Assembly (NCBI GenBank): GCA_040390065.1
Contig: JAZJZE010000017.1
Span: forward strand, 31,274-95,273
Direction: 5' to 3'
Length of the DNA: 64,000 bases
Origin: a bacterium
Lineage (GTDB): Archaea; Thermoplasmatota; E2; JACPAO01; JAHFTW01
In this document: in pieces, positions 1-64,000 of the stretch
How positions within the stretch are numbered: position 1 is the first letter of the stretch
How the letters are laid out: each line of letters starts with the position of its first letter
Program-made: the position numbers and the translations under genes
Notes under the pieces: generated by a model
Databases searched by the model: none
The model's input: the letters and a program-made list of their open reading frames with translations, nothing else
Told to the model about the DNA's origin: nothing

Positions 1-1
1 G

Positions 2-607
2 AAGGCTGACCTCGACCGCGGCGAGGCCGTGCACACGAAAGGCGGTGGCACCGGTAGCACGGGCTGGGGCGGCGCCTTCGACCGCAGCGTGTCGCAGAAG
101 GCGATGCTGCGCACACACACGACGAACACGACCATCCGCTACCTCGCGGAGCATTTCCACAACGTGAAGGCGCCGAAGGACGTGCACCGCGTCTTCGGTC
201 TTGGCCGCGTCTTCCGCAAGGAAACCATGGACGCGACACACCTTCCCGAATTCACGCAGATCGAGGGCATCGTCGTCGAGCCGGGCGTGACGTTCAACAC
301 GCTCGTGGGCCTGTGCCGGCACTTCTTCAAGGAGATCGGTTTCCCCCAGGTGCGCTTCCGCCCCGCCTACTTCCCCTACACTGAGCCTTCGATGGAGATC
401 GAGGTGTTCTACAATGGCCGCTGGATGGAACTCGGCGGCTGCGGCGTCTTCCGCCCCGAAGTCACGCAGCCCCTCGGCGTCCCCGGCAACGTTCTGGCGT
501 GGGGTTTCGGGCTGGAACGCTTGGCCATGATGCGCCTGGGCCTCAAGGACATCCGCGACTTGTACATCTCTGACGTGAAGTGGTTGAGAGAGACGCCGGT
601 GCGGTAG
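2..607 (+). CDS. pheS: Phenylalanine--tRNA ligase alpha subunit, C-terminal part (5' end lies outside window)
   Basis: Frame 2 is open from the window edge. Class II aaRS core strings are present: FRKETMDATHLPEFTQIEG, YFPYTEPSMEIEV, GCGVFRPEV, AWGFGLERLAMM. Confidence 0.9.
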   Translation, partial: KADLDRGEAVHTKGGGTGSTGWGGAFDRSVSQKAMLRTHTTNTTIRYLAEHFHNVKAPKDVHRVFGLGRVFRKETMDATHLPEFTQIEGIVVEPGVTFNTLVGLCRHFFKEIGFPQVRFRPAYFPYTEPSMEIEVFYNGRWMELGGCGVFRPEVTQPLGVPGNVLAWGFGLERLAMMRLGLKDIRDLYISDVKWLRETPVR

Positions 608-642
608 CCATTCGACGGGGCACCGCGACAAACCGCCAGGCT

Positions 643-690
643 GCGTCGGCGCCCGTTGGTATCGGTTGCATCGGTGGCGTCGGTTGACTC
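643..690. repeat. Tandem 9-bp units, half copy of the dispersed 9-mer element (copy A1)
   Basis: The array reads cgttggtat cggttgcat cggtggcgt cggttgact. The same CATCNGTTG-type unit recurs at 7.5, 12.4, 15.5, 23.3, 52.2, 53.6, 57.8 and 60.0 kb. Confidence 0.6.
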
Positions 691-862
691 GGGGGGTTGG
701 CCCCGGCGGCCCCCGCCGCTCGCTTCGCATCGCGGCTTGCCACGCCCTCGCCTCGCCGCGGCTTCGCCGGCGGCGTGCTCGCCCCGACCGGGGCCTTCCG
801 CGTGTCCTTGCATCTCTTTCATCTTGAGGGGCTCGTGGTGGACGTCGCCGACGTCGGAGGAT
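691..862. repeat. GC-rich structured spacer module (copy B1)
   Basis: By eye it aligns with 7526-7706. Shared blocks are ccccggcggccc, cgccgcggcttcgcc, gcggcttgcca, ctcgccccg-ccgggg and ctcgtggtggacg..cgtcggagga. The ends ggccccgg / ccggggcc are complementary. Confidence 0.5.
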
Positions 863-939
863 GACTGCCCTGTCGTTGGCCTTTGGCAAGCAGGTTTGCG
901 CCATCCGTGCAATCCGAGGTTTCCTCTTGGACGCGCCCC

Positions 940-947
940 GATAAGCC
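940..947 (+). promoter_or_regulatory. TATA-like box upstream of fabI
   Basis: gataagcc is an AT-rich island in GC-rich spacer, about 32 nt upstream of the ATG at 976. Confidence 0.35.
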
Positions 948-975
948 TTCAACCCCCGGCCACCTGCCTTCGGTG

Positions 976-1881
976 ATGACGGATACCAGCCTCGCCGGCA
1001 AGCGCGCCCTCGTCTTCGGCGTCGCGTCGGAGGACTCGATTGCTTGGGCCATCGCGCAGGAACTCGCCGCGCACGGCGCCAAAGTCACGATGGGCTACCA
1101 GAAGCGCTTCCTGTCGCGCATCATGGGCCTCTTCAAGGACAAGCCGTGGATCGAGGGGCAATTCGAGTGTGATGCGGCCATCGAGGAGTCCGTCGCGAAG
1201 TTCTTCACCGAAGCGAAGGGTCCGTTCGACATGATGGTGCACTGCATCGCCTTCGCCCCGGCCACGGCGTTGCAGGATGAAGTCGTGAAGACGACGGAGG
1301 CGGACTGGAACGTCGCCCTCGGCGTCTCGGCGTACTCGCTCATCCGCCTGACGCGCCACGCCATGCCGCACATGAACCAGGGCGGCGCCATCATCAGCCT
1401 CACGTACCTCGGCGCCGACCGCTTCGTACCGGGCTACCGCGTCATGTCCGCCGCAAAGGCTGCGCTGCAGGAACTCACCCGCGAACTCTCGTTTACCTGC
1501 GGCCGAGAGAAGCAAGTGCGTGTGAACGCCATCAGCGCCGGTCCGATCCGGACCCTCGCCGCGTCCGGTGTCCCGGGTTTCAGCATGATCCTCGACTGGA
1601 TGCGGCACGCAGCGCCATTGGGCAGGAACGTGTCGCAGCAGGACGTCGCCAAGTCCGCGTACTTCCTCCTCAGCGACCTCGCATCCGGAGTCACGGGCCA
1701 GATCCTCTACGTCGACGCCGGCTACAGCATCATGGGCGTCCCTCCGGATCTTGACAAGATGACGCTGCCAGGCCAAAGCGCACCTGGAGGCGGCGCGCAG
1801 ACGGCCGCCGCGCCCCCGCCGGCGCCCGCGGCGCCTGCGCCCCCGAGGGCACAGCCGCTCATCTTCGGGAAGAAGCCGTAG
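976..1881 (+). CDS. fabI: Enoyl-[acyl-carrier-protein] reductase (NADH), FabI-type SDR, with Pro/Ala-rich C-terminal tail
   Basis: LAGKRALVFGVASEDSIAWAIA Rossmann start, YRVMSAAKAAL (Y-x6-K), NAISAGPIRTLAASG and ILYVDAGYSIMG. The start is taken at the internal ATG at 976 (MTDTSLAGK). The tail reads ...AAAPPPAPAAPAPPRAQPLIFGKKP. Confidence 0.85.
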   Translation: MTDTSLAGKRALVFGVASEDSIAWAIAQELAAHGAKVTMGYQKRFLSRIMGLFKDKPWIEGQFECDAAIEESVAKFFTEAKGPFDMMVHCIAFAPATALQDEVVKTTEADWNVALGVSAYSLIRLTRHAMPHMNQGGAIISLTYLGADRFVPGYRVMSAAKAALQELTRELSFTCGREKQVRVNAISAGPIRTLAASGVPGFSMILDWMRHAAPLGRNVSQQDVAKSAYFLLSDLASGVTGQILYVDAGYSIMGVPPDLDKMTLPGQSAPGGGAQTAAAPPPAPAAPAPPRAQPLIFGKKP

Positions 1882-1882
1882 C

Positions 1883-2707
1883 ATGTCCCAGGACCGGCCG
1901 GAACTCGCCGGCGCCGCGCCGCGAAGGCACCTGTCATTGGCCATGCGCTGCTTTGTCGTGGCTTCGCTTGCTTTCATTGCCCTCGGCGCCGCGCAACTGG
2001 CGGACCGGTTGGATCCGCTGGACCGCGCCATCGACGGCCTCGTGCATGACGGCCTTCGACATGACGTTGGGTACGAGGCGACCTGCCAGTCGAGCTTCAA
2101 CGCCAACCACACGCTTGAGCGGCCAGCCACGTATTGCCAATACTCGAGGTCGACGAACACGGCGCACGGTTCCTTCTCCTGCCCGGCCCAGACGCCGCGA
2201 AACGGCACCTGGACGCAGACGTGCTTCGTCGAGGAATCGCGGTTGCCGTGGGCCGGCGTGCCGTCCGACTTGGGAGCATCCGGCGCCGCCCTCACCCTCA
2301 CCATCGCGACGTTCCTCCTGCTCGCCATGCGCAGGGCGTGGCCGTCCGCCCTTGTCGTCCTCGGGGTCGCAGTCATCGGCGCGTATCTCGTCGCGCCGCT
2401 CAAGGCCTTCTTCCCCGGCTCCTTCCCGAGCGGCCACACCGTCGGCGGAACGCTCGGTTGGGGCCTGTTCCTGGTCTTCGCGGCGAGGTCGTGGCGGCCC
2501 GGCCCGTGGACTGGCATGGCGCCGCGCGTCGCCCTGGTTGCCTGGGCATTCATCGCATTCGCCGTCGGCTTCGACCGCGTCCACATCGGCGCCCACCCCG
2601 CAAGCGACGTGCTGGCTGGTTGGGCCTTCGGGGCGGCGCTCGTCTTCCTGGCCGTCCTCATCGATGACACCTTGCGCGAACGCACCGCCAGGAACCCCGC
2701 GCCATGA
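1883..2707 (+). CDS. PAP2-family membrane phosphatase (paralog 1)
   Basis: PSGHTVGG and DRVHIGAHPASDVLAGW (PAP2 C2/C3 motifs) with multiple hydrophobic segments. The ATG lies 1 nt after the fabI stop. Confidence 0.8.
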   Translation: MSQDRPELAGAAPRRHLSLAMRCFVVASLAFIALGAAQLADRLDPLDRAIDGLVHDGLRHDVGYEATCQSSFNANHTLERPATYCQYSRSTNTAHGSFSCPAQTPRNGTWTQTCFVEESRLPWAGVPSDLGASGAALTLTIATFLLLAMRRAWPSALVVLGVAVIGAYLVAPLKAFFPGSFPSGHTVGGTLGWGLFLVFAARSWRPGPWTGMAPRVALVAWAFIAFAVGFDRVHIGAHPASDVLAGWAFGAALVFLAVLIDDTLRERTARNPAP

Positions 2708-3417
2708 GACACACTCCGCCGTCTGCAAAGGCCTGGCAGTGGTGGGGCGTGACCCTGGGCTTGCTGGGCTTCGGTGCCCTCGCCTGGGACGAGGCGCTGC
2801 ACGGCGCCCTGTATCAGTACGACTTCCGCGTCGATGCCCTCATGTCGCGCCTCGATGGCGACGGCTGGCCCATCCATCTGGTCGGGAACGTCTTCTCGAT
2901 GCCCGGATTTGGTCCCGTTGACACGCTTGCCGTCGCCGTCACGGCGACGTGGTTGTGGCGTCGCGGCCAGCGCGACCTGGCCGTCTGGTGCGTCGTGGGG
3001 GGCCTTGCCGCGTGGGCCCTGACGGACACCCTCAAGCCGACGTTCGGCCGGCCGCTTCCCCCCTTCATTGCGCAGAGGTTCCCGCACGGCTACGGCTTCC
3101 CCAGCGGCCACACGATGGGGGCGACCGTGACCGTCGGCATCCTTCTCTTCATGGCGACGCAGTCGGAGATCACCCTCCGTCGACTCGGCCCGGCCGCAGC
3201 GGGGGCGGCGTGGTGGCGAGCCGTGCTTTGGTGGACGGGCATCTCGTTGTCCGTCGGCATCGCCCGCATCTTGGCCCAGCACCATTGGGCAAGCGACGTG
3301 CTTGGCGCGTGGGCCCTCGGCGTCGCCACCGTATCCGCTGTCCTCCTGCTCGCTCGAGTCCCCCGGCCGGTCCCAGAGTCCCCCGTGATATCCGCGCCTT
3401 CGCCAGGCGCCACGTAG
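2704..3417 (+). CDS. PAP2-family membrane phosphatase (paralog 2)
   Basis: KPTFGRP, PSGHTMGA and ARILAQHHWASDVLGAW give a full three-motif PAP2 signature. There is an ATGA overlap with the upstream paralog. Confidence 0.85.
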   Translation: MRHTPPSAKAWQWWGVTLGLLGFGALAWDEALHGALYQYDFRVDALMSRLDGDGWPIHLVGNVFSMPGFGPVDTLAVAVTATWLWRRGQRDLAVWCVVGGLAAWALTDTLKPTFGRPLPPFIAQRFPHGYGFPSGHTMGATVTVGILLFMATQSEITLRRLGPAAAGAAWWRAVLWWTGISLSVGIARILAQHHWASDVLGAWALGVATVSAVLLLARVPRPVPESPVISAPSPGAT

Positions 3418-3443
3418 AAGGCGTCCCCGGCACTGCCTAGGCT

Positions 3444-4724
3444 GTGCGCCGCGCCTTGGGGTGGACTGCTGCCGCCGGCCTTGCCGTCTTCGCCATCGCT
3501 TGCCTGGACCTCTTCCAGAGCGGCCCACTGACGACGCGGCTCGACCCTGCCGTGAACGACGCCGTCCTGCGCGCCCAGGATGCAGGCTTGGCCGTGGGCG
3601 ATGTGGGCGCCATCCTGTCGCTGCCCGGCGCGGGACCCGTCGACGTCGTGGTCGTCGCGGCGGCGGCGTTGTTGTTGGCCGCGTGGCGGCGGTGGGAATC
3701 GGCTGCCTTCGTCATGCTCACTCCCACATTGGGCGGCCGCCTCGTGGATGTCATGAAGGAATTCTTTGAGCGTGGCTTCCCGCCCGGCGAGATCGTCTTC
3801 GCGACCGGTGCTGGTGCGGCCGCCTCCGAGGTGCACAATCCTGCGCCCTTTGTCGGCCCGGCCTACGCGTTTCCCAGCGGCCACACGATGGGAGCGCTGC
3901 TGTCCGTTGCGCTGGCGGTCATCCTCGTCGCCGAGGCGTGGATGCAGCGCCGGGGCATGCCCTCGCACCGTGCGTGGCGTGTACGGTGGAGCGTGTTGGC
4001 CGCCTGCGGCGCCCTCGTGGTCTTGACCGGTATCGCCCGCGTCCTTCTCACCGTGCACTGGGTCAGCGATGTCCTGGCTTCGTGGGGGCTCGGCACGGCC
4101 ATCATCTGCGGCGTGCTCTTGGCCACGGGTTGGGGCGAGCCGGCGCCTTTAGATGCCGCAACTCGTCGCAACGTCGTGCGCGTCCTCGGGTTCACCGGCA
4201 TGCCGGGCAGCGGCAAATCGGAGGCCATGGAAGTCGCGAAGGCGCGCAGCATCCCCGTGGTGCGCATGGGCGATCTCATCTGGGAGGAGGTCGAGCGGCG
4301 CGGCCTGCCGCGTGATGCCAAGCACGTCGGCCAAGTCGCGAACGACATGCGCGAATCCCATGGCAAGGACATCTGGAGCAAGCGCACAGTCGAGAAGGTC
4401 CGCCACGTCGCCCGCGACAAGGGCATCGTCATCATCGACGGCGTGCGCAGTGACGCCGAGGTGGAGACCTTCCGCAGCGAGCTTGGCGGCGACTTCGTGC
4501 TCGTCGCCATCCACACGGACCGCCACCACCGCTTCGAGCGCATGCTTGCCCGGGGCCGCGCCGACGACCCGAAGGACGAAGCCGTCCTGCAAGTGCGCGA
4601 CGAACGCGAGATCGGCTGGGGCATGGCGGAATGCATCGCGTTGGCTGACGAGATGATCGTCAACGACTCCGACCTGCCGGAGTTCCGGGCGAAGGTCGGG
4701 GCCCTCCTTGACCGGTTGGCCTAG
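3444..4724 (+). CDS. Fusion protein: N-terminal PAP2 membrane phosphatase + C-terminal P-loop nucleotide-kinase-like domain (archaeal UPF0200 / dephospho-CoA-kinase-like family)
   Basis: PSGHTMGAL and ARVLLTVHWVSDVLASW are followed by VLGFTGMPGSGKSEAMEVAKARSIPVVRMGDLIWEEVERRGLP (Walker A at 4197-4220). GTG start. Confidence 0.8.
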   Translation: MRRALGWTAAAGLAVFAIACLDLFQSGPLTTRLDPAVNDAVLRAQDAGLAVGDVGAILSLPGAGPVDVVVVAAAALLLAAWRRWESAAFVMLTPTLGGRLVDVMKEFFERGFPPGEIVFATGAGAAASEVHNPAPFVGPAYAFPSGHTMGALLSVALAVILVAEAWMQRRGMPSHRAWRVRWSVLAACGALVVLTGIARVLLTVHWVSDVLASWGLGTAIICGVLLATGWGEPAPLDAATRRNVVRVLGFTGMPGSGKSEAMEVAKARSIPVVRMGDLIWEEVERRGLPRDAKHVGQVANDMRESHGKDIWSKRTVEKVRHVARDKGIVIIDGVRSDAEVETFRSELGGDFVLVAIHTDRHHRFERMLARGRADDPKDEAVLQVRDEREIGWGMAECIALADEMIVNDSDLPEFRAKVGALLDRLA

Positions 4725-5002
4725 AACACGCAGCGTGCGATGGGTTCGCCGTTCTGGATGTCGACGCCGTAGCGGCAGTTCGTGATGCCGACGCCATACG
4801 CGACGTAGACCGAATCCGTGCCGGCGTGGACCGCGACGCCCATGCCGCCCGCCACGAAGACGGTGACGTGGCCGTTCACGCCGCCGGAGCCAGCGGTTGC
4901 GCCTTGGTCGACGCACGGGTCGCGGTCGCAGACTTGCGGTTTGGCGGTCGCGGCGGGCAAGAGGGTCAGGGCAAGCAGGGTGGCAACGAGGATGGCTTTC
5001 AT
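4721..5002 (-). CDS. Small secreted Cys-containing protein (93 aa), hypothetical
   Basis: Signal peptide MKAILVATLLALTLLPAATA, mature part with 4 Cys ending ARCVF. A TTTTATTC box lies about 50 nt upstream. Confidence 0.5.
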   Translation of the reverse strand: MKAILVATLLALTLLPAATAKPQVCDRDPCVDQGATAGSGGVNGHVTVFVAGGMGVAVHAGTDSVYVAYGVGITNCRYGVDIQNGEPIARCVF

Positions 5003-5159
5003 GCGGTTCACGTGCCGGGAGTCCGGCGCGCCGCGATTCTGCCTGGCGAATAAAACCCGGGGCCGGTGGGTCGCATCTGCCGAAACAGAAGGGTCGCGGC
5101 ATTGGGCCGCGGCCCAACGATTTGCCAACACTGAAGGGCTTCCTGCCCGCTGCCCGGGC

Positions 5160-5993
5160 ATGACGCGTCTGGGGAAGCAGATTGCCGTGCGCCCGGTGAC
5201 GGCCGCCTTCGTCGGGGGTGGGCTCCTGGTCGTGGCTTCCATCCTTGCGGGCTTCGCCCTCGGGCATGGCCGCGAAGCCAAGCCCGCGCCGCTTGATCCG
5301 TTGTGGACTTGGTCGAAAGACCCCTGCGACCCGACGCCGGCCACGGGCATCAACCACGACGCCCCCATCGTCTGGGCGCTGCGCGGCAATGCGACTCGCG
5401 CCCTGTCCGCCGTCCCAGATGCCGTGGGCGATTCCCTTGTCAGCGCACCGCATGCAGGGTCCGACGGCACGTGGCATGCCCGCACGATGCACGGCCTCGT
5501 CAACGCGACGGCGACGCCGCGGGACGGCTGGGCCATCGAGTACTGGAACCCCAACCTGCAGATGCGGGCGGACGACGTCACCGCCGTCGCGCACCGGCTG
5601 GGGGCAGCGACCCTGGATGCCCACCTCACGGTCGACACGGGCCCTTGGGGTCACCAGCGGCTCGGGGGGAGCATCGGGGTCGGCATCTTCGTCCTTGGCG
5701 ACGGCAAGACCTTGCAGTTGTCGCGGCTGCGCACGGCAGACCCGAGGCCCACGATTGACGTGCAGGAGGCGGACCGGACCATCGACGCGTACCTCGCATG
5801 CCGATTGGGGTCAGCCCACGCCAGCCAGGTGTACTACCCGGACGATCGGGTCATTTCCAACCCGCCCCGCGAAACGGGGATTGGCGACACGGGGACCGTC
5901 TACGGCATCGCCGGCCTTGCTGGCCACGGCTCCATGTACATCTACATCGACGCCGTCACGGGGGCCGTGGCGTTGGCGCAGACCATCGGCTAG
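5160..5993 (+). CDS. Hypothetical N-terminally membrane-anchored protein
   Basis: Internal ATG; MTRLGKQIAVRPVTAAFVGGGLLVVASILAGFAL anchor followed by a non-Arg-biased globular sequence. No family recognised. Confidence 0.55.
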   Translation: MTRLGKQIAVRPVTAAFVGGGLLVVASILAGFALGHGREAKPAPLDPLWTWSKDPCDPTPATGINHDAPIVWALRGNATRALSAVPDAVGDSLVSAPHAGSDGTWHARTMHGLVNATATPRDGWAIEYWNPNLQMRADDVTAVAHRLGAATLDAHLTVDTGPWGHQRLGGSIGVGIFVLGDGKTLQLSRLRTADPRPTIDVQEADRTIDAYLACRLGSAHASQVYYPDDRVISNPPRETGIGDTGTVYGIAGLAGHGSMYIYIDAVTGAVALAQTIG

Positions 5994-6808
5994 CGCTGCG
6001 CGTCCTCTTGCGCCTGCTTGCGCCTCTCGGCCTTCTCCCGTGCCATGCGGCGGATGAGGTCGAGGCGTGCCGGGTCGTCCTTCAGGTCGCGGATGGGCGC
6101 CTTCGACCCGGCCGGCAAGTCGTCGACGGGAGAATCCAGGTCTTCGGGAACGGGCGCTGGAGCCAGCCGCGCCCTCTGCGGGGCCGGCGGCATGACCCCG
6201 GGCACGGCCATGGGCAGCGGCGCTCTGAGGCCCGGCGGCGGCGCGGGCGAGAGCTTGCCTTCCCGGAAGCGCTTGCGCACCTCGTCCTGCGCCTGCTCGA
6301 ACGTGTTCGCATGCGCGAGCTTGACGGCCTTGGCCTTCGCCTTGTCCCACTTGAAGAGTTCGACTTTTGCTGTCGTCAGAATACCGATCGAGAGCGGGTC
6401 AGGGTACTCCTCCTCGAAGACCACGCGCTTGATGCCGCAGTTGGCGACCATGCGGCTGCACTGCGTGCACGGCTGCGTCGTGACGTACAAGTCGGCGCCG
6501 TCGATGGACACGCCCGTCGTGGCCGCCTGGATGATGGCATTCTGCTCCGCGTGCAGGCACGGACAGATGTCGGCGACCATGCCACGGGGAATCTGCAGTT
6601 CGTCGCGCAGGCAGCCGACGTCGATGGGGTGCTGGAAGTTGCGCGGAGCCCCGTTGTAACCGGTCGTAAGAACGCGTTTGTCCTTCACGATGACTGCCCC
6701 GACCTGCCGCCGCGGGCACGTCCCCCGCGCCTTGACGAGGTGGGTCATGTCCATGAAGTACTGGTCCACGGAGGGGCGCTCGTCGCTTGCGCCGGGGTGG
6801 GCGGCCAC
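5990..6808 (-). CDS. dCMP deaminase (ComEB/cytidine-deaminase-like zinc enzyme) with ~110-aa Pro-rich/charged C-terminal extension
   Basis: RPSVDQYFMDM, VGAVIVKDKRVLTTGYNG, CLHAEQNAI and PCTQCSRMV (HAE / PCxxC zinc motifs). The GTG start at 6808 is chosen just upstream of the conserved N-terminus; the start is uncertain. Confidence 0.85.
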   Translation of the reverse strand: MAAHPGASDERPSVDQYFMDMTHLVKARGTCPRRQVGAVIVKDKRVLTTGYNGAPRNFQHPIDVGCLRDELQIPRGMVADICPCLHAEQNAIIQAATTGVSIDGADLYVTTQPCTQCSRMVANCGIKRVVFEEEYPDPLSIGILTTAKVELFKWDKAKAKAVKLAHANTFEQAQDEVRKRFREGKLSPAPPPGLRAPLPMAVPGVMPPAPQRARLAPAPVPEDLDSPVDDLPAGSKAPIRDLKDDPARLDLIRRMAREKAERRKQAQEDAQR

Positions 6809-6924
6809 GCGCCGTGGACCCTGTCGGTGGGTATGAGGCTTGTTTAGGCAGAACGCGCCCGCGGGCCCGGTGGAAACGCATTCGCCGACCCCCGGCAAAG
6901 GGAGTTGACCCTTCGCGGACGTCC

Positions 6925-7440
6925 ATGGCCGTCCCGGCCCGTCCATGGCCGGCCAAGCCTCGGCCGAGGCGTGTCCGACCCGCCGAAAGTGGCTTCACGC
7001 TCGACCCCATCGACGCCCTCGTGCAGGTCCGCATCGCCACGACCGTGAAGGCCACGGAGGACCCGCAGAAGGTCCGTGAGGCTATCCTGAAGATCTTCCC
7101 GGACGCGGACATCCGCGGCAAGGACGCGGGCCTTGTTGCGACGGCGATGGACCTGCACCCGTTGCGTCAGCGCATCTTCGAGTTGCGCATCATCGACACG
7201 TTTCGCGGCCAGTTCCTGCACGGCATGGACGAGGCGAAGCGCTCGACGTCGTTTCGCTTGTCCAAGCAGGCGGCGCTCGCGGGGCATGTGAGTTTCACGC
7301 CGCGGCCACACGCCTTGGGCGACTTGGAGGTCACCGTCGCATTGGAGGAGAAGGACCGCTGGACCGACGTGGAGCGGTTGGCCTTCTGGATTTGCCCCGA
7401 GACGAGGGATGGGGAGATTGTCGGAGCGGTCGAGCCGTAG
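6925..7440 (+). CDS. UPF0201-family (COG1931-like) small archaeal protein
   Basis: VQVRIATTVKATEDPQKVREAILKIFPDADI resembles the family N-terminus. The GTG at 7021 would give the family-typical ~139 aa; the ATG at 6925 is the longer option. Confidence 0.6.
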   Translation: MAVPARPWPAKPRPRRVRPAESGFTLDPIDALVQVRIATTVKATEDPQKVREAILKIFPDADIRGKDAGLVATAMDLHPLRQRIFELRIIDTFRGQFLHGMDEAKRSTSFRLSKQAALAGHVSFTPRPHALGDLEVTVALEEKDRWTDVERLAFWICPETRDGEIVGAVEP

Positions 7441-7489
7441 TCTAGGCACTACCCCGGGAGCCCACACGGGACGGGGATACCTGGCGTTT

Positions 7490-7525
7490 CAGTGTGCTCA
7501 GTGGATTCAGTGGTTAGGTCGGTGG
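7490..7525. repeat. Degenerate 9-mer array (copy A2)
   Basis: cagtgtgct cagtggatt cagtggtta ggtcggtgg, immediately followed by module B2. The layout matches 643-862. Confidence 0.45.
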
Positions 7526-7706
7526 GTGCGCCCCGGCGGCCCTCGCCGCGGCTTCGCCTCGCGGCTTGCCAAACCCTCGCTCTGCGCGCTTCGCGGCGCA
7601 TTCGCTCGCCCCGGCCGGGGCGTTGCGGGTGGTCCTTTCCGAATCGGATATGGAGGGCCTCGTGGTGGACGGCGGCGTCGGAGGACGGGGGCCCTCGTGG
7701 TGGTCT
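7526..7706. repeat. GC-rich structured spacer module (copy B2)
   Basis: Shares the blocks of 691-862. The terminal ctcgtggtgg motif is duplicated (7657-7670 and 7693-7706). Confidence 0.5.
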
Positions 7707-7723
7707 TGTTTCGAGGCGTGTTG

Positions 7724-8143
7724 CTACCGCTTCCACGTGTTCTTGCACGCTCGGCAGGCGTACGAGTTCGCGATGACGTGCATCTCGATGTTGCGCGAGT
7801 TGCAGCGGGGACAGCGGAAGTAGGCGAAGCGCGCCTTTTCGGGGCGGCCTTTCCGGGTGTGCTTGGTCTCGCGCAGTTTGTGCTTCTGGCAGCTCGGGTT
7901 GACGCAGTAGTAGCGCTTGCCGTCGTCGGTGACGTAGCAGCCAAGCCGGGCGCATACAGGGGGGAGGTCGGTGCCGAAGTACTTGTCGACGCGCATGCCG
8001 GGAACACCGCGCAGGGGGCCGGCGGGTCCGGCGGCCTTGGCGGCTTCGCTGCGTGCCATGGCTTCCTCGAGGAGTTTGCGCGCGCGGGCAAGTTTGTCCT
8101 CGTCGGTGAGGTCGGCGACCATGAGGATGAGTTGCTGCCTCAT
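7724..8143 (-). CDS. Zinc-ribbon protein, hypothetical (last gene of Trm11-RNase Z operon)
   Basis: Cys pairs CARLGC...CVNPSC and CPRC...CRAC. 4-nt overlap with the rnz stop. Confidence 0.65.
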   Translation of the reverse strand: MRQQLILMVADLTDEDKLARARKLLEEAMARSEAAKAAGPAGPLRGVPGMRVDKYFGTDLPPVCARLGCYVTDDGKRYYCVNPSCQKHKLRETKHTRKGRPEKARFAYFRCPRCNSRNIEMHVIANSYACRACKNTWKR

Positions 8144-9063
8144 GCGCGCACCGCCACGTCGACTGAGAGGAAGTCGGATGCGACCTCGACGGCGGGGAAG
8201 ACGGGTTTCGCTTCGGCGAGCAGCGGGGTCGTGTCCTTGTTGCGTGGGCTGATGTGGGTGAGGACGAGGCGCCTGGCCTTGGCCTTTGCCGCGATGCCGG
8301 CTGCCTCCGCCGCGGTCATGTGGCGTACTTCACGGGCCTTCTCCACGAGGTCCTGCGTGAACGTTGCCTCGCAGATGAAGAGGTCGGCGTCGACGGCGGC
8401 TTCCATGACGCCGAGGCACGGCTGCGTGTCGCCCGAGTACGTGATGCGGCGGCCGGGGCGAGCCGGCCCGAGGACTTGCTCCGGCGTGAACGTCATGCCG
8501 TCCTTCGTCGTCACGGTCTCGCCGCGTTGCAGGCGACCGAAGAGGGGTCCTTCCGGGATGCCGAGGGAGAGCGCCTTGGGCTTGTCGAAGAAGCCGGGAC
8601 GGTCGGGCTCCTGCATGGCGAGGGCGAGGTTCTGGATGCCGTGGTCGCCTTGGTAGACGCGCACCTCGTAGCCGTCCTTCTGGATGACGTCGCCGGGGCG
8701 CACTTCCTGGACGTGGATCTCGAATTCTTTCGGCCAGCCGCGCAGTTCACGCCAGGCGGCAACCAGCCGGGGAAGTCCCGGCGGACCGTAGACGTGCACG
8801 GGAGCCGTCCGCTCGTTCAGGGCCATCGTCTTCAGGAGCCCCGGTACGCCGTAGCAGTGGTCGCCGTGGTAGTGCGTGAGCCAGATCTGCGAGATCTGCT
8901 GGTACGACAGGCCCGACTTCTGGATCTGCCGCTGCGTGCCCTCGCCGCAGTCCCACAGGATGATCTCGCCGCCGCGCTTGACCGCGATGGCCGATAGTCC
9001 ACGCTCCGCCGTCGGCCAGCTGGCGCCTGTGCCAAGGAACGTGACGGAGAGGTTGGCGCTCAA
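8140..9063 (-). CDS. rnz: Ribonuclease Z (tRNA 3' endonuclease, metallo-beta-lactamase fold)
   Basis: VTFLGTGAS, WLTHYHGDHCYG (HxHxDH), and a length of ~307 aa. Confidence 0.9.
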   Translation of the reverse strand: MSANLSVTFLGTGASWPTAERGLSAIAVKRGGEIILWDCGEGTQRQIQKSGLSYQQISQIWLTHYHGDHCYGVPGLLKTMALNERTAPVHVYGPPGLPRLVAAWRELRGWPKEFEIHVQEVRPGDVIQKDGYEVRVYQGDHGIQNLALAMQEPDRPGFFDKPKALSLGIPEGPLFGRLQRGETVTTKDGMTFTPEQVLGPARPGRRITYSGDTQPCLGVMEAAVDADLFICEATFTQDLVEKAREVRHMTAAEAAGIAAKAKARRLVLTHISPRNKDTTPLLAEAKPVFPAVEVASDFLSVDVAVRA

Positions 9064-10109
9064 CCGTCCCGCCCTACGGCTGCGACTCTTTTAACGACGA
9101 TGAAGTGCCTTGTGAGGCTCTTGTGGACGGCGTCCTCGTGCCGCTCGACGACGACGAATCCTTCGGCCTCGATGCCGGCCAGGAGTTCCGGTCGGGCGCA
9201 GCCGATGACGGCGTGGCCTCCCGGCGCGAGCAGCGCCGCGAACGATTTCATGGCCCGCGTATACAGCGCCCCAAGCCCTTCGCCGTCCGTTCCACTTGCG
9301 CGTCCATAGGGAAGGTCCGCCACGATGGCATCGACGGGGCCGATGAGGTCGGGTGCGTCGCCGATGTCCGCCACGAAGCACGAGCCGGCAAGCGGTGCAT
9401 CCCCCGCGTCCGCCAACGTTGAGAGCGTGCCTTGCACCATGAACGAGTCGAGGTCCGAGCCGACGGCGTCGTAGCCTTCCAGTGCGGCCTCGAGCACGAA
9501 GCTGCCGGTGCCGCAGAATGGATCGTAGACCGTGGCGCCGGGCGGTGCACGGGCCAAGTGCAGCAAGGCGGCAGCACGCCGAGGATGGAGGGCGACTGGG
9601 CTGAAGTGCGCCCGTTCGTCGTTGCTGCGCGCCTCGAAGGCCGAGCGGTCAGTCTTCCCCAGTTGCTTGCCGATGCGGATGGCGCCGCCGGCCAGCCACG
9701 CATAGACCGTCGTCTCCGGTGCGACCAGATCGATCGTGTGGCCAGCCTCCTTGAGCGCCGCGCCCAGGCTGCGCTCGACCTGGAGGACCCGCGGGCTCTT
9801 GTCGCGGCCGCGGCGCTGCGTCACGACGGCGGCGCTGCCGACCCCCGTCGCCCGGCCGCGGACAACCTCATAGAGCGCGGCAAGGCCATGCGGGGAATCG
9901 GCGGCCTGTGCCCATGGTTCTCCCCAGTCGTGGGCCAATGCCATGCGGCGCAAGGCGGCGTCGAGCAGGTCGGCGTCCGCACCCTCCACGATGGCGACGA
10001 GGCCCTCGACCGTGACGGTCGCCCCCGGGGCATGCACGTCGACGAGCGCTCGCAGCTCGGCCGCCGGCATGGTGGGATGCTCCCCGGAGAGGAGCACGGC
10101 GCGTTGCAC
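9060..10109 (-). CDS. trm11: tRNA (guanine(10)-N2)-methyltransferase, Trm11/Trm-G10 type (THUMP + SAM-MTase)
   Basis: VYDPFCGTGSFVLEA (motif I), ADLPYGRASG (motif IV), and an N-terminal THUMP-like half. 4-nt overlap with rnz. Confidence 0.85.
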   Translation of the reverse strand: MQRAVLLSGEHPTMPAAELRALVDVHAPGATVTVEGLVAIVEGADADLLDAALRRMALAHDWGEPWAQAADSPHGLAALYEVVRGRATGVGSAAVVTQRRGRDKSPRVLQVERSLGAALKEAGHTIDLVAPETTVYAWLAGGAIRIGKQLGKTDRSAFEARSNDERAHFSPVALHPRRAAALLHLARAPPGATVYDPFCGTGSFVLEAALEGYDAVGSDLDSFMVQGTLSTLADAGDAPLAGSCFVADIGDAPDLIGPVDAIVADLPYGRASGTDGEGLGALYTRAMKSFAALLAPGGHAVIGCARPELLAGIEAEGFVVVERHEDAVHKSLTRHFIVVKRVAAVGRDG

Positions 10110-10147
10110 ACGCGGTCGAGGCGTCGTGCCACTTAGAGGCTAGCGGG

Positions 10148-11308
10148 TCACGCCTGGATGGCGGGGGCCAGGGTCGCGGGGACTTCGAGGCCCGAGGGCT
10201 GCTGCATGACACGGCGCACGGCTTGGGTGGTCGTGAGGAGTGTTTCCTTGCCGCGGCGGATCTTCTCGAGGACGCCGACGCCGACGAGTTTCTTGACGTG
10301 GAAGGACGCGAGGGCTGCACTCATGCCGAGTTCGCCGGCCATCGCTTTCTGGCTGGTCATCGGGTGGCTTGCGACGAAGGACGTGATCTGGCCGGCTGAG
10401 TCGCCGCGCACGGCGCTTGCCACCGCCATGTCCTGGCTCGACACCTTGCCGCCGTCCTCGAAGTAGCACTTCTGGTTGTTGACGCGGCGGGTCGTGACGA
10501 GCTTGCCCTTCTCGAGTTTGTCCAGGTGGTGCGTGATGGTTCCCCAGCCGGCGCCGACTTGGCGCGACAGTTCGCTGGCGTGCACACCTGGGTTGTTCTG
10601 GATCACCTGGAAGATCTGCGACCGCATCGGGTGTTCGAGGAGGTCGGAATTCTCGATGCGCGTGAAGCCGGCAAACGGTGTGAGCCACGCCAGCTTCTTG
10701 AGAAGCGCCCACAGCCCGTAGACGGCCGCTCCGGTCGTTGCGGCCGCACCGCTTGCGGCGACGGCCTGGAACACGGCGGGCTGCATCTGCTTCGGCCGCA
10801 TGGAGGCCACGAAGCTGCCGTACAGGCCGGCGAGGAACGCGAGTTGCGCACCGAGCCATCCTGCGGCGGCGGCGATGCCGGAGCTCGCCGCGCGGCCTGC
10901 CACCGCGAGCACGGCGCCGACGGCGCCAACGGCCTTGATGGCCGCTTCGCCAATCACGGCGAGTCCCAGTGAAAGGCCGGTCGCCATGGCGCCGCCGACG
11001 GAGACGAGTCCCGAGACCACGGCTTGGGCGCCGGCGCCGATGGCGCTTGCGACTTCGCCGATGAAGCGTCCGACCGCACCGGCGGCGTTGCCGATGCCCT
11101 TGCCCGCGGCGCCGGCGGCGTTGCCGATGCCTTTCGCCGCACCGCCGACGCCGTCGCCGACTTGGTCGATGAGGCTGCGTCCCTTGTGGACGGTGTTGTT
11201 GGCGAGGTTCTGGGCGTCCGCGGTCGGGTCGGCGCTGCAAGGCTGGGCCTGGAACAAGACCAGGCCAGCAAGCAGGAGTGCGGCGACGACCATCAGGCGC
11301 ATCGGCAT
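10148..11308 (-). CDS. Membrane-tethered protein with two C-terminal winged-helix (ArsR-like) DNA-binding domains
   Basis: Signal/anchor MRLMVVAALLLAGLVLF, Gly/Ala repeats (KGIGNAAGA x2) and several hydrophobic segments. These are followed by HPMRSQIFQVIQNNPGVHASELSRQVG...HHLDKLEKGKLV and a second HTH, AMAGELGMSAALASFHVKKLVGVGVLEK. The start may be the ATG at 11302. Confidence 0.7.
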   Translation of the reverse strand: MPMRLMVVAALLLAGLVLFQAQPCSADPTADAQNLANNTVHKGRSLIDQVGDGVGGAAKGIGNAAGAAGKGIGNAAGAVGRFIGEVASAIGAGAQAVVSGLVSVGGAMATGLSLGLAVIGEAAIKAVGAVGAVLAVAGRAASSGIAAAAGWLGAQLAFLAGLYGSFVASMRPKQMQPAVFQAVAASGAAATTGAAVYGLWALLKKLAWLTPFAGFTRIENSDLLEHPMRSQIFQVIQNNPGVHASELSRQVGAGWGTITHHLDKLEKGKLVTTRRVNNQKCYFEDGGKVSSQDMAVASAVRGDSAGQITSFVASHPMTSQKAMAGELGMSAALASFHVKKLVGVGVLEKIRRGKETLLTTTQAVRRVMQQPSGLEVPATLAPAIQA

Positions 11309-11325
11309 GAACGGTCTTCTCAAGC

Positions 11326-11334
11326 AATATAAGG
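11326..11334. promoter_or_regulatory. TATA-like box in divergent spacer
   Basis: aatataagg lies about 22-28 nt upstream of the minus-strand ATGs at 11308/11302. Confidence 0.4.
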
Positions 11335-11337
11335 TCA

Positions 11338-11829
11338 TTGGTGGGCCGACTGGAATCAGAGGGGTTCCAGGAGGCAATCAGGCCCGACGTATCCAGCACA
11401 CTCAAGCGGGTGCGGGGATGGAGTGGGGGCGTGGCATCGGCGCGCGGCCGCATCACGGACGTGGAGGACTACATCGCGGGCCACAAGCCCGTCGTCCAGG
11501 AGCGCCTGCGGGAGTTGCGCGCGCTCGTGCGTGCCGGCGCGCCGCACCTGCAGGAATCGATGCGCCGCGACGTACCGACGTACCACGCCGAGGGCGTCGA
11601 CCGCATGTGGCTGCGCGGCTACGCGGACCACGCGACGCTTGGCTTCTTCGCCGGGGCGTCGCTTGCCGACGAAGCGCGGCTCCTGGAGGGATGGGGCCGC
11701 GAGCGGCATGTCAAGTTGTTTGCCCGCACGGCCCTGGACCGCGACGCCGTGCAGGGCCTCGTCAAGGCGTCGGCCGCGCCACGATCCGCTCACGTCCACC
11801 CAAGTAGGGTCGCAGCGGCTCCGGGATGA
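11338..11829 (+). CDS. DUF1801 (YdhG-like) domain protein
   Basis: VEDYIAGHKPVVQERLRELRALVRAGAPHLQESM...PTY pattern. The true start is probably the GTG at 11410 or 11431. The 3' end overlaps serS by 68 nt. Confidence 0.55.
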   Translation: MVGRLESEGFQEAIRPDVSSTLKRVRGWSGGVASARGRITDVEDYIAGHKPVVQERLRELRALVRAGAPHLQESMRRDVPTYHAEGVDRMWLRGYADHATLGFFAGASLADEARLLEGWGRERHVKLFARTALDRDAVQGLVKASAAPRSAHVHPSRVAAAPG

Positions 11830-13183
11830 GGACTGAGCCGTCGGCCTGCTGGAAGTTCTCCAGGATTGCAACCAATGTGCGCTGCACCGCGATGGCCGTG
11901 GAGTTGAGCGTGTGGACGACTTCCGTCGGGTCGCCCGGGTTCTTGCGGCTGCGCGTGTTGTAGCGCCGTGCCTGGAAGTCCGTGCAGTTCGAGCAGCTGA
12001 CGACTTCGCGGTACGCGCCCTGCGCCGGCATCCACGCCTCGATGTCGTACTTCTTCGCCGCGATGGAGCCGAGGTCGCCGGTGCAGATGTTCACGACGCG
12101 GTACGGAATCTTCAGTTTCTGGTACAGCGATTCCGCGTTGGCGATGAGCTCATCATGGATGCGCCATGAGTCCTCGGGCTTGCAATACACGAACATCTCG
12201 ACCTTGCTGAACTGGTGGACGCGGAAGATGCCCTTCGAGTCCTTGCCGTGCGCGCCAGCCTCCTTGCGGAAGCAGGGTGACACGCCCGCGTAGCGGAGAG
12301 GGAGTTTGGCGTCCTCGAGGATCTCGCCCATGTGCATTGCAGCGATGGGGTGCTCGGACGTGGCGATGAGGTACAGGTCCGGTTCTCGGGCCCGCCCGAA
12401 CTTGTCAACAGATGGAACAGATGCAGCAGATGAAGCGGACGGGCTGCCCGCAATCTGTTTGTTCTGTTTCATCTGTTGACCGTCCGTCGGCGGCCCCGAG
12501 GCCACTTCAACACCACCCGCCTCGACCTTGTAGATCACGGACTCGAAGTCCGCCAAATCGATTGCCCCCTCCAGGGCCTCGCGGCGAAGCAGGTACGGCG
12601 GCTCGATGGGCAGGAAGCCCTTCTTCGACAACTCCGTGAGCGCGAAGAACTCCAAGGCCCGACCAAGCATCACCAGGTCGCCCTTGAGGTAGAAAAAGCG
12701 GCTGCCGGCGGCGCGGGCGGCGCGTTCCAGGTCCGCAAGGTCGAGGGATTCCAGGAGGTCGACGTGCGACTTCGCCGGGAACGCATGCGTCGGCTTGCCG
12801 CCCCAGGCGCGAATCTCCACGTTCTCGGAATCGTCCCTGCCGACGGGGACCGAGGGATGCATGAGATTCGGGATGGTGCGAAGCAGACCGTCGCGAGTCT
12901 TCTCCGCTGTCGGCACGTCCGATTCGAGGCGCTTCAGTTCGTCGCCGAGTTGCGCCATCTTCGCAAGAATCTCCTTCGCATCGCCACCCGCCTTCTTCGC
13001 CTCCGCGATGAGCTTGCCCGACTTGTTGCGCTCCGCCCGCAAGGCCTCCATTTTCTGCAGGCCCTCGCGCCAGGCACGGTCATGTTCACGCACGTCGTCC
13101 ACGACGGCGGCGTCGCGACCGCGCTTCTTGAGGTCGGCTCGGACCCGTTCCGGGTCTTCTCGCAGGATGCGGATGTCAAGCAT
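11762..13183 (-). CDS. serS: Serine--tRNA ligase, carrying a 45-aa in-frame insertion
   Basis: MLDIRILREDPERV coiled-coil arm, LYLIATSEHPIAAMH, GVSPCFRKEAGAHGKDSKGIFRVHQFSKVE, and SNCTDFQARR. Confidence 0.92.
   Translation of the reverse strand: MLDIRILREDPERVRADLKKRGRDAAVVDDVREHDRAWREGLQKMEALRAERNKSGKLIAEAKKAGGDAKEILAKMAQLGDELKRLESDVPTAEKTRDGLLRTIPNLMHPSVPVGRDDSENVEIRAWGGKPTHAFPAKSHVDLLESLDLADLERAARAAGSRFFYLKGDLVMLGRALEFFALTELSKKGFLPIEPPYLLRREALEGAIDLADFESVIYKVEAGGVEVASGPPTDGQQMKQNKQIAGSPSASSAASVPSVDKFGRAREPDLYLIATSEHPIAAMHMGEILEDAKLPLRYAGVSPCFRKEAGAHGKDSKGIFRVHQFSKVEMFVYCKPEDSWRIHDELIANAESLYQKLKIPYRVVNICTGDLGSIAAKKYDIEAWMPAQGAYREVVSCSNCTDFQARRYNTRSRKNPGDPTEVVHTLNSTAIAVQRTLVAILENFQQADGSVLIPEPLRPYLGGRERIVARPTP
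12386..12520. repeat. Palindromic 9-mer element (copy A3) inserted in frame in serS
   Basis: The core at 12404-12480 reads gtcaacagatggaacagatgcagcagatgaagc-ggacgggctgcccg-caatctgtttgttctgtttcatctgttgac. The flank cgtccgtcggcggc is shared with the copy at 59.99 kb. 135 nt = 45 codons with no stop. Confidence 0.7.
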
Positions 13184-13212
13184 GGGATTGTCCGGGCGAG
13201 GAGGCCAAGCGG

Positions 13213-13217
13213 TTTAA
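13213..13217. promoter_or_regulatory. Shared TATA-like box (ggTTTAAggg) between divergent serS and the membrane protein-fixCX operon
   Basis: About 32 nt from the serS ATG (13183) and about 25 nt from the GTGs at 13239/13242. Confidence 0.4.
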
Positions 13218-13232
13218 GGGCTGGCCGGGCCA

Positions 13233-13664
13233 TTGGCAGTGGTGGCTGTCAGGACCTCGGGGCCCGTGCTGCTTGCAACGACCTTCGTCGTCGCTCTTGT
13301 TGCTGGCGGGCTGTCGTACGCAGGCTGGGCCGGTGCCCGATCGGGGGGCGCCGCAGGTGGCGCATCACTTTGGAGCGCCGCGGCCGCCGCGGCGGTCCTG
13401 GTGCTCGTCGCCGCGTCCGTCTCAGTCCGGCGTGGCGCTGCGCGCCGCCCCATTGACGTTGGCATCCTGGTCGGCGCGGCCGGGGCACTGGGCGCTTCGT
13501 CCGTCTCCTGGGCCATTGTCCTTACCGACGACGCCTCCGCCTGGCTGATTTCCGTCTTCGTCACCGCCCTTTCGCTCATCGTGGGCCTTGGGGCAGGCAT
13601 TGCCGGGGCGTTGATGGCGCGTAGGGGAAGCCGGCCAGCGCGACGAGAACCCGAGGATGCATGA
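13233..13664 (+). CDS. Hypothetical 4-TM membrane protein (first gene of fixCX operon)
   Basis: Four Ala/Val/Leu-rich hydrophobic spans. 8-nt overlap with the fixC start. TTG/GTG start region. Confidence 0.5.
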   Translation: MAVVAVRTSGPVLLATTFVVALVAGGLSYAGWAGARSGGAAGGASLWSAAAAAAVLVLVAASVSVRRGAARRPIDVGILVGAAGALGASSVSWAIVLTDDASAWLISVFVTALSLIVGLGAGIAGALMARRGSRPARREPEDA

Positions 13665-15039
13665 AGGCGGGCTGCGCCCCGAACCTCTCATAAACCGCCT
13701 CCCTGTGCGCGCCATCGTGGCCTCCCCAGCGGTCCAAGGAAAGACCCAGTTCCAGTGCATCGTCGTCGGCGGCGGCTTCGCCGGCTCCGTGGCCGCCATC
13801 CGCCTTGCCCAGAAGGGCATCAAGGTCCTGCTCGTGGAGCGCGGCGACGAGGGCGGTGCCAAGAACCTGTCCGGTGGCATCCTCTGGGGCAACGACCTCG
13901 CGAAGGTCCTGCCGGACTGGAAGGCCACGGCGCCCATTGAACGCCCCGTGACGGACAAGAAGGTCGGCTTCCTCGGCGAGAAGGGCAGCGCCTTCGTCAT
14001 CGAATACTTCGACCCGGCCCTGAAGACACAGACGGTGGGCTACGCGGTGCTGCGTGCCAAGACGGACAAGTGGCTCCTGTCCGAGGCGAAGAAGGCCGGG
14101 GTCACCGTCGTGACCGGCGTCAACGTCGAGGCCTTGCAGAAGGAGAACGGCCGCGTCGTCGGCGTCGTGCAGGCCGGCGAAGTCACGTACGCGGACTGCG
14201 TCATCATCGCGGACGGCGCAAACTCGCGGCTGACCATCCAGGGCGACTTGCGCCACGGCGACAAGAAACTCGACATGGACCACTACGCCCTTGGCGTGAA
14301 GGAGGTCCTCAAGTTGCCGCGCAACGTGATTGAGGAGCGCTTCGGCTGCGGCGCCGACGGGGGTGTCGCCGCGGAATTCGTCATCGGGCGCAGCGACGGC
14401 GTGCTGGCCGGCGGATTCCTGTACACGAACAACGACACGCTGTCGCTCGGCGTCGTCATCAACCTGCCCTCCATGAAGGGGCAAGGCGAACTCACGAGCC
14501 ACGACGTCGTCGAGCAGTTCCGCAACCACCCGTACGTGCAGAGCCTGGTGAAGGGCGCAGAACTCGTCGAGTACGGCGCCCACATCGTGCCCGAAGGCGG
14601 CTACTCGGCGCTGTCCGAACTGGCTGGCGACGGCGTGCTCGTGGCCGGCGACGCGGCGGGCTTCTGCTTCTCCAACGGCATCGTCATCCAGGGCATGAAC
14701 TACGCCGTCCGGTCGGGCATCTGCGCCGCCGACGCCGTGGCCTACGCCGTCAAGCGCGGCGACTTCTCGGCCGTCACCCTGTCGCACTACGAGAAACTCC
14801 TCGAGGCCGACGGCATCATGGGCGACTTCAAGCGCTTCAAGAACGTCGGCAACTTCCTCTGGAACCCGCGCCTTTTCCAGAAGTACCCTGACTTCCTTGC
14901 GGGAATCTTCCGCAACCTCCTGTCGGCGGAAGGCGAGAAGCAGAAGATGAAGAGCCACCTCTTCACGGCGATGAAGGAAGCGGGAATCTCCAAGCGCGAA
15001 GCCTTCGCCGACCTCCTCAATGCCGGATCGAACCTCTAG
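13657..15039 (+). CDS. fixC: Electron-transfer flavoprotein:quinone oxidoreductase FixC-type (FAD)
   Basis: FQCIVVGGGFAGSVAAIRLAQKGIKVLLVERG dinucleotide fold, VAGDAAGF, ~460 aa. It is followed by fixX. Confidence 0.88.
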   Translation: MHEGGLRPEPLINRLPVRAIVASPAVQGKTQFQCIVVGGGFAGSVAAIRLAQKGIKVLLVERGDEGGAKNLSGGILWGNDLAKVLPDWKATAPIERPVTDKKVGFLGEKGSAFVIEYFDPALKTQTVGYAVLRAKTDKWLLSEAKKAGVTVVTGVNVEALQKENGRVVGVVQAGEVTYADCVIIADGANSRLTIQGDLRHGDKKLDMDHYALGVKEVLKLPRNVIEERFGCGADGGVAAEFVIGRSDGVLAGGFLYTNNDTLSLGVVINLPSMKGQGELTSHDVVEQFRNHPYVQSLVKGAELVEYGAHIVPEGGYSALSELAGDGVLVAGDAAGFCFSNGIVIQGMNYAVRSGICAADAVAYAVKRGDFSAVTLSHYEKLLEADGIMGDFKRFKNVGNFLWNPRLFQKYPDFLAGIFRNLLSAEGEKQKMKSHLFTAMKEAGISKREAFADLLNAGSNL

Positions 15040-15046
15040 GTGCACC

Positions 15047-15454
15047 ATGTCCGCCCCGACCCACGCCCCAGGCACGCCGAAAGCCCCGAGCCACGCCGAC
15101 CCGCTCGAGGGCCCCACGACGGCGACGAAGCCCCGGGTGGTCCCACTGCCGGAATCCAGCCTCAAGGCCCTGCCCAAGATTGACATCAAGGCGCGCCTCG
15201 GGGCTACCAAGTTCGTGACCGACGCACACGAGTTCGCCCACATCACGGTCGACCCGAACATCTGCGAGACGTGCCCGCACACCATGTGCGTCAACACGTG
15301 CCCGGCAAAGTGTTTCGAGTTCGTCAATGGCCGCATGCAGTTCACGTATGAGGACTGCGTCGAATGCGGCACGTGCGACATCGTGTGCACTCCGGGTTCC
15401 GTCAAATGGAACCATCCGCGCGCGTCCTTTGGCGTCAACTACCGCTACGGCTAG
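15047..15454 (+). CDS. fixX: Ferredoxin-like protein FixX (with ~45-aa Pro/Thr-rich N-terminal extension)
   Basis: CETCPHTMCVNTCPAKCF...YEDCVECGTCDIVC...WNHPRASFGVNYRYG. Confidence 0.85.
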   Translation: MSAPTHAPGTPKAPSHADPLEGPTTATKPRVVPLPESSLKALPKIDIKARLGATKFVTDAHEFAHITVDPNICETCPHTMCVNTCPAKCFEFVNGRMQFTYEDCVECGTCDIVCTPGSVKWNHPRASFGVNYRYG

Positions 15455-15490
15455 CACCGCCATCGGCGCTTGACGTGGCCAAGAGATCCC

Positions 15491-15584
15491 AATCAACCGA
15501 AGCAACAGAAGCAGCCGAACGACGGTCGGTCGGTTGCGTCGGTTGCGTCGGTTGGCAGGCCGGCGTCGTCGGGTCGGTTGATTA
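15491..15584. repeat. Full palindromic 9-mer element (copy A4) between convergent genes
   Basis: The termini aatcaaccga / tcggttgatt flank the arms agcaacagaagcagccgaac and cggttgcgtcggttgcgtcggttgg. The right terminus supplies the stop codon of the 15582..16145 gene. Confidence 0.65.
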
Positions 15585-16145
15585 GCCCAATGGATCGCGC
15601 GGCAGACCGATGCGCCCCGCTGCCAGCGACAGCAGTACGGCCGCCGCAAGCCCAGCCGTCAGAACCGCCAATGCCAGCGGCGTTGCCCGCCCCGCCGCGA
15701 GCCAGCCCGCGGTGCCCACAACGAGCAACACCGCAGCCCACCGCGCCGGCCGGATGGCTGCCTTGACGCGCAGCTCCACGGTCTTCCGTTCGTCGTCGTG
15801 TCGAGCCTCTGCCTTCTTCGCCGCGCGTTCCACGCCTTCAAGCCGCCTCACATCCGCGCGCAGGGCGGCAAGCTCCTGCTTCTCCGCCGCGCTCGTCTCG
15901 ACGCGCTGCTCGGCGTTCTCGGTCCGCCGCCGCACCGTCTCCTTCCGGTCCGCCAACTCCTTGGCTTGCGCCCGCCGGTCCGCTTCCCATTCGGCCTTTT
16001 CCTGTTCCATGCGATCCATGCGGCGGGAGTGCTGCGCCTTGAGGTCGCGCATCTTGAGGTCGAACTCCCGTTCCAAGTCGCGGCGACGCGCAGCCAACTC
16101 GCGGTGTGCCGCCTCCGGCAAGTCCGACTCGTCCTCGTCCCCCAT
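15582..16145 (-). CDS. Coiled-coil protein with C-terminal double TM anchor, hypothetical
   Basis: A charged heptad-like region (RRDLEREFDLKMRDLKAQ...) is followed by WAAVLLVVGTAGWLAAG and LALAVLTAGLAAAVLLSLAAG. The start is taken at MGDEDESD. Confidence 0.5.
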   Translation of the reverse strand: MGDEDESDLPEAAHRELAARRRDLEREFDLKMRDLKAQHSRRMDRMEQEKAEWEADRRAQAKELADRKETVRRRTENAEQRVETSAAEKQELAALRADVRRLEGVERAAKKAEARHDDERKTVELRVKAAIRPARWAAVLLVVGTAGWLAAGRATPLALAVLTAGLAAAVLLSLAAGRIGLPRDPLG

Positions 16146-16266
16146 GCAGCCCAAGGAGCACGACCGGGGGCATAGCCCCATCGCGCGGCCCAGCCTCGGG
16201 AACGGCCATCCGCCGTACAAGGAAGCGGCACAAAGATTACCAGCACGAAGCCCATTCCTGCCCTCG

Positions 16267-18018
16267 ATGCAAAGGTATGGAACGGCGGCGGACGGCCTGC
16301 GGCGCCTCTACGCCGTGGGGGCCTTCCTTCTGCTGGCCATCCTCGTCGTGGCTGCGGCGTCCAACTGGCGCGGCGCCGAAGCGTTTGCCGATGCTTGCGT
16401 CACCGTCATGGCCATCGCCGTGGGTCTTGCCGGCCTTTGGCGGGGCCGAATCCTGGAGAGCCAGCGGCGCCTCGCCTGGAACCTCCTGAGTCTCGGCTGC
16501 CTGGCGTGGGGGCTTGGCAACGCCGTCTGGACCGCTGGCGTCCTCCTCGGCAAGCCTCCGGGGACGGTCAGCCTGGCCGACGCCGGATACTTGCCTCTCG
16601 TCCCGCTTGCCGCCACGGCGCTTCTCACCATGGTCGTCGGCACGACGAACTTGGCATCGCGCCTGCGCATCGCCCTCGATGCCCTGCTGACATCGTGCTC
16701 CGTATTGTTCGTGGCGTACGCGGCGGGCCTTCGTCCCCTCGTCCAACACGTGACCGAGCAGCCCACGACAATCGGACGCGCCGTGGCCTTGGCGTATCCG
16801 GTCGGCGACCTGTTCCTCCTGGCCCTCCTGATCCTCGTCATGCCGCGCGTGCCTGCCGAGGTCCGCCGCACCCTGGCGTGGCTCGGCGTCGCCCTGCTTG
16901 CCGTCCTCGGCTCGCACCTCGGATACCTGGTCTTCGGCGCGGAGGCGGCAAGCCGGGCCGTGCTGTGGTCGGACGCCAGCCGGCTCCTCGGCTTCGTCAT
17001 CGTCGGCTACGCCGCCATCCGGCCCATCGAGGCCGCGCAGCCGCTGACACCGACCAAGCCCGGGCCCGTCGGGGCGCTCCTGCCACTTGCACCGTTTGCC
17101 ATCTGCATGGTCGTGGCCATCCAGTTGGAACTGCGCGACGGCATCCTGGAGCCGTTCCTGTTCTGGAGCGCCATCATCGTCGTGTTGTCGCTGGCCGCCC
17201 GGCAGTCGTTCATGCTGAACGAGAACTACGTGCTGCGGCAACAGGCGGACCACGCCTTGGACCTCCTGAGGCTGCAGGAGCGGCAGCGCACGCAGATGCT
17301 CAACAACATCACGCACGACATGCGGCACCACCTCTCGCCGGCCGTCATGCACCTCGCCATGATCGATGCATGGTCCGACCCCGTCTCCGAGCGACAGAAG
17401 CGCAGCCTCGGCATCGTGCGCCGCAGCACGGACCAAGTGACGCGCCTTGCCTCCGACCTGAGCGACGCCGCCAGCCTGGAAGCCGGCCGCTTCGCCGTCC
17501 AACTGGCGCCCACGGACCTGGCCCGCGTCGTCCGCGACGCGACGGAGTCACTGCAAGGCATGGCCCTGGAACGCTCCGTTGCGCTGGACGTCGACGCGGC
17601 CGCCGAGGTTCCCGTGGCCGGTGACCACGACCGCCTCGTCCAAGTCGTCTTCAACCTAGTCTCGAACGCCATCCGGTTCACGCCTGCCGGGAAGCGGGTG
17701 CAGGTGCGGGCCTTGCGCGACGGCGGCCGCGCCCGCGTCATGGTACGTGACGAGGGCCGTGGCCTCGAGGCGCAAGAGATGGCGCGCTTGTTCTCGGCGT
17801 TCACCCAGGTACACGCCAAAGCTGGGCGTAAGGAACCCGGCATGGGACTCGGCCTGTTCATCAGCCGCGGCATCGTCGAGCAGCACCAGGGCACGATCGG
17901 TGTGACCTCCGATGGGCTGGGGCTCGGCTCCACGTTCCAGTTCGAGATGCCTGCCGCGCCGTCGCCCGAACGGCCGACGACGGATTCCGCCGTCGCACGC
18001 TTGTCCCAAAAAGTTTGA
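16267..18018 (+). CDS. Sensor histidine kinase with polytopic membrane N-terminal domain (no cognate response regulator nearby)
   Basis: H-box NITHDMRHHLSP, N-box FNLVSNAIRFTP, DEGRGL, and GMGLGLFISRGIVEQHQGTI. About 8 hydrophobic spans lie upstream. Confidence 0.85.
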   Translation: MQRYGTAADGLRRLYAVGAFLLLAILVVAAASNWRGAEAFADACVTVMAIAVGLAGLWRGRILESQRRLAWNLLSLGCLAWGLGNAVWTAGVLLGKPPGTVSLADAGYLPLVPLAATALLTMVVGTTNLASRLRIALDALLTSCSVLFVAYAAGLRPLVQHVTEQPTTIGRAVALAYPVGDLFLLALLILVMPRVPAEVRRTLAWLGVALLAVLGSHLGYLVFGAEAASRAVLWSDASRLLGFVIVGYAAIRPIEAAQPLTPTKPGPVGALLPLAPFAICMVVAIQLELRDGILEPFLFWSAIIVVLSLAARQSFMLNENYVLRQQADHALDLLRLQERQRTQMLNNITHDMRHHLSPAVMHLAMIDAWSDPVSERQKRSLGIVRRSTDQVTRLASDLSDAASLEAGRFAVQLAPTDLARVVRDATESLQGMALERSVALDVDAAAEVPVAGDHDRLVQVVFNLVSNAIRFTPAGKRVQVRALRDGGRARVMVRDEGRGLEAQEMARLFSAFTQVHAKAGRKEPGMGLGLFISRGIVEQHQGTIGVTSDGLGLGSTFQFEMPAAPSPERPTTDSAVARLSQKV

Positions 18019-18044
18019 CAGGCTTTACGACGGACTGAAAGGCC

Positions 18045-18569
18045 ATGCACACGAAACTCGTCGTGGGCGCGGCCCTGTCCGTGCTCACCATGGTGCTTGC
18101 CGGTTGCACGGGACAGTTCACCGTGCACCAGACCGAACCCCTGCGCATCCAGTTGGAGGGCGGCGCATCGCGGGACCTGCGGGTCGCCCCGGGTGACTCT
18201 GAACCCCAGAAGGTGGAAGTCGAGAACACCAAGAACGCCGAAACGATCAACGTCGAGGTGCATGTCACGCAAGTGGACGACGGGGCGTGCACGGTTCACG
18301 TCGTCGTCCAGGACAAGGACACGGGTGAGGAGCTCGAGTCCCGTGACATCAACGTCAACGTGAACATGACGACCACGACGACGACCACCACCACAACGAC
18401 GACGGCAGGCTCTGGCCAGACCGTCGTGCAGAATTTCTTCGTGAACGCAAAGGGCCACAGCCTCGTCGTCATCACGAACGCAATCCAAGGGACGGCGGAC
18501 GTCAACGTCGCGGCCCAGTCCAAGGATGTCTCGCAAGGCGGCAACACCTCGACGACCTCTGCGTATTGA
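18045..18569 (+). CDS. Lipoprotein with poly-Thr tract, hypothetical
   Basis: Lipobox VLAGC after a signal peptide, plus an internal T12 run. Confidence 0.65.
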   Translation: MHTKLVVGAALSVLTMVLAGCTGQFTVHQTEPLRIQLEGGASRDLRVAPGDSEPQKVEVENTKNAETINVEVHVTQVDDGACTVHVVVQDKDTGEELESRDINVNVNMTTTTTTTTTTTTAGSGQTVVQNFFVNAKGHSLVVITNAIQGTADVNVAAQSKDVSQGGNTSTTSAY

Positions 18570-18720
18570 GCCCCTTTTCCTCTTCCTTCTCCCCCTTTCC
18601 GTCATACGGGATGGACCGTCACGGCCGCGCCCGCGGCGCACCCCTTAAATGAGAGCCCCAAGTCCCGCGTTCCAGGGGCAGTCTCATCCGCCCAGTTGAA
18701 GGCCGCCCCTTTGGTGAGCC

Positions 18721-19554
18721 ATGCCCGTTGTGCCCGTGAAGTCTCTCGGCCGACCCCTGCACGTCGCCGTCGCCATGAAGATGACGCCGGATGCGACCGA
18801 CCTCACCATCGACCCGGTCAAGAAAACGCTTGACCGCAGCAAGGTCAAGAACATCATCAACCCGCCCGACGAGAACGCGTTCGAACTGGCGTTGCAGTTC
18901 AAGGACCGGTACGGCGCCCAAGTGTCCGTCCTGACCATGGGCCCGCCCTTCTTCGACGTCATGCTCCGCGAATGCGTCGCGCGCGGCGCCGACCGCGGCG
19001 TCCTCATCACGGACCGTGCATTTGCCGGCGCAGATACCTGGCCGACATCCATGACCATCGCGGCCGGCGTGAAGAAGATCAGCCGGACGTGGGGCGACGT
19101 CGACATCATCCTCTTTGGCGAAGAGACGACGGATGCGTCGACCGGACAGGTCGGGCCTGGTGTTGCGGGCCAGCTTGGCGTCGAGCAGGCCACGTACATC
19201 CACAGCCTCGACTGGGACCCGGTTGCGGAGCGCCTCACGGCCACACGCTCCATCGGCGGCGGCCACGAGGTCCTGCGGATGCCGTTGCCCGCAGCCGTGA
19301 CGTGCGAGCTCAAGATGAACCGACCGCGTCTCGCAAGCCTCGCGGGCAAACTGCGCGGCGCGTCCACGCAACTCGTCGTCTGGAGCCTTGCAGATCTTGC
19401 CGACATCAAGGACCCGTCCTGGGTCGGCCTCAAGGGCAGCCCCACCATCGTCGGCAAGGTCGACATCTCCGCCGGCTTCGACCGCCACGTGAAGAAGTTG
19501 CCAGACGCCAAGGCCGCCGTCGACGAACTCTTCGCGAAAGGGGCGGTGGCCTGA
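18721..19554 (+). CDS. etfB: Electron transfer flavoprotein beta subunit
   Basis: NPPDENAFELALQFKD, VSVLTMGPP, DILFGEETTDASTGQVGP. The stop overlaps the etfA ATG by 1 nt. Confidence 0.9.
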   Translation: MPVVPVKSLGRPLHVAVAMKMTPDATDLTIDPVKKTLDRSKVKNIINPPDENAFELALQFKDRYGAQVSVLTMGPPFFDVMLRECVARGADRGVLITDRAFAGADTWPTSMTIAAGVKKISRTWGDVDIILFGEETTDASTGQVGPGVAGQLGVEQATYIHSLDWDPVAERLTATRSIGGGHEVLRMPLPAAVTCELKMNRPRLASLAGKLRGASTQLVVWSLADLADIKDPSWVGLKGSPTIVGKVDISAGFDRHVKKLPDAKAAVDELFAKGAVA

Positions 19555-21278
19555 TGGCCGACGTGAATCCCACGGTCGAGGCCCGCCGCACAGGCCGCGG
19601 CAGCCGCTACGACGCCGTGACCTTCCGCGCCTGCGAACCCTGCAAGGACTTTGCCCAATGGAAGGGCGTCTGGGTCATCGCCGAACACCGCGACGGCAAA
19701 CTGCGCGACGTGACGCGCGAACTCCTGGGCGCCGCGAAGCCCATGGCGGACAAGCTCAACCAGAAGATCACGGCCGTCATCCTTGGCCACGACGTGGGCG
19801 CCATGCCGCAGGAACTCGTCGCCGCCGGCGCCGACCAAGTGCTCGTCTGCGACCACGCGATCCTGAAGACGCCGCTCGCCCGGCCGAGCACCGACGTCCT
19901 CAACAAGCTCATCGAGGAGCGCAAGCCCAACGTCGTCCTCATCGGCGCCACGCACACGGGCCGCGACATCAGTTCGCGTGTTGCCGCCACCATCGACGCC
20001 GGCATGACGGCGGACTGCACGGAACTCGACGTCGATGCCGCGAACGGCGAACTCCTGGCACGCCGCCCGGCGTTTGGCGGCAAGATGCTGGCAACCATCC
20101 GCTGTGACCGCCACCGGCCGCAGATGGCGACGGCGCGTCCGGGCATCTTCAAGCCGTTGGCCGCCGACGCCAAACGCAAGGGCTCCATCGAACAAGTCGA
20201 CGTTGCGTGGCTGTCGCAGCGCACGTACGCCGCGCAACTCGTCGACTACGTCATCGACACGGCCTTCGACATCACGAAGGAGGACATCCTCGTCGCGGGC
20301 GGCATGGGCATCGGCGGACCCGAAGGCTTTGCCAAACTCGAGGAACTAGCGCTTGCCCTCGGCGGCCAAGTCGCTTGCTCTCGCCCTGTTGCGGACAAGG
20401 GCTGGCAGCCGCGCACACGGCAAGTCGGCCAGACCGGCGTCTCCGTGCGGCCGAAACTGTACATCGCCGTCGGCATCTCCGGCGCCATCCAGCACATCGA
20501 GGGCATGAAGGAATCCGGTACGATCATCGCCATCAACGCCGACCCCAACGCGGCCATCTTCGCCTACGCCGACATCGGCATCGTGGGCGACTGGAAGGGC
20601 CACGTCGACGCCCTCATCGTGGAGGCCAAGAAGCGCAATCTGGCCAAGGCGAAGTGGATGGTGCCGACGAAGGACACGCTCGACGCCGACCGGCAAGCAG
20701 CGGCCGAACGCGCGGCGAAAGCCAAGGCACCCGCGACGCCACCCGTGACCGCGCAACCGCCGATGCCGCCGAGCCCGGCGACCAAAGTCGAACCCAAGCA
20801 CGAGTCGCCGAAGGATTCGCGGCCGCCCCGCCCGACCTCGGAGCAGAAGGCCCCCGCGACGGCCGAAGCAAGCCCTGCGGCCAAGGCGGCTGTTGCGGAG
20901 CCGAAGCCCGCCGCGCAGGCCACGGTGCAAGTCGCTGCACCAGGCGCCACTGCCGCGTTCCCCGCCAAGTTCGCGGGCAACGCCAAGGACGTCGCGGCCG
21001 TCAAGGTCTACGCCAAAACCGTCCCCGAGGACCAGAAGGCCTGGGTCGTCGCCGCCGACTGCATCGTCTGCAACGGCTGCCAAGCCGCCTGCCCGACGGA
21101 CGCCGCCATCGTCACGGACATGGCGCGCGTCGACCGCGACCTCTGCATCGCCGACGGCGCCTGCTTCGACGCCTGCCCAACGGACGCCATCCGGCCGGGC
21201 CTCGAGGAGAAAGCCAAGAGCGGGGGCTGGCCGAAGGGATCGCGCCTGGCGGGGCAGTTCGGGACGCCGGAAGCGTAG
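19554..21278 (+). CDS. etfA: Electron transfer flavoprotein alpha subunit fused to a C-terminal Pro/Ala/Lys-rich linker and ferredoxin (Fe-S) domain
   Basis: VWVIAEHRDGKL, ILVAGGMGIG, VGQTGVSVRPKLYIAVGISGAIQH, then CIVCNGCQAACPTDA...CIADGACFDACPTDA at about 21060-21200. Confidence 0.88.
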   Translation: MADVNPTVEARRTGRGSRYDAVTFRACEPCKDFAQWKGVWVIAEHRDGKLRDVTRELLGAAKPMADKLNQKITAVILGHDVGAMPQELVAAGADQVLVCDHAILKTPLARPSTDVLNKLIEERKPNVVLIGATHTGRDISSRVAATIDAGMTADCTELDVDAANGELLARRPAFGGKMLATIRCDRHRPQMATARPGIFKPLAADAKRKGSIEQVDVAWLSQRTYAAQLVDYVIDTAFDITKEDILVAGGMGIGGPEGFAKLEELALALGGQVACSRPVADKGWQPRTRQVGQTGVSVRPKLYIAVGISGAIQHIEGMKESGTIIAINADPNAAIFAYADIGIVGDWKGHVDALIVEAKKRNLAKAKWMVPTKDTLDADRQAAAERAAKAKAPATPPVTAQPPMPPSPATKVEPKHESPKDSRPPRPTSEQKAPATAEASPAAKAAVAEPKPAAQATVQVAAPGATAAFPAKFAGNAKDVAAVKVYAKTVPEDQKAWVVAADCIVCNGCQAACPTDAAIVTDMARVDRDLCIADGACFDACPTDAIRPGLEEKAKSGGWPKGSRLAGQFGTPEA

Positions 21279-21293
21279 TCGGCCACGCGTGAG

Positions 21294-21301
21294 CCTTAAG
21301 G
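21294..21301 (+). promoter_or_regulatory. TATA-like box ccTTAAgg
   Basis: About 26 nt upstream of the GTG at 21324. Confidence 0.4.
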
Positions 21302-21323
21302 GGCCCACGGCAAGTCCCCCAGC

Positions 21324-21905
21324 GTGGTTGTTCCCGCCCGGACCGACGCCCCCGCCCGCGGCCCCGCCGCCGTTCGCCCGATGGTCCCCTTGCCCACCCA
21401 GCCCGAGCCCGGACTGAAGGGCATCTGGCTCGTCACCGGCCTCCTGGGCTTGCTGCCGTTGGTCGCCTTCTTCGCCATCCCGGCCATCTTCTTCATGGTC
21501 GCCACGCAACACGAGGGCGCCCCTCCGTTCGCCTTCTTCCTGCTGCCCGTCGTCTTCATGGCCATTCCGCTCATCGGTCTCATCGCCTCCATCGTCGTCC
21601 GGCAGGCGGGCTTCAAGCACTACTCGTTCGACATCGGCCCCGACCACGTCACGGTCCGCCGCGGGATCATCATGAAACGCGAGGAGCACATCCCCTATGC
21701 ACGCATCCAGGACGTCGTCGTCCAGCAAGGATGGCTCCTGCGCCGGCAAGGCCTGTTCACGCTGCAGCTGGACACGGCCGCCATGAACGTGGGCCGCTCG
21801 GGGAATGGCGCGAACCGCATGAACCGCATCGAGGGCATCCGCAACGGCCGGGAGATTTCGGACTACATCCTCGCACTGGCCCGCAGGACGCACCAGCCCG
21901 TCTGA
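21324..21905 (+). CDS. Membrane protein with bacterial-type PH domain (bPH_2 / YdbS-like)
   Basis: Two TM spans are followed by YSFDIGPDHVTVRRGIIMKREEHIPYARIQDVVVQQGWLLRRQGL. Confidence 0.75.
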   Translation: MVVPARTDAPARGPAAVRPMVPLPTQPEPGLKGIWLVTGLLGLLPLVAFFAIPAIFFMVATQHEGAPPFAFFLLPVVFMAIPLIGLIASIVVRQAGFKHYSFDIGPDHVTVRRGIIMKREEHIPYARIQDVVVQQGWLLRRQGLFTLQLDTAAMNVGRSGNGANRMNRIEGIRNGREISDYILALARRTHQPV

Positions 21906-21940
21906 CGAACCTTCAAGGGCCCGGCCCACGTCGCAGCCGC

Positions 21941-22987
21941 GTGCGCACCGATGGGGGCCGCTATGTCCGCCAAATCGCCGCCCTTGGCCGCGACGGCCAT
22001 CGCCGCATCCGCGACGCCAAGGTCCTCGTCGTCGGCCTCGGCGGACTCGGTTGCCCGGCGGCGTCGTATCTCGCCGGCGCCGGCGTCGGCACGATCGGCC
22101 TCTGCGACTCCGACCGCATCGAGCTCTCCAACCTGCACCGCCAACCGCTCTACACGACCGCTGACGTCGGGCGCGCCAAGGTCGAGGTGGCACTCGAACG
22201 GCTTGAGGCGATGAACCCCGATTGCGTGCTGCTGGCCATTCCGGAGCGCGCCTCGGAGGCGAACGCGGCTGGCCTGGTGCGCGGCTGGGATGTCGTCCTC
22301 GACTGCACGGACTCCGTGGACGCCCGGTACGCGCTCTCCGATGCGTGCGCCGCGCAGCGCATCCCCCTCGTGCAGGCCGGCATCGGCGCCGGCGAATCGG
22401 AGATCGCGATCCTGTGCGGCGCAGACGGGCCGTGCTACCGGTGCCTGCACCCGGCGGCCGAGGCCGCCCCGACATGCGCGGAGGAAGGCATCGTTGGCCC
22501 CGTCGCAGGCGCTGCCGGCTCCCTCCAGGCGCTCTGGACGCTACAAGTCATCACGGGCGCGGCCAGTCCAGGCCGCCTCTGTTTGCTGGACCAACGGGGG
22601 GCCGCCACAACCGTCGCCCTTACGAGGCGGGCCGGCTGCAAAGCCCATGTGAACGAGGACGGGCCGGCCTGCCCGATGCCGTGGAATGCGCCCAAGGGCG
22701 TCGACATCACCGTGCAGGATTTCGCCGCTCACCGCGACGACTTCTTCCTCCTCGACGTGCGCGAGGTCGACGAGAACGAGGAGATGGCCATCGCGGGTGG
22801 CACGCTCATCCCGCTTGGCGACCTGCCGCGCCGTCTCACGGAACTGCCGAAGGACCGGGCCATCGTCGTGTACTGCGCCGTCGGTGGCCGGTCAGGCCGG
22901 GCTGCCTCCCTTCTGCGCGACCGCGGCTTCAACGCAATGAACCTGCGTGGCGGCATCCGGGCCTGGATGATGGCGGGTTTGGCGTAG
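21941..22987 (+). CDS. moeB: MoeB/ThiF-family E1-like adenylyltransferase with C-terminal rhodanese domain (MoeZ-type)
   Basis: RYVRQI, VLVVGLGGLGCPAASYLAGAGVG, DRIELSNLHRQ, CYRC...C, then rhodanese VVYCAVGGRSGRAA. GTG start. Confidence 0.85.
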   Translation: MRTDGGRYVRQIAALGRDGHRRIRDAKVLVVGLGGLGCPAASYLAGAGVGTIGLCDSDRIELSNLHRQPLYTTADVGRAKVEVALERLEAMNPDCVLLAIPERASEANAAGLVRGWDVVLDCTDSVDARYALSDACAAQRIPLVQAGIGAGESEIAILCGADGPCYRCLHPAAEAAPTCAEEGIVGPVAGAAGSLQALWTLQVITGAASPGRLCLLDQRGAATTVALTRRAGCKAHVNEDGPACPMPWNAPKGVDITVQDFAAHRDDFFLLDVREVDENEEMAIAGGTLIPLGDLPRRLTELPKDRAIVVYCAVGGRSGRAASLLRDRGFNAMNLRGGIRAWMMAGLA

Positions 22988-22989
22988 CC

Positions 22990-23232
22990 TCAGAACTGCC
23001 GCTTGCCGTCGTTGGCGTTTGCGCCCCACAACCGGTCGGCGACTGCCAGGAGTGTGCGGATGTCGTTCGGGTCCGTGGCACAGATGACGAGGCCATCGTC
23101 GCGCTGCACCGCGCCGAAGTTGCGCACCCACCGCAGGCGTGTGCGGCCACCGTTCTCTTTCGTGTACGTCCTCAGGTCCGTGAGGGTGGCTGCAGGATTG
23201 TCGACGAGGCGGTCGAGCGTGGGCGGCTGCAC
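22990..23232 (-). CDS. Hypothetical small protein (80 aa)
   Basis: Balanced, non-shadow-like composition. No family recognised. Confidence 0.4.
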   Translation of the reverse strand: MQPPTLDRLVDNPAATLTDLRTYTKENGGRTRLRWVRNFGAVQRDDGLVICATDPNDIRTLLAVADRLWGANANDGKRQF

Positions 23233-23312
23233 GCAGGTGCCGTGGATTTCGGGGGTCTTAACATCATCGCGCGTGGGCTGTCTCGCCCGGGCGGGGCGGC
23301 ATCTCCTTGCCG

Positions 23313-23362
23313 TACCGGTTGGTCGTGCCGCGTCATCTGTTGCATCGGTTGCATCTGTTGAC
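23313..23362. repeat. 9-mer array, half copy (A5)
   Basis: catctgttg catcggttg catctgttg ac, followed by ccgtcgtggtgg. Confidence 0.6.
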
Positions 23363-23422
23363 CCGTCGTGGTGGGTCCGTTGCGGCGTCGCCGTTTTCTA
23401 TCCCACGCCCGTCGCCGTCGCC

Positions 23423-24385
23423 ATGACCGAAAACGTCCCGCAGCCCATCCCCATGGTCGGACCCGGCGCGCCCATGCAGCAAGGCGGCCCCGTCGATCCC
23501 CGCGCGGCGGAGCGCCTCAAGCGTCGCCTGCGTATCATCAACAACATGAAGCGCATCAAGCACAAGTTCATCGTCGCCTCGGGCAAGGGCGGTGTGGGCA
23601 AGTCCACGGTCGCCACGAACCTGGCGGCTGCACTCGCGGCGGCCGGGCACAAGGTCGGCATCCTCGACATGGACCTCACCGGGCCCAACGTGCCGCTCAT
23701 GCTTGGCATCCACGGCGGCGAAATGCAGGAGAACGAGCACGGCCTCACGCCGGTACAAGTGACCGACAAGTTGTCGTGCGTCTCCATGCAGTTCCTGCTC
23801 AAGGACCCGGACCAGGCCGTCATCTGGCGCGGGCCGATCAAGATGCAGATCATCGGACAGTTCCTGGGCGACGTCAATTGGGGCGACCTCGACTACCTCG
23901 TCATCGACTTGCCGCCCGGCACTTCCGACGAACCGCTGTCGGTGGCACAGAACATCCCGGAGGCCGACGGCGTCATCCTCGTCACGACCCCCCAAGAGGT
24001 TGCCGTGGGGGACGTGCGCAAGTCGGCGCAGTTCGTGCAGAAGCTCGAGTTGCCCATCCTCGGCGTCATCGAGAACATGAGCGGTCTGACGCTGAAGGGC
24101 GAGACGGCGCCCAATGCGACGGTCACCATCGACACGGGGCATGACCGGCATCGCGCGCACGCCGACGCGAAGGGGGAATTCACCGTCGTCGTGGATGTCT
24201 TCAAGCGCGGCGGCGGCAAGGCGATGGCCGAGAAGCTCGGCGTCCCGTTTTTGGGTGCCGTGCCGATGGACCTCAACGTGATGCATGGCGGCGACGAGGG
24301 GAAGCCGTTCGCACTCGCGACGCTGGATTCACCGAGCAAGGCAGCGTTCCGCAGCATCGTTGCCAAGTTGACCGCCCACCCCTGA
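23423..24385 (+). CDS. Mrp/NBP35/ApbC-family P-loop ATPase lacking the canonical CxxC
   Basis: IVASGKGGVGKSTVATNLA deviant Walker A, DLDYLVIDLPPGTSD, ENMSGL...GGGKAMAEKLGVPFLGAVPMD. Confidence 0.85.
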   Translation: MTENVPQPIPMVGPGAPMQQGGPVDPRAAERLKRRLRIINNMKRIKHKFIVASGKGGVGKSTVATNLAAALAAAGHKVGILDMDLTGPNVPLMLGIHGGEMQENEHGLTPVQVTDKLSCVSMQFLLKDPDQAVIWRGPIKMQIIGQFLGDVNWGDLDYLVIDLPPGTSDEPLSVAQNIPEADGVILVTTPQEVAVGDVRKSAQFVQKLELPILGVIENMSGLTLKGETAPNATVTIDTGHDRHRAHADAKGEFTVVVDVFKRGGGKAMAEKLGVPFLGAVPMDLNVMHGGDEGKPFALATLDSPSKAAFRSIVAKLTAHP

Positions 24386-24439
24386 GGGTCGCCTGCGTCC
24401 GCCGTGGGGCTTATCAACCGCCGCGGCAACTGCCCGCCA

Positions 24440-25837
24440 ATGCGCAGCCGTTTCGTCCTGGCGTTGACCCTCGTCCTCGTGTCCGTCCCGCTCCTTGCTG
24501 GCTGCTCGACGCCCGAGGAGACGACCACGACGACGTCGACGACGACAACGACGCCCGCACCGCATGCCCGGCTCGACCCGCCGACCAACCTCGCGTTCGC
24601 AGCGCCCGCCGTGCTGGGGACCGAGTCGCTTGGCGCAGAGCCGAGCATCGCAGTCGGCCCCGACGGGACCGCCTTCGTCACCACGCCGTTGGACTTGTGG
24701 AAATCGACGGACGCCGGAGCCACGTGGACAATCATGGGCACGCCATCCTGCCCGGCGCCCATCCCCGGCTGCCCGATGCTGCAGCAGTACGACCCGGGCA
24801 TGAGGGGCGGCGGCGACTCCGACATCTACGTCAGCCCCGACGGCCACGTCCACTGGCTCGGCCTTGCCGATGGTGCAAACGCCATCCCGTACCAGGTCTC
24901 CACCGACAACGGCACGACCTGGAGCGCCGTGCAAGCCCTGGAGGACGGCGACGACGGCGGCGACCGCGAATGGATCACGGGCCGCGCCGACGGCACCCTG
25001 TTTGCCGCGTGGCGCAACTTTCCCCGCACAGGCGACCCGATGATCGTCATGCGGGCCTCATACGACAACGGCACAACGTGGGACCCCATCCGCAACGTCA
25101 CGAAGGACACGCGCCAAGGCGGCGTCGCCGTCGACCCCACATCGCCCGCCATCGCCCTGGCCTCCGACTTGAACGGCGTCATCACCGTTTCGCGCTCGAC
25201 GGACGACGGCGTCACGTGGCAGCACGTCGACGCGGTGAAGGACGCGGCGCAGGGCCACATCTTCCCCGTTCTCGCCTTCGACGGCAACGGCACGTTGTAC
25301 CTCGCCTACGCGCACGACCCCGACGGCTCGGACGTCCCGGCTGGGACTCCGGTGCAGAACCGGCCTTTCGAGACGCCGTCCGTCTTCCTCGCCGTGTCGC
25401 ACGACAAGGGGGCCACGTGGACCGCGCCAGTGCAGGTCAACAAGGCCGGCACGACGGCGTGGTTCCCGTGGATTGCGGCCGGCGCCGCGGGCAAGATCGT
25501 CATCACCTGGTACCAGAACGACCAGGGCCTGTCGCGCCAAGCCGGCGGCGAGGTGTACGTCATGGCGGGCATCAGCCTGGACGCCGACTTCCCGGCGCCG
25601 CGCTTCGCGGTGACGCGCGTCGACCCGGACCCCATCCACATCGGACCCGAGTGCCGCGAGAACACGGCCGTCTGCACGCGCAGCCTGCTCGACTTCTTCG
25701 AGGTCGCCATCCACCCGAACGGCTACCCGATGCTCACGTACACGAAGGACGTCTGGCCGGTGCCGCGCGGGTACGTGCCGACGATCGAGGTGCGCGCCGC
25801 CCACATGACGAGCGGGCCGAACCTGTTGCAGCCGTAG
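24440..25837 (+). CDS. BNR/Asp-box repeat (sialidase-fold propeller) lipoprotein
   Basis: Lipobox LLAGC plus a Thr-rich linker, and five SxDxGxTW boxes (STDAGATW, STDNGTTW, SYDNGTTW, STDDGVTW, SHDKGATW). Confidence 0.8.
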   Translation: MRSRFVLALTLVLVSVPLLAGCSTPEETTTTTSTTTTTPAPHARLDPPTNLAFAAPAVLGTESLGAEPSIAVGPDGTAFVTTPLDLWKSTDAGATWTIMGTPSCPAPIPGCPMLQQYDPGMRGGGDSDIYVSPDGHVHWLGLADGANAIPYQVSTDNGTTWSAVQALEDGDDGGDREWITGRADGTLFAAWRNFPRTGDPMIVMRASYDNGTTWDPIRNVTKDTRQGGVAVDPTSPAIALASDLNGVITVSRSTDDGVTWQHVDAVKDAAQGHIFPVLAFDGNGTLYLAYAHDPDGSDVPAGTPVQNRPFETPSVFLAVSHDKGATWTAPVQVNKAGTTAWFPWIAAGAAGKIVITWYQNDQGLSRQAGGEVYVMAGISLDADFPAPRFAVTRVDPDPIHIGPECRENTAVCTRSLLDFFEVAIHPNGYPMLTYTKDVWPVPRGYVPTIEVRAAHMTSGPNLLQP

Positions 25838-25841
25838 CCGG

Positions 25842-26105
25842 CTAGCAGAATCCGGCACCGCTGATTGCCATGTCCTGCATCTCGCCGTTTCCGTCGATGC
25901 GGAAGTGGCCGCCCGCGATGTACACGGGGCCGGCGCATTCGTAGAACGAGCAGTTCGCGAGGTCCGTGCTGTCGGTGGAATCGCAGTTGATGCAGTTCGT
26001 GGACGTCCCGCAGCTCGGGCCTGAGTCGTCGGCGGCCGCGCCGTGGGCCCCGAGGGCAAGGAGGGTCGCAAGGGCTAGCAGGCCGGCACACACATGGGTG
26101 GGCAT
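25842..26105 (-). CDS. Small secreted Cys-rich protein (87 aa), hypothetical
   Basis: Signal MPTHVCAGLLALATLLALGAHGAAA, mature part with 6 Cys ending GAGFC. Confidence 0.5.
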   Translation of the reverse strand: MPTHVCAGLLALATLLALGAHGAAADDSGPSCGTSTNCINCDSTDSTDLANCSFYECAGPVYIAGGHFRIDGNGEMQDMAISGAGFC

Positions 26106-26309
26106 GACCGCGCAGTCGCGAGCATGTGAGAAGACCATTTGCAACATGCCCGTTTTTGTGCGTAATGAAGTGCGCGAAATCCATGGGGTCCTCCTGCTGC
26201 ACTTGGCCGGGGGTCGGCCCTGCCGACGGCGCCGGGCGAGGCAGGAGAGCCTTGTGGGCGCCTTCCCCGTGCCGGTCTGCGAGGCAGTCCTTATCCCCGG
26301 CACGCCCCC

Positions 26310-27191
26310 TTGTCATGCGTGCGGGTTTGGACCTTGATCCTGACGCTGGCCCTGCTGGCGCCAGCCGCGGAGGCGACGCTGGCGGTCCACGTGGCGTCAC
26401 TCGGAACGATTCCGTTCGACGAGAAGACGCGAACCACAATCCCCGTCCAGGTCGACATCCCGTGCGCCGATTTTGCCTCCGTCTCATTCGCGGGTGGATT
26501 CCTCCTCGAAGTCACCGCAAGCGGGGGCGGGGTCTCGTTCTCGAACGCCGCGACGGCCGTCGACCCCACGCCATGCCAAGCACCCACACTCGCCGCATCC
26601 CTCAACATCACCGTTCCCCTGGTCACGTACGCCACGATTTGGAGCCCCGGATCGCATCCTAGCGACGCGGCGTTCCAGGCAGTGCTAGAACGGAGCAGCA
26701 AGGCGGCCATGGACGAGGGCGTCACGATGCAGAGCATCGTTGTGGCACCGATGGTGGTTGGTCGGGTCGACAGCGGCTCCGCGTCCAGCACTTTGGGGAT
26801 CCGGGTTTCAATCGGCCTGCACAACGATGGCAACGTTCCGATTGAGTTCCGCCTCGCCGCGTCGTCGGATCTGGGGGACGTCACCTTGCCCGGCATCGTC
26901 CTGGTTGGGGCAAAACCGTGGGGGCAGTACGCCGATGCCTCCGCCACCGTCGCCTGGACGGCCCCACCCCAGAAATGGAGTTCGGCGACCATCACCATCC
27001 GCGCGACGCCCGTTGCCCAGCCCGATGGTAGTGTCATCGGACCCGTCGTGGTGAGCACCGTGGTCATCACCAACAGCCAGTCTGCGCCAGGCATGCAACC
27101 CGGGCTTGTCGTCTTGGCCGTAGCCGCAGCGGGGTTCGTCCTGCGGCGCGGGCGCCGCCCTAAGGCGGACTTGTCCCGGCCTTCTCCGTGA
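26310..27191 (+). CDS. Secreted surface protein with C-terminal PG-hydrophobic-RR sorting-like signal, hypothetical
   Basis: Signal peptide, then a C-terminus reading QPGLVVLAVAAAGFVLRRGRR. The start is the TTG at 26310 or the GTG at 26319; a ccttatcc box lies about 26 nt upstream of 26319. Confidence 0.65.
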   Translation: MSCVRVWTLILTLALLAPAAEATLAVHVASLGTIPFDEKTRTTIPVQVDIPCADFASVSFAGGFLLEVTASGGGVSFSNAATAVDPTPCQAPTLAASLNITVPLVTYATIWSPGSHPSDAAFQAVLERSSKAAMDEGVTMQSIVVAPMVVGRVDSGSASSTLGIRVSIGLHNDGNVPIEFRLAASSDLGDVTLPGIVLVGAKPWGQYADASATVAWTAPPQKWSSATITIRATPVAQPDGSVIGPVVVSTVVITNSQSAPGMQPGLVVLAVAAAGFVLRRGRRPKADLSRPSP

Positions 27192-27882
27192 TGGCGTTGC
27201 GGACCTTCCACAACGCCGGCCACAAGACCATCTGCACATCACTTTCCAACTGGTGGACCGCGTAGCCCTTGAGGCTCTTGACGTCGCGGCCGATGACGCG
27301 CTTCACCATGGCGAGGTGGTTGAGGCGCCAGATGTGGAAGAACATGTCAAAGTCGGTGAGGTGTTCGCACAACCGCAGGACGTCCGGCGCGGCCGCCGGG
27401 TTCGTGTAGACGCTCAGCAGGTCGGTCTTGCGGCGCTTGAGGAGCGCGTCCACCTTGGGCCACAACTTCGGCGCGTTCATCTGGATGTCGCGGAAGCCCG
27501 GCGACTCGGCACCGGATCCCTGGCCCAAGGCGGCGCGGATGACGTGGAAGTCCCACGGGTGCATGCGCTCCAAGGTGTGCAGGGCGTCCGTGTTGAGGCG
27601 GATGGCATCGCTGCAGCGCTCGATGAGCGGGTACGCCTCGACGACCTTGTCCTGGTCCAGCATCTCGCCGATGGAGCGCAACTCGAAGAGGATGAGTTTG
27701 CACCACAGCTCGAAGGATTGGTGCACGACCTGGAACATGAGTTCGTCGTGGTGGACTCTGGCGCCCTCCGGTTTCTGCAGTTGCAGCAGTTCCGGGACGC
27801 GCATGTACTTCTCGTAGTCGCTGACGTTCGTCGGGCCGGGAAGCGGTTGCGGGCCGGACGCAGAGGGCGAGGCTGCCGCCAT
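27160..27882 (-). CDS. kynA: Tryptophan 2,3-dioxygenase family heme enzyme
   Basis: YEKYMRVPELLQLQKP...HHDELMFQVVHQSFELWCKLILFEL, GQGSGAESPGFR, and FHIWRLNHLAMVKRVIG. The 3' end overlaps the upstream convergent gene by 32 nt. Confidence 0.85.
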   Translation of the reverse strand: MAAASPSASGPQPLPGPTNVSDYEKYMRVPELLQLQKPEGARVHHDELMFQVVHQSFELWCKLILFELRSIGEMLDQDKVVEAYPLIERCSDAIRLNTDALHTLERMHPWDFHVIRAALGQGSGAESPGFRDIQMNAPKLWPKVDALLKRRKTDLLSVYTNPAAAPDVLRLCEHLTDFDMFFHIWRLNHLAMVKRVIGRDVKSLKGYAVHQLESDVQMVLWPALWKVRNAITEKAGTSPP

Positions 27883-28143
27883 GTGCGCAACTGCTGGGGC
27901 CGGCGACGCGGGCGGTGCCGTCTTCGGCTTCCGGCCGTACCCGAGCGGGCACCCGGGGCCGCCGGAGTCGGACAACGGTGCGGGCCGGCGGGCAAACGGG
28001 TTCCACGACCGCCAGCCACCCAATGTACGTTTTTGCACATTGTATCGAGGATTTGGGGGTAGAAATGGGTTGCCCTTGGGCCTCGCCGGAGGCGGCGGGG
28101 CGTCCCGGTCCGTCGATGCCTTATGGCATTTCGCCGCGCGCCC

Positions 28144-28150
28144 TAAATAG
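28144..28150 (+). promoter_or_regulatory. TATA-like box cTAAATAg
   Basis: About 27 nt upstream of the ATG at 28174. Confidence 0.35.
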
Positions 28151-28173
28151 CGGCGGCTCCGAGGAGATGGTCC

Positions 28174-28365
28174 ATGGTGCCAGAAATGCTTGGCCGCCTC
28201 GCGTGGGGCGCCGGGAAGCTTGCCATGAAGTACGTCGTCATCCCCATCGCGGTGACGGCCGCGACCGCCTTCGTCCTGGGCGGCCTCGTCGAACGCGTGC
28301 GTCGGCAGAAGGAGCCCAACGGCGTGCACAACGTCCACGAATTCCAGTCACATCTGGAAGCCTGA
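28174..28365 (+). CDS. Hypothetical small single-TM protein (63 aa)
   Basis: KYVVIPIAVTAATAFVLGGLV hydrophobic span. The promoter-like box sits at leaderless distance. Confidence 0.45.
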   Translation: MVPEMLGRLAWGAGKLAMKYVVIPIAVTAATAFVLGGLVERVRRQKEPNGVHNVHEFQSHLEA

Positions 28366-28394
28366 GGCGCCCGCATCCGGTGCGGCCCGCTTGG

Positions 28395-28402
28395 GCTTAA
28401 GT
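28395..28402 (+). promoter_or_regulatory. TATA-like box gcTTAAgt
   Basis: About 26 nt upstream of the GTG at 28425. Confidence 0.4.
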
Positions 28403-28424
28403 CGGGCCCGCCCGTCGCCGCCGC

Positions 28425-29612
28425 GTGGCCATCGACTTCACGCTCACGGACGAGCAGCGTCTCATCCGTGACATGACGCGCGCCTTCGTGAACGAGCACA
28501 TCACGCCCGAGATCGTGCGCCAATGGGAGCGCGATGGCGACCACCCGCACAGCATCTACGACAAGATGGCTGCCCAGGGCCTCCTCGGCGCGCCGTTCCC
28601 CGAGGAATACGGCGGCGGCGGCCTGGACGCCGTGAGCTACGCCATCCTCACGGAGGAGCTTGCCCGTGGCTGCAGCAGCCTGCGCACTTCCATCTCCGTG
28701 CACGGCAGCCTCTGCGGTTCCACCATCAAGTACTTCGCAAGCCCGGAGCAGAAGAAGCGCTGGCTCCCCGACATGGCCGCGGGCAAGAAGCTGGGGGCTT
28801 GGGCGCTCACGGAACCTGGATCCGGCTCCGACGCCGCGGGCATGCAGACGACGGGCCGGCGGGACGGAAACGACTACGTCCTCAATGGCGCAAAGGCCTG
28901 GATCTCGAACGGCGCCTTGGCCGACCACGTCATCGTCTACGCCAAGACGAATCCCGCGATGAAGCACAAAGGCATCAGTTGCTTCATGGTCGACAAGGGG
29001 ACGAAGGGCTTCGAGGTCACGGGCATCGAGACGAACAACAAGTTGGGTCTGCGCTCGAGCCCCACGGCGAGCCTGGCGTTTGCCGATTGCCGCGTCCCGA
29101 AGGAGAACCTCATCGGCAACGAGGGCGACGGCTGGAAGAACGCCATGCACGTCCTCAACCACGGCCGCCTGAGTGTCGCCGCGGGCGGCGTCGGCATCGC
29201 GCAAGCCGCCTACGAAGCGAGCATCAAGTACGCCACCGAGCGGCAAGCCTTCGGCCGCCCCATCGGCAACTACCAACTCGTGCAGGCGATGCTTGCGGAC
29301 ATGGATGTCCAGATCATGGCGGGCCGACTCCTCGTCTGGCAAGCCGCCCGCGCCCGCGAGGCCTTCGACCGCGGCGAGATCACCCGTGATGGGTGGACGC
29401 TGGCCGTGTCACGCTGCAAACTCTTCGTCGCCGAGATGGCCACCAAGGTCTGCGAGGACGCCATCCAGGTGCACGGCGCCAACGGCTACACCGACGCGTA
29501 CCCGGTGGAGCGGTACTGGCGCGACTCGAAGATCCTCGGCATCTACGAGGGCACGAACCAGATCCAACGGCTGATCATTGGAAGGCTCGTCACGGGGCTG
29601 CGCGAGGCGTAG
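28425..29612 (+). CDS. Acyl-CoA dehydrogenase (short/medium-chain type)
   Basis: [36 protein letters not shown], and [14 protein letters not shown]. Confidence 0.92.
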
Positions 29613-29656
29613 CAGTCGGCGAAACCATCATCTCCCCTGCCGGACTCGATGAAGCC

Positions 29657-30493
29657 ATGCGTTGGTGGCCATCCCTGGTCTTGCTCCTGCTCCTGGCGGG
29701 CTGCATCGACATCCCCGAGGCTCCCCCGCCGGCGCCGCCGCAACCCGACGTCGTCCTGACCACGGATTCGCTGCACATCCATGCGCCGTGGCTCTCCGGT
29801 GACGTCGTGCTTGCCGTACATCTGGAAGCCAACGCAACGACGTTCGCGTCATGCGACGGCGGCTTCGCCCACGCAGGTTCGTCCAAGTCCGGCGTCGGGT
29901 CCGCACTCCTCGACACGGTGGGCCTCTCGACGACGTGGATCGATACGGCGGTCATCGTGGCCGACGTCGGGCCGGCGAGGAACGACATCTACCAGACGGG
30001 CAGCTTCGTGTCCGGCCCCGTCGATGCCGTGCCGTTCAACGGCACGCGCTGGATCTGGTTCGTCATGCCCGCCATCATGGTCGATGGCGACATCGGAGGC
30101 CTCCGCCTGGAGCTCAGTTGTCCCGGTGCCCGCATCGTCGAGGTCCTGGGGAGCCACACCCTCTCGACGCTGCACTGGCGCAGCAGCGCGGACGCGGCAG
30201 CTATCGTCCTCGAGGACGGCGCCATGGCGGCCCTCTCGCAGCCCGCGACCGTGGACGTCCCCGCGGACGCCCAGGGAATCCTGGCCATCTTCACACGAAA
30301 GGGCACGGGACAATCCATCATTGAATCCCCCGCGGGTCCTTGGACCTATGACCACGAGGGCGGCTTCCTGCTCAAGCCGCTTGCGCCTGGGGCCCACTCG
30401 GTCCGCATGGCGGCGAAGGGCGCCCCACCCGTCGCCGTCCTGGCGCAGGCCGGTCCGGTCGCAAACCTCGACACGTGGCTTCGCAGCCGCTAA
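29657..30493 (+). CDS. Lipoprotein, hypothetical
   Basis: MRWWPSLVLLLLLAGC lipobox followed by a Pro-rich linker. Confidence 0.6.
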   Translation: MRWWPSLVLLLLLAGCIDIPEAPPPAPPQPDVVLTTDSLHIHAPWLSGDVVLAVHLEANATTFASCDGGFAHAGSSKSGVGSALLDTVGLSTTWIDTAVIVADVGPARNDIYQTGSFVSGPVDAVPFNGTRWIWFVMPAIMVDGDIGGLRLELSCPGARIVEVLGSHTLSTLHWRSSADAAAIVLEDGAMAALSQPATVDVPADAQGILAIFTRKGTGQSIIESPAGPWTYDHEGGFLLKPLAPGAHSVRMAAKGAPPVAVLAQAGPVANLDTWLRSR

Positions 30494-31497
30494 GACTCGG
30501 CTTCGCGCGGATCGCCGATCACGTACAAGCTGCGGCGGAAACGCGGCACGAACGCCATGAGGATGGCCATGCGGCTGAGCCCGATGCGGTCGAGGCGCCC
30601 CTCGGACAAGTAGCCGATGGCGCCCGTCGTGCTGCCGATGGACTTGTCGTTGGCAACGGGCCCAAGGACGTCTGACACCATCTCGCCCGTCAAGGCCCGC
30701 GACGTCACCCAGTCCGGGTAATGGAAGGCCGGGCCCCAGCCGTGCGTTTCCCAGCCGTCGCGGTCCACGATGACGCATGCCTGGGCCTCCACGTAGCCTT
30801 CGGTGCCGGGCATCTTGATGAGCCCCGCCTCGACGCCGACAGCGTAGTCGCACTCGGGCCACTCCTTGCGCGCCTCGGCCGCTCGCCGCGCGGCGCCGCG
30901 CATTGCCTGCTCGCCCTTCGGCTGCTCCGGGACGCCAGACTTCACGGCAAAGCCGCGCACCTCGTACGGCAAGTCGACGATGCGCTGGAATTCCTGCCGC
31001 ACGGCGTCGACCTTGACGACGTTGCCCGACCCGACGGCGACACGCATCGGCACGAGGCGCGTGCCGTGCGCATCGATGCGGCCGGAATGGATGGCCGTCC
31101 CGGAGACGGGCAACAAGTCCTGCGCAAGGACGTGGGGCACAACGATGACCTCGAGGGCCTTCAGGCCGTTCTTCTTGCGCGCCACGTTGATGGCGATGGC
31201 GTTCTCGGCGGTCTCGGGCGACACGACGATGCGGTCGTAGGCCTCCCGCGCCGCGGGCCCGTGCGCGTCGACAAGCGGTCGTACCGTCAACGCCGCCCTG
31301 TATCCCGCCGCTCGCACGAACGCCTCGAGCGCCTTGGCGCGCTCCTCCCACGGTGGCACGACGCGATCGGCCCGCTTGGCCAACTTGCCGTCGGTGACGC
31401 CGACGAAGACCTCGTCCGCCCCGGAAAAGGCGGCACGAAGAAGGGCTTGGTGCCCGGCATGCAACGGGTCGAAGGTCCCGCCAAGGCAGACGCGCAC
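30490..31497 (-). CDS. coaD: Fusion: archaeal-type phosphopantetheine adenylyltransferase + non-canonical purine NTP phosphatase (DUF84/YjjX-like)
   Basis: The N-terminal half has CLGGTFDPLHAGHQALL (nucleotidyltransferase H-x-G-H). The C-terminal half has VAVGSGNVVKVDAV, VKSGVPEQPKG, and GAIGYLSEGRLDR. GTG start. Confidence 0.85.
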   Translation of the reverse strand: MRVCLGGTFDPLHAGHQALLRAAFSGADEVFVGVTDGKLAKRADRVVPPWEERAKALEAFVRAAGYRAALTVRPLVDAHGPAAREAYDRIVVSPETAENAIAINVARKKNGLKALEVIVVPHVLAQDLLPVSGTAIHSGRIDAHGTRLVPMRVAVGSGNVVKVDAVRQEFQRIVDLPYEVRGFAVKSGVPEQPKGEQAMRGAARRAAEARKEWPECDYAVGVEAGLIKMPGTEGYVEAQACVIVDRDGWETHGWGPAFHYPDWVTSRALTGEMVSDVLGPVANDKSIGSTTGAIGYLSEGRLDRIGLSRMAILMAFVPRFRRSLYVIGDPREAES

Positions 31498-31548
31498 GCG
31501 GCCACGAGGAACCCCTGCTTCTTAGCGATGGCGGGCGAGCCACCGAAA

Positions 31549-31620
31549 AGCCGACGGTGAGATTTGAACTCACGGCCTGCGGTTTACAAGACCGCTGCAC
31601 TACCCCTGTGCTACGTCGGC
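31549..31620 (-). tRNA. tRNA-Thr (anticodon UGU), no encoded CCA
   Basis: Hand-folded cloverleaf: GCCGACG-TA-GCAC-AGGGGTA-GTGC-A-GCGGT-CTTGTAA-ACCGC-AGGCC-GTGAG-TTCAAAT-CTCAC-CGTCGGC-T. All stems are perfectly paired. Confidence 0.9.
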
Positions 31621-31709
31621 GCAGGGCGGCCGACGCGGGCCGCTTTGAAAAGAGCGCGGGCGGGCGCCTTCCTCTCCCCGCGCCGCGCGGCGTCGAGTGG
31701 GTCCGGCGG

Positions 31710-33794
31710 TCAGGCCCGTCGTCGGCGCTGGAGGAGAAGGGCCGCAAGAAGACCGGTCATCAGGAAGGCTGGCCCGGGCGCCGGCGTGCGGTTGCCGTTG
31801 GCCGCATCCGTAGATTCGCCGCGGGCGATGGGGGCGGCCGGGGGCAGCGCTCCGACTGCCGCGGGGGTCCAAGCGATGGCGCTGGTTTGTGGCGTCAACG
31901 TTCCCAGCTGGGCCCCGGTCTCGCCCGAGAAGACGTACCACGTGGCGTTGAACGAATCGTATGTCAGGGTCGCGCTGAAACCATTGCCACCGCCAAGACT
32001 CGCCGTGGACCGATGGATTCCTTCTTCCAGTTTCACGCCGAAATCCGCCCGCCCATCCCCGTCCACGTCCCCCAGGGAAACTGCCTTCGCCCGGAGCCCG
32101 CCGCGTTGCGCGGCCAGACCGTCGGGGGCGCGAAGCGCCTGGTGGAAGATTTCGCGCCCATCGTCGCCCGCCCGGATGGTGAAGCCGACGCTGGCGCCCG
32201 CGAAGTCGTCCTGCGTGTGGTTGGTCGCGTCCACCCACACGAGGTCCCTGCTGCCTGGCCGGGTGACATCCTGCACCCAGATGGAGGCCAGGGCAGCCGC
32301 GTCCTGCGTCGCCCACATGACGCCGCCCGTGCGGCCATCCCTCGCCTCGACCACCCGTCCGCCGGCGGGCGACGGCGTCATGGATGAAAGGTCAGGGAAA
32401 CCGTCGCCGTTCAGGTCGGACACGACCGGGTTGCGCAGCGGCCCCTCGCGCCCCAGGTTGAACGGCTCCAGCCCATTTGGCCACGGCGCCGCCCACCTGG
32501 GCGACACGTCCAATCCGACGGCGCTCGCCGTCGCGGCAAGGGTCCCATTCAAGGGCGAATCGATGCGCAGGCTTTCGGCGCGACCATCGCCGTCCACGTC
32601 GCCCAGCGGCAGGAGGATGGACGTGGCGTCGGTGAGGACCTCGTGCTGTAGCAGCTTGCCGTCCCGTCCGGACAGGATGTAGACATCGGAGTCGACGCGC
32701 CCGGCCCGGGTCGCGTTGCTGTGCAGGACGTCGAAGGCCACGTCTTGCCAACCGTCGCCGTCCATGTCGGAGCCAACGGTGACGCGGCCGTCGACGAATA
32801 GGGCTGGGGGCGCGGCAAAGGACCACGCGGCGCCCAGGCCGTCCAGCGAGAGCACCGTGAGTGAAGGCGTGGCAAGGACAGGTGCGCCCGGCGCGTCGAC
32901 CGTCGCCTTGGCCGTGCGGGCGTACTCGGCCAGCAACAAGAACCCCGACCCGTGCGGGAACAAGTCGGCCAAAGCCCAGTCCGCCTGGTCAAGGTCCGGT
33001 TCGTCGCGGATGAGTTGGCTCGTCGCCGACCCGTGGATGTCCAGGATCCGGTAGGTGTAATCGGCGTCGCCACGGCCGACCAGGACGCCCGCCTTCGCCG
33101 CATAGACGCCATCGTGGTGGGACACCACGGCGCTGCCGAAGATGCGGCCACCCCCGATGGGCAGGTTGGCCGAGTATCCGACCTTCGACGTGCCGGCCTG
33201 CGCCTCCTTCTGGGCCGGGCACAGGACGACCGCCGTCTGGTTCCACGCACCGGACGCCTCCGCCTGGCCCAGGAGCCGCCCGTCGGCCCCCGACCGCCAC
33301 GCCGATGGAAAGGTTCCGCCGAGGTTGATATGGCTCGCCTCCGCCAGTCCGCATGACGCGTACGTGTAGGATGATCCACCAATCGTTCCCGTGCCAGAGG
33401 AGAAATCCGCCAAACCGTCCCCGGTGATGTCCGGAAGGGGGTTCTGCCAAAGGGTTAGGCCGCCGGTGGTCCACAGGCGGGCGCCAAGGTCGCGACCCGA
33501 ACGGGCCTCGGTCTCGTCGGCCAGGATGTGCCCGTCGCCGAACGGGGCGAGCCGTCGCGAGGCGGCGAGGTCCCCGCGCCCATCATGGTCGATGTCGCCG
33601 ATGGCCCAGAGGTTGAGGTCGAGGGCATCAGGGTAGGCCGCCACGACGGGCGCGGACGCCCGTTGCGGCTCCCCCATTTGCGCCGACGCCGATGCGACGA
33701 CCAGCAAGACCGCCGCCAGGCTACCAAGGGCACCAACCACGGCCGGAACGCGGCATGAATGCAGATAAGGTGATGGGTGACTGGCCTTGACCAC
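31710..33794 (-). CDS. FG-GAP/VCBS-repeat beta-propeller surface protein with C-terminal sorting-like signal
   Basis: Repeated Dx(D/N)GDGxxD loops (GDIDHDGRGDL, DITGDGLADF, SDMDGDGWQDV, GDVDGDGRAE, SDLNGDGFPDL, GDVDGDGRADF). The C-terminus reads APGPAFLMTGLLAALLLQRRRRA. Confidence 0.85.
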   Translation of the reverse strand: MVKASHPSPYLHSCRVPAVVGALGSLAAVLLVVASASAQMGEPQRASAPVVAAYPDALDLNLWAIGDIDHDGRGDLAASRRLAPFGDGHILADETEARSGRDLGARLWTTGGLTLWQNPLPDITGDGLADFSSGTGTIGGSSYTYASCGLAEASHINLGGTFPSAWRSGADGRLLGQAEASGAWNQTAVVLCPAQKEAQAGTSKVGYSANLPIGGGRIFGSAVVSHHDGVYAAKAGVLVGRGDADYTYRILDIHGSATSQLIRDEPDLDQADWALADLFPHGSGFLLLAEYARTAKATVDAPGAPVLATPSLTVLSLDGLGAAWSFAAPPALFVDGRVTVGSDMDGDGWQDVAFDVLHSNATRAGRVDSDVYILSGRDGKLLQHEVLTDATSILLPLGDVDGDGRAESLRIDSPLNGTLAATASAVGLDVSPRWAAPWPNGLEPFNLGREGPLRNPVVSDLNGDGFPDLSSMTPSPAGGRVVEARDGRTGGVMWATQDAAALASIWVQDVTRPGSRDLVWVDATNHTQDDFAGASVGFTIRAGDDGREIFHQALRAPDGLAAQRGGLRAKAVSLGDVDGDGRADFGVKLEEGIHRSTASLGGGNGFSATLTYDSFNATWYVFSGETGAQLGTLTPQTSAIAWTPAAVGALPPAAPIARGESTDAANGNRTPAPGPAFLMTGLLAALLLQRRRRA

Positions 33795-33865
33795 CGCCGC
33801 CGCGCTCGCCCATCACCATCGCGACCTCCACAATCGCTATGATGCGGCACGGCTGCCCGCGTCCG

Positions 33866-35341
33866 ATGAAGGGCCTCCTTCTCGCTGGAATCCTGGTCGC
33901 CGCCCTGCTGGCGGGTTGTGCGCAGACCTCCACCACGTCGACGTCGACGACGGAGCAGTCGAGCACGGTGACGCGCTACAGCCCACCCTTCGACACGATG
34001 CCCGAAGGCGCCGGCCACGACCACGCGGATGCATCACAGCACAAGTTCCTCTGGCACTACAACTTCACCGCCCGCGACCCCCTGCTGTCCAACACGGCGG
34101 ACATTGCGGGCTTGCACGCCATCGATCTGCAGGCCGGCTACCTCTTCGGCGCCGTGTACGGCTCGCACGCCTTCATGGTGGACGGCGGCGTGCAAATCTG
34201 GGACGTCAAGTCCGACCCGGCGCACCCGAAGGAACTCGGCCGCTGGACCATCCCTGGCTCCGTCGGCGGCGACCGCTCCATCGGCGCCACCGTCGACGGC
34301 GACTACGTCGTCATCGGCACGGAGCCCATCGACTGCCTCGGCCACGTCAACCCCGCGGCGCCAGCGGCAAGCGCCTACCTCATCGACGCACGCGACAAGA
34401 CGCACCCCGTCGTCTCGGACTTCATCAACATCGCCGGCGGCACGATCGGCAACCCGACGGCGCAGCACCGCCGCCTGTCGACGCACTCCGTCTTCGTCGC
34501 ACGCATCGGCGAACAGGACTACGCCTCCATCTTCGGCGACCTGTACCGCATCGACCGCACCGAACTTGCGGCGGCGCGCCTGGTCTACGTGTCGCACATC
34601 AACACGGGCCACGACGTCTACATCCGCCAGACGCCATGGAACACGACGTGGGCCCTGTCGGCCAACGGCGGCGGGGGCGGCGGCGACCTCGGCAAGGGGC
34701 TCGTCATCTTCGACATCACCGACCCGGCCAAGCCCTTCGAGATCGGCGAATGGGACCGCGCCGACCACAACGAGGTCGGCTACTACTTCCACACGGCGGA
34801 CGTCGACTTCGTCGGCAACCAGACCCTCGTGCTGCTGAGCTCGGAGGACTTCGGGCCGCACGTCAGCCCCTTCTGGGTCCTCGACGGCAACCCGCTCTCC
34901 AACGTCACGGCCGGGCAGGAACCCGTCGTCCTTACGCAACTCGGCGAATGGCACAACCCATACAACCACACGGCCGCCAACATCCGCTTCAGCTTGCACA
35001 ACCCGCGCTGGAGCGACCACGGCATCCTCACCTTGGCAAGCTACCACGCCGGCTTCTTCCAGTTCGACATGCGTGACCCGAGTTTCTGGGAGAACCCGAG
35101 CCTCGTCGCCGACGGCGCCTACGCCGACGGAACGCCGCCCGCCGTCATCGACCCCGTCGAGCAGACCGTCGAGAACACGGAATGCGCCCTCGGCATCGAC
35201 ATCGACGCCCCCGAATACATGGACGTCGCCGTCGGCCCCCACGGCGTGCTCTACTTCGGCGACGTCTTCATGGGCCTCTACACGTTCGTGCCCAGCGCCG
35301 ACCACCCGCTGTACGGGAAGAACACGGCCAACCCGCTGTAG
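33866..35341 (+). CDS. LVIVD-repeat-like beta-propeller lipoprotein
   Basis: Lipobox LLAGC plus a Ser/Thr linker, and repeats of the type VQIWDVKSDPAHP, AYLIDARDKTHP and LVIFDITDPAKP. Confidence 0.7.
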   Translation: MKGLLLAGILVAALLAGCAQTSTTSTSTTEQSSTVTRYSPPFDTMPEGAGHDHADASQHKFLWHYNFTARDPLLSNTADIAGLHAIDLQAGYLFGAVYGSHAFMVDGGVQIWDVKSDPAHPKELGRWTIPGSVGGDRSIGATVDGDYVVIGTEPIDCLGHVNPAAPAASAYLIDARDKTHPVVSDFINIAGGTIGNPTAQHRRLSTHSVFVARIGEQDYASIFGDLYRIDRTELAAARLVYVSHINTGHDVYIRQTPWNTTWALSANGGGGGGDLGKGLVIFDITDPAKPFEIGEWDRADHNEVGYYFHTADVDFVGNQTLVLLSSEDFGPHVSPFWVLDGNPLSNVTAGQEPVVLTQLGEWHNPYNHTAANIRFSLHNPRWSDHGILTLASYHAGFFQFDMRDPSFWENPSLVADGAYADGTPPAVIDPVEQTVENTECALGIDIDAPEYMDVAVGPHGVLYFGDVFMGLYTFVPSADHPLYGKNTANPL

Positions 35342-35776
35342 CGCGGCCAAACGGCGCTCGCTCCGCTCGGCCGTGTGGCCGGGGCCAGATGCGGCCGACT
35401 CTGGGGCCCTCCGGGCCCCAGACCCCTCGGAGGAAAGGGCGGCCGCTCACACGGCGCGCCTCGTCGGCGCGCCGTTCCTGCCGCGCGCGCCGCGCCCTTC
35501 GGCGCGGTCGCGACGCGGCCTGCTCGCTGCGCTCGCGAGCGGCCGCCCAGGCCGCGGACTTGGGCTGCAGCGGCCGCAATGCGGCCCGTTCATCCACGCG
35601 CCCGCGCACGTCAGAATCCTGTGGGAGGCGGCCCGGGAGGGCCGGGTGCGAAGGCCCGGGCGGCCGAGCGCAGCGAGGCCGCCCAGTCCGCCAGGGGGTC
35701 TTAGGGGGCGCGCAGCGCCCCCTAGTGTCCTTCTTGCGCGCGGCCGAGCGCGACCGCGGCACAAACCCGTCTGCGA
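35342..35776. repeat. Hairpin-dense GC-rich spacer related to modules B/C
   Basis: Perfect stems are present: ctggggccc-tcc-gggccccag (35401-35421), ggcgcgcc-tcgtc-ggcgcgcc (35453-35473), ccgcgcc-cttc-ggcgcgg, and agggggcgc-gca-gcgccccct (35702-35722). The direct repeat cggccgagcgc occurs twice. Confidence 0.5.
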
Positions 35777-35848
35777 AGCCGCTGGCGTGAATCGAACACG
35801 CGACCACCTCCTTACCAAGGAGGTGCTCTACCTCTGAGCCACAGCGGC
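35777..35848 (-). tRNA. tRNA-Thr (anticodon GGU), no encoded CCA
   Basis: Hand-folded cloverleaf: GCCGCTG-TG-GCTC-AGAGGTA-GAGC-A-CCTCC-TTGGTAA-GGAGG-TGGTC-GCGTG-TTCGATT-CACGC-CAGCGGC-T. All stems are perfectly paired. Confidence 0.9.
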
Positions 35849-35908
35849 GGACAAGCGGCCGACTTTGGGGGCCTATTTGACCCCAGCGGACTGAAGCCAT
35901 ATCCTCAA

Positions 35909-35916
35909 GTTTTATG
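35909..35916 (+). promoter_or_regulatory. TATA-like box gTTTTATg
   Basis: About 31 nt upstream of the ATG at 35944. Confidence 0.35.
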
Positions 35917-35943
35917 CTCGAAGGCTCCGTATGAGGTGCTGCA

Positions 35944-36321
35944 ATGGTCACGACGGTGGACGAGATCCTCGAGGTGGTGCGGAGTAACCCGTTCATCGAT
36001 GGTGTGGGCTATTTCATTGAGGTCACGACGTCGCAGCCGGTTCCGGCCGCCGACGTGGCCGCTTTGACGGAGCGCATGCGGGACGCCTTCTGCGAGCACG
36101 CCCAGGTGAGCCTCGAAGGCAAGGACGTCCTTGGGCTCGACTTCCACGAGCACATCTTCACGCAGGGCGAGGGTGCCGACGACGACATGGAGGCGCTGGC
36201 GCACATCCTGCGCCACATCGAGCGCACCTACGGCATCGACCACTTGTGCATCGAGTTGCAGTTCGACCTCTCCCGGGCGCGCCACGCCAAGAAGGAGATC
36301 GACGAACTCCTCAAGCCGTAA
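35944..36321 (+). CDS. Hypothetical acidic cytoplasmic protein (125 aa)
   Basis: Clean ATG with a promoter box and balanced composition. No family recognised. Confidence 0.55.
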   Translation: MVTTVDEILEVVRSNPFIDGVGYFIEVTTSQPVPAADVAALTERMRDAFCEHAQVSLEGKDVLGLDFHEHIFTQGEGADDDMEALAHILRHIERTYGIDHLCIELQFDLSRARHAKKEIDELLKP

Positions 36322-36333
36322 GTCAGGCCGCAA

Positions 36334-36717
36334 TCAGTTCGCGACCCAGTGGGCCTTCACGTACGTGAGGGCGATCGTGGCAAGGATCCACAGCACCCAG
36401 GCGACGGCGCCGACGACGAAGCCTTGCGCCGGTTTGGCCCGGTACACGGCGGCCGTAACGAGGGAGAATGCAGCCAGGCCGAGCAGGAGGGCGACGATGT
36501 CGTACTTGTCCGTGAGGATGTAGGCGAGGTGGGCGCAGACGAGGCCGATCATGCCGGCGGCCATGGCCTTGTAGAAGTCGTCCTTGCGAAGCACGGCCTT
36601 GGCTGCAAGCCACGTGGCGACGCCGACGAGGAGCATGGAGATGAGGAGGGTGAGCACGCCGCTGGCATGCGTCATGTCGTAGTTGGGCGACGGCAGGCCC
36701 CACTGTTCCAGTCCCAT
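36334..36717 (-). CDS. Hypothetical 4-TM small membrane protein
   Basis: Internal ATG (MGLEQW...) and four hydrophobic spans. Size and topology resemble the next gene. Confidence 0.6.
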   Translation of the reverse strand: MGLEQWGLPSPNYDMTHASGVLTLLISMLLVGVATWLAAKAVLRKDDFYKAMAAGMIGLVCAHLAYILTDKYDIVALLLGLAAFSLVTAAVYRAKPAQGFVVGAVAWVLWILATIALTYVKAHWVAN

Positions 36718-36767
36718 GGCCCGTCCATCCCTGCCCCGACGGCTTAGGGGTTCCGGTTTTGCGCGGC

Positions 36768-37139
36768 CTAGGCGGGCGCCTTGTGGGCGTATTCCGCCAG
36801 GAGCCAGCGCACGAGCAGCCAAAGGAGGGCGGCCACGACGCCGATCACGGCGCCCTGCAGCCAGCGGGTGCGGAAGAAGATGGCCGCGACGAGCCCCCAG
36901 GCGAGGATGGCAAGCACCAGACCGAGCGTGCCACCGACTGCGCCCCAGATGAGGAAGGCCAGGAAGTTGCCGATGAGGACGGTGGCAATGGACGCCAAGA
37001 AGCCGCCGTGGCCTGCGACGATGCGTGCCGCCACGTAGACGAACAACGCCGTGATGAGGACGGTCACGAGGACGTCGACCCAGAATCCGCTGGTTCCCGC
37101 GTCCTGCTTCATCCAGTCCGCAAACGGGGTGATGTCCAT
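36768..37139 (-). CDS. Hypothetical 4-TM small membrane protein
   Basis: MDITPFADWMKQDAGTSGFWVDVLVTVLITALFVYVAARIV... Possibly a paralog of 36334..36717. Confidence 0.6.
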   Translation of the reverse strand: MDITPFADWMKQDAGTSGFWVDVLVTVLITALFVYVAARIVAGHGGFLASIATVLIGNFLAFLIWGAVGGTLGLVLAILAWGLVAAIFFRTRWLQGAVIGVVAALLWLLVRWLLAEYAHKAPA

Positions 37140-37235
37140 GCCTTGGCATCGCGCGCTGCGGTTAACCGCTTTCGGCCGCCGGCAAGCGACTCCCCCGCGG
37201 CACAACCGTTTTCGGCGCCGTCCCGTACGACGTGC

Positions 37236-39080
37236 GTGGCCGAGTCCCTGCGCGAACGCGTCGCGCGGCTGCCCCGCACGCCGGGGGTGTACAACTGGAA
37301 GGGCCGCGACGGCCAGATTCTTTACGTCGGCAAGGCGACGGACTTGCGCAGCCGTGTGGGCTCCTACCTCGACCCGGATTCGCCCAAGACGGAGGCGCTC
37401 ATGGCCGAGGCGGTGGACGTGGACTTCATCGCCGTGCGCACCGAGAAGGAAGCGCTCCTGCTCGAGCAGACGCAGATCAAGCTGCATCGGCCGCGCTTCA
37501 ACGTCCGCCTCAACGACGACAAGCAGTACCCGTACCTCAAGCTCACCGCCGAGCCGTACCCGCGGCTCCTCAAGGTGCACCGCCGCGAGGACGACAAGGC
37601 AACCTACTTCGGGCCGTTCCCCGACGGCACCGGTGCCTGGCACGTCCTGCAGGCCCTGCAAGACCTCGTGCCCCTGCGGCGCTGCCGCGTCCTTCCCAAA
37701 GAGAAGTGCCTGTACTACGACATCGGCAAGTGCGTCGCGCCCTGCATCGCGGCGTGCACCGACGCGGAGTACGACCTGCTCGTCGAGGAGGTCCGCGACC
37801 TGCTGGAAGGCAAGGCCGACCACCTCATCGGCCGCGTCCGCGAACGCATGGAGACGGCGGCCGCGGCGCAGGACTACGAGACCGCGGCGCGGCTGCGCGA
37901 CCAGCTGGGCGGACTTCGCGGCATCCTCGAACGCCAGCACATGGTGCAGGACAAGCTGGAGGACCGCGACATCGCGGCCATCGCGGCGCGCGGCGACCTG
38001 GCCGTCGTCACGCTACTCCATCAGCGGGACGGCAAGATCATCGGCCAGAGCCCCTTCGTGGTGACCGGCGTGCCGCCGGGCGAGGAGGGCGCGGCTCTGG
38101 CCGACTTCCTTCGCGGCTACTACCAGGACCGCGCGGTGCCGCGGTACGTGACGCTGGACGCCGAGGCCGACCTGGGCCCGCCGCTCGAGGGCGACCTGCG
38201 GCTGCTGCGCTCCGGCGCCGTGACCGTGGAGACCCCGGAGAAAGGCGGCAAGAGGCGCTGGGTCGACGTGGCCTTGACCAACGCGCGTCTTCGCCTCGAG
38301 GAGGAAGTGCACCGCCGCAGGCGCCGCGGTACCGGCGCCCTCGAGGCGCTGCAGCAGGCGCTCGGCCTGGAGGCGTTGCCGCGCGCCATCGAGGGCTTCG
38401 ACGTGAGCCACCTAGCTGGCGCGCACACGCGGGCCGCCATGGTGCGCTTCTCCGACGGCGAGCCGGACAAGGGGTCGTACCGGACCTTCAACATGCGCAC
38501 GGTCGGCGCGACCGCCGTCGCCGCCGGGACGGCCGCCGCGACGAAGGGCGCCGGCCGCGAGGTCGACGACTTCGCGTCCATCGGCGAGGCCGTCAAGCGA
38601 CGCTATGCCCGCGTGCTGAGCGAAGGCGACGCCCTGCCGGACTTGATCCTCATCGACGGCGGGCCGGGCCAGCTCGCAGCGGCGCGCCAAGCGCTCGAAG
38701 CGCTGGGTCTGCTGCGCGTGCCTCTGTGCTCGCTGGCCAAGGAGGAGGAACTGGTCTTCCGGCCGGGGCGTCTGCAGCCGTTGCGGCTGTCCCGCAACGA
38801 CGCGGCACTGCAACTCCTGCAGCGGGTGCGCGACGAGGCGCACCGCTTCGGCATCACGCAGGTGCGCCGCAAGGGGGTGCAGGACGTCACGTCCAGTCCC
38901 CTCGACGACGTGCCCGGCGTCGGGCCCAAGCGCCGGGCCGAGCTGGTGCGCCTCTTCGGCGGCCTCGAAGGCCTGCGGGCGGCGCACGTCGAGGACCTCG
39001 TGAAGGTCCGCGGCATCACGGCGGCGATGGCGCGGGGAATCCTGGCGGCCCTTGGCGGGCCCGCAACGGCGGAGGCGTAG
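37236..39080 (+). CDS. uvrC: Excinuclease ABC subunit C
   Basis: GIY-YIG (PGVYNWKGRDGQILYVGKATDLRSRV), UvrBC domain (YETAARLRDQL), RNase H-like endonuclease, and a C-terminal HhH. GTG start. Confidence 0.9.
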   Translation: MAESLRERVARLPRTPGVYNWKGRDGQILYVGKATDLRSRVGSYLDPDSPKTEALMAEAVDVDFIAVRTEKEALLLEQTQIKLHRPRFNVRLNDDKQYPYLKLTAEPYPRLLKVHRREDDKATYFGPFPDGTGAWHVLQALQDLVPLRRCRVLPKEKCLYYDIGKCVAPCIAACTDAEYDLLVEEVRDLLEGKADHLIGRVRERMETAAAAQDYETAARLRDQLGGLRGILERQHMVQDKLEDRDIAAIAARGDLAVVTLLHQRDGKIIGQSPFVVTGVPPGEEGAALADFLRGYYQDRAVPRYVTLDAEADLGPPLEGDLRLLRSGAVTVETPEKGGKRRWVDVALTNARLRLEEEVHRRRRRGTGALEALQQALGLEALPRAIEGFDVSHLAGAHTRAAMVRFSDGEPDKGSYRTFNMRTVGATAVAAGTAAATKGAGREVDDFASIGEAVKRRYARVLSEGDALPDLILIDGGPGQLAAARQALEALGLLRVPLCSLAKEEELVFRPGRLQPLRLSRNDAALQLLQRVRDEAHRFGITQVRRKGVQDVTSSPLDDVPGVGPKRRAELVRLFGGLEGLRAAHVEDLVKVRGITAAMARGILAALGGPATAEA

Positions 39081-39089
39081 GCGCTCGCC

Positions 39090-40052
39090 TCAGGCGCGCC
39101 GCGTGGCGCGCGCCGGAGGAACGGCGGGCTTGGCCGTGAACGGCTGGTGCGTCGCGATCGTGGGCAGGTCGGCCTTGGCGAAGCCTTCCGGCACCTCGCC
39201 GGTCGTGGCGTACCAGTACAGGGTGGCGCGCATCGCGGCGGCAAGGCTCGACGCGAAGGAGAAGACGAGGCCGCCGATGATGACGGGTGGCAAGACGGCG
39301 CCCCAGCCCTTGACGCCGAGGGCGCCCTGGAAGATGCCTTGGGCGACGATGCTGGTGAGCACCCAGACGCCGATGAAGAGGGTGCTGGAGCCGAGGATCA
39401 AGCCGGTCCACGTCTTGCGCACGTTCGTCCAGGCCGAGCGCAGGGCCGACAACGGGCCGGCGCGTTCGTAGACGATGATGGGCAGCATGAGGTACGTGAC
39501 GGCCGTCAGCAGGAGGCGGAAGGCGCGGTTGAGCCAGCGGCCCGCGAAGGGGATCATGCGGAAGACGAACCCGGTCAGGTACTTCACCCAGGCAACGAGC
39601 GTTGCAAGGACGATGGCCATGAGGAGCAGTCGGCCCAGGTTGCGGCCTGCGAGGCCGAAGGCCTTGCCGAGGTGGGCGTCGCGCGTGCGGATCTGCTGCG
39701 TCGCCATGTCCATGCCGACGGTCGTGACGAACAGCGCGCCCCACAGGAAGAAGGTCATCCAGATGGCCCAGATCACGTAGCCGGTCAGGATGGCGGACGT
39801 GACCGCCCACTGGTAGTTGTGCGCATCCCAGGCGCTGACGGAGAGGGCAAAGACGCCGCGCCAGAACGCGTGGCTGGAGTCGGGGTGGTTCTGCTCGAGC
39901 CAGACGAAGAAGTTGACGGGGCCGAGAATCAGTGCCGTCGTCCACGCGAGCGTGAGGAGGGGCAGGGTCAGCACGATGGGCTTGCGGAAGATGAGGCGGA
40001 AGGAAGCCCCGGTCAGGCGCATGCTCGTCTGGAAGTTGGAGACAATCCCCAT
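39090..40052 (-). CDS. Hypothetical polytopic membrane protein
   Basis: Start at MGIVSNFQ; 6 or more hydrophobic spans. A promoter box at 40076-40083 overlaps the pheT stop. Confidence 0.65.
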   Translation of the reverse strand: MGIVSNFQTSMRLTGASFRLIFRKPIVLTLPLLTLAWTTALILGPVNFFVWLEQNHPDSSHAFWRGVFALSVSAWDAHNYQWAVTSAILTGYVIWAIWMTFFLWGALFVTTVGMDMATQQIRTRDAHLGKAFGLAGRNLGRLLLMAIVLATLVAWVKYLTGFVFRMIPFAGRWLNRAFRLLLTAVTYLMLPIIVYERAGPLSALRSAWTNVRKTWTGLILGSSTLFIGVWVLTSIVAQGIFQGALGVKGWGAVLPPVIIGGLVFSFASSLAAAMRATLYWYATTGEVPEGFAKADLPTIATHQPFTAKPAVPPARATRRA

Positions 40053-40075
40053 GCCGCCGCGACTCGAGAGCGGGG

Positions 40076-40083
40076 CCTTAAGG
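40076..40083 (-). promoter_or_regulatory. TATA-like box ccTTAAgg overlapping pheT stop codon
   Basis: About 27 nt upstream of the minus-strand ATG at 40052. Confidence 0.4.
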
Positions 40084-41724
40084 TTTGGCGCCCACGGCCT
40101 GCAAGTCGAGTTCGAAGGCCATGGCCGGCGCCGCAAGGCCGAAGGCAACGACCGTGTCGGGGTGCAACTCGCCGAACCAGCCGACCTCGACCGTTCCCGC
40201 CAGGATGCGGCCTTGCCGACCCTTGACGAGGCCCGGGCGTGTGCCCGGGTCCAGCCGCAGCGGCAAGGCAGCGTCACGCAGGAGCGACTCGACGAGGCCC
40301 TTTGCCTCGGAGAACCCGGTGCGCGCCGCCACCTCGACGCCCGCGACGTGCAGGCGGTTGTGCCAAGCCTTGCCCGTCGGCACGACGACGTAGCCGATCT
40401 CGAAGAGGCGCTGCGGCAGGCTGCGGTGGCGGTTCGTGGCCAAGACGCGAAGGAGACTTGGAGCAAGGTGCTCCCGCAGGATGGTCTGGTCCTCGACGAC
40501 CGGGTTGAGGAGGGCCACGGCGGTCTCCGGTCTGGCCCCCCACGCGGCCCACTGGGCTTTCGCGTCGGACAACGTCAACGTCCGCGCCTCGTTCCAGCCG
40601 TGGCCGACCAGAAGCGAACGCAAGGCGTCCTCGACGTCTTGCAGCGGCAGTTTGCCCGCGAAGGTGGCCCGCTTCGGCAAGTTGCCGGGGAAGCGGTCGA
40701 AGCCGTAGCCGATGCCAACGTCCTCCAAGAGATCGACGGGGTGCAGGATGTCCTGGCGCCAGGCCGCGACCTTGACGTGCACCTTGTTGTCGTAGGCGTC
40801 GGCGTCGTGGCCCATGCGGCGCAGGCACGCGGCCACGTCGGGGCCGGTCCAGTCGAGCCCCAGAAGTGCGGACACGTCGTCGGCATGCAGGACGTGTTCG
40901 CTCGGAGTGAGGTCGGGAGACGTCCACGTCCCTGACGCGTCGTGCACGGTGACAGCCTCGATGGTGCCGCCGCGTTCGGCAAAGCCCGTGGCCAAGAGCG
41001 CGATGGTTTGGCGGACCGCCCGCGCGTCCGTGCCGGTGACGTCGAGGAGGAGGTCGCGCGTGCGCTCGGTGACTGCCGTCCTGGCAGCGTTGATGATGGG
41101 TGGCATCGACAGGACGTCGCCCTTGCCGTCGAGGAAAACCGGGAAGCGCCCGCCGGAGACGAGGTGGCCGTACTCGATGCCTTTCGGATGCGTTGCAAGA
41201 ATCTGCTGCGGCGTCTGCGGCGTCGTGCCGGCAAGCGGCACGAACGGCTTGTCCTTCGGGCCCACCGTCGTGTAGGTGAAAGGCCCGCTGACACCGGACG
41301 CGTCGTGAACGCCGATTGCGATCTTGCGCCGCTTGCGCCCTGGACTGAAGGTGAGTTTCTCCTGCGCGTCGATGACCGTCTGAACGTAGGCCGCATCGAA
41401 GGGTACGCCGCGCACGAAGCACAATGCAGCATGCGGGCGAACGGCGGCGACGGAGGGGTCGACGCGCAACTCGGTTTTCGGCTTCGCCACCTCGTACTTG
41501 GGCAACCCTGTCTTGACGTCAAGAAACGCGCGCAAGGCGCGGCCCGTGCCTTCCAGGGTCAGAAGGTCCGGGCGATTGGGGAACCACTCGATCGTGATGG
41601 CGTCGCCCTGGACCTTGTCGAGGTCGCCACCCATCATGGGCATACGTTCGGCCAGCGTCGCGGTCGGGACCTTGCGGCCGATGACGCGGCACAAGTCGGC
41701 CGCCTGGAACGTCACGACGGGCAT
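40078..41724 (-). CDS. pheT: Phenylalanine--tRNA ligase beta subunit, archaeal type
   Basis: MPVVTFQAADLCRVIGRKV, WFPNRPDLLTLEGTGRAL, B3_4/B5-like middle region, ~548 aa without a bacterial anticodon-binding domain. Confidence 0.9.
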   Translation of the reverse strand: MPVVTFQAADLCRVIGRKVPTATLAERMPMMGGDLDKVQGDAITIEWFPNRPDLLTLEGTGRALRAFLDVKTGLPKYEVAKPKTELRVDPSVAAVRPHAALCFVRGVPFDAAYVQTVIDAQEKLTFSPGRKRRKIAIGVHDASGVSGPFTYTTVGPKDKPFVPLAGTTPQTPQQILATHPKGIEYGHLVSGGRFPVFLDGKGDVLSMPPIINAARTAVTERTRDLLLDVTGTDARAVRQTIALLATGFAERGGTIEAVTVHDASGTWTSPDLTPSEHVLHADDVSALLGLDWTGPDVAACLRRMGHDADAYDNKVHVKVAAWRQDILHPVDLLEDVGIGYGFDRFPGNLPKRATFAGKLPLQDVEDALRSLLVGHGWNEARTLTLSDAKAQWAAWGARPETAVALLNPVVEDQTILREHLAPSLLRVLATNRHRSLPQRLFEIGYVVVPTGKAWHNRLHVAGVEVAARTGFSEAKGLVESLLRDAALPLRLDPGTRPGLVKGRQGRILAGTVEVGWFGELHPDTVVAFGLAAPAMAFELDLQAVGAKP

Positions 41725-41751
41725 CGGCGGCCGTGGACGCCTGGATTGGCG

Positions 41752-41757
41752 TATAAA
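41752..41757. promoter_or_regulatory. Shared TATAAA box between divergent pheT and HMG-CoA reductase
   Basis: About 30 nt from the pheT ATG (41724) and about 25 nt from the GTG at 41780. Confidence 0.45.
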
Positions 41758-41779
41758 GCCGGCGTGCGGTGTGGCCGGC

Positions 41780-42955
41780 GTGACGCAAGCCGAGGGCACC
41801 TCCGACACGCCCCGCTGGTCCGGCTTCCATCGGCTCGGCCGGACGGCGCGGCTGCAACGCGTGCGGGAGCACGGCAGGATGACGGAGCAGGAGATGGATG
41901 CGCTCACTCGACTGTCGGCCCTCCCGCACGACCTCGCGGAGGCCTTCATCGAGAACGTCGTCGGGACCTTTCCCCTCCCCGTCGGGCTCGCCGTGAACTT
42001 CGTCGTCGACGGCACGCCGGTCGCCGTCCCCATGGCTGTGGAAGAGTCCTCGGTTGTCGCGGCCGCAAGCCACGGCGCCAAACTGGCCGCTGCAGGCGGC
42101 GGGTTTCGCACGAAGGTGGCGGCGCCCGTCTCCATCGGGCAAGTCGAGTTGCGCAACGTCGCTCGACCGGCTCTTGCAAAACGCGTCATCGCCAAGAACA
42201 CGGCTGGATGGATCCGCGGCCTCAACAAGACCATTCCCCGCATGGTCGCCCGCGGCGGCGGCGCGCGCGCCATCGAGGTCCACGCGGCAGGAAAAGGGCG
42301 ACTCGTCATCCACCTCCTCGTCGACACACGTGACGCGATGGGCGCCAACGCCGTCAACACGCTCTGTGAACGATTGGGTCCGCTTGCGGCGCAGGCCACG
42401 GGTGCAACCCTTGGCCTCTGCATCCTCACCAACCTGGCAGACCGCCGGCTGGCCACCGCGTCCTGCATCGTTCCAGCCAAGGCGCTTGGCGGCGCCGCCG
42501 CGGTGCGCGCCATCGTCGCAGCCAACGACTTCGCCGTGGCCGACCCGTACCGCGCCGCGACCCACAACAAGGGCATCATGAATGGCATCGACCCGGTCCT
42601 CGTCGCGACGGGCAACGACTGGCGCGCCGTCGAAGCGGGAGCCCACGCGTATGCCGCACGACATGGCCAGTACGGGCCCCTGACGACGTACAAGGCGACC
42701 GCGAAAGGGCTGCACGCCTCGCTCACTATGCCCATGGCGGTCGGGACCGTCGGTGGTGTCACCCGGCTGCACCCCACGGCTGCGGCGGTCCTGAAGGTCA
42801 TGGGCAATCCGGACGCCCGTCGCCTGGCGAGCATCGCAGTCAGCGTCGGACTGGCCCAGAACCTCGCCGCCCTCAAGGCGCTGGCGGGGGAGGGCATCCA
42901 GAAGGGCCACATGGCCCTCCATAAGAGGAATCTCGACCTCGTGCGGGCTAAATAG
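41780..42955 (+). CDS. hmgA: HMG-CoA reductase, class II type
   Basis: ENVVGTFPLPVGLAVNF, PMAVEESSVVAAASHGAKL, DTRDAMGANAVNT, and ATHNKGIMNGIDPV. GTG start (41771 is also possible). Confidence 0.88.
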   Translation: MTQAEGTSDTPRWSGFHRLGRTARLQRVREHGRMTEQEMDALTRLSALPHDLAEAFIENVVGTFPLPVGLAVNFVVDGTPVAVPMAVEESSVVAAASHGAKLAAAGGGFRTKVAAPVSIGQVELRNVARPALAKRVIAKNTAGWIRGLNKTIPRMVARGGGARAIEVHAAGKGRLVIHLLVDTRDAMGANAVNTLCERLGPLAAQATGATLGLCILTNLADRRLATASCIVPAKALGGAAAVRAIVAANDFAVADPYRAATHNKGIMNGIDPVLVATGNDWRAVEAGAHAYAARHGQYGPLTTYKATAKGLHASLTMPMAVGTVGGVTRLHPTAAAVLKVMGNPDARRLASIAVSVGLAQNLAALKALAGEGIQKGHMALHKRNLDLVRAK

Positions 42956-43028
42956 GCCCCCTGCCCCGGTTCGGTCCCTTCCTAATCTTCCCATAAACGT
43001 TATCTGTCACGGCAGTGATAACAACTCC

Positions 43029-43379
43029 ATGGGGTCGCTGTTGCGGGTCTTGTCCGACAAGATGCGGATGCTCCGCGAGGACGCAGTCGCAGTCTCGCAA
43101 GTCGTGGAGGACGCCTTTGCCGGCAAGTCCGAACTCGACGACGAATTCCTCGGCAAGGACCTCCGCCAGGTCTTCTACGACCTGCAGGACGTCAAGATCC
43201 TCGATGTGCGTCGCGTGGAGTCCCGCGAGGACGGCCAGTCGCGCCGCCATTACCTTTGGAGCATCCGTGACGACGAGGACTTCGGGCCAGCCCCCGAGGC
43301 ACCCAAGCCCGATGCCGCCGAGCGCGTCTACGCTCGCCTAGGCGAGCAGGCCTGGGAACGCCGCAACGTCCCTGAGTAG
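43029..43379 (+). CDS. Hypothetical charged cytoplasmic protein (116 aa)
   Basis: ATG with a cataaacg box about 33 nt upstream. No family recognised. Confidence 0.55.
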   Translation: MGSLLRVLSDKMRMLREDAVAVSQVVEDAFAGKSELDDEFLGKDLRQVFYDLQDVKILDVRRVESREDGQSRRHYLWSIRDDEDFGPAPEAPKPDAAERVYARLGEQAWERRNVPE

Positions 43380-43396
43380 CCGCCTTTCGCCCCGCT

Positions 43397-43750
43397 CTAT
43401 TCGTATCCGGGAGGAGGGCCGGGAGGCTCGCGTTCGCGGGCGGACGCCCGGTTCGGGGCCTCCTGGGTCGCCTGCGCGTCGCGGGCCCGTTCCCTGCGCA
43501 CGGCTGCGTCCCGACGTGCGCCGGCCCGCAGCGCCCGCCACGACATGATGGTGAAGGTCAACGTGAACACGGTGGAGATGGTGAGGAAGATGCGCAGTCC
43601 GGGGCTGAACTGGGAGCAGGGCAGGCCGCTCAGGCCTGGATCCGGTCGCGACTCGCACGTCAGCACGGCCACCGTGAAGGGCAGGCTGACGAGCGTCACC
43701 ACCAACGCGAAGAGCGTGATGACGAAGTAGATGCGGCTCGGCACCGCCAC
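43397..43750 (-). CDS. Hypothetical 2-TM membrane protein with basic/Pro-rich tail
   Basis: IYFVITLFALVVTLVSLPFTVAVL and LRIFLTISTVFTLTFTIM spans. Confidence 0.5.
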   Translation of the reverse strand: MAVPSRIYFVITLFALVVTLVSLPFTVAVLTCESRPDPGLSGLPCSQFSPGLRIFLTISTVFTLTFTIMSWRALRAGARRDAAVRRERARDAQATQEAPNRASAREREPPGPPPGYE

Positions 43751-43848
43751 ACGCGGGCGACGCCGTGCCTGCTGGTCAATCTTTCCGATTGATGCGGCGG
43801 GCGCGCCCGGGCCGCGTGCTTTTTGGCCGGGTCGGCCTGCGGCGTCCC

Positions 43849-45237
43849 ATGCAACGGCTGTTCGGGACCAACGGGGTCCGCGGCGTCGTCGGGTCGACCA
43901 TGACGAGCGAGATCGCCCTCCGCCTCGGCCTCGCGGTCGGAACGTGGCTGCCGCAGGGGGCGAAAGTCGCGGTTGGGTCCGACGCCCGCGACACGGGCCC
44001 CCACCTCAAGGCGGCGTTCTGTGCTGGCGTCAACGCAACCGGCGTCCACACGGTCGACCTTGGCGTCCTTGCCAGTCCCGGCATCCAGCTGTACGTCCGC
44101 GACAAGGGCTTTGCAGCCGGGGCGATCGTGACCGCAAGCCACAATCCGCCGGAGTACAATGGCATCAAGCTCGTGGCACCCGACGGCACGGAGACGGGCC
44201 AGGCCGAGGAGGATGCGGTCGAGGCTCTCTACCGCTCGCAAGCGTTCCGGCTGGTCCCATGGCAAGAGGTCGCCACGCATTCCGACGACGCCGGGGCCAT
44301 CGACCACTACATCGACGCCGTGCTGAGGCAAGTTGACGTGCGCGCCATCCGGGGCGCGAAACTCAAGGCCGTCCTGGACCCCGGCGGCGGAGCGGGTTGC
44401 GCCACGGCGCCACGCCTGCTGTCGGCACTCGGAGTCGCCGTCGTCCCTCTGTCGTGCACTCTCGACGGAGCCTTCTCGGACCGGCCGAGCGAGCCCAGCC
44501 CGGCCAACGCGACGCGCTGCATGGCTGCAGTCAAGTCGAGCCGCGCCAACATGGGCATCCTGCAGGACGGCGACGCCGACCGCGCGGTCTTCGTCGACGA
44601 ATGCGGCGACTACGTGTGGGGCGACCGCAGCCTTGCCCTTGCCGCCTTGTGGGAGTTGCGCCGCACCAAACCCTCGGGCAAGACGCCGATCGTGTGCACT
44701 GCCGTGTCGAGTTCGTCTTGTGTCGCCGATGCCGTCGCGCTCGGTGGCGGCGAGTTGGCGTGGACCGTGGTCGGCAGCCCCATCGTCGCGCGCGAGATGA
44801 TCCGCTTGCATGCGGTCTTCGGCGGCGAGGACAACGGCGGCCTGATGTTCGCGCGGCACCAGCTGTGCCGCGACGGCCTCATGGCGATGGCCTTCATGCT
44901 GGAACTCCTTGCCAAGACGGGCAAGCCGCTCTCGGCGCTCCTGCAGGAGATTCCCACCTACGCCCTGGTAAAGGACAAGGTACACGTGCCCGATGCCGCA
45001 AAGCAGCAGGTGCTCGGGCGGCTGCGTGAAGCCGCGCCCCAGCAGCCGGGCGTCGTGCGCGTCGATGCCCGCGACGGCGTCAAGGTCTACTTCGACAACG
45101 GCTGGGCGTTGTGCCGGCCGAGCGGGACGGAACCCATCTTCCGCGTGCAGGCCGAGGCCAAGACGGAAGCCGAGGCCAAAGTGCTCGTGGCGCGCCTCAA
45201 GGGTGTCCTGGAGCAGGGTCTGTCTGCCACGGCGTGA
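43849..45237 (+). CDS. glmM: Phosphohexomutase (phosphoglucosamine mutase / phosphomannomutase family)
   Basis: LFGTNGVRG, TASHNPPEYNGIK (active-site Ser), DGDADRAVFVDE, and RPSGTEPIFRV. Confidence 0.88.
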   Translation: MQRLFGTNGVRGVVGSTMTSEIALRLGLAVGTWLPQGAKVAVGSDARDTGPHLKAAFCAGVNATGVHTVDLGVLASPGIQLYVRDKGFAAGAIVTASHNPPEYNGIKLVAPDGTETGQAEEDAVEALYRSQAFRLVPWQEVATHSDDAGAIDHYIDAVLRQVDVRAIRGAKLKAVLDPGGGAGCATAPRLLSALGVAVVPLSCTLDGAFSDRPSEPSPANATRCMAAVKSSRANMGILQDGDADRAVFVDECGDYVWGDRSLALAALWELRRTKPSGKTPIVCTAVSSSSCVADAVALGGGELAWTVVGSPIVAREMIRLHAVFGGEDNGGLMFARHQLCRDGLMAMAFMLELLAKTGKPLSALLQEIPTYALVKDKVHVPDAAKQQVLGRLREAAPQQPGVVRVDARDGVKVYFDNGWALCRPSGTEPIFRVQAEAKTEAEAKVLVARLKGVLEQGLSATA

Positions 45238-45240
45238 GCG

Positions 45241-46299
45241 CTAGGTCCACGGCGGCGCAAGGGCAGGGTCGCGCAGCGTCCTTGTCAAGGCCTCGCCGAC
45301 CACTCCCAACGTTTCGCTGGAGAGCTTGTCGACCGTGTCGCCGGAGGTATCCCACTGCGGCGGGAACGTCGTGGGGCGTCCCGCGTCGATGAGGTCGACG
45401 GACGGGATGCCGGCGTGGATGAAGGCGACGTGGTCGTCCTCGATGGTCGTGGTCACGTTGGTAAACAGGTCGACGCCGCCGGCGGCGCGGCCGTGGCGCC
45501 ACAGGACCTCCATCATGGCCGGGTCACTCTGCGTGCTGAAGGTCTCCTTGGCAAAGCGTGCGTCGGGGTCGCCCACCATGTCGAGGAGGATGAAGCGGCT
45601 CACGGCAGCGGGCGGATGCTGGGTGAAGTAGAGCGAGCCCGCGATCGGGTAGCAGTCGTAGAAGCCGTCCTCGCCGTCGATCAGCAAGACGCCGACATCG
45701 TACGGCAGCGCCGGGCCGGCCGACAGGTGCCGCATCAGTTCCAGCAAGACGCCGACGCCCGAGGCGCCGTCGTTTGCGCCGGGGTCAGGCCAGCCCCGTC
45801 GTGTCGCATTGCTGTCGGCGTCGCTGTGCATCTGCGAATCCCAATGGGCCCCGAGCATGAGAAGCGGTCCTCCCGCTGTCGTGCCCTTGCGCACGGCGTA
45901 CAGGTTGGAGAATCGCCAGGACGGCAAGGCAGCCTCGTCGGCGGCGGGACAGTAAGCGGATCCTGGGCCGTAGCTTGCCACCATGCTGCGGTCGAGGGCC
46001 AGGTAGTCTTGCCCCGTGAAGTTCTGCCAGTGGCGGCTCCACCCCGCGACGGCCAGTTGCGACCAGAGGTAAGCGGCTCCCTCGGCTTGGCCGGGCGAGC
46101 CGGGCATCCGGTAGCGTGGTGAACCATCCGCCTTCAGGGCCAAGCCGCGCACGTACGCCATGGCGTGCTCGCCATCGAAGGGAGCGTTTGCATCCGCGGT
46201 CGTCCCCGTCATGGTGTCCGTCGACATGCAGCCCGCCAGGACAAGGGATACGACCGCGATGGACAGCCACTGCACGAGGTGCGACTTTCGCCTCGCCAT
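45241..46299 (-). CDS. M28-family metallopeptidase / glutaminyl-cyclase-like lipoprotein
   Basis: Lipobox VLAGC, GAHWDS, GANDGASGVGVLLEL, IDGEDG, and DDHVAFIHAGIP. Confidence 0.8.
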   Translation of the reverse strand: MARRKSHLVQWLSIAVVSLVLAGCMSTDTMTGTTADANAPFDGEHAMAYVRGLALKADGSPRYRMPGSPGQAEGAAYLWSQLAVAGWSRHWQNFTGQDYLALDRSMVASYGPGSAYCPAADEAALPSWRFSNLYAVRKGTTAGGPLLMLGAHWDSQMHSDADSNATRRGWPDPGANDGASGVGVLLELMRHLSAGPALPYDVGVLLIDGEDGFYDCYPIAGSLYFTQHPPAAVSRFILLDMVGDPDARFAKETFSTQSDPAMMEVLWRHGRAAGGVDLFTNVTTTIEDDHVAFIHAGIPSVDLIDAGRPTTFPPQWDTSGDTVDKLSSETLGVVGEALTRTLRDPALAPPWT

Positions 46300-46305
46300 T
46301 AGTAG

Positions 46306-46315
46306 TTTCTTAACA
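46306..46315 (+). promoter_or_regulatory. AT-rich box tttcttaaca
   Basis: About 25 nt upstream of the fen GTG at 46336. Confidence 0.35.
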
Positions 46316-46335
46316 TCCCCGTTCGTCGCCCCGTC

Positions 46336-47406
46336 GTGGGCATCGCCCTCGGCGACGTCGTCGTGCGCAACCCGGTCACGTTCGGCCACTACGCCGGCAA
46401 GCGCCTGGCCTTCGACGCGTGGAACATCCTCTACCAGTTCCTCGCTTCCATCCGCGGGCCGGACGGTTCGCCGCTCACCAACAGCACGGGAACGGTCACG
46501 AGCCACCTTGCCGGCATCCTGTACCGCACCGGGGCCCTCGTGGAGGCTGGAGTCAAGCCGGTCTTCGTCTTCGATGGTCGACCGCATCGCCTCAAGGGCG
46601 ACACGCTTGCATCCCGCGCCGAGGGCAAGGCCGAAGCCCAGGTGGCCTACGACAAAGCCATCGAGGAAGGCGACCTCGAGACGGCGCGCACCAAGGCGCA
46701 GCAGACGAGCCGCCTCAGCCCGCCAATGGTCGACGACGCGATGCGCCTCCTTCGCGCGCTTGGCATCCCGGTCGTCCAGGCCCCCGGCGAAGGCGAGGCG
46801 CAAGCCAGTTGGATGTGCTCGACCGGCCTGGTGCACGCCACCGTGAGCCAGGACTTCGACTGCCTCCTGTTTGGCACGCCACTGCTCGTCCGCCACCTAG
46901 CCACGGGCGGCCGCCGCAAGCTGCCTGGAAAGCAAGTCTGGGCAGAGATCACGCCGGAGGAGATTCCGCTTGCCGGCACGCTCGATGCCTTGGGCCTGAC
47001 CCGGGAACAACTCGTCGACGCGGCCCTGCTCGTCGGCACGGACTTCCACCCCGGCATCCACGGCATCGGCGCCAAGAAGGCCATCGCGCTCGTGAAGAAG
47101 GACGGCTCGCTGGAGGCTCTCCTCGAACGCCTGGCCGCCCGTCCCGACACCGCCCAGTCGGCCACCGAACGCGCCATCCTGGAACAGCATGAGAGCCTCG
47201 TTGCCCGGGACGAAGTGCGACGCATCTTCCTGGCCCCCGACCACGTGGCGGTCGCAGCCGACCAGTTGGCCGTCGGCGTCCCCGATGTGGCGGCGGTGCG
47301 CTCCTTCATGGTGGACGAGCGTGGCTTTGCCCGCGACCGCGTGGATGCCGCCCTGGAGAAGTTCACGGCAGCGCGCTCCCGGCAAGCGCAACGCACCCTG
47401 TTCTAG
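46336..47406 (+). CDS. fen: Flap endonuclease 1
   Basis: LAFDAWNILYQFL, KPVFVFDGRPHRLK, APGEGEAQASWM, SQDFDCLLFG, VGTDFHPGIHGIGAKKA, and a C-terminal QRTLF PIP-like tail. Confidence 0.92.
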   Translation: MGIALGDVVVRNPVTFGHYAGKRLAFDAWNILYQFLASIRGPDGSPLTNSTGTVTSHLAGILYRTGALVEAGVKPVFVFDGRPHRLKGDTLASRAEGKAEAQVAYDKAIEEGDLETARTKAQQTSRLSPPMVDDAMRLLRALGIPVVQAPGEGEAQASWMCSTGLVHATVSQDFDCLLFGTPLLVRHLATGGRRKLPGKQVWAEITPEEIPLAGTLDALGLTREQLVDAALLVGTDFHPGIHGIGAKKAIALVKKDGSLEALLERLAARPDTAQSATERAILEQHESLVARDEVRRIFLAPDHVAVAADQLAVGVPDVAAVRSFMVDERGFARDRVDAALEKFTAARSRQAQRTLF

Positions 47407-47436
47407 GGCCGGGCGAACAAACGGCCTGCCCATTCG

Positions 47437-47444
47437 GCTTAAGA
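47437..47444 (+). promoter_or_regulatory. TATA-like box gcTTAAga
   Basis: About 34 nt upstream of the ATG at 47475. Confidence 0.35.
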
Positions 47445-47474
47445 CCCCACCCGCCCCCTCGCGGTCCGGTCGCC

Positions 47475-49628
47475 ATGTCCGTCCGCCTAGGCCTCGCCCT
47501 CGCCGTCGCCGTCGTCCTGTCCTTGCCTTCGGCTCTTGCTGTAAGCAGTCCGCCCGCGGCGGCCGTCGCCCCCGGCCACACGTTCAGCCATGATGCCCTT
47601 GAGAAGGTCATTCGGGCATGGACCTCCCCGCTCGGCGGCTACGCCGTCACGCCGTACGCCACGGCGCACGTCAACGGGACGCGGCTTTCCATCTCCAGCC
47701 TGGGCGACATCAACGCCGACCAACGCGCCGACCTGCTGTACGTGTACGACCCCAAGGACGCGGCCGGACCCTCGCCTTCCACGGGGACCAGCGGGCGGCT
47801 CGAGGCCCACTCCGGCGCCGACCCGGCAAAGATCCTGTGGACCGCCGAAACGGGCAGCAGCATTGCCCGCGCCATCGGCGACGTCGACGGCGACCACATC
47901 CTGGACGCCACGTACGTCACCTCCGGTGATGGCGTGCCACACGGGACGTCGCAAGGCGCCGCCGTCGTCTACGCCGAGGCCGGATACGGATGGACCTATC
48001 CCATCGTGACGCACTTCGTCTCGGGCCTCGACGGCCGCGAGTTGGCAAAGGTCGACGGGTCCACGTCCTACACGACCACGGGCGTCGATGCGTTTGCCCT
48101 GCTCGCCTTCGCCGACGCGTTTGCAACCGACAGCACGTGGGACCTGACCGAGTCCACTGCCCCCAAGTCAATCGTGCGCGAGACCCTGGCACGCCACTCG
48201 CGTGACGCCTTCACCTGCGCCGTCGTCAGCTGCGCCTTCGCCTTCACGGGGGATTCCGACCTGACGATCCGCTTCCTCGACGCAAAGGGCGCCGCCGTGT
48301 CGACCGTCGACCGCACGGATCCCCTCGTGGACGTGCAGTCGTGGGGAACCTGGGACCTTGACGGCGACGCCAAGCCCGACGCGCTCATCGTGGAGGTGCA
48401 GGGCACCGGGTCCGCCTACGTTTCTTCGGTAGGGACCGTCCCCATCGGCAAGTCGATCGTCACGGCGTTCGGCAACGACGGGGCCAAGCGCTGGGCCGTC
48501 GAGTCCAGCGTCGGACTCTTGGAGGACGCGTTCGCCATCCCCGTTGGTGACCTCGACGGCGACGGAACGCAGGACATCGGCTTCATCGCGGTCACGGCAT
48601 CCGGCGTCTCCTCCTTCCACGGCAGCACGAAGCTCCTGTCCGGCAAGGACGGATCGACCATCGGCGCCATCGAGTTGGACAACGACGTGGCCTTCCTGCT
48701 GCCGTTTGCCAAGGGTGCGGGCGGCAAGGCCGAGGCTCTCCTCATCGCCGGCGCATTCTCGGCGACGGGTGCCACGGTCGGCCCGGTCGGCCTCGACCTC
48801 AAGCCGCGCTGGACGCACGCCATCGGGGACACGTTCCCGATCAACGCCGACCTGTCGGACATGGGCGCCATCCAATTCACGGACTGGACGGGCGACGGCC
48901 GCGCAGACATCGCGCTGCTCACGGTGACCGGCGATACCCCGGAGCTCAGTGCCACCGTTGAATTGCTGAGCGGTGCCGACGGCAAGACGCAATGGACCAC
49001 GACCCAGGCCGGCATGATCGCCGTCGCCGTGCTGCCGGACCTCACCGGTGTCGGCTCGGGCGACTTGGCCATTGGCCAGCAGACCGGTGCCTCGAAGGAC
49101 GACTACACGGGCGCCACGGTGTCGTTCACCACGTTTGCCGGGGAGGACGGCGGCCCGCTCTTCCGCCAAGTCCTGCGCCAGCCATCCGGACCTGCCGCTG
49201 CGAAGGGCACCTTCCGAGTCAGCATCGTCGGCTTCGATGACATCGGAGGCGACGGCGTGCCGGACGTCGGGGCCCGCGTCGACGAGGGCGGCGAGTCCAG
49301 TGGCAACGTCGTCATCTCGGTTGGGGGGCCAGGCGTCTACGGGGGATCGATGGCCATCGGCAACGTCACCTGGTACATCTTCTCCTCGGGCTCGAAGCAG
49401 GTCACCACGGCGGCGACGAGCGACGGTTCCACCGGCCCGGGAACCGGACCCGGCACAGTGCTCTCCTTGCCGCCCGCCGAGGACCTGTCCAACGGCCGGG
49501 CCCCGCCCGCGGCGGCCCGCCCCGCGGACGACGCGACGGCACCCCACAAGAGTCCCGGGGTAGAGCCCGTGGCCGCGTTGGCCCTTGTTGGGCTCCTGGC
49601 CGTACTGGTTCGGCGCCGCCTCAAATAG
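47475..49628 (+). CDS. FG-GAP-repeat beta-propeller surface protein (paralog of 31710..33794) with C-terminal sorting-like signal
   Basis: GDINADQRADL, GDVDGDHILD, WDLDGDAKPD, GDLDGDGTQD, TDWTGDGRADI, and DDIGGDGVPDV. The C-terminus reads SPGVEPVAALALVGLLAVLVRRRLK. Confidence 0.85.
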   Translation: MSVRLGLALAVAVVLSLPSALAVSSPPAAAVAPGHTFSHDALEKVIRAWTSPLGGYAVTPYATAHVNGTRLSISSLGDINADQRADLLYVYDPKDAAGPSPSTGTSGRLEAHSGADPAKILWTAETGSSIARAIGDVDGDHILDATYVTSGDGVPHGTSQGAAVVYAEAGYGWTYPIVTHFVSGLDGRELAKVDGSTSYTTTGVDAFALLAFADAFATDSTWDLTESTAPKSIVRETLARHSRDAFTCAVVSCAFAFTGDSDLTIRFLDAKGAAVSTVDRTDPLVDVQSWGTWDLDGDAKPDALIVEVQGTGSAYVSSVGTVPIGKSIVTAFGNDGAKRWAVESSVGLLEDAFAIPVGDLDGDGTQDIGFIAVTASGVSSFHGSTKLLSGKDGSTIGAIELDNDVAFLLPFAKGAGGKAEALLIAGAFSATGATVGPVGLDLKPRWTHAIGDTFPINADLSDMGAIQFTDWTGDGRADIALLTVTGDTPELSATVELLSGADGKTQWTTTQAGMIAVAVLPDLTGVGSGDLAIGQQTGASKDDYTGATVSFTTFAGEDGGPLFRQVLRQPSGPAAAKGTFRVSIVGFDDIGGDGVPDVGARVDEGGESSGNVVISVGGPGVYGGSMAIGNVTWYIFSSGSKQVTTAATSDGSTGPGTGPGTVLSLPPAEDLSNGRAPPAAARPADDATAPHKSPGVEPVAALALVGLLAVLVRRRLK

Positions 49629-49658
49629 TCCCAGGAGAGAACCGGGCGACAGCGCCAA

Positions 49659-50093
49659 ATGGACAAGCCTATTGTAGAGGCTCAGACTGAAGCCGTAACC
49701 ATGAGTCAGACGGTGTCGCAGACTACCCAGACGACGGCGCCTGGGACGGTCACGTTCCAGCAGACCCTTTCCATGACGGTCACGGACCTCGCCCGCGTCA
49801 AGCTGCAGGAATTCCTGGGCTCGCGCAGCATGGAGTCCGTCGGTGTCCGCATCTCCGTCCAGGCGGGCGGCTGCTCCGGCGCCTCGTACGGCATGGAGTT
49901 CGCGGAGAAGGCCGAGCCGGGCGAACTCAAGCTCAACTCCAACGGCGTCACGCTGTACCTGCAACCCGAGCACGCGCCGCTTCTCAACGGCGTGCAGATT
50001 GATTATGTGGACGAGTTGATGGGCGGTGGCTTCAAGATCGCGAACCCCAACGCCAAGTCCAGCTGCGGATGCGGCAAGTCGTTCTCGGCCTAG
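49659..50093 (+). CDS. iscA: Iron-sulfur cluster insertion protein (IscA/ErpA/HesB family)
   Basis: GVRISVQAGGCSGASYGMEF and NPNAKSSCGCGKSF. It has an N-terminal ~40-aa Thr/Gln-rich extension, and the start may be later. Confidence 0.85.
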   Translation: MDKPIVEAQTEAVTMSQTVSQTTQTTAPGTVTFQQTLSMTVTDLARVKLQEFLGSRSMESVGVRISVQAGGCSGASYGMEFAEKAEPGELKLNSNGVTLYLQPEHAPLLNGVQIDYVDELMGGGFKIANPNAKSSCGCGKSFSA

Positions 50094-50860
50094 GCGCTTT
50101 GTGGAGTTTCTCTGAGGGGTCCAAAAACGCACCCCGTCCGCAGCGAGCCACCGAGACCAAACGATACGGGGGCGTGAGCGGGGAGGGTGAAGATGAAGTC
50201 AAAATCAGTTCCGTTGGCCCGGCCACCGCGCGGATGGTACAGGGTGCCAAAGGGCGTGTCAATGGTGTCGTAGAATTGGAAGGCGTAGTTGTGGCCGGCG
50301 TGGGCCACCTTGAAGGCAGGCCACGCGGTCTCGCCGAATAGCTCCCACGAGGTATGGAGTTCGAACGTGGCCTCGTTCGCTGGTCGAAGGACTTGCAGAT
50401 CTGCACCTCCAAAGAACTGGAGAAATACTCTTGCACCGGTCGAGGCCGGGGTTCCCTCCAACTCGACGAAGCCCGTTCCGCGTGTATCGTCGAATCGCGC
50501 AAAGCTATCGTGCGTCGTACCGGTCAAGACAAGAAGGCCCGAGCGCGGCGCCGGCAGTGCGAGGCCGGCGTATCCCAGGCCATATCGACCCGTCCGTGGG
50601 TCCATAAAGAGGGAATAGTGGACGCCTTCGGCCTTGCCGTCGCTCACACAAATCCAGAGGTCGTCCGGGGTTGACGCCTCCAAGGGCGCGGCCACGGCGT
50701 GATCTAGGCAATCGCGGGGTGCGCCACCTGGAAACGCCAAGGGACAGCCGTCGTGGTCCGCCAGGGACGGTCCGGCTCGATCGCTTATGGGGTCGTTTCC
50801 ACAGCCGGCCAGGGCGCACGCCAGCATTACGAAGGCGATTAGGCAGTCGAGGCTTGCCAT
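50090..50860 (-). CDS. Lipoprotein, hypothetical (in low-GC island)
   Basis: Lipobox ALAGC, with a GAGGA Shine-Dalgarno-like motif 5 nt upstream of the ATG. Confidence 0.6.
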   Translation of the reverse strand: MASLDCLIAFVMLACALAGCGNDPISDRAGPSLADHDGCPLAFPGGAPRDCLDHAVAAPLEASTPDDLWICVSDGKAEGVHYSLFMDPRTGRYGLGYAGLALPAPRSGLLVLTGTTHDSFARFDDTRGTGFVELEGTPASTGARVFLQFFGGADLQVLRPANEATFELHTSWELFGETAWPAFKVAHAGHNYAFQFYDTIDTPFGTLYHPRGGRANGTDFDFIFTLPAHAPVSFGLGGSLRTGCVFGPLRETPQSA

Positions 50861-50905
50861 TGATTCCTCAGATGGAAAAGGGAGAAAAGGGTTCGCTGGG
50901 CGTCC

Positions 50906-51838
50906 CTAGAGGGTTCCGGTTGTCCCGGTTCCGCGCATTAGGCTTTCGGAATCGAATTCCACGCCGTCACTGCATCCAACCGTGGCGCCAAATCGCTCGG
51001 TGACGTGAGCCCCCGAATCGAGCATTGTAACCTGGAGCCCGATTTCCAGTTCCCACGATATGGACCAACTACAGGATGATGCGCCCGACATTCCCCAAGC
51101 GCCTGCATCCACAATGTAGTCCATGGGATCCGTGTCCGCCGCTGCCCAGTGACCCAAGTAGGCACAAGTCACGAGGGAGTTATCGGATGTCCAAACAAAA
51201 TTCTCTGCGCCGGGGGCCTGGTCGATTTCCAATCCAAATGTCCATCCGTCGGCACCGTTGTTGAGGTTGTTAGTCGTCAAGCTGTATGACAAGTACATCG
51301 ACCCTTCCTGTTGGTCCTGATAGAGTTGGAACCAACTGCCTCCATTCCCCTGGATGACGTCCGTAATTGGTAAGGCCAGCTTTGCCCCGTCGCGGCAGAC
51401 GTCAAGCGGACCCACGGCAGGAAGGGAAGGCAGTGCCGCGCAAGATTTGATTGACTTGCTATTCGAAATCCAATTTCCTGATGCGTCCTTCTCGAACAGC
51501 TCCGCGGAGCTCATGCACGACGACCAAGCCCCGCATAGGGGGGCTGCGGCGGCAGATACACCTTTCACGAGGATGGTGTCGGTGCGGGTAACTGATCCGG
51601 TCAAGCCGGACGCCACGTACGCGACCTTCATCTCCACGCGGCTGTCCGAGGCAAAGGACGTGGCATGCCAGCGGAAGCCCGTTGTTCCGAGTGGGCAGTC
51701 TTGGGCGGCATCCATGGCAACGGAGCCGGCGGGGGTGAGCGCGGCCGCCGGGCCAGCCACAAGAACAGCGGGTGTTGCGACCATCAGAATGCATAGGACG
51801 GCGTACGGTGCCGTGGTAATTGTCGTACGAAGGCTCAT
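50906..51838 (-). CDS. Secreted/anchored protein, hypothetical (about 50% G+C by spot count, compositionally foreign)
   Basis: N-terminal hydrophobic anchor and a Ser/Thr/Asn/Trp-rich sequence unlike the rest of the window. A ggtaaatacc box lies about 26 nt upstream. Confidence 0.6.
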   Translation of the reverse strand: MSLRTTITTAPYAVLCILMVATPAVLVAGPAAALTPAGSVAMDAAQDCPLGTTGFRWHATSFASDSRVEMKVAYVASGLTGSVTRTDTILVKGVSAAAAPLCGAWSSCMSSAELFEKDASGNWISNSKSIKSCAALPSLPAVGPLDVCRDGAKLALPITDVIQGNGGSWFQLYQDQQEGSMYLSYSLTTNNLNNGADGWTFGLEIDQAPGAENFVWTSDNSLVTCAYLGHWAAADTDPMDYIVDAGAWGMSGASSCSWSISWELEIGLQVTMLDSGAHVTERFGATVGCSDGVEFDSESLMRGTGTTGTL

Positions 51839-51927
51839 GGTTCACCAAAAATCGTGCCGGTATTTACCCGGCATTTGAGGGCAGAGGCGCCTGAATATCT
51901 AACCGTTTCTGCCGGGTGAAAACGGGC

Positions 51928-52107
51928 ATGGGTCGTCCCCGGATGCCTGCCAATCGCCGCCGGAAAAAGGTCACAATCACGCCCGATCCGCGTGTCGTGG
52001 CCTTCGTCGACGAGCGCATCGGCCTCGGCAAGCCGTACAAGAACCGGACGCATGCCTTTGAGCAGGCGGTCGCCTGCCTCATGTCGAACGATGCGAAGAA
52101 ATCCTGA
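51928..52107 (+). CDS. Small ribbon-helix-helix-like protein (CopG-like), hypothetical
   Basis: A basic N-terminus is followed by KKVTITPDPRVVAFVDERI...RTHAFEQAVACLM (beta-alpha-alpha pattern). A gaatatc box lies about 32 nt upstream. A GTG at 51916 is also possible. Confidence 0.45.
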   Translation: MGRPRMPANRRRKKVTITPDPRVVAFVDERIGLGKPYKNRTHAFEQAVACLMSNDAKKS

Positions 52108-52161
52108 AGGAGGAAATGCTCCCCGACGATTGGACGTCTCGATGCGGCCCCGACGGCGGGG

Positions 52162-52192
52162 CAACAGATGCAACAGATGCAACCGATAGCGA
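52162..52192. repeat. 9-mer array, half copy in reverse orientation (A6)
   Basis: caacagatg caacagatg caaccgata. At 52262-52292 it is followed by caagtgattgaccggtttgcagg, a diverged copy of the C-module terminus. Confidence 0.55.
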
Positions 52193-52339
52193 CGGCCGTG
52201 CAAGCGGTGTGGGCGGCAACCGCGCGCCGTTCCGTTGGGTCGAGCCGCGCGAAGGTCCACGCGCAAGTGATTGACCGGTTTGCAGGCCACCGAATCCCAA
52301 ACGTGGATTCAAATCCCGTCAGACCCACGGCCCTGGTCC

Positions 52340-52891
52340 ATGGGCCCGAAAACCCTGACCCTTCTCCTGCTTGTCGGCTCCCTGGCGGGCTGTGCGTCGT
52401 CCCCGACATATCCTGACGGCTACCTCGTCGACCGCAACCACCTCGAAGGCGAGATGGCCATCTCGTCCACGAATGAAGCCTCGGGCCCCCCGTACTACGC
52501 CTCGCTGGTGCCGGCGTCGACTCTGGCGTTCAGTCCGCTTGTTGGAACCAATCCCGAAGAGACTTGGCAGCAGCTCATCACGCACCCGGCCATCGACGGC
52601 GAGGGGCGTACGTATCCGAAGGGGATGACGCTCATGGCGGCGCGCTACGGCTCCGTAAGTGACGCCAAGGCCGCGGCCGACCACTACTTGGCGGCGCTGC
52701 AGGGCACGAAGTGCGACTTCTACAAGCCTGGCACGTTTGCCTTCCGCGGCGACGATGTGCTCGTCGTCGGATTCGACGGGGGCGACATGCCGTATCCTCT
52801 GTCCCTGATGCGCTCGTCGGTCGCCGGCATGCACCCGGATCTCACCTTCGTCGCCCAGGGGTGCTACCTGAGGCCCACCTTCGGAACCTAG
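52340..52891 (+). CDS. Lipoprotein, hypothetical
   Basis: MGPKTLTLLLLVGSLAGC lipobox. Confidence 0.6.
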   Translation: MGPKTLTLLLLVGSLAGCASSPTYPDGYLVDRNHLEGEMAISSTNEASGPPYYASLVPASTLAFSPLVGTNPEETWQQLITHPAIDGEGRTYPKGMTLMAARYGSVSDAKAAADHYLAALQGTKCDFYKPGTFAFRGDDVLVVGFDGGDMPYPLSLMRSSVAGMHPDLTFVAQGCYLRPTFGT

Positions 52892-52959
52892 AAGTACAAG
52901 GATGTGCTAAGCACTTCCAGCCTGTGGCATTTACAATGCTGCACAATCTGGTGACTTCC

Positions 52960-53607
52960 ATGGACCTCCGCGAAATCAAGGGCATCGGCCCCGCCAAGCA
53001 ACAGAAACTGCGCGACGCCGGCATCGCCTCCGTCGAAGACCTCGCCCGCGCCGACCCCACGAAGCTGGCCGCCGCCTCCGAGATCCCGCTCGCCCAAGTG
53101 CGCGAGATGCGCGCCCGCGCCGCCGCCCTCACCGTCGTGCAGGACGCGAAGGCATTGGGCACGGCGTCCGTCCCCACCATGGCAAGCGAAGCCGTGAAGG
53201 GCCTCCAGCAGGCCATCTCGGTCACCGTCGACCGCCTCGCCGAGGAGTTGGCGCAAGTGCAGAAGTCGCTCGCCAACCTGCAGAAGCAAGCCGCCGACGC
53301 GGCAGCCGAACTCACGGCCGAGGCCAAGACTCCGGCGGGCCGCAAGCGCATCGCCGTCGCCAGCCGCGAACTGGCACAGGACTACGCCGGCCGCGCCCAG
53401 GACGCAGCCCAGAAGGCCATCGCCTACGTGCAGGCCAACGCGCCCGACGCCATCGCCGCCGCCCGCGTGCAACTCGAAGACGCCGCCATCAAGCTCGCGG
53501 CACTCGCAGAGAAGACGCAGACGACTCTCAAGACCGAGGCCGCCAAGGTCAAGGCCGCCAACGAGAAGCTGTTCAAGTCGGTGAAGAACGGCGTCAAGGC
53601 GGCGTAG
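52960..53607 (+). CDS. Helix-hairpin-helix domain protein with long Ala/Lys/Gln-rich helical C-terminal region
   Basis: LREIKGIGPAKQQKLRDAGIASVEDLARADPTKLA. The start is the ATG at 52960 or 52936. Confidence 0.65.
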   Translation: MDLREIKGIGPAKQQKLRDAGIASVEDLARADPTKLAAASEIPLAQVREMRARAAALTVVQDAKALGTASVPTMASEAVKGLQQAISVTVDRLAEELAQVQKSLANLQKQAADAAAELTAEAKTPAGRKRIAVASRELAQDYAGRAQDAAQKAIAYVQANAPDAIAAARVQLEDAAIKLAALAEKTQTTLKTEAAKVKAANEKLFKSVKNGVKAA

Positions 53608-53628
53608 GCCACCGCACTCCGGCCACCT

Positions 53629-53662
53629 GTCAACAGATGCAACAGATGCAACCGATGACCGA
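53629..53662. repeat. 9-mer array, reverse orientation (A7)
   Basis: gt caacagatg caacagatg caaccgatg accgac. A degenerate partner arm (..gatcggttag) may lie at about 53730. Confidence 0.6.
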
Positions 53663-53747
53663 CGTGCGCGAAACGCATGCCGGGTACTTCCGTTGCGTCG
53701 GATGACCCGGCGTCGGGGAGCCGCCGACTTGATCGGTTAGCACCGGC

Positions 53748-53755
53748 CTTTATCC
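53748..53755 (+). promoter_or_regulatory. TATA-like box cTTTATcc
   Basis: About 26 nt upstream of the ATG at 53777. Confidence 0.4.
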
Positions 53756-53776
53756 GAAATCCGGCAATCGCGGGGC

Positions 53777-54802
53777 ATGCCCATCGCCAAGTCCGTCCTC
53801 GACCTCGTCGGCAACACCCCGATGGTCTACCTCGACCGACTGCGCACCAACGTCAACGGCGGCAAGGGGGCCCGCGTCGCTGCCAAACTCGAGGCATTCA
53901 ACCCCGGCGGCTCCGTCAAGGACCGCATCGGCTTGCCCATGATCCGCGCCGGCGAGAAGGCCGGGCTTCTGCGCAAAGGCGGCACCATCGTGGAGCCGAC
54001 GTCTGGCAACACTGGACTCGGTCTGGCGATTGCAGCGTCTCTTCTTGGTTACAAGATGGTCTGCGTCGTTCCCGACAAGGTCACGAAGGAGAAGATCGGC
54101 CTTCTGCGCGCGTACGGCGCCGAGGTCATCGTGTGCCCCACCAACGTCGAGGCCGACGACCCGCGGTCGTACTACAAGGTCGCGGAGACGCTGCGCGACG
54201 AAGGCGCCTTCCTGCCGTACCAGTACTACAATCAGGCGAACCCGGCGGCGCACGCCAAGACGACGGGCCCCGAAATCTGGGATGACACCGCGGGCAAGGT
54301 CACACACTTCGTCGCCGGCATGGGCACGGGCGGCACGATCTCCGGCGTCGGGCGGTTCCTGCACAAGCAAGCCGGGGGCAAGCGGCGCGTGCAAGTCGTC
54401 GGCGTCGACACCGTCGGCTCCGTCTACACCGAGTACAAGCGCACGGGGAAGTTCCCGAAGGACATCCACCAGTACCTCGTCGACGGCATCGGCGAGGACT
54501 TCATGCCGACGACCGTCTGGTGGGACGAGATCGACGACGTCGCGCAAGTCTCCGACGAGGACGCCTACCTCATGCAGGCCCGGTTGGCGCGGGAGGAGGC
54601 CATCTTCTCCGGCTCCTCGGCGGGCGCTGCCGTGCATGCCGCGCTGCGCCTTGCGAAGGCCCTGCCCAAGTCGGCGCTCGTCGTCACGTTGCTCCCCGAC
54701 ACAGGGGAACGGTACCTGTCCAAGTTCAACGTCGAGTGGATGGAGTCGAAGGGTTTGACGAAGGCGCCGGCGTACCTCAAGGCGTCGCGCCGCGGGACAT
54801 AG
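53777..54802 (+). CDS. PLP-dependent cysteine synthase / cystathionine beta-synthase family enzyme (no CBS-pair domain)
   Basis: NPGGSVKDRIG (PLP Lys), PTSGNTGLGLA, and GMGTGGTISG. Confidence 0.9.
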   Translation: MPIAKSVLDLVGNTPMVYLDRLRTNVNGGKGARVAAKLEAFNPGGSVKDRIGLPMIRAGEKAGLLRKGGTIVEPTSGNTGLGLAIAASLLGYKMVCVVPDKVTKEKIGLLRAYGAEVIVCPTNVEADDPRSYYKVAETLRDEGAFLPYQYYNQANPAAHAKTTGPEIWDDTAGKVTHFVAGMGTGGTISGVGRFLHKQAGGKRRVQVVGVDTVGSVYTEYKRTGKFPKDIHQYLVDGIGEDFMPTTVWWDEIDDVAQVSDEDAYLMQARLAREEAIFSGSSAGAAVHAALRLAKALPKSALVVTLLPDTGERYLSKFNVEWMESKGLTKAPAYLKASRRGT

Positions 54803-54865
54803 TCCTGGCGCTCCCAGGCCGCCCTACAGCCAAACCGGTGAAATGCCCCCCGCCCTTGCAGCACC

Positions 54866-56038
54866 ATGGTCGCCATCAAGGACAAGGACCGCCTCGCCAC
54901 CAAGTGCGTCCACGCCGGCGTGCACCCGGACCCAGTGCACGGCGCCGTCAATCCAGCCATCCAGTTGTCCACCACGTTCCGCCAGCCGGCCCCTGCCGAG
55001 CCCCTGACGTTCGACTACTCGCGTGCCGGCAACCCAACACGTGAAGCCCTCGAGGAGGCCATCGCTATCCTGGAAGGCGGCGCCACCGGCCACGCGTTCT
55101 CGTCGGGCCTGAGCGCCCTGGATGCCCTCCTGCGGACGCTCAGCGCGGGTGACCACGTCGTCGCGGCCGAGGACGCGTACGGCGGCTCCATCCGGCTCCT
55201 CAACAAGGTCTGTGCGCGGCAAGGCATCAAGACCACGTTCGTGGACACCCGTGACCTTGCGGCGACGAAGAAGGCGATGACGAAGCAGACCAAGATGGTG
55301 CTCCTCGAGACGCCGACGAATCCTCTCCTGCGAGTGAGTGACATCGAGGCCGTCGCCGAGATTGCCCACGATGGGGGGGCACGCCTCGTCGTCGACAACA
55401 CGTTCATGTCGCCGGCATTGCAGAACCCACTCGGCCTCGGCGCGGACGCGGTCTTCCACAGCGCCACGAAGTACATCGGCGGCCACAGCGACGTCTTGGC
55501 CGGCGTCATCGCCTGCAAGGATGAAGAGCTCGGGCAAGAAATCCGTTTCCTTCAGTTGGCAGTCGGTGCGGTGTGTGCGCCCTTCGACGCATTCCTGCTG
55601 CTTCGCGGCCTGAAGACGCTGCACCTGCGCATGGAGCGGCACAGCGAATCGGCGGCCGTCCTAGCCCGCCAACTGTCGGACCACAAGGCCGTGGGCAAGG
55701 TGTACTACCCCGGCCTGTCGTCGCACGACGGCCACAAGGTGCACGCCCGCCAGGCCCGCTTGGGCGGCGGCATGCTGAGCTTCACCCTCAAGGATGCCAA
55801 AGCGGCCCGGGCCGTCGTCGCCCGCACCCGCATCTGGCAACTGGCCGAATCCCTCGGCGCCGTCGAATCGCTCATCCAGATTCCCGCCCTCATGACGCAC
55901 GCCAGCGTACCGCGCGAGATGCGCATCAAGACCGGCCTCGAGGATGGCCTCATCCGCCTCTCCGTCGGCGTCGAGGACGTGGACGACTTGTGGGCGGACC
56001 TGGAGCAGGCCGTCTCGGGCAAACCGACGCGTCGTTAG
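54866..56038 (+). CDS. Cys/Met-metabolism PLP enzyme (cystathionine gamma-lyase / gamma-synthase family)
   Basis: YSRAGNPTREALE, DNTFMSPALQNPL, and SATKYIGGHSDVLAG (PLP Lys). Confidence 0.9.
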   Translation: MVAIKDKDRLATKCVHAGVHPDPVHGAVNPAIQLSTTFRQPAPAEPLTFDYSRAGNPTREALEEAIAILEGGATGHAFSSGLSALDALLRTLSAGDHVVAAEDAYGGSIRLLNKVCARQGIKTTFVDTRDLAATKKAMTKQTKMVLLETPTNPLLRVSDIEAVAEIAHDGGARLVVDNTFMSPALQNPLGLGADAVFHSATKYIGGHSDVLAGVIACKDEELGQEIRFLQLAVGAVCAPFDAFLLLRGLKTLHLRMERHSESAAVLARQLSDHKAVGKVYYPGLSSHDGHKVHARQARLGGGMLSFTLKDAKAARAVVARTRIWQLAESLGAVESLIQIPALMTHASVPREMRIKTGLEDGLIRLSVGVEDVDDLWADLEQAVSGKPTRR

Positions 56039-56499
56039 GCCGTCACGGTCTGTGGGGTCTGGAAGACGAGCCGCAGCAGGTCGTGGCGCGAGACCATGCC
56101 CACCGGCTTCCAGCCATGCAGCACGGGCAAGTGGTTGATCTCGTGGCGCACCATGAGGTCCATGGCGCGCTCGACGGCGTCATCCTCGGCCAGGCAGTAG
56201 AGGATGCTGCGCATGGCCTTCCTTGCTGGAATCGCGCGGGCCTCCTCGTAGATGGCGGCGAGGCCGTGGCGTCGCACGTTCTTGCCAAACAGGCTCGGCG
56301 CGCGGTACGGGTCGAACGGGTTTCCGGCGTCCTGGGCGGTAAAGTCGCGTTCCGTGAGGATGCCGCAGGCCTTGCCGTTGGCGTCGACGACGACGACGCA
56401 GCCGATGCGATGGCTGAGCATGATGCGCGCCGCCTCGTCGAGGTTGACGTCCAGATCGACGGTGACGACGGGTCCGGTCATGATGTCCTTGATTTGCAT
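56035..56499 (-). CDS. CBS-pair domain protein
   Basis: MQIKDIMTGPVVTVDLD and HEINHLPVLHGWKPVGMVSRHDLL (two CBS motifs). It lies downstream of pfk on the same strand. Confidence 0.8.
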   Translation of the reverse strand: MQIKDIMTGPVVTVDLDVNLDEAARIMLSHRIGCVVVVDANGKACGILTERDFTAQDAGNPFDPYRAPSLFGKNVRRHGLAAIYEEARAIPARKAMRSILYCLAEDDAVERAMDLMVRHEINHLPVLHGWKPVGMVSRHDLLRLVFQTPQTVTA

Positions 56500-56561
56500 G
56501 GGTGCACCTGGCAACCAATGATGCACTGCGCGCCAAGGACGTTGTCGTCCCGGCAAGGTTC

Positions 56562-57710
56562 CTAACGCGTCTGCAACGCGAGCGCCGCCTTCCACGTCGC
56601 GCCCTTGACGTCGACGCGGCGGATGCGCACCTTTCCCGTTTTTGCGTCGCGCAAATCCTCGAGGCGCAGCGGCAGGACGGCTCCGTCCCGCAGGCTCACG
56701 ACGGCGTTCCCTTTTCCGGTTGCGAGGAACTCCACGGCACCGGCGCCGAGCGTGCGGGTGTACTGCACGTCGAAGGCGATCGGGTCGGCGCAGCGCAACT
56801 CGTAGCCGATGATCTTGGTGATGAAGCCCACGTCCAGTTTCTTGGCGGCAAGGCGCGGCTTCAAAGCGTCGCGCACGACGCGGCCGAGGTCGATCTCGGA
56901 CATGCGGGGATTGCCATGCTCGTCCAGTTCGAGGTTGCCGACGGCGGCCTTGAGTTCGGCCGGCGGCAGGCGGTCAAGCAGACCCTCCGCGAGGACGACC
57001 AGGCCCCAGTCGAGGCCCTGCTTGCGGCGCTTCACGATGGCGGCCTCCACGATCTTGGCGACGCCCGCGAGCCGGATTGGTCCGGCCTTGAATTCCTCCG
57101 GGATGATGCAGAGCTGCGCGCCCGAGCCGACGGCCATGCCGACGGACAAGTGCCCGGCGCTGCGTCCCATCGCGGTCACGAGGTACCAGCGGCCAGTCGT
57201 CTTGGCATCCACGATGAGGTTGCGGCACAGTTGGGCGCCCACGTGCTTTGCGGTCTCGAAGCCGAACGTGGGGGCCTCGCCGGGCAATGGCAAATCGTTG
57301 TCGATGGTCTTCGGGACGTGCGCGACGCGGAATTTCGGCCCCATCGCCTCTGCAACCTTGAGTCCGGCACTGGCGGTGTCGTCGCCGCCGACCGTCACGA
57401 GGTGGGTGAGGCCGAGTTTCTTGATGGATGCCACGACCTTCGCCATGTCCTCGGGCCTGTTGGTCGGGTTGGCGCGGCTCGTGTAGAGGATGCTGCCGCC
57501 CTGCACCTCGATGCCGGCGACGTCGGCGGCGGAGAGTTCCTTGCAGCGCTCCAGGTCCCCTTTCATGAGCAGAGAGTAACCCTTCGGGATGCCCACCACG
57601 GACCAGCCGCGGGCATGGGCTGCGGTGACGACGGCATTGATGACGCCGTTCAAGCCGGGGGCCGGGCCGCCGCCGTTGAGGATACCGATGCGGATGTCGG
57701 GTTTGGCCAC
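56562..57710 (-). CDS. pfp: Phosphofructokinase, PfkA family, with pyrophosphate-dependent-type signature residues
   Basis: IGILNGGGPAPGLNGVI, VTVGGDDTASAG (GGDD rather than GGDG), and VPKTIDNDL (PKTIDND rather than PGTIDND). GTG start. Confidence 0.9.
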   Translation of the reverse strand: MAKPDIRIGILNGGGPAPGLNGVINAVVTAAHARGWSVVGIPKGYSLLMKGDLERCKELSAADVAGIEVQGGSILYTSRANPTNRPEDMAKVVASIKKLGLTHLVTVGGDDTASAGLKVAEAMGPKFRVAHVPKTIDNDLPLPGEAPTFGFETAKHVGAQLCRNLIVDAKTTGRWYLVTAMGRSAGHLSVGMAVGSGAQLCIIPEEFKAGPIRLAGVAKIVEAAIVKRRKQGLDWGLVVLAEGLLDRLPPAELKAAVGNLELDEHGNPRMSEIDLGRVVRDALKPRLAAKKLDVGFITKIIGYELRCADPIAFDVQYTRTLGAGAVEFLATGKGNAVVSLRDGAVLPLRLEDLRDAKTGKVRIRRVDVKGATWKAALALQTR

Positions 57711-57764
57711 GATGCCGCCAGCGGGAGCGCGTTGAAAGAGGTGCCGCGCGCGGCTCCCCCCACT

Positions 57765-57836
57765 GTCAACCGATGGAACCGATGAAACAGATGGACAGCC
57801 GCGTCGGCATCGGTTCGATCTGTTGCATCTGTTGAT
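57765..57836. repeat. Full palindromic 9-mer element (A8)
   Basis: gtcaaccgatggaaccgatgaaacagatggac-agccgc-gtcggcatcggttcgatctgttgcatctgttgat. Confidence 0.7.
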
Positions 57837-57857
57837 AAACGTGGATGGTGGATGGGA

Positions 57858-59666
57858 TTACGCCTTCTCCATCCATCCCAACTGCAACGCATTCCGAAGC
57901 GTCACGGATTCCTTGACCTGCGACTCGCTGAACTGCGCCTCGTCGCCGACGACGTACTTCGTCTTCGTGGCCCAATCCGTGAAGCGTTTCTTGACGACGT
58001 AGCGTTCCTTGGCGACTCCGGCGGCGCCGCGTTTGTGCAGGTGGCGCGTCTCGGTGAAGCTGCCGGGGTACGTCGTGATCTTGCCGCCGTCAAGGACGGC
58101 GGTCTTGTCCGTGACGGAGTCGAGCAGGAATCGGTCGTGGCTGACGACCAGGAGCGTTCCGTGGTACGCGTTCAAGGCGTGGATGACGACGTCGCGGGCC
58201 CACAAGTCCAGGTGGTTCGTCGGCTCGTCGAGGATGAGGAGGTTCGACGGCTTGAGGATGCACTTGAGGAGCATCATGCGTTGCCTCTCGCCGCCGGAGA
58301 GGCTGCCGACGCGGCGGTTGATGTCGGCATCCGGGTTGAAGCGGAAGCGGCCCAGCAGGGCCTTCACGTCGCGTTCGTCCAGGTTTGGCCGCGCGTCCAG
58401 GACTTCCTCGAGGAGTGTCCGCTTGACGTCGAGGTCGTCGTGCTCCTGGCTGAAGAACATCGCCCGGGCACCGGGGGCGACGCGCATCTCGCCGGCGTCC
58501 TTGCCGAGCCGACCGGCCAGAATCTTGAGGAGCGTCGACTTGCCTTGCCCGTTGCCGCCGACGAGGCCGACGCGTTCCTTCTTCGTGACCTCCAGGTCGG
58601 CGCCTTTCAGCACCTTGTCCGCGCCGTAGGACTTCTCGATGCCCGTGAGACGCAGCACCTCGAGCCCCGACTTCTCGAGGGCATCGAACTGCAAGCCGAA
58701 TCCCAGCTTCTCGAGCACGGGGTCTGGCGTCCGGTCGAGTGCCTCTTGGTACTTGGCGAGGGCCTTCATGCGACTCGCGTACTGGCCGTCGAAGCGCTTC
58801 TGCTGCCGGAACTGCAGGATGACGTCCTTCGCCTGCTGCATGCGTTCCTGCGCCTTCTCGTGCTCGCGGCGGGCGCGCTCCAGGTCCTCGTCGCGGGCCT
58901 TGACGTAATCCTCGTAGTTGCCGGAATAGCACCGGATGCGGCCCTGGCTCACTTCGAAGACGCGGCTTGCGACGTTGTCGAGGAAGGCGCGGTCGTGCGC
59001 CACGACGAGGACGGTCCCGTTGAACGAGTCCAGCCACTCTTCGAGCCATTCGATGGAGTCGACGTCCAAGTGGTTCGTCGGCTCGTCGAGCACCACCATG
59101 TCGCCGGGCCGAGCGGCGCTCAGCGTCCGCGCCAGAAACAGTCGCGTCTTCTCTCCACCAGAGAGGCTCTGCGCCGGCTGGTCGAGGTCGTCGTCGGAGA
59201 AGCCCATCTGCGCGACGATGGGCGTCTGCCACGCGTCCGTCGCCGGCTTCGTCGCCATGCGCATCTCCTGCTGCAACTCGGCGTAGCGCTCCAGCACCGC
59301 CTCGTAGCCGTGGTTCTCGTACAACGCGGGATCCGAGATGCGCGCCTCCAACTCGTCGTGCTCGGCCTGCAAATGCGCTGGCGCCGATGCAGCAGCCGAG
59401 AGCAAATCCTTCACGGTCGCCCCGGGAGGAATCACGGGATGCTGGTCGAACCAGTGGATTGTCGTCCCCGGCTGCACCTTCAGCGAGCCATGGTCCGGCT
59501 TCTCGCGGCCGGCGAGGATGCGAAGGAGCGTCGACTTGCCAGCACCGTTGGGGCCGACGATGGCGACCTTCTGCCCGGCCTCGACGACGAACGTCGCATC
59601 GTCGAAGAGGTGCTTCGGGCCATACGACTTGCCCAGCCCATCGGCCTGGATGAGCGGGGGAGGCAT
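57858..59666 (-). CDS. ABC-F family ATPase (two fused NBDs, no membrane domain) with ~60-aa C-terminal extension
   Basis: GPNGAGKSTLL / LSGGEKTRL / VVLDEPTNHLD, then GGNGQGKSTLL / LSGGERQRM / LILDEPTNHLD. A charged inter-domain linker follows YSGNYEDYVKARDE. Confidence 0.9.
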   Translation of the reverse strand: MPPPLIQADGLGKSYGPKHLFDDATFVVEAGQKVAIVGPNGAGKSTLLRILAGREKPDHGSLKVQPGTTIHWFDQHPVIPPGATVKDLLSAAASAPAHLQAEHDELEARISDPALYENHGYEAVLERYAELQQEMRMATKPATDAWQTPIVAQMGFSDDDLDQPAQSLSGGEKTRLFLARTLSAARPGDMVVLDEPTNHLDVDSIEWLEEWLDSFNGTVLVVAHDRAFLDNVASRVFEVSQGRIRCYSGNYEDYVKARDEDLERARREHEKAQERMQQAKDVILQFRQQKRFDGQYASRMKALAKYQEALDRTPDPVLEKLGFGLQFDALEKSGLEVLRLTGIEKSYGADKVLKGADLEVTKKERVGLVGGNGQGKSTLLKILAGRLGKDAGEMRVAPGARAMFFSQEHDDLDVKRTLLEEVLDARPNLDERDVKALLGRFRFNPDADINRRVGSLSGGERQRMMLLKCILKPSNLLILDEPTNHLDLWARDVVIHALNAYHGTLLVVSHDRFLLDSVTDKTAVLDGGKITTYPGSFTETRHLHKRGAAGVAKERYVVKKRFTDWATKTKYVVGDEAQFSESQVKESVTLRNALQLGWMEKA

Positions 59667-59712
59667 GATTGCGGCGACGGGATAGAGGTGTTGAGCGTTG
59701 CGGAAAGGGGAC

Positions 59713-59885
59713 GACCTGCAAACAGGTCGATCATTTGCGATGTCCTGCCTCGGCTTCGCCTCGCCACATCGCGGCGGAGGGCTGCCGCCCCCCGCCCCTG
59801 TCCCCCCGCCGGGGGGCCTGCCGGCCCCCGCGACCCCCCGCGGGCTCGCGCAGCGGCGCTCGCAAGTGACGCTCGCCCGGGCGGT
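59713..59885 (+). repeat. Three-hairpin GC-rich module, copy C1 (left arm of inverted pair)
   Basis: gacctg-caaa-caggtc, gcgatgt-N22-acatcgc, ggcgg-N7-ccgcc. The core 59713-59837 is the reverse complement of 62186-62310 with 2 mismatches in 125 nt (hand alignment). Confidence 0.8.
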
Positions 59886-59904
59886 TCCGCTGGTCCTCCG
59901 CTTT

Positions 59905-60021
59905 CATCTTCTGTCCGTCCTCGGTTGCATCGGGGCATCTGCGGATGGGCGGTCGGCCCTGTTCATCGGTTGCATCCGTTGCATCTGTTGACCGGTCGTC
60001 GGCGGCGTTGGCATCCGTCGA
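59905..60021. repeat. 9-mer array (A9)
   Basis: catcggttg catccgttg catctgttg ac cggtcgtcggcggc, with degenerate units on both sides. Confidence 0.65.
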
Positions 60022-60048
60022 CGCCAGGTGCGCGGGCCGTCTGTCGCC

Positions 60049-60054
60049 TTTAAA
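60049..60054 (+). promoter_or_regulatory. TATA-like box cTTTAAAcg for nop5-flpA
   Basis: About 27 nt upstream of the GTG at 60079. Confidence 0.45.
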
Positions 60055-60078
60055 CGAACTTCCACCGTCCCCATCGCC

Positions 60079-61392
60079 GTGGCGCGCGCGACTTGGCTGG
60101 ACAAGGCCCCCGACGTGGCCGCCGTCGTCGCCCACCTCGAGGCCGCGGCGAAGGCCGCGAAGGGGCCGCTTGCCTTCGAGCCGGTGCAGGTCCCCGGTGG
60201 CACCGACCTCGCGGTTCTCCACCAAGCCGCACTTCTGCGCGTCCGGGCGCAACTTTCCATCTCGCACGCCGAGGCCGACCGCATCCTCGCGCAGGAAGTC
60301 CGCGCCATCGACGACCTCGTGCGCACCGCGAACCTCCTAGTGGAGCGGCTGCGCGAATGGTACGCCCTGCACGCCCCGGAAGCCGCCCGCATGGTCCCCG
60401 ACGCGGAGGAGTTGACGCGCCTCGTCGTGGAGCACGGGGAACGCGGCCTTGTCATGACGGCGTTGAACCAAGCCCAGACCGCCTCCACGTCCCTCGGCAC
60501 GGACCTCGACGCCCGCGACATGGCGGTCCTGCAAGGATTTGCGGCGGCGCTGCAGGCCGTCCACGAATCGTGGCGCGCCCTCGAAGTCCGCGTCGGCTCG
60601 CTCATGGAAGAGGTGGCGCCCAACGTCGCCTCCGTCGTCGGCCCCGTCATCGGCGCCCGCCTCATCGCAATCTCCGGCGGCCTCAACCGCCTGGCGACGT
60701 GGCCCGCTGGCACCGTGCAGCTCCTCGGTGCCGAGACGGCGCTCTTCCGCCACCTCAAGGAAGGCACGAAGCCGCCCAAGCATGGCATCTTGTTCCAGCA
60801 CCCGCTCGTCCACTCCGCCGTACCGTGGAACCGCGGCGTCATCGCCCGCGCCCTAGCCCTTGCCGCCGCCACCGGGGCCAAGGCCGACGCGTTCACCAAG
60901 AACGACCTGCGCGTCTTCCTGAAGGCGCAACTCGACAAGGACTTGGCCCGCATCGCGACCCGCAAGCCGTCGACCAAGCAGCGCACCTTCACCCCTGGAC
61001 GACGGCCGTACGGCCGCGCCCCGCCATCCCGCGATGGCCCTCGTCCTGGTGGGTTTGCGCCGCGCGACTCCGGACCCCGCTACGGCCCGCCGCGCGACGG
61101 CCCCCGCCCCGGTGGCTTCGGTCCCCGCGAGGGTGCCCGCGATGCCCCACGGGATGCCCCACGGCCAGGCGCTTTCGGCTCCCGCGAGGGCGCGCGTGAC
61201 GATCGAGGCCCGCGCCGTGAGGGCGGCTGGTCGCCGCCGCCGCGCCGCGACGGACCCGGTGGCCCGCCACGCGGACCGGCCGGAGGCGCCGGAGCTGGCA
61301 AGCCGTGGAAACGCAAGCCACAGGGCGCGTTCCGACGCGAGAACAAGCCCGCAGCACCGCCGGGCCGCGGCGACAAGGGTGATTCCCGATGA
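60079..61392 (+). CDS. nop5: Nop5 (Nop56/58) C/D-box sRNP core protein with ~135-aa Arg/Gly/Pro-rich repetitive C-terminal tail
   Basis: LREWYALHAPE, APNVASVVGPVIGARLIAISGGLNRLA, and LLGAETALFRHLKEGTKPPKHGILFQHP. The start is the GTG at 60079 (leaderless distance from the TATA box) or the GTG at 60028. Confidence 0.88.
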   Translation: MARATWLDKAPDVAAVVAHLEAAAKAAKGPLAFEPVQVPGGTDLAVLHQAALLRVRAQLSISHAEADRILAQEVRAIDDLVRTANLLVERLREWYALHAPEAARMVPDAEELTRLVVEHGERGLVMTALNQAQTASTSLGTDLDARDMAVLQGFAAALQAVHESWRALEVRVGSLMEEVAPNVASVVGPVIGARLIAISGGLNRLATWPAGTVQLLGAETALFRHLKEGTKPPKHGILFQHPLVHSAVPWNRGVIARALALAAATGAKADAFTKNDLRVFLKAQLDKDLARIATRKPSTKQRTFTPGRRPYGRAPPSRDGPRPGGFAPRDSGPRYGPPRDGPRPGGFGPREGARDAPRDAPRPGAFGSREGARDDRGPRREGGWSPPPRRDGPGGPPRGPAGGAGAGKPWKRKPQGAFRRENKPAAPPGRGDKGDSR

Positions 61393-62045
61393 GGGCCGGC
61401 GCCGTCTTCGGAACCTTCGAGGACAAGGGGTTCCTCTGGACCGAGAACAAAGTGCCCGGCCACGCCGTCTACGGCGAACGGTTGCGCAAGTCGATGGGCA
61501 AGGAGTTCCGCAATTGGAACCCGTACCGCAGCAAACTCGCCGCCCTCGTGCGCAGCCGCCCCGACACGCCGTGGTTCGGCGGTCGCGACGATGTGCTGTA
61601 CCTCGGCGCCGCATCGGGCACGACTGTTTCGCACCTGTCCGACATCACCCAGGGACTCATCTACGCCGTCGAATTCTCTCCCCGCAGTGTCCGCGACCTG
61701 TTGTGGAACATGGAGCCGCGCAGCAACGTCGTGCCCATCCTCGAGGACGCCGGAGCGCCCGAGCGGTACGCGGCGTACATCGCCCAGCCCGTCGCCGCCC
61801 TGGTGCAGGACGTGGCCCAGCGCCACCAGGTGGAGATCTTCCTGCGCAACATGCCGTTCGTGCGCAGTGGCGGCCGCGGCTTTCTGATGGTGAAGGCCCG
61901 CAGCATCAACGTCAACGAACCCACCTCCGCCATCTACAGCGAAGTCCGGTCGAAGCTCACCGCGGCCGGGCTCAAGATCGAGGCCGAAGTGGATTTGGCA
62001 CCGTTCGAGACGGACCACTGCGCCTTCGTCGTGAAGAAAAGTTAG
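61389..62045 (+). CDS. flpA: Fibrillarin-like rRNA/tRNA 2'-O-methyltransferase
   Basis: EFRNWNPYRSKLAA, VLYLGAASGTTVSHLSD, YAVEFSPR, and DVAQRHQ. ATGA overlap with nop5. Confidence 0.93.
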   Translation: MRAGAVFGTFEDKGFLWTENKVPGHAVYGERLRKSMGKEFRNWNPYRSKLAALVRSRPDTPWFGGRDDVLYLGAASGTTVSHLSDITQGLIYAVEFSPRSVRDLLWNMEPRSNVVPILEDAGAPERYAAYIAQPVAALVQDVAQRHQVEIFLRNMPFVRSGGRGFLMVKARSINVNEPTSAIYSEVRSKLTAAGLKIEAEVDLAPFETDHCAFVVKKS

Positions 62046-62157
62046 CCCGCGGTTCCTGGCCACCGACGGATTCCTGATCCTCCGAGGGCGGCGGAACACA
62101 GATTGCGACGAATCCGTCACGACACGGGCGTAGGCCCCCGGTCGGGGCGAGGCAGTG

Positions 62158-62310
62158 GTGCGAGCGCATCGGCGCGAGCCTGCCGGGGGTCGCGGGGGCC
62201 GGCAGGCCCCCCGGCGGGGGGAAACGGGCGGGGGGCGGCAGCCCTCCGCCGCGATGTGGCGAGGCGAAGCCGAGGCAGGACATCGCAAATGATCGACCTG
62301 TTTGCAGGTC
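62158..62310 (-). repeat. Three-hairpin module, copy C2 (right arm of inverted pair)
   Basis: The core 62186-62310 is the reverse complement of 59713-59837 with 2 mismatches. The outer ~40 nt are more diverged. Confidence 0.8.
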
Positions 62311-62391
62311 GAGGGGCGGCAGTCCCCCGCCGCGGTGTCGCGAGGCGAAGCCGATGCAAGACACCGCAAATGATCGACCTGTTTGCAGGTC
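62311..62391 (-). repeat. Three-hairpin module, tandem partial copy C3
   Basis: There are 7 differences from the last 81 nt of C2. The stem gcgatgt/acatcgc becomes gcggtgt/acaccgc (a compensatory pair), and the other changes fall in loops. Confidence 0.75.
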
Positions 62392-62430
62392 GGGCGAGGG
62401 CCGCCGGGGGCACTGGCATGCTGCGGGCGG

Positions 62431-62504
62431 CCTGGGAGAACAGGAGCCGGCCTGTGAACCGGAACTCGCTCACCTTCTCTCCACGTGGTTCCTGTTCTCC
62501 CAGG
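62431..62504. repeat. 15-bp perfect inverted repeat (long hairpin) upstream of epimerase gene
   Basis: cctgggagaacagga (62431-62445) and tcctgttctcccagg (62490-62504), separated by a 44-nt spacer. Confidence 0.7.
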
Positions 62505-62559
62505 CCCCCCACTCAGGAACAAGCCGCAAACTCATTGACCCCGCCACCTTCGCCGTGGC

Positions 62560-63504
62560 GTGGACTTGAAGGGCAAGAAGGTCCTGGTCACGGGCGGCGC
62601 CGGCTTCATCGGCAGCCACGCCGTCGACCGGCTCGTCGCGGAAGGCGCGAAGGTCACGGTCCTGGACAACCTCAGCGCGGGCAAGGAGGAATTCCTCGCG
62701 GATTCGCGCAAACGCATCACCTTCGTGAAAGGCGACTGCGGCGACCCGGCGACGCTGGACCGTCTGCTGCCGGGCATCGACGCGGTCTGGCACATGGCGG
62801 CGAACCCCGACGTGCGCAGCGGCGCCACGGACCCGACGCCGCACTACGAACAGAACATCGCCGTCACCTACCGGCTCCTCGAAGGCATGCGACGCCACCG
62901 TGTCCGCCACGTGGCGTTCACGAGCACGAGCACGGTGTACGGCGTCGCCACAATCCTGCCGACGCCGGAAAACTACGGGCCGCTTCTGCCCATCTCCGTC
63001 TACGGCGGGGCCAAACTCGCCTGCGAGGCCATGGTCGCCGCCTACGCGGGCACCTTTGGCCTTGACGCTGTCATGTTCCGCTTCGCCAACGTCGTGGGTC
63101 CGCGCTCGACGCATGGCGTCATCGTGGACTTCGTGCGCAAGCTCAAGGCCGACCCCAAGAAGCTCGACATCCTGGGCGACGGCCGCCAGACGAAGTCCTA
63201 CGTTTCCGTCGCCGACACGGTCGACGCCATGGTCCACGCCACGCGGGTGGCGAAGCCCGGCTGCCACGCATACAACATCGGCAGCGCCGACAGCATCAGC
63301 GTGACCCGCCTGGCCGAGATCGTCTGCGGCGTCTTGCGGGTGAAGCCCAAGTTCGTCTACGCCGGTGGGACGCCCGACGGCGCCGGCTGGAAGGGCGACG
63401 TCAAAGTCATGGCCCTCGCCATCGAGGCGCTCGGCAAGACCGGTTGGCATCCCCGGCACTCCAGCGAGGACGCGGTGCGCATCGCCGCCCAGTCGCTCGT
63501 CTGA
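62560..63504 (+). CDS. NAD-dependent nucleotide-sugar epimerase/dehydratase (extended SDR)
   Basis: VLVTGGAGFIGSH and YGGAKLACE (YxxxK). GTG start. Confidence 0.88.
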   Translation: MDLKGKKVLVTGGAGFIGSHAVDRLVAEGAKVTVLDNLSAGKEEFLADSRKRITFVKGDCGDPATLDRLLPGIDAVWHMAANPDVRSGATDPTPHYEQNIAVTYRLLEGMRRHRVRHVAFTSTSTVYGVATILPTPENYGPLLPISVYGGAKLACEAMVAAYAGTFGLDAVMFRFANVVGPRSTHGVIVDFVRKLKADPKKLDILGDGRQTKSYVSVADTVDAMVHATRVAKPGCHAYNIGSADSISVTRLAEIVCGVLRVKPKFVYAGGTPDGAGWKGDVKVMALAIEALGKTGWHPRHSSEDAVRIAAQSLV

Positions 63505-63578
63505 CCTGACAACAACCTTCAAGTCGCTGGGGCACGAAGCGCGGCGCGTGGGACAAGCCAGGCAAACCGGACCACAAG

Positions 63579-63585
63579 CCTTAGG
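63579..63585 (+). promoter_or_regulatory. TATA-like box ccTTAgg
   Basis: About 28 nt upstream of the ATG at 63610. Confidence 0.3.
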
Positions 63586-63609
63586 CCGGAGCCTCCGGTG
63601 GTGCGCGTG

Positions 63610-64000
63610 ATGGCCCTCCCGGCGCGCCGCCTTGCAGCCGTCGCGGCACTTGCCTTTGTCGCCGTCCTCGCCGTGGATGCCGCGGAGTCGGACCACTACT
63701 TGCCCATCGATGACGGCCGGCAACGCTGCTGGAGCTGCCACTCGAACTGGAACCCCCCGATTCCGGCGGGGCAGGGCGGCCGCTATGCCATCGCCATGAT
63801 CATCCCTCCGCCCGCGGCGGGAGCGGAGCCGGGCAAGGCCTTCGACTACAAGGTGCAGATCCAGAACACGTGGCTGGCGGATGTCACCTTCATGGCCCCG
63901 TCGATCGACTTGACCAACGCCCCGACGCTGCGCTTTGCCGGCGGACACGCCCCGGAAACGTCGACCACGACGATCGCCATCACGCCGAACGCCACCGAGC
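63610..64000 (+). CDS. Secreted protein with CxxCH heme-c motif, 3' end outside window
   Basis: My own translation: MALPARRLAAVAALAFVAVLAVDAAESDHYLPIDDGRQRCWSCHSNWNPP... It is open to the window end and absent from the ORF track because no stop is reached. Confidence 0.55.
   Translation, partial: MALPARRLAAVAALAFVAVLAVDAAESDHYLPIDDGRQRCWSCHSNWNPPIPAGQGGRYAIAMIIPPPAAGAEPGKAFDYKVQIQNTWLADVTFMAPSIDLTNAPTLRFAGGHAPETSTTTIAITPNATE

Follow-up and report, generated by a model that had tools for sequence, protein, structure and literature searches.

A multicopy family of nonamer-armed hairpins in an uncultured Thermoplasmatota archaeon, with one copy inserted in frame in seryl-tRNA synthetase

The 64-kb stretch of DNA analysed here (hereafter, the window) belongs to an uncultured high-GC archaeon of the Thermoplasmatota and carries a family of nonamer-armed hairpins that is statistically real and multicopy. 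We suggest, with a probability of roughly 0.6, that its members are lineage-specific, small, non-coding, hairpin-forming interspersed repeats, MITE-like or small-mobile-repeat (SMR)-like in character and resembling parasitic mobile elements. The best reading is that the family is new, consisting of foldback-style MITE/SMR-like mobile repeats, of which one is a coding insertion like those of Rickettsia palindromic elements (RPEs). Insertion is shown for at least one copy, E3, which lies in the essential gene serS and lengthens a surface-variable loop of the otherwise intact seryl-tRNA synthetase (SerRS) by 26 codons. All nine loci of the original prediction are present at their positions (Table 1).

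Table 1. Elements, associated modules and the host gene of E3 in the window
Feature	Coordinates	Strand	Description	Context
E1	660..688	+	Single arm, TATCGGTTG CATCGGTGG CGTCGGTTG AC; nhmmer E=8e-7 (arm within training set)	Begins 53 nt past pheS stop codon (607); outer side joined to GC-rich module
GC-rich module	690..884	+	Structured	Follows E1
E2	7490..7525	+	Triple array of a different 9-mer, CAGTGTGCT CAGTGGATT CAGTGGTTA GGTCGGTGG	50 nt after stop of PF01877 gene
GC-rich module, second copy	7525..7714	+		Follows E2
serS	11762..13183	-	Seryl-tRNA synthetase, 473 aa, intact	Host gene of E3
E3	12404..12480		Full palindrome, 77 nt; arms 12404-12432 and 12452-12480	Within serS
E4	15491..15583		Full palindrome, 93 nt; termini AATCAACCGA...TCGGTTGATT	Between Fer4_ETF_QO stop (15454) and stop of convergent ORF 15582-16145(-)
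E5	23334..23362	+	Single arm, CATCTGTTG CATCGGTTG CATCTGTTG AC	Ends 31 nt upstream of TATA-like TTTTCTAT box of Mrp/NUBPL gene (start 23423); synteny break after ThiF gene
E6	52160..52188	-	Single arm, outer end GGCAAC	Begins 53 nt past stop of ORF 51943-52107(+); adjoins low-GC island
E7	53629..53708		Consensus left arm 53629-53657; degenerate right arm CTTCCGTTG CGTCGGATG AC, 53685-53706	Begins 22 nt past HHH-domain gene stop, upstream of PALP gene; synteny break
E8	57765..57836		Full palindrome, 72 nt, GTCAAC...GTTGAT	22 nt downstream of ABC-F stop, ~55 nt upstream of PFK start; synteny break
E9	59905..60021	+	Consensus arm 59964-59992 flanked by degenerate 9-mers	Divergent ABC-F/Nop56 spacer, 56 nt upstream of Nop56 TTTAAA box
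C module of the original prediction	59712..59864	-	153-nt GC-rich hairpin block ending in 24-nt motif GCAAATGATCGACCTGTTTGCAGG	Inverted copy (95%) at 62159-62311

The proposed check for an excess of the motif was positive within the window: CATCNGTTG has 16 exact matches versus 2.0 expected, and 0 of 100 shuffles reach 16. The double unit, allowing up to three mismatches, matches 21 times (0.56 expected), and phased runs of at least two units with up to two mismatches each identify 10 arms, compared with 0-1 in 30 Markov simulations. The sequence common to the copies is a 29-nt arm only, (caTCKGTTg)x3 followed by AC, which stops abruptly at a sharp outer end, GTTGAC, identical across unrelated loci. 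Eight bases of the unit are constrained, whereas the central one, position 5, is free, being G or T in roughly equal proportion; at positions 3, 4 and 6 all 33 units (33 of 33) agree. Nearly every arm holds three units, so that of the three to five tandem 9-mers once proposed for each copy the tandem arrangement stands but the count does not. Identity between arms ranges from 62% to 97% (median 79%), and thus gives no sign of a recent burst. The copies at 12.4, 15.5 and 57.8 kb (E3, E4 and E8; 72-93 bp), predicted to be full palindromes, do form strong hairpins, with inverted arms of 27-29 nt, termini GTCAAC...GTTGAC, folding z-scores of -5.3, -3.2 and -2.8, respectively, and predicted energies of -33 to -50 kcal/mol; their mismatches are located at the free unit position. 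Taken singly, an arm consists of three direct repeats and does not fold on itself. All other copies had been taken for single arms, which is right for E1, E5, E6 and E9, but E7 is a weak palindrome, and the supposedly degenerate copy at 7490-7525 (E2) is actually built from another 9-mer, TCAGTGGWT, repeated three times; this unit is also present as (TCAGTGGGT)x3 in contig L116. The architecture is of the miniature foldback type, in which the terminal inverted repeat is the 29-nt arm with its three nonamers and GTTGAC end.

The predicted location of the 12.4-kb copy inside serS is confirmed, and the copy is in frame. Together with one extra G, E3 forms a 78-nt, 26-codon insertion encoding GQQMKQNKQIAGSPSASSAASVPSVD (residues 235-260). 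The loop that contains it measures 49 aa versus at most 29 aa in 111 homologues, none of which (0/111) has the insertion. Relative to the closest loop (homologue P0003), the 78 nt lie between GAC and AAG, and the SerRS of P. horikoshii has no loop at this point. The catalytic motifs of SerRS are all intact despite E3, and an AlphaFold model (pLDDT 88) is confident throughout except for residues 236-253, inside the insert. Comparable insertions are those of RPEs, short palindromic interspersed repeats that can lie in frame in functional protein genes and add peptide without destroying the protein (PMC10969869). E3 is similar in adding 26 residues to a variable loop, as a floppy excursion in the structure model, and is the only copy that is an in-frame palindromic repeat within a functional ORF; coding copies are thus one of nine here, whereas many RPEs are coding. 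The two families also differ in size (72-93 bp here versus ~100-150 bp), in the tandem nonamers of the arms and in host, which is archaeal here and not a member of the Rickettsiales, and they have no sequence relationship.

As had been proposed, we compared orthologous spacers in a related genome, GCA_964627625.1 (~81% nucleotide identity to the window), and found the sites of E3, E4, E5 and E8 empty. Since the relative is only ~81% identical, such presence/absence differences are not strain-level events. The relative carries one clear arm elsewhere (E=2.7e-5, with an HMM built from window arms only) and a diverged array at the position orthologous to E9. Moreover, at least eight other contigs of the same metagenome run carry arms, at a depth of 10-15x, like the window genome, with flanks not present in the window; arms are also where Logan contigs break. 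The copies are neither confined to the window nor lacking a conserved boundary, the outcome named beforehand as evidence against a family. When GTDB genomes, JGI metagenomes and IMG/VR were scanned with a strict pattern, no further carriers appeared, and thus the distribution is known from only two to three genomes. Most hits of a triple-unit scan of GTDB genomes were 9-bp repeats without relation to ours, from cyanobacteria and various other bacteria. Cyanobacteria also have short tandemly repeated repetitive sequences (STRRs), 7-nt tandem units scattered over many intergenic loci within a single lineage; they are similar in being short dispersed tandem units (7 nt there versus 9 nt here), with arrays that are longer, variable in copy number and devoid of inverted pairs with a fixed three units. 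When Rfam 15 was scanned, only two tRNAs passed the gathering threshold, and nothing overlapped the elements even at E<=5.

In E4, E2 and L116 the units of an arm have variants in common that are specific to the array: those of E4 are all CTTC or CGTC (CTTCKGTTG and CGTCGGTTG), and those of E2 are all TCAGTGG. In-situ homogenisation could explain these variants as well as subfamilies. They are among the observations that would fit arrays that never moved and are instead palindromic microsatellites, formed and altered in place by replication slippage, template switching and gene conversion between GC-rich spacers, with homogenisation as the source of their similarity. The arrays at the orthologous ABC-F/Nop56 spacer, whose unit sequence differs among three genomes, and the fact that neither a target-site duplication nor a transposase was found also agree with such an origin. 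We nevertheless consider it very unlikely. Slippage cannot make E3, which has the canonical termini of a complete element and lies in a coding loop without related sequence in homologues; the number of units is fixed at three, where a microsatellite would vary; the same outer boundary recurs at unrelated loci; and the variant unit TCAGTGGNT is found in two different genomes, as expected of subfamilies.

A different possibility is that the arrays are cis-regulatory or architectural sites of the host, read by a protein that recognises caTC-K-GTTg and binds cooperatively to three abutting units, in which case the palindromes would be paired operators and the dispersal that of a regulon or a chromosome-organising system. 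The constrained unit and the near-constant three units per arm are what such a protein would need, and the restriction of hairpin mismatches to the free position suggests that the eight-base sequence matters more than the pairing. E5 and E9 lie upstream of TATA-like boxes; 9-mer arrays occur upstream of ABC-F in all three genomes examined; and the relative, despite a diverged surrounding spacer, retains an array of 9/18-nt periodicity directly 5' of its Nop56 TATA box, so that the persistence of an array there in two genomes hints at a host role. However, the distance to the TATA box varies (31, 56 and ~20 nt), with no fixed geometry, and the arrays of this lineage are built from different units (TCAGTGGNT, TGCGYTCGG and CCACAGATTG) that a single protein could not read. 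Orthologous spacers of the relative lack sites, one copy lies in a coding loop, and six of the nine loci start not at promoters but 22-53 nt downstream of a stop codon. The analysis yielded no candidate for the binding protein; a 57-aa ORF between the arrays of the relative matches no family and has no homologue in the window. Taken together, we regard this explanation as rather unlikely.

The position of those six loci behind stop codons is what one would expect if the elements acted in RNA, where, by analogy with bacterial REP/BIME, hairpins of 27-29 bp at gene 3' ends might stabilise mRNA against 3'-5' decay or help to define 3' ends. The high predicted stability of the full copies would suit this role, as would E4, which lies between convergent genes; as predicted, its terminus supplies a stop codon, the TAA of a plausible minus-strand gene (15582-16145) overlapping it. 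A further point in favour is the GC-rich module that follows E1 and E2, whose sense strand has G.U pairs that do not vary. Against it, the single arms E1, E5, E6 and E9 are unable to form a hairpin, E5 and E9 are promoter-side, E3 is within a coding region, and absence at the orthologous 3' ends of the relative speaks against a needed function. Archaeal termination depends on oligo-T tracts, and no such tract follows the elements. A role in RNA thus appears decidedly improbable, and the specific proposal of bidirectional terminators fits poorly with the single arms, the promoter-side copies and the coding copy. The copy of the GC-rich module at 690-884 has homologues at 7525-7714, L003:2599-2798 and L115:1091-1280 (reverse complement), and a composite of 9-mer array and ~190-nt module is found at both E1 and E2 and twice in the relative. 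A composite element had been postulated with another partner, the C module; its 24-nt motif does lie 100-250 nt inward of E6 and E9, but the link is loose, and the real composite is the one with the ~190-nt module.

Mobile hairpins, the reading that we prefer, are supported by the multicopy state, the sharp terminus, the presence/absence at orthologous sites and the insertion into a coding loop. Of the MITE/REP-like label originally attached to them, the REP part does not hold. REP units, which RAYT mobilises, each form a hairpin of 20-40 bp headed by GTAG or CGTC (PMC3733652). Although the present elements resemble REPs and BIMEs as extragenic palindromes, single or in inverted pairs, often just 3' of genes and with stabiliser or terminator roles proposed for both (PMC3733652), we rejected identity with them, since a single arm is not self-complementary and ends in GTCAAC/GTTGAC, with neither GTAG nor CGTC. 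Pfam and NCBIfam scans of the window revealed no RAYT gene, and our searches for a transposase, RAYT or IS, which covered the window and 34 kb of the relative, were likewise negative. Nor does a target-site duplication of 2 nt or more flank E4, E7 or E8; E3 alone has a possible one, of GAC. These absences also count against the MITE part of the label. Prokaryotic MITEs lie for the most part between genes, differ in their insertions from one related genome to another and are linked to rearrangements (PMC10969869, PMC3184786). The likeness lies in the intergenic position of most copies, association with rearrangements, small size (<~500 bp), lack of coding capacity, copy number (nine loci in 64 kb, plus the further contigs), terminal inverted repeats (E3, E4 and E8) and variable occupancy of orthologous sites; the difference, besides the missing duplication and the lack of a parent IS with matching ends in the regions searched, is that the element here is nearly all inverted repeat, with a short loop only.

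SMR-A of Haloquadratum walsbyi is ~100 bp long, without transposase capacity or target duplication, and has inverted terminal repeats unrelated to known transposons; its copies are usually >95% identical and target IS605/PATE elements (PMC3119063). By description, our elements are similar in their archaeal host, size, inverted arms, lack of coding capacity and lack of target duplication. They differ in host phylum, in their more divergent arms (62-97% identical), which lie mostly behind stop codons, and in a nonamer substructure, none being reported for SMRs. Inverted arms made of tandem short subrepeats are found in Foldback/Galileo of Drosophila, copies of which lie at inversion breakpoints through ectopic recombination (PMC3573991, PMC4168063); the analogy is one of architecture only, these elements being eukaryotic, kilobase-scale and equipped with a known P-superfamily transposase. 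A CRISPR array was rejected, as the nonamers abut or form inverted pairs at scattered loci with no regular direct repeats and no Rfam CRISPR match.

If the elements are mobile hairpins, copies may have spread by means of a putative recombinase or transposase acting in trans, with the iterated nonamers as its recognition sequence; the nonamers would then be comparable to the subterminal sites, several per element, at which the transposases of other transposons bind. Insertions would survive mainly in spacers 20-55 nt behind stops, where they probably do little harm. Since most reading frames through the body lack stop codons and the element length is divisible by three, an occasional coding insertion could persist, as for the RPEs of Rickettsia. 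Single arms may be decayed or recombined half-elements, and ectopic recombination between dispersed copies might contribute to the rearrangements relative to the related genome. Indeed, 4 of 10 breakpoint spacers contain elements, versus 1 of 18 conserved adjacencies (Fisher p=0.041), a weak association (p=0.04) based on small numbers.

A bolder interpretation, which we consider unlikely, is that the family represents a previously undescribed archaeal class of foldback-type mobile elements, in which the three caTCKGTTg units of each arm form the binding platform of a putative dedicated recombinase or host protein, and the stop-free, codon-periodic design (9 = 3x3) is an adaptation for colonising coding loops and promoters. 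If this interpretation is true, such elements would give rise, in this lineage, to new stretches of peptide (the SerRS case), to new regulatory arrays (those upstream of Nop56 and ABC-F) and to genome inversions.

The sequence CATCNGTTG occurs 16 times in the window against 2.0 expected occurrences, the double unit with up to three mismatches gives 21 matches against 0.56, and phased runs of units form 10 arms, compared with 0–1 across 30 Markov simulations. Independently, Tandem Repeats Finder reported a period-9 array at each locus (E1–E9). These values establish that the repeat family of the original prediction is real, with some revision of its anatomy: almost all arms consist of exactly three units, where three to five per copy had been claimed, and the copy at 7.5 kb (E2), described as degenerate, is a triple array of another nonamer, TCAGTGGWT. 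Similarity between loci is limited to the 29-nt arm (three units plus AC) and stops sharply at GTTGAC. The logo, drawn from 33 units, is c-a-T-C-K-G-T-T-g, with no variation at positions 3, 4, and 6 and with G and T about equally frequent at position 5; arm-to-arm identity is 62%–97% (median 79%). Avoidance of GTCAAC/GTTGAC as a HincII-type restriction site was rejected, the site not being depleted (21 + 15 sites in the window versus ~17 + 15 expected). Rfam gave no match at the elements, either at the gathering threshold or at E ≤ 5, which together with the absence of a box C/D pattern led us to reject C/D-box sRNAs. Origin recognition boxes were also rejected: an AT-rich unwinding region is lacking, the scanned proteins include no orc1/cdc6, and the nine loci are scattered.

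Elements of the repeat family and associated features (window coordinates; L003 and L115 are loci in the relative GCA_964627625.1)
Feature	Position	Description
E1, E5, E6, E9		single arms
E3	12404–12480	full palindrome
SerRS segment encoded by E3	residues 235–260 (G235–D260)	peptide QQMKQNKQIAGSPSASSAASVPSVDK
E4	15491–15583	full palindrome
E7	53629–53708	left arm consensus, right arm decayed
E8	57765–57836	full palindrome
GCAARTGATYGACCKGTTTGCAGG copies	52263–52286(+), 59715–59738(−), 62285–62308(+), 62366–62389(+)	24-nt motif
Array + module composites	E1, E2, L003:2575–2798, L115:1091–1310 (reverse)	nonamer array, then GC-rich module
GC-rich module	690–884, 7525–7714, L003:2599–2798, L115:1091–1280 (reverse complement)	~190 nt

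Folding agrees with the palindromic character proposed for the full copies: predicted energies are −47, −50, and −33 kcal/mol for E3, E4, and E8, with z-scores of −5.3, −3.2, and −2.8, and hairpin mismatches fall repeatedly on the unit's free fifth position. Two to four of the six frames are open in E3, E4, E7, and E8; since at 68% GC chance alone leaves roughly every second frame of 26 codons open, stop-free frames by themselves are no evidence of design. No flanking direct repeats were found at any element, a GAC duplication being conceivable at E3 alone. A stop codon lies 22–53 nt before the start of six loci, and E4 lies between convergent genes, its terminus giving the TAA of the minus-strand gene 15582–16145, just as had been proposed. 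Hairpins acting at RNA 3′ ends would suit such places and would be less at home inside a translated gene, where E3 lies; we regard this function as rather improbable for the family. A TATA-like box lies 31 nt downstream of E5 and another 56 nt downstream of E9, surroundings in which host binding sites might be sought; that the elements serve as such sites is unlikely in our judgment, several positions being empty in a relative (see below).

Around E4, a histidine kinase start at 15610 was rejected, as GC by codon position favours ORF 15582–16145(−) as the real gene there, which restores the description of E4 as lying in a convergent spacer. The plus-strand ORF 15610–18018, an upstream extension of the histidine kinase, has GC of.53/.74/.82 by codon position and a junk translation, and is probably spurious; a kinase start near 16267 is more likely. 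The product of ORF 15582–16145(−) is plausible as a protein, with a coiled coil and, at the C-terminus, membrane helices.

E3 lies within serS (11762–13183, minus strand) and is translated through in frame. The loop from YKVE to LYLIATSEHP has 49 residues here versus 4–29 among 112 homologues, and the P. horikoshii enzyme (2DQ0) has no loop at this point. Comparison with the loop that resembles it most, that of P0003 (locus L117), shows a 78-nt block GGTCAAC...GTTGAC between ancestral GAC and AAG. The invariant catalytic residues are all retained. Given 112 sequences, AlphaFold yields a model that is confident overall (pLDDT 88, pTM 0.86; a run on 15 sequences, at pLDDT 55, was too poor to use), the sole long low-confidence stretch being residues 236–253, inside the segment encoded by E3. 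An independent Logan assembly of the public run SRR26324623 gives an identical SerRS protein, and none of its contigs carries serS without the insert. A bulge–helix–bulge intron of the serS mRNA was rejected: E3 folds as a plain hairpin without that geometry, and an intron is also unneeded, the 78-nt length preserving the frame. Together, the loop length, the inserted block, the retained residues, the floppy model segment, and the matching assembly indicate that E3 is a complete element with canonical ends, inserted into an essential gene and tolerated there. This insertion is the strongest evidence of past or present mobility in the family. A block with both termini between ancestral codons is hard to expect of palindromic microsatellites grown purely in situ, to which the arm-specific unit variants might otherwise point; we consider that origin very unlikely.

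The comparison of orthologous spacers suggested by the original prediction was made against 34.3 kb of a relative with 81% nucleotide identity in serS, GCA_964627625.1: the sites orthologous to E3, E4, E5, and E8 are empty. An HMM trained on window arms only detects in this relative an arm, TACCGGTTA CATCGGTTC CATCCGTTG AC, ~110 nt upstream of ABC-F (E = 2.7e-5). The relative's orthologous counterpart of the E9 position, directly upstream of a Nop56 promoter that is almost unchanged, is occupied by a diverged 9/18-nt array, CACAGATGG CCCGGATGC CACAGATTG AACGGATGC CACAGATTG. A third genome (locus L116, JGI Ga0167628_1009450, ABC-F 89% identical) carries (CATCNGTTY)x2, (TCAGTGGGT)x3, and (TGCGYTCGG)x3 upstream of ABC-F. 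Since arms or arrays occur in all three genomes, the family, with subfamilies differing in unit sequence, predates their split. The three different arrays of the third genome follow one another consecutively (L116:21–150), and spacers of the lineage appear, from these sequences, to carry as a general feature triple 9-mer arrays, each with a unit of its own. In the ABC-F/Nop56 spacer of the relative (L115:1021–1775), inverted 9-mer arrays of the CCACAGATTG and AATCTGTGG types bracket ~620 nt holding a GC-rich module and a 57-aa ORF (1313–1487, minus strand). This ORF was considered as possible cargo or as a ribbon-helix-helix array binder; the binder idea was dropped, since Pfam gave no match and the window holds no homologue.

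Window 11.7–61.4 kb aligns with CAZVJB010000002.1 1–34299 of the relative in six collinear blocks changed in order and orientation, and orthologues keep 73%–95% protein identity despite this heavy shuffling. Of the 10 breakpoint spacers, 4 contain an element (E4, E5, E7, E8), against only 1 of the 18 conserved adjacencies (p = 0.041 in a one-sided Fisher test, on small numbers). Where the relative has one Fer4|PFK junction, the window has Fer4-E4 and E8-PFK, as recombination between dispersed copies would yield. A link between elements and genome rearrangement is thus suggestive.

The copies extend past the window. In SRR26324623, a watershed metagenome and the one public run in which the window sequence was found (~12–13x depth), arms occur on further contigs of 8451, 9748, 17885, 18280, 13631, 4474, 8144, and 6585 nt, all at 10–15x depth. 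For those arm-bearing contigs with reported loose-end flanks, the flanks are absent from the window. Several of these copies are full palindromes, and inner arm sequence is seen in loose ends. When the run's contigs were placed on single elements, depth over the E5 arm rose from 13 to ~150. Logan contigs of the window genome terminate at arms, as expected of a dispersed repeat. Exact-pattern scans of GTDB representative genomes (triple unit) and of JGI metagenomes and IMG/VR (double unit + GAC) gave no Thermoplasmatota match, their hits being 9-bp repeats, unrelated to the family, from bacteria and phage-like contigs; such scans say little on the true distribution, because they miss diverged arms such as that of the relative.

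The window has a GC content of 66%–71%, and its SerRS, ABC-F, and other proteins best match metagenome-assembled “Thermoplasmata/Thermoplasmatota archaeon” genomes. On a working gene map derived from codon statistics and checked with Pfam and NCBIfam, scans with both collections found no transposase, integrase, or RAYT-like gene in the 64 kb. A low-GC island (50100–52100, 60% versus 68%), exactly at the synteny break past an Fe-S biosynthesis gene and adjoining E6, may be acquired DNA; its ORFs 50090–50860(−) and 50906–51838(−) match no Pfam or NCBIfam family. A sub-threshold Rfam match to CRISPR-DR29 at 33633–33669(−) (29.8 bits versus a gathering score of 39, E = 0.024), single-copy and adjoining the start of an FG-GAP repeat gene, is probably due to chance. 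In runs X1–X3, short contigs at 2–3x depth match window 12308–12345, 12512–12600, and 53565–53599 with 5–13 mismatches across 35–89-nt stretches, which indicates a second, related, rarer population within the same watershed samples.

The array had also been described as joined to a hairpin block, the C module (59712–59864(−)). This held only loosely: the motif GCAARTGATYGACCKGTTTGCAGG (four copies in the window versus 0 expected) lies 100–250 nt inward of E6 and E9. It contains the hairpin GACCTG-TTTG-CAGGTC, and every copy lies ~50–190 nt upstream of a same-strand start codon (ORF 52340, ABC-F, epimerase); possibly the motif is an operator shared by these genes, or else one more repeat. The Nop56–fibrillarin operon is bracketed by an inverted repeat of 153 nt (59712–59864/62159–62311, 95% identity) with 2294 nt between its arms; one side is tandemly duplicated (81-bp repeat at 62232–62392), and the repeat may be the sign of a segment that can invert or has recently undergone conversion. 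A firmer composite is a nonamer array followed directly by a GC-rich module, found in four places in two genomes. The module has no Rfam match; its predicted fold combines a conserved GCCCCGACCGGGGC hairpin with a long helix whose G.U pairs are invariant on one strand. These pairs hint at structure at the RNA level, which stays a lead because the four copies show little covariation; for the module itself, a structured RNA and a second repeat of the MITE-like kind are both possible.

The family is multicopy, with sharp termini, an insertion in a coding loop, empty orthologous sites, and copies past the window, and we read it as probably (about 60%) a MITE-like or “small mobile repeat” (SMR)-like selfish element with foldback architecture. 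Counting against this mobile reading are the lack of target duplication and of a partner enzyme, the moderate arm identity, the arm-specific variants, and the array persisting at the Nop56 promoter. If the elements are mobile, a trans-acting enzyme would read the iterated nonamers and mobilise them, copies would persist at harmless positions, and they would recombine with one another. Among described archaeal classes, the SMR of Haloquadratum walsbyi comes closest, having inverted terminal repeats unrelated to those of known transposons, no target duplication, and enigmatic mobilisation (PMC3119063). The subrepeat arms and breakpoint association are reminiscent of Foldback/Galileo (PMC3573991, PMC4168063), while the family falls outside REP as delimited in PMC3733652. 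Archaeal MITEs are relatively little known according to a review whose archaeal examples include no Thermoplasmatota (PMC10969869). This repeat family is real, apparently undescribed, and of a general kind already known; the design of its arms is unusual, and one of its copies is a striking insertion into coding sequence.

The coding copy E3 behaves like a Rickettsia palindromic element (PMC10969869), and such in-frame insertion, here in an essential aminoacyl-tRNA synthetase, is described in the literature consulted mainly for Rickettsia. Because contigs break at arms, these repeats fragment short-read assemblies of the lineage, and they also inflate ORF calls. The family provides a sharp 29-nt signature and arms of three codon-periodic nonamers; if a cognate protein exists, its search would be made simple by a site that is constant at three nonamers.

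Follow-up and report, generated by a model that had tools for sequence, protein, structure and literature searches.

A dispersed palindromic repeat inside an archaeal seryl-tRNA synthetase gene and its possible nuclease-bearing partner

Why does the seryl-tRNA synthetase gene of this archaeon encode a stretch of residues that most of its close relatives do without, and where did the corresponding DNA come from? The window analysed is the whole stretch of 64,000 nucleotides in which the gene lies, and its positions are used throughout.

11762–13183, minus strand: serS, seryl-tRNA synthetase, an intact 473-aa ORF with the Pfam domains Seryl_tRNA_N and tRNA-synt_2b
12386–12520, minus strand: 45 extra codons, aa 222–266 (AGGVEVASGPPTDGQQMKQNKQIAGSPSASSAASVPSVDKFGRAR), between the strand IYKVE and EPDLYLIATSEHP

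The original prediction described serS as carrying about 45 additional amino acids, and the gene reads as described. When aligned with P. horikoshii SerRS (2dq0), serS residue 221 corresponds to residue 243 and residue 267 to residue 244, while exactly 45 codons, residues 222–266, have zero counterpart residues in 2dq0. The segment is also extra relative to most close orthologues, in which the loop at this site measures 0–13 aa. Moreover, as predicted, its length is a multiple of three and it runs in frame and stop-free through the ORF. All clade-invariant SerRS residues are kept. In the catalytic domain, the protein is 94% identical to its counterparts in sister lineages and the 4-fold sites are near saturation, with 44–52% differences among the four closest lineages; such identity at saturated silent sites points to purifying selection on serS. 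We infer that the insert is translated, the predicted peptides including the junction-spanning QIAGSPSASSAASVPSVDK as well as ...VEVASGPPTDGQQMK, and that SerRS is still active. The insert differs in composition, since GC3 is 0.44 in its core compared to 0.855 in the remaining serS and 0.72 in the lowest 25-codon window elsewhere in the gene.

The DNA of the segment had been claimed to be a copy of an intergenic repeat family, and pattern counts, triple arrays and blastn all place this likeness above chance. Indeed, CATCTGTTGAC with at most one mismatch gives 8 matches versus 0.64 expected and ATCKGTTNNATCKGTT gives 17 versus 0.05 expected, while 7 strict triple arrays are found in the window and 0 in 50 shuffles. 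In blastn of the segment against the remaining window, copies D, B and F are matched at 34–38 bits, and the best of 100 shuffled queries reached 32 bits. The census of the family amounts to 8 loci with 11 arms (0 in shuffles), present as three inverted doubles and five single arms. The copies outside serS are the following.

661–688, plus strand: copy A, single arm between the PheRS-alpha and short-chain dehydrogenase genes
15492–15555: copy H, inverted double, intergenic, ~40 nt past a stop codon; moderate hairpin, z −3.0
23335–23362, plus strand: copy B, single arm, upstream of an Mrp/NUBPL ATPase gene; 31/35 to a serS arm
52160–52187, minus strand: copy C, single arm, divergent intergenic region
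53629–53656, minus strand: copy D, single arm, ~20 nt past the stop of an HhH-domain gene; 22/23 to a serS arm
57765–57836: copy E, inverted double between the PFK and ABC-F genes; z −0.4, no stable hairpin
59965–59992, plus strand: copy F, single arm, divergent region ABC-F / Nop5

The serS copy is the only genic member in the window, all others being intergenic and mostly single. A lower-threshold array scan of the window revealed no further genic copies and one chance-level match at 21054, and Rfam over the window returned two tRNA-Thr genes only, with nothing at any repeat copy. The 9-mer consensus, derived from 33 units, is invariant at T2, C3 and G5. The arms are direct triplets of this 9-mer in which an internal palindrome is absent, and the sequence outside the arrays shows little conservation. 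Furthermore, the serS arms are 88–96% identical to intergenic copies. The serS segment is almost certainly an in-frame copy of this dispersed repeat family. Two more specific likenesses claimed for it hold in part. The match of terminus and flank at 59981–60008 is found as 23/25 at 59982–60006, but the flank CGTCGGCGGC alone is common in this GC-rich genome and thus carries weight only when it directly adjoins an array. The inverted layout is the same as that at 57765–57836, as proposed, but that copy is no stable hairpin. A mobile 2.2-kb unit bracketed by the second arm of copy E (E2) and copy F was also considered, and was dropped as what lies between them is the gene of an ABC-F ATPase.

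Within serS, the palindrome is made of the following parts.

12385–12500: 116-nt palindrome, taken as the element itself, with an outer stem at each end and two arms around a spacer
12385–12396: outer stem, left half (CTCGGGCCCGCC), pairing with 12489–12500; 92% complementary and paired in the same register as the arms
12404–12431, minus strand: arm G2, ATCTGCTGC ATCTGTTCC ATCTGTTGA-C on the minus strand; encodes ...ASSAASVPSVD
12453–12480, plus strand: arm G1, ATCTGTTTG TTCTGTTTC ATCTGTTGA-C; the complement encodes QQMKQNKQI
12489–12500: outer stem, right half (GGCGGCCCCGAG), partner of 12385–12396

Each arm is 28 nt long and consists of three tandem 9-mers (ATCKGTTGC x3) with the end GAC; the two arms are 82% complementary, and their pairing is lengthened by GC-rich flanks into the 116-nt hairpin. 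As RNA it folds at −72.7 kcal/mol compared to −42.2 ± 4.0 for shuffles (z −7.6, 0/200 shuffles as good) and as DNA it has a z of −5.4. By inspection, the predicted hairpin contains only small symmetric internal loops. Given that a loop of variable length exists here throughout the clade, the element is taken to be the ~116 nt (codons 229–266) and not the whole 135 nt. The loop flanks AGGxEV...GRAREPD are common to the query serS and its orthologue P0003, with synonymous differences, hence part of the outer stem may be older coding sequence. The complementarity of the arms and their identity to intergenic copies, despite diverged silent sites, suggest that the insert is young or homogenised.

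We also compared the insertion site among relatives and on structures. No orthologue carries the segment, and P0002, the nearest element-free one, has a 10-aa loop. The loop is variable in the clade (7–23 aa, with 7–13 aa in most members), and several members have 20–27 aa without repeat structure. The long loops of P0003, P0025, P0065 and P0054 contain no 9-mer arrays and fold more weakly than those of the query and P0027, in an uncontrolled comparison in which P0065 comes close behind. In P0027, from a sister lineage and another sample, this SerRS loop also holds a palindrome, which is alike in design but differs in sequence and looks independent. In the SerRS tree the query and P0027 form a near-trichotomy with P0002, which is without the element. 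In the AlphaFold model the insert is coil with pLDDT < 50 between strands 217–220 and 270–273, and confidence is also low in the conserved neighbouring segments 198–221 and 268–277.

The insertion site corresponds to the Insertion II loop of human SerRS (alignment 269 to 264). Insertion II (G254–N261) is reported to have a negligible role in aminoacylation and contributes to DNA binding, a non-canonical role (PMC10817482). Both insertions are lineage-specific, Insertion II being that of higher-eukaryote cytosolic SerRS, and both occupy one loop of the catalytic domain, immediately ahead of the DLYLIxTxE strand; however, Insertion II is 8 residues long, conserved and not repeat-derived. An exhaustive search with the insert peptide among 1.84 billion representatives gave 4 weak low-complexity matches only, at 35–42 bits, and so no sign of other proteins that host it.

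A gene that could account for the arrays is found on the same 96,495-nt contig, ~14.5 kb from the serS insert, and encodes a GxxExxY (PD-(D/E)XK) nuclease.

L153:4720–5172: GxxExxY unit; PF13366 7.8e-35, TIGR04256 7.1e-38

The profile scores are 129.5 bits for TIGR04256 (curated cut-off 35) and 120.2 bits for PF13366 (curated cut-off 22), and the nuclease motifs are intact, GxxExxY being present as GYLERGY and D...ExK as D...IELK. The nuclease domain lies 29 and 26 nt from outward-facing arrays, oriented as in the serS copy. Furthermore, serS arm G2 and the GxxExxY unit have the exact 19-mer CATCTGTTCCATCTGTTGA in common, which in the unit lies at its right end (L153:5151). The P0027 serS and the unit L155 of the same assembly likewise have an exact 19-mer in common, while cross-matches between the two systems reach only 9–10 nt; L155 and L002 belong to one metagenome assembly, which may not be one organism. 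Since silent sites are saturated and the 19-mers are reciprocal, independent or homogenised copies in the query and P0027 appear favoured over one old insertion.

Arrays bracket the nuclease gene in several lineages, namely also in the archaeal L154 and L155 and in bacteria, with CP132719, Bacteroides finegoldii (protein WP_032839887.1) and Bernardetia; the CP132719 unit has a 27/28 terminal inverted repeat. In a terminal-array test, 6 of 12 GxxExxY loci scored 16–25 compared to shuffled maxima of 9–12, while 5 of the 12 have no repeats at their ends and another gives a borderline score. The sequence of the array unit varies by lineage and its design is kept, and the family doubles and the gene-flanking arrays have an identical arm topology. 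In bacteria, the gene-plus-arrays unit is wedged in different housekeeping operons, the sites being a thiolase/3HCDH gap in CP132719, fabD/fabG in Sphingomonas and radA in Bacteroides. Many homologues have array-encoded protein ends, MxQMTQMD... and ...SSATSAVSN, and at L154:4004–4064 a cargo-less double is read as the C-terminal tail of an archaeosine TGT. A PDB sequence search with the nuclease gave no solved relative, and BLASTP of the serS insert against the nuclease gave no alignment. The GxxExxY-type PD-(D/E)XK family is of no known function (PMC3424549).

Together, these observations make it probable that serS contains a cargo-less, REPIN/MITE-like copy in a permissive SerRS loop, which is translated and has the nuclease unit as its partner. 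The segment would be a cargo-less inverted double of a short interspersed repeat, and gene-free singles and doubles would be spread or maintained in trans by the nuclease-bearing unit. One double would have landed in the SerRS catalytic domain, or been copied there, at the beta-hairpin turn that is hypervariable in the clade and equivalent to the human Insertion II site, and would be translated there as a Q/K/S/A-rich, predicted-disordered loop. As the net length is a multiple of three and no stop occurs in frame, the enzyme would stay intact. The frame of the insert is the one that reads the arrays as N- and C-terminal tails of nuclease ORFs, and maybe it is open and harmless because these tails use it. 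The arrays would thus be mobile DNA. Judging from the gene arrangement, the GxxExxY nuclease could be what mobilises them, a candidacy that falls a little short of probable; we know of no GxxExxY-type PD-(D/E)XK protein that alone acts as a transposase. A broader and more tentative proposal is that GxxExxY proteins (PDDEXK_3; bacteria, archaea, viruses) are partners of undescribed small selfish elements whose ends are inverted arrays of three 9-mers and which shed cargo-less singles and doubles, as a PD-(D/E)XK counterpart of REPIN-RAYT that includes archaea. The doubles, open in the frame of the nuclease tails, would colonise loops of essential proteins, at least twice independently in one SerRS loop.

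The arrays could also be protein binding or target sites, possibly those of the GxxExxY nuclease, and not mobile DNA. In a homing version, the gene would sit inside its own palindromic recognition site and the serS copy would have arisen by recombination or gene conversion. PD-(D/E)XK enzymes typically bind palindromic sites as dimers, and such recognition would fit, as would the layout of the two inverted arms around the gene, which is precisely that of a double copy, and the poorly conserved outer flanks of the arrays. Moreover, no transposase was found beside the window copies, whose neighbours are all housekeeping genes, and no direct repeat or target-site duplication flanks the serS copy. 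Target-site duplications were likewise not found at the archaeal units, the sole candidate being GAGTTTTTA in CP132719, offset on one side. The nuclease gene also appears single-copy, no near-identical paralogue having been found and the next match being 63% identical. However, eight loci per 64 kb are too dense for a regulon and their positions relative to genes vary, the presence of the unit in different bacterial housekeeping operons looks like mobility of the whole unit, and a lineage-specific unit within a constant design is expected of co-evolving element ends. Homing, in addition, predicts many gene-filled sites, which are not seen. Hence we regard this explanation as unlikely.

More improbable is that a single arm entered serS and that the palindrome was then built in place by template-switch inverted duplication (quasi-palindrome correction) reaching into neighbouring coding sequence. 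Such a process would account for a serS hairpin that is longer and better than those of the intergenic doubles (z −7.6 compared to −3.0 and −0.4), and for an outer stem that spans the GRAR codons, which P0003 also encodes with synonymous differences. Against this, the two-arm topology is common to all doubles, including the nuclease-flanking pair, L154 and P0027, so doubles are a standard form of the family, and the two serS arms, which disagree at 18% of positions, are each closest to other members of the family.

It is very improbable that the insert lies outside the working enzyme, either being removed from mRNA or protein, or belonging to a decaying serS while another serS is active. The 71 kb of genome covered leave room for a second serS, and a −73 kcal/mol hairpin is unusual in mRNA. 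Yet the ORF is intact with all invariant residues and with purifying selection indicated, the fold is without the two 3-nt bulges 4 bp apart that define an archaeal bulge-helix-bulge splice site, and 45 aa are too short for an intein; a bulge-helix-bulge intron and an intein were both rejected for lack of any supporting feature in fold or insert length.

An old lineage-specific SerRS loop, with a coincidental or convergent likeness to intergenic repeats, is hardly credible: the variable clade loop and its several 20–27-aa versions without repeat structure would suit it, but no orthologue has the segment, its GC3 of 0.44 lies far beyond anything else in the gene, and the 88–96% identity to intergenic copies and the exact 19-mer in common with the nuclease unit persist despite saturated silent sites. 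Finally, although assemblers can create or collapse palindromes and repeats and Logan contigs from this sample are interrupted close to other repeats, an assembly artefact can be dismissed, as a second assembler (Logan, SRR26324623) gives 100% identity across 7,699 nt including the insert and several kilobases on each side, the frame is preserved, and an equivalent palindrome occupies this site in P0027, which comes from another sample.

The preferred reading, a translated cargo-less repeat copy with a nuclease-bearing partner, was then compared with known systems. The likeness to Rickettsia palindromic elements (RPEs) put forward in the original prediction fits as to several functional traits, but the link between the repeats and a GxxExxY nuclease gene makes REPIN-RAYT the closer analogue. 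As in REPIN-RAYT systems, a single-copy gene resembling a nuclease or transposase has its own repeat on both sides (here L153, L154 and L155), many copies are gene-free, ~100-bp inverted doubles able to form hairpins occur with decayed singles, and a lineage-specific repeat is paired with the lineage's own gene. In contrast, the partner here is a putative PD-(D/E)XK nuclease (PF13366 / TIGR04256) and not an HUH/Y1 (IS200-like) RAYT; the arm is three direct 9-mers where the REP arm is a short palindrome; and REPINs are almost exclusively extragenic while the present copy is inside the essential serS. To our knowledge, RPEs have no associated nuclease gene. REPINs have been stated to be undetected in archaea, and the host here is archaeal (Bertels & Rainey; PMC3116915; bioRxiv 10.1101/2021.07.10.451892).

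RPEs (Ogata et al. 2000, 2002), as reviewed in PMC10969869, lie in frame in unrelated housekeeping genes and are translated, at positions regarded as fold-compatible. The present family resembles them as a dispersed family with intergenic copies, hairpin-forming DNA, an in-frame stop-free insertion and a conserved host ORF. However, RPEs are ~100–150 bp, bacterial and present in dozens per genome, compared to one genic copy in 71 kb here; given the archaeal host, the 9-mer-array unit and the lack of an Rfam match to the region, the serS element is called RPE-like as a functional class and membership of RPE-1 to RPE-10 is not claimed. Prokaryotic MITEs, of which archaeal ones occur in Sulfolobus, Halobacterium and Haloquadratum, are likewise small, non-coding and multicopy, with inverted-repeat termini and a longer gene-bearing relative that has the same ends. 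Here, unlike in MITEs, no target-site duplication was found, the gene of the longer relative is no recognised transposase, and the ends are tandem 9-mers. About 11% of archaeal MITEs are reported to lie outside intergenic regions (PMC10969869, PMC11602168).

The absence of a described archaeal counterpart, as originally supposed, agrees with the literature searched, where none was found, its partial coverage making this less than proof. Translated repeats in essential genes are, as far as we know, a textbook curiosity almost solely of Rickettsia, and the serS case offers a directly testable archaeal example of a translated repeat or REPIN-type system. The serS repeat and the flanked nuclease gene suggest mobile DNA of a kind not described so far, in which an anonymous repeat gains a candidate partner, a protein of a large family without known function. 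If the link is true, it would give GxxExxY proteins a role, show that REPIN-like systems occur outside bacteria and with partners other than HUH transposases, and provide one route to new surface loops in a highly conserved enzyme. Moreover, two sister lineages with different palindromes in one SerRS loop represent a natural experiment on insertion-tolerant synthetase sites.

Pattern scans were also extended beyond the contig. In viral scans the double-arm pattern gave 0 matches and the single-arm pattern 2 chance matches, in low-GC glutamine-rich coding sequence. A metagenome scan with the double-arm pattern gave 21 loci, nearly all of them unrelated palindromes, with 9-mer arms only in L136 and L144; exact array termini are too lineage-specific for pattern scans. 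A scan of genome contigs with ATCBGTTNNATCBGTTNNATCBGTT gave at least 120 loci; those listed are all bacterial, many of them cyanobacterial, and the lack of archaea among the matches listed is uninformative on archaeal distribution. Among the matches listed, a GxxExxY gene lies nearby in 2 of 120 bacterial array loci.

On alignment of the window seryl-tRNA synthetase (SerRS) with that of Pyrococcus horikoshii (2dq0), query residue 221 corresponds to 243 and query residue 267 to 244, so that residues 222-266 are left without any counterpart in 2dq0. The original prediction had translated serS and estimated about 45 extra aa (135 nt); its reading matches the ORF found here, and the 45 codons with zero equivalents in 2dq0 agree with its estimate.

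11762..13183, minus strand: serS ORF, seryl-tRNA synthetase, 473 aa
12386-12520, minus strand: extra segment of 45 codons, residues 222-266, from the alignment to 2dq0
12404-12431 and 12453-12480: two arms of 28 nt each, 82% complementary
12385-12396, pairing with 12489-12500: outer stem, in register with the arms

In a protein database search the closest relatives of this SerRS are those from Thermoplasmatota metagenome-assembled genomes. The ORF is intact with all clade-invariant residues, and in the catalytic domain it matches two homologues, P0027 and P0002, at 94% identity; the insert is presumably translated and the enzyme would be active with it. GC3 of the insert core is 0.44 vs 0.855 in the remainder of serS, where the lowest value of any 25-codon window is 0.72, and by this measure the core is atypical of coding sequence in the host genome. 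The same 45-aa segment in orthologues, which the original prediction had set against itself, was looked for in an exhaustive peptide search with the insert, and no other protein carrying it was found. The 3' ends of serS and of a convergent DUF1801 gene (11338..11829, plus strand) overlap by 68 nt (window 11762-11829), an overlap called likewise in an independent Logan contig (L151:3454-3942).

Since the outer stem extends the arms in register, the palindrome amounts to 116 nt (12385-12500, codons 229-266). It folds as one long hairpin, with an RNA energy of -72.7 kcal/mol vs -42.2 +/- 4.0 for shuffled sequences (z -7.6) and a z of -5.4 as DNA. The palindrome is not the product of one assembler, since Logan's second assembly of the sample (SRR26324623) shows 100% identity across 7,699 nt including the insert.

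Each arm consists of three tandem 9-mers with, for arms in register, the consensus ATCKGTTGC ATCKGTTGC ATCTGTTGA-C, in which T2, C3 and G5 are invariant across 33/33 units, and the flanks of the arrays are GC-rich and weakly conserved. The window holds eight loci of this family, five single arms and three inverted doubles, the serS copy being one of the latter.

661-688: copy A, single arm
23335-23362: copy B, single arm
52160-52187: copy C, single arm
53629-53656: copy D, single arm
59965-59992: copy F, single arm
57765-57836: copy E, inverted double, hairpin z -0.4
15492-15555: copy H, inverted double, hairpin z -3.0

The window has 7 strict arrays, whereas 50 shuffled versions have 0; under relaxed scoring the counts are 16 and 0. 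When the serS segment was compared by unbiased blastn with the remaining window sequence, D (22/23), B (31/35) and F (23/25) were retrieved at 34-38 bits, 100 shuffled queries reaching at most 32, which bears out the earlier claim that the segment is a copy of the intergenic family. The layout match claimed for 57765-57836 stands as regards the inverted double, although this copy is not a hairpin; fold stability varies from very stable (serS) through moderate (H) to no hairpin (E). Every copy in the window besides serS is intergenic, between housekeeping genes and at variable positions relative to gene starts and stops. No transposase was found near the copies in the window, and an Rfam search of the window gave no match at any of them.

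In an AlphaFold model (38-sequence alignment) the insert lies between strands 217-220 (IYKV) and 270-273 (LYLI), with pLDDT <50 and devoid of secondary structure. The conserved segments beside it are modelled with low confidence too, and a floppy loop is the most that the model supports. The site coincides with Insertion II (G254-N261) of higher-eukaryote SerRS (query 269 aligning with human 264), which is reported to lie near the active site yet to have negligible importance in aminoacylation (PMC10817482); lineage-specific insertions in this loop thus have a precedent. Within the clade it is variable as well: distant members are without it, most have 7-13 aa, and a few have 20-27 aa without repeat structure. 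The P0002 loop, AGVSDDGKGK, recurs in the distant homologues P0014 and P0018. Another large lineage-specific insertion, of ~170 residues, is seen within the N-terminal coiled-coil tRNA-binding arm of the clade homologue P0096 (611 aa).

At this loop P0027, a partial SerRS from another assembly, has a different insert, of 40 aa. At the DNA level it consists of CCACCGATT GCACCGATA CCACCGAAT, a spacer, and TCGGTGCAG TCGGTGAAA TCGGTGGTT. It thus shares the layout of the query insert, with three 9-mers ahead of the spacer and three inverted ones after it; the reading frame and the strength of the hairpin are also alike, but its repeat unit is ATCGGTG, unlike the query's. In a loop-masked tree the query, P0027 and P0002 form a near-trichotomy, P0002 having a short, ancestral-type loop, and 44-52% of four-fold degenerate sites differ among the four closest lineages, near saturation. 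Taken with the fact that all six repeats differ at once, these comparisons favour two separate acquisitions, or ongoing homogenisation to each genome's family, over one old inherited insert. The serS arms, in addition to their mutual complementarity, are 88-96% identical to the intergenic copies; since they stay alike despite saturated four-fold sites, the element either postdates the lineage splits by far or is held uniform through conversion or selection. The query and the outgroup P0003 have the loop flanks AGGxEV...GRAREPD in common with synonymous differences, and older coding sequence may therefore make up part of the outer stem.

The Logan contig L153 overlaps the window and extends 7.3 kb leftward, bringing the genome sequence covered to 71 kb. 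In the extension, ~2.1-2.6 kb left of window position 1, lies a GxxExxY nuclease gene bracketed by 9-mer arrays.

L153:4720-5172: GxxExxY / PDDEXK_3 unit
L153:4720-4749, minus strand, and 5143-5172, plus strand: outward-facing arms around the GxxExxY domain

The domain matches PF13366 (7.8e-35) and TIGR04256 (7.1e-38), has the catalytic-type motifs GYLERGY and D...IELK, and is separated from the arrays by just 29 and 26 nt. As called, the ORF starts within the left array, at an ATG (MKQMQQM...), and its frame continues through the right one (...SSVSSVPSVE...) for ~60 more residues; the native start and stop therefore appear to have been replaced. The gene and serS share one 96,495-nt contig in the protein database, the gene lying ~14.5 kb from the insert, and the right arm of the unit and a serS arm have in common an exact 19-mer, CATCTGTTCCATCTGTTGA, found nowhere else in the 71 kb. 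No near-identical paralogue of the gene was found, the next match being 63% identical. The family is listed without a known function and as having been transferred horizontally multiple times (PMC3424549); our literature search found no paper describing the ends of its genes. Nop5, fibrillarin and aRF1 genes nearby identify the host as an archaeon. NCBI names P0121, a protein of this contig, 'MAG: GxxExxY protein [bacterium]'; given these genes and the Thermoplasmatota-like SerRS, the source genome seems to be filed without archaeal classification.

Bracketed nuclease genes were also found in other genomes, beginning with the nearest homologues of the gene. In P0122 (archaeal contig L155, from P0027's assembly) the ORF is intact between arrays AACCACCGAT... 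and ...ATCGGTGGTT, and P0133 (archaeal contig L154) is bracketed likewise. The L155 unit and the P0027 serS insert have an exact 19-mer in common, vs cross-genome matches of 9-10 nt only; L155 and L002 come from one metagenome assembly, though not necessarily from one genome. A double without the nuclease gene (L154:4004-4064, hairpin -55 kcal/mol) is predicted to form in frame the C-terminal tail of an archaeosine tRNA-guanine transglycosylase, ...AQPPMTPIAPMQSIGGIGAIGGSSGGRA*; the next gene, with an overlapping start, follows at once. Bacterial GxxExxY genes (L156, CP132719.1; L164, Sphingomonas; L159, Bacteroides; L161, Bernardetia) are wedged in short gaps of housekeeping operons, namely thiolase/3HCDH, fabD/fabG, radA/FAD protein and adenine deaminase/guanylyltransferase. 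The CP132719 gene, between thiolase and 3-hydroxyacyl-CoA dehydrogenase (L156:9993-10424), has 28-nt terminal inverted repeats of three CGCAGATG-type 9-mers (27/28 matching), and GAGTTTTTA, present on both sides, may be a target duplication. Different units again make up the inverted triple 9-mers of the Bacteroides finegoldii and Bernardetia plasmid copies, and a subgroup of homologues has the array-encoded termini MxQMTQMD... and ...SSATSAVSN. In a uniform test terminal repeats were detected in 6/12 loci (scores 16-25 vs shuffled maxima of 9-12), with 1/12 borderline and none in 5/12.

The most economical reading is a repeat system working like REPIN-RAYT, which it resembles in a repeat-flanked single-copy gene with gene-less doubles and singles dispersed. 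The PD-(D/E)XK protein would take the role of the HUH/Y1 transposase and the 9-mer triplets that of the REP palindromes; the arrays would move, presumably by means of the GxxExxY nuclease. The serS copy would be a gene-less double within a permissive loop, read in the frame by which arrays form the tails of nuclease ORFs. Under the main rival the arrays would not be mobile DNA; they would serve as binding or target sites, with the nuclease gene lying inside one of its own. REPINs are said to lie almost exclusively outside genes and not to have been detected in archaea (10.1101/2021.07.10.451892), and the serS element differs from them in arm structure and partner gene type. It is no MITE in the strict sense, being without target-site duplication, and would behave like Rickettsia palindromic elements (PMC10969869), although we do not claim membership.

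In a genome-contig scan for ATCBGTT-type triple arrays (L005-L124), the matches listed, at least 120, were frequent in filamentous cyanobacteria (Microcoleus, Calothrix, Dulcicalothrix) and also in Chloroflexota, Bacteroidota and Planctomycetota. Among these, only 2/120 loci had a GxxExxY gene inside the 8-kb stretch; in one of them (L024) the gene is truncated and lies between GTAAGCGGAT...ATCCGCTTAC arrays.

Elsewhere in the window, G+C falls to 54-62% vs 68% at 50100-52200, which may be foreign DNA; copy C lies between ORFs 50906..51838 (minus) and 52271..52891 (plus), which have no match in Pfam and N-termini resembling those of lipoproteins or signal peptides. At 62232-62392 an 81-nt unit is in tandem duplicate (91% identical, TRF score 273), holding a perfect small hairpin, TCGACCTG-TTTG-CAGGTCGA; this unit has no relation to the 9-mer family. 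Next to it, at 62425-62510, comes a distinct inverted repeat (24-nt arms, 92%), and the Logan contig of that region stops at ~62116, just ahead of the duplicate.

Follow-up and report, generated by a model that had tools for sequence, protein, structure and literature searches.

Inverted hairpin-bearing repeats around the nop5-flpA operon of a Thermoplasmatota archaeon: a possible low-copy, non-autonomous element

In the 64,000-nt stretch of contig analysed here (the window), the operon for Nop5 and fibrillarin is bracketed by copies of a short, hairpin-bearing module, and these repeats are genuine and non-random. We tentatively read the three copies at this locus (A, A' and B), together with a decayed one elsewhere in the window, as an inserted non-autonomous repeat element, the copies of which act as recombination substrates. 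If this is true, they belong to a repeat family of uncultured soil Thermoplasmatota that is undescribed and very low in copy number, and that has reshaped the surroundings of a box C/D methylation operon and split the epimerase gene from an ancestral nop5-flpA-epimerase unit. The resulting 153-nt inverted repeat would be capable of flipping the operon, and the locus would show, on a small but concrete scale, how repeats can change the order of genes around essential ones in archaea. The module looks like neither a gene nor a conserved three-hairpin RNA, and present evidence points neither to a new class of RNA nor to a novel principle of regulation.

Copies of the module in the window

The left arm, copy A, is a long module on the plus strand (59712–59864), with the start of a minus-strand ABC-F ATPase gene on one side and the nop5 promoter on the other. 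The right arm, copy A' (62159–62311, minus strand), is also long, is inverted relative to copy A and lies 114 nt past the flpA stop codon. A repeat search of the window gives these arms as 95% complementary across 153 nt, with a separation of 2294 nt. The same search returns a second pair, 59712–59797 versus 62307–62392 (86 nt, 90%), the latter segment being copy B (minus strand), a short module in tandem with A' that consists of the 5' 81–86 nt only, without the conserved 3' block. A decayed fourth copy of the core is found at 52262–52290 on the minus strand (GGCCTGCAAACCGGTCAATCACTTGCG; 4 mismatches in 27; nhmmer E = 0.003). In all, the 64-kb window holds four module copies, three of them at one locus, and the 27-nt core occurs three times in it versus 0 in 100 shuffles. 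A and A' share 98% identity over 125 nt, versus 90% for B and 75% for contig L012.

The near-identical inverted arms of 125 nt described in the initial annotation are real: 59713–59837 differs from the reverse complement of 62186–62310 by exactly two mismatches, at 59798 and 59800. The flanks of the arms are more diverged, as it also stated, with 7 mismatches over 152 nt and random similarity past ~59864/62159. It further counted seven differences between the tandem copy B and its neighbour A', which is correct within the first 79 positions, but the overall number is 8 in 81. Among these are the A-to-G and T-to-C changes that it reported, turning GCGATGT/ACATCGC into GCGGTGT/ACACCGC in the tandem copy.

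Enclosed by the arms are, all on the plus strand, the 9-mer array of the operon (GTTGCATCN, 59951–59999, upstream of nop5), its TTTAAA box (60049–60054), nop5 (60079–61392) and flpA (61389–62045). The spacer between flpA and the epimerase gene (62046–62559) measures 515 nt, and contains A', B and a separate 24-bp hairpin (62425–62510).

The core and its secondary structure

The most conserved part of the module is a 28-nt core (59712–59739 in copy A, plus strand), made up of the hairpin CGACCTG-CAAA-CAGGTCG followed by ATCATTTGCG. This core, which contains a 7-4-7 dyad and is far better conserved than its surroundings, is identical in the three window copies, in the copy on contig L003 and in L012 copy 2, and carries one change in L012 copy 1; it is 28/28 identical among sources with tails just 75% alike. 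The module has discrete ends that its copies share: similarity of A, A' and L012 copy 1 starts at CGACC and stops at GCGCT(C/A)GC(A/G). The 3' block, GCGACCCCC..GGCTCGCGC.GCGGCGCT.GC, is conserved while the middle is more variable, and the hairpin within this block is weak, having merely 4 bp (GCGC-NGCG-GCGC).

All three hairpins named in the initial annotation are found in the predicted minimum-free-energy fold of the window module. The first 86 nt of the window copy fold with z = -4.9, and the opposite strand with -4.8; z-scores over the first 75–86 nt of the copies range from -3.8 to -4.9, with the L019 copy barely structured at -0.8. Selection on the three-hairpin structure, as had been proposed, is not supported by the wider collection: hairpin 1 alone persists in the nine copies, which come from four sources, and its alignment has 98.4% of cells paired, with 2 compensatory and 2 G.U pairs. 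Covariation among the collected copies is present in hairpin 1, as these compensatory and wobble changes, but not in the tail, where Alifold of the window copies against L012 gives a covariation term of +2.79. Only the window copies have the 7-bp stem in which the compensatory change occurs, the same position being occupied by an 8-bp hairpin in L012 and L003 and by a poorly paired region in L019. On the strand beginning with the core, the second hairpin of L012 and L003 has a cUUCGg or cUACGg tetraloop and a compensatory C-G to U-A difference. A single compensatory event among the 8 A/B differences has a chance of ~4% by rough estimate, and is suggestive only.

Copies in other contigs

Outside the window, copies were found on L003 (one), L012/L026 (two) and L019 (two diverged cores). 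Those of L003 and L012/L026 have the exact core plus a homologous continuation, and L012 copy 1 can be aligned with the window arm over 158 nt (75%, E = 2e-21). Of the nine copies known, five sit beside nop5-flpA, in two genomes where the neighbouring genes differ; other copies adjoin unrelated genes (tRNAs, a HicB-like ORF and a predicted lipoprotein gene). The exact 19-mer core is present in one among 185,579 species genomes and in one contig among the JGI metagenomes, and the 19-mer scan of species-genome contigs gave ten loci, nine of which are chance matches. A scan of viral sequences gave one match, also by chance, and plasmid BLAST gave no match. Using the PDDEXK_3 neighbour from L012 as a query recovered the same short contig in two assemblies only, with 18 nt gained. 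In L026, a called ORF of 61 aa, which we take by eye to be HicB-like, enters the module and ends at a TAG inside it, the pattern expected from insertion at a gene 3' end. The module thus belongs to a rare repeat family and encodes nothing conserved; with the same reserve as attaches to the repeat-element reading as a whole, this family may be a lineage-restricted, non-coding repeat element of a soil Thermoplasmatota clade, with full copies of ~150 nt and truncated ones of 50–85 nt.

Gene order around the operon

The junction between flpA and the epimerase gene is 0–9 nt in six relatives (L013, L015, L021, L022, L023 and L025), and for this reason the 515-nt spacer of the window is regarded as an insertion. 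No module occurs downstream of flpA in the seven FlpA loci that can be read there (L013, L014, L015, L018, L021, L022 and L023). The element is thus present or absent at gene junctions that are otherwise conserved. Most relatives have no core at all at the nop5-flpA operon; L019 has cores on both sides of it, arranged as direct repeats and not inverted.

Close relatives repeatedly show different arrangements of the genes near the operon. The orientation of nop5-flpA relative to the orthologous CBS-CysMet genes is opposite in the window and in L018, despite CysMet being 83% identical between the two. On the P0004 contig, from ERR5029654/5, nop5-flpA-epimerase is inverted with respect to the genes for the ferric reductase and the Cu-oxidase, with a flpA-epimerase gap of 1070 nt, and L014 and L019 show yet other neighbours. 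The assembled orientation in the window retains the ancestral flpA-to-epimerase order. In principle, an inversion between the arms could turn the operon round along with its own promoter. Contig ends in Logan were considered as evidence on orientation and are uninformative, as the arms have 31-mers in common, which unitigs cannot cross; Logan contig L001, from SRR26324623, stops at the repeats, as expected for any de Bruijn assembly.

Nature of the repeat

In the repeat-element reading that we tentatively favour, the hairpin core would be a cis-acting site for a trans-acting DNA enzyme, the candidates being an HUH/Y1 transposase of the kind that serves IS200/IS605-derived elements and a site-specific recombinase. 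The element would have inserted and been duplicated on either side of nop5-flpA, and the closeness of A and A', compared with the lower identities of B and L012, suggests that these two arose by recent duplication or were homogenised through gene conversion. Resident copies may then become substrates of homologous recombination, which would explain the recurrent breakpoints at both nop5-flpA flanks in the clade, and recombination between them could flip the promoter-carrying operon. Terminal inverted repeats are absent: comparison of the first 35 nt with the reverse-complemented last 35 scores 5–6, no different from shuffles (means 4.6–5.3). No target-site duplication is seen at copy A, and an imperfect ~13-nt match at L012 copy 1 (GGACAAGCGTTGGT / GGCAAGCCCTGGT) may be chance. 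No transposase or integrase occurs among the predicted genes scanned in L003 and in the window, which cover the window apart from ~19.6–21.3, 25.8–27.2, 39.1–41.5 and 50.1–50.9 kb, and the scanned genes of the window and of the fetched loci include neither an autonomous partner nor a cognate TnpA/TnpB element with the same ends. Three further points speak against a repeat element: its very low copy number does not resemble that of typical, active MITE or REP families, the complete identity of the core could equally fit a cellular function (protein binding or RNA), and the concentration of five of nine copies beside nop5-flpA is not predicted by random insertion.

An RNA function is unlikely in our estimate. 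In this reading, the core-first strand would give a small structured non-coding RNA, or else an RNA element acting in cis, with the hairpin plus AUCAUUUGCG as its functional part. Hairpin 1 is retained through its two compensatory pairs, and on the opposite strand its two G.U pairs would turn into C.A mismatches, although G.T is tolerated equally well in single-stranded DNA hairpins. The second hairpin of L012 and L003, with its tetraloops and compensatory difference, lies on the same strand, and the low z-scores of the first 75–86 nt fit an RNA too; however, folding is equally good on both strands, covariation extends nowhere beyond hairpin 1 and the L019 copy is barely structured. Neither a TTTAAA- nor a CTTAAG-type box, as found before window genes, lies upstream of any copy, and no Rfam family matches the module: with Rfam 15, only two tRNA-Thr genes reach the gathering threshold in the whole window, and the modules give nothing relevant even at E <= 10, where the locus shows merely chance miRNA-like matches on an unrelated hairpin. 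The 7-4-7 dyad within the core, the conservation of the core far above its surroundings, and the bracketing of nop5-flpA by cores in two genomes with different neighbours, could also point to a protein-binding DNA site tied to this operon, such as an operator, an insulator or a dedicated invertase site, with the inverted arms forming a programmed inversion switch. This we hold to be quite improbable, given that the two cores of L019 are direct, that most relatives have none at the operon and that other copies adjoin tRNAs, the HicB-like ORF and the predicted lipoprotein gene. Furthermore, the left core is 310–420 nt upstream of the TATA box, judged too far for usual archaeal regulators, and the scanned part of the window has no recombinase gene.

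Some copies have tRNA-like surroundings, and the modules might be remnants of arms beside the attachment sites of tRNA-gene-targeting integrative elements, or be tRNA-derived, scattered by rearrangement and not independently mobile. In L003, the reverse-complement core abuts a tRNA-Met-like 3' half (Rfam tRNA, 31.9 bits, E = 2e-5), the anticodon arm of which is 22/23 identical to that of an intact tRNA-Met 77 nt off, resembling att-type direct repeats. A T-arm-like GGATTCAAATCC and an acceptor-like CAGACCCA adjoin the decayed 52.3-kb copy (~52300–52335, plus strand), with similar weak remnants upstream of copies A, B and L012 copy 1. Yet all remnants besides that of L003 are weak and were read by eye, the L003 copy alone passes the tRNA model threshold of 29 bits (with a 37-nt insert replacing the D arm), and the 52.3-kb copy and the window modules have no tRNA match, the latter showing nothing tRNA-like by Rfam or by ARAGORN with introns allowed. 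No integrase is nearby among the scanned genes, and relatives lack a tRNA gene at the nop5-flpA flanks. We consider a tRNA-linked origin distinctly unlikely, if somewhat less so than a programmed switch. Read as an intron-containing tRNA, the L003 copy regains no D arm on intron removal, and ARAGORN gives only a sub-threshold, overlapping 'tRNA-Tyr'. Between these two in probability, and so still improbable, is the bolder idea that the hairpin core marks an undescribed archaeal mobile or recombination module, possibly tRNA-derived, which brackets nop5-flpA, an essential housekeeping operon carrying its own promoter, and moves or flips it as a cassette; it would explain both the cores in two genomes with unrelated neighbours and the recurrent breakpoints at the two flanks. 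The small protein beginning (M/V)SC(L/I)GFAS..., suggested in the initial annotation, is effectively refuted. Its frame does show the 4 synonymous differences and the ATG to GTG change claimed between A and B, with ATG/GTG start codons present, but 4 third-codon-position differences in 8 are not unusual for any frame (estimated p ~0.26). Indels break it in both L012 and L003, which have nothing matching an ATG/GTG start at that position, and convincing homologues are lacking: an exhaustive scan of 1.84 billion protein representatives with the window ORF 61975–62364 (minus strand) gave only three matches, apparently low-complexity to judge from their many short matched stretches, and a concatenated six-frame peptide query against 5.8 billion proteins had no match among the best 8000 candidates. 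All six frames are open at the module because of its 68% G+C.

Comparison with known systems

PATEs (palindrome-associated transposable elements) are non-autonomous IS200/IS605 derivatives reported in archaea such as Haloquadratum. Set against their traits as generally known, the module is similarly short, non-coding and intergenic, without terminal inverted repeats or a clear target-site duplication, and has conserved ends, a variable middle and a conserved end hairpin with its stem kept by compensatory changes. Of the subterminal hairpins that PATEs carry at both ends, the 5' one is strong here and covaries. The module differs in its very low copy number, in the absence of a cognate TnpA/TnpB element with these ends among the scanned genes, in the position of the hairpin (right at the boundary, rather than ~10–20 nt inside) and in the weakness of the 4-bp 3' hairpin. 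With MITEs, REPs and BIMEs it shares the nature of a small, hairpin-rich intergenic repeat occurring singly, in tandem or in inverted pairs and promoting rearrangements. However, it lacks the TIRs and any clear TSD of MITEs and the GTAG-type head and RAYT gene of REPs, and it numbers only a handful of copies, where those repeats run to tens or hundreds. As in invertons, arms of 153 nt and 95% identity bracket a self-contained, promoter-carrying operon, which gene order among relatives reveals in both orientations relative to CBS-CysMet; in contrast to invertons, there is no adjacent invertase gene and neither orientation would switch expression on or off. The tRNA-gene-targeting integrative elements of archaea reportedly leave att-site tRNA fragments, as described in the literature of She, Brugger and Chen. 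The L003 module resembles these in being placed between two tRNA-Met sequences, one intact and the other a displaced-looking 3' half, with a 23-nt anticodon-arm repeat in common, but the intervening 'element' is only ~115 nt and has no integrase, and no partner tRNA accompanies the window copies at nop5-flpA. The 28-nt core, invariant while the tails diverged by 25%, offers a clearly delimited bait with which to identify the protein recognising it.

Several further candidates were rejected. A box C/D sRNA would have box C (RUGAUGA), box D (CUGA) and a guide spacing of ~12 nt; direct inspection of the sequence shows AUGAUCG without CUGA in the window copies on the reverse strand, and there is no match to a C/D family. 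The left copy of L019 alone happens to read GUGAUGA-N9-CUGA. In an integron attC site, R''(RYYYAAC)...R'(GTTRRRY) ends pair as one long imperfect hairpin, while the module folds as several separate hairpins and has no GTTRRRY at its 3' end, again by direct reading. H/ACA, dif/Xer and terminator readings were dismissed by eye. The reverse-complement core does not make a convincing promoter (CGCAAATGAT as BRE/TATA), since no start codon or leaderless geometry fits and homology reaches 125 nt past the core; that reading was prompted by five copies that lie 46–170 nt upstream of a co-oriented gene.

Repeat copies around the nop5-flpA operon

The genes nop5 (60079–61392) and flpA (61389–62045), together with the operon's 9-mer array and TTTAAA box, are bracketed by inverted copies of a repeat module. 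A repeat search delimits these arms at 59712–59864 (A) and 62159–62311 (A′), 153 nt each, 95% complementary and separated by 2294 nt. Base-by-base comparison shows only two mismatches (at 59798 and 59800) in the 125 nt singled out by the initial annotation, rising to 7 in 152 nt, and further out the similarity is random. A third copy (B, 62307–62392) also pairs with 59712–59797 (90%), and differs from the adjoining A′ at 8 of 81 positions, including a paired A-to-G and T-to-C change in a 7-bp stem. The window contains three copies of a 27-nt core (0 in 100 shuffles), and a decayed core copy was located at 52262–52290 by profile search. Minimum-free-energy folding predicts all three hairpins named in the initial annotation (z = -4.9), with the opposite strand equally good (z = -4.8). 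Its description of the repeats is confirmed, including the compensatory stem change, and its interpretation is partly supported.

The peptide reading (MSCLGFAS) that it offered for the module is rejected. Indels break the frame in copies from other sources, and 4 of the 8 A/B differences being synonymous is not unusual (estimated p about 0.26). With 68% G+C at the modules, every one of the six frames is open there. Of 1.84 billion protein representatives, scanned exhaustively, only three matched, and these look like low-complexity sequence, judging from the many short matched stretches.

Distribution and conservation of the module

Going by fibrillarin homologues, the source organism groups with MAGs of the Thermoplasmatota; some few of these are labelled ‘Halobacteriales’. 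Scanning one genome per species for the pattern gave a single case of the exact 28-nt core followed by homologous sequence, in a Halobacteriales-labelled MAG (L003), and a metagenome scan found the same core twice on a single soil contig (L012, extended by L026). The first soil copy is 75% identical to the window arm over 158 nt (E = 2e-21). The module has discrete ends, since the similarity between A, A′ and this copy begins and stops sharply, running from CGACC to GCGCT(C/A)GC(A/G). Within it, a conserved 5′ core and a conserved 3′ block enclose a more variable middle. The core is strikingly invariant; a profile search added two diverged cores in a relative's contig set, L019.

In the nine copies, conservation is limited to the first hairpin and the (G)ATCA behind it. 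In this hairpin 98.4% of cells are paired, two pairs have both partners changed (C-G to U-A and G-C to U-A), and two have turned to G·U on the core-forward strand. The 7-bp stem is limited to the window copies; at its position L012 and L003 carry an 8-bp hairpin with a cUUCGg or cUACGg loop, and in L019 the region is poorly paired. Alifold comparison of the window copies with L012 gave no compensatory pairs beyond hairpin 1 (covariation term positive). Selection on structure, proposed initially for the whole three-hairpin module, is therefore supported for one hairpin only and not for the module as a whole.

Insertion and gene order

Besides the window's own Logan contig, 12 FlpA loci of relatives were compared at the DNA level (FlpA 76–86% identical to that of the window). 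The distance from flpA to the epimerase gene is 0–9 nt in L013, L015, L021, L022, L023 and L025. A divergent PGK gene lies upstream of nop5 in L015 and L024, and by eye the cut upstream ORFs of L016 and L021 resemble this arrangement. No module is present at these loci. In the window, the flpA-epimerase spacer is 515 nt and contains A′, B and an unrelated 24-bp hairpin, while an ABC-F gene occupies the expected place of PGK. The module is an insertion. A called 61-aa ORF in L026 extends into a module copy, where a TAG ends it. Neither terminal inverted repeats nor a clear target-site duplication were seen in the module, and no transposase or integrase among the genes scanned in L003 and in parts of the window.

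The module supplies the last 17 codons and the TAG of the 61-aa ORF (L026 1–200 / L012 1–200, minus strand). By eye its product looks HicB-like; no HicA partner was seen upstream. The unrelated hairpin (62425–62510, between B and the epimerase gene) is 92% complementary with a 38-nt loop and is the sole copy in the window; Rfam gives only chance miRNA-like matches.

The module is associated, correlatively, with nop5-flpA and with REARRANGEMENTS; the former association is repeated. In L019 (FlpA 81% identical), cores occur on both flanks of nop5-flpA in direct orientation, with neighbours that differ from those of the window. These flanks are unstable among the closest relatives. CBS and CysMet genes (the latter 83% identical to window 54866–56038) come after nop5-flpA in L018, whereas those of the window flank the operon on its opposite side and in opposite relative orientation; the PFK and ABC-F genes that separate CBS from the operon in the window are also missing from L018. 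A flip of the inter-arm segment would give such a difference in relative orientation. Judged by gene order, nop5-flpA-epimerase is inverted relative to the ferric-reductase and Cu-oxidase genes in the P0004 contig (flpA-epimerase gap 1070 nt), and in L014 the downstream neighbour is different again. More distant relatives (74–77%) keep the tight ancestral order, and the repeat family therefore coincides with a rearrangement hotspot, a correlative tie. The window's orientation with respect to the epimerase gene is ancestral. An independent Logan contig (L001, equivalent to 59809–62116) ends 43 nt short of the right arm, not symmetrically inside it, which may be due to a strain variant or to a break in coverage.

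Nature of the module

With moderate confidence at best, the module is regarded as a non-autonomous repeat element, forming a new, rare family of a general kind already known. Its hairpin core would be the cis site of some DNA enzyme, and homologous recombination would later act on the copies. Its presence at some loci and absence from others, its sharp ends, the kept hairpin and the shifting gene order are observed; the enzyme, the way the element moves and any inversion going on now are inferred. The identity between A and A′ over 125 nt is 98%, compared with 90% for B, which points to recent duplication or to gene conversion of one arm by the other. Such conversion would mean that the arms pair, in which case crossing-over would invert the operon, as initially envisaged.

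The direct orientation of the L019 cores is at odds with a dedicated regulatory or invertase site, and so is the lack of cores in most relatives. Were the module instead an RNA transcribed from the core-forward strand, its G·U pairs on that strand and UNCG loops would be accounted for, but the modules have no promoter, covariation is confined to one hairpin, and Rfam holds no matching family even at E ≤ 10. Two observations suggest a tRNA-linked origin. In L003, a tRNA-Met-like sequence (31.9 bits) has the reverse complement of the core where its D arm should be and shares a 23-nt anticodon-arm repeat with an adjoining intact tRNA-Met, and in the window a T-loop-like sequence adjoins the 52.3-kb core copy; against this, the nop5 copies have no tRNA partner, and ARAGORN gave no match at the window copies.

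In L003 (6600–6811, minus strand) the intact tRNA-Met is followed after 77 nt by the tRNA-Met-like 3′ half, which has C37 and a T arm unlike that of the intact gene; the anticodon-arm repeat matches at 22/23 nt, and the module lies exactly between the two. At window 52225–52345, T-arm-like and acceptor-like sequence (ACGTGGATTCAAATCCCGTCAGACCCA) adjoins the decayed core, with a D-arm-like piece (GGGTCGAGCCGCGCGAAGGTCCACGCG) upstream; no tRNA model reaches threshold there. A perfect box C and D pair in the reverse complement of a diverged core adjoining nop5 in L019 (609–635, reverse strand, GUGAUGA-N9-CUGA) is absent from other copies and is dismissed as coincidence.

Putative promoter elements and the Nop5 tail

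Intergenic arrays of the 9-mer GTTGCATCN occur at 647–695, 12404–12494, 15499–15549, 23321–23369, 52145–52208, 53619–53658, 57772–57835 and 59951–59999 (17 matches to the two-unit pattern in the window, 0.5 expected), often with a TATA-like box 50–100 nt downstream. A related array, GTTCGGTGN, precedes nop5 in L019. The array resembles an upstream promoter element in use across the genome. Immediately ahead of the epimerase start, 33 nt (62528–62560) are 73% identical to the nop5 TATA-to-start region (60052–60084), sharing TCGCCGTGGCG; going by this likeness, the nop5 promoter may have been copied to the epimerase gene once that gene was split from the operon, or the likeness may be chance.

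The Arg/Gly/Pro-rich C-terminal tail of Nop5 (encoded at 61027–61199) consists of three 57–63-nt repeats (GPRPGGF..PR(D/E)G..). This tail recalls the GAR domain, which eukaryotes carry on fibrillarin. Its length varies, as Nop5 proteins of relatives span 437–510 aa.
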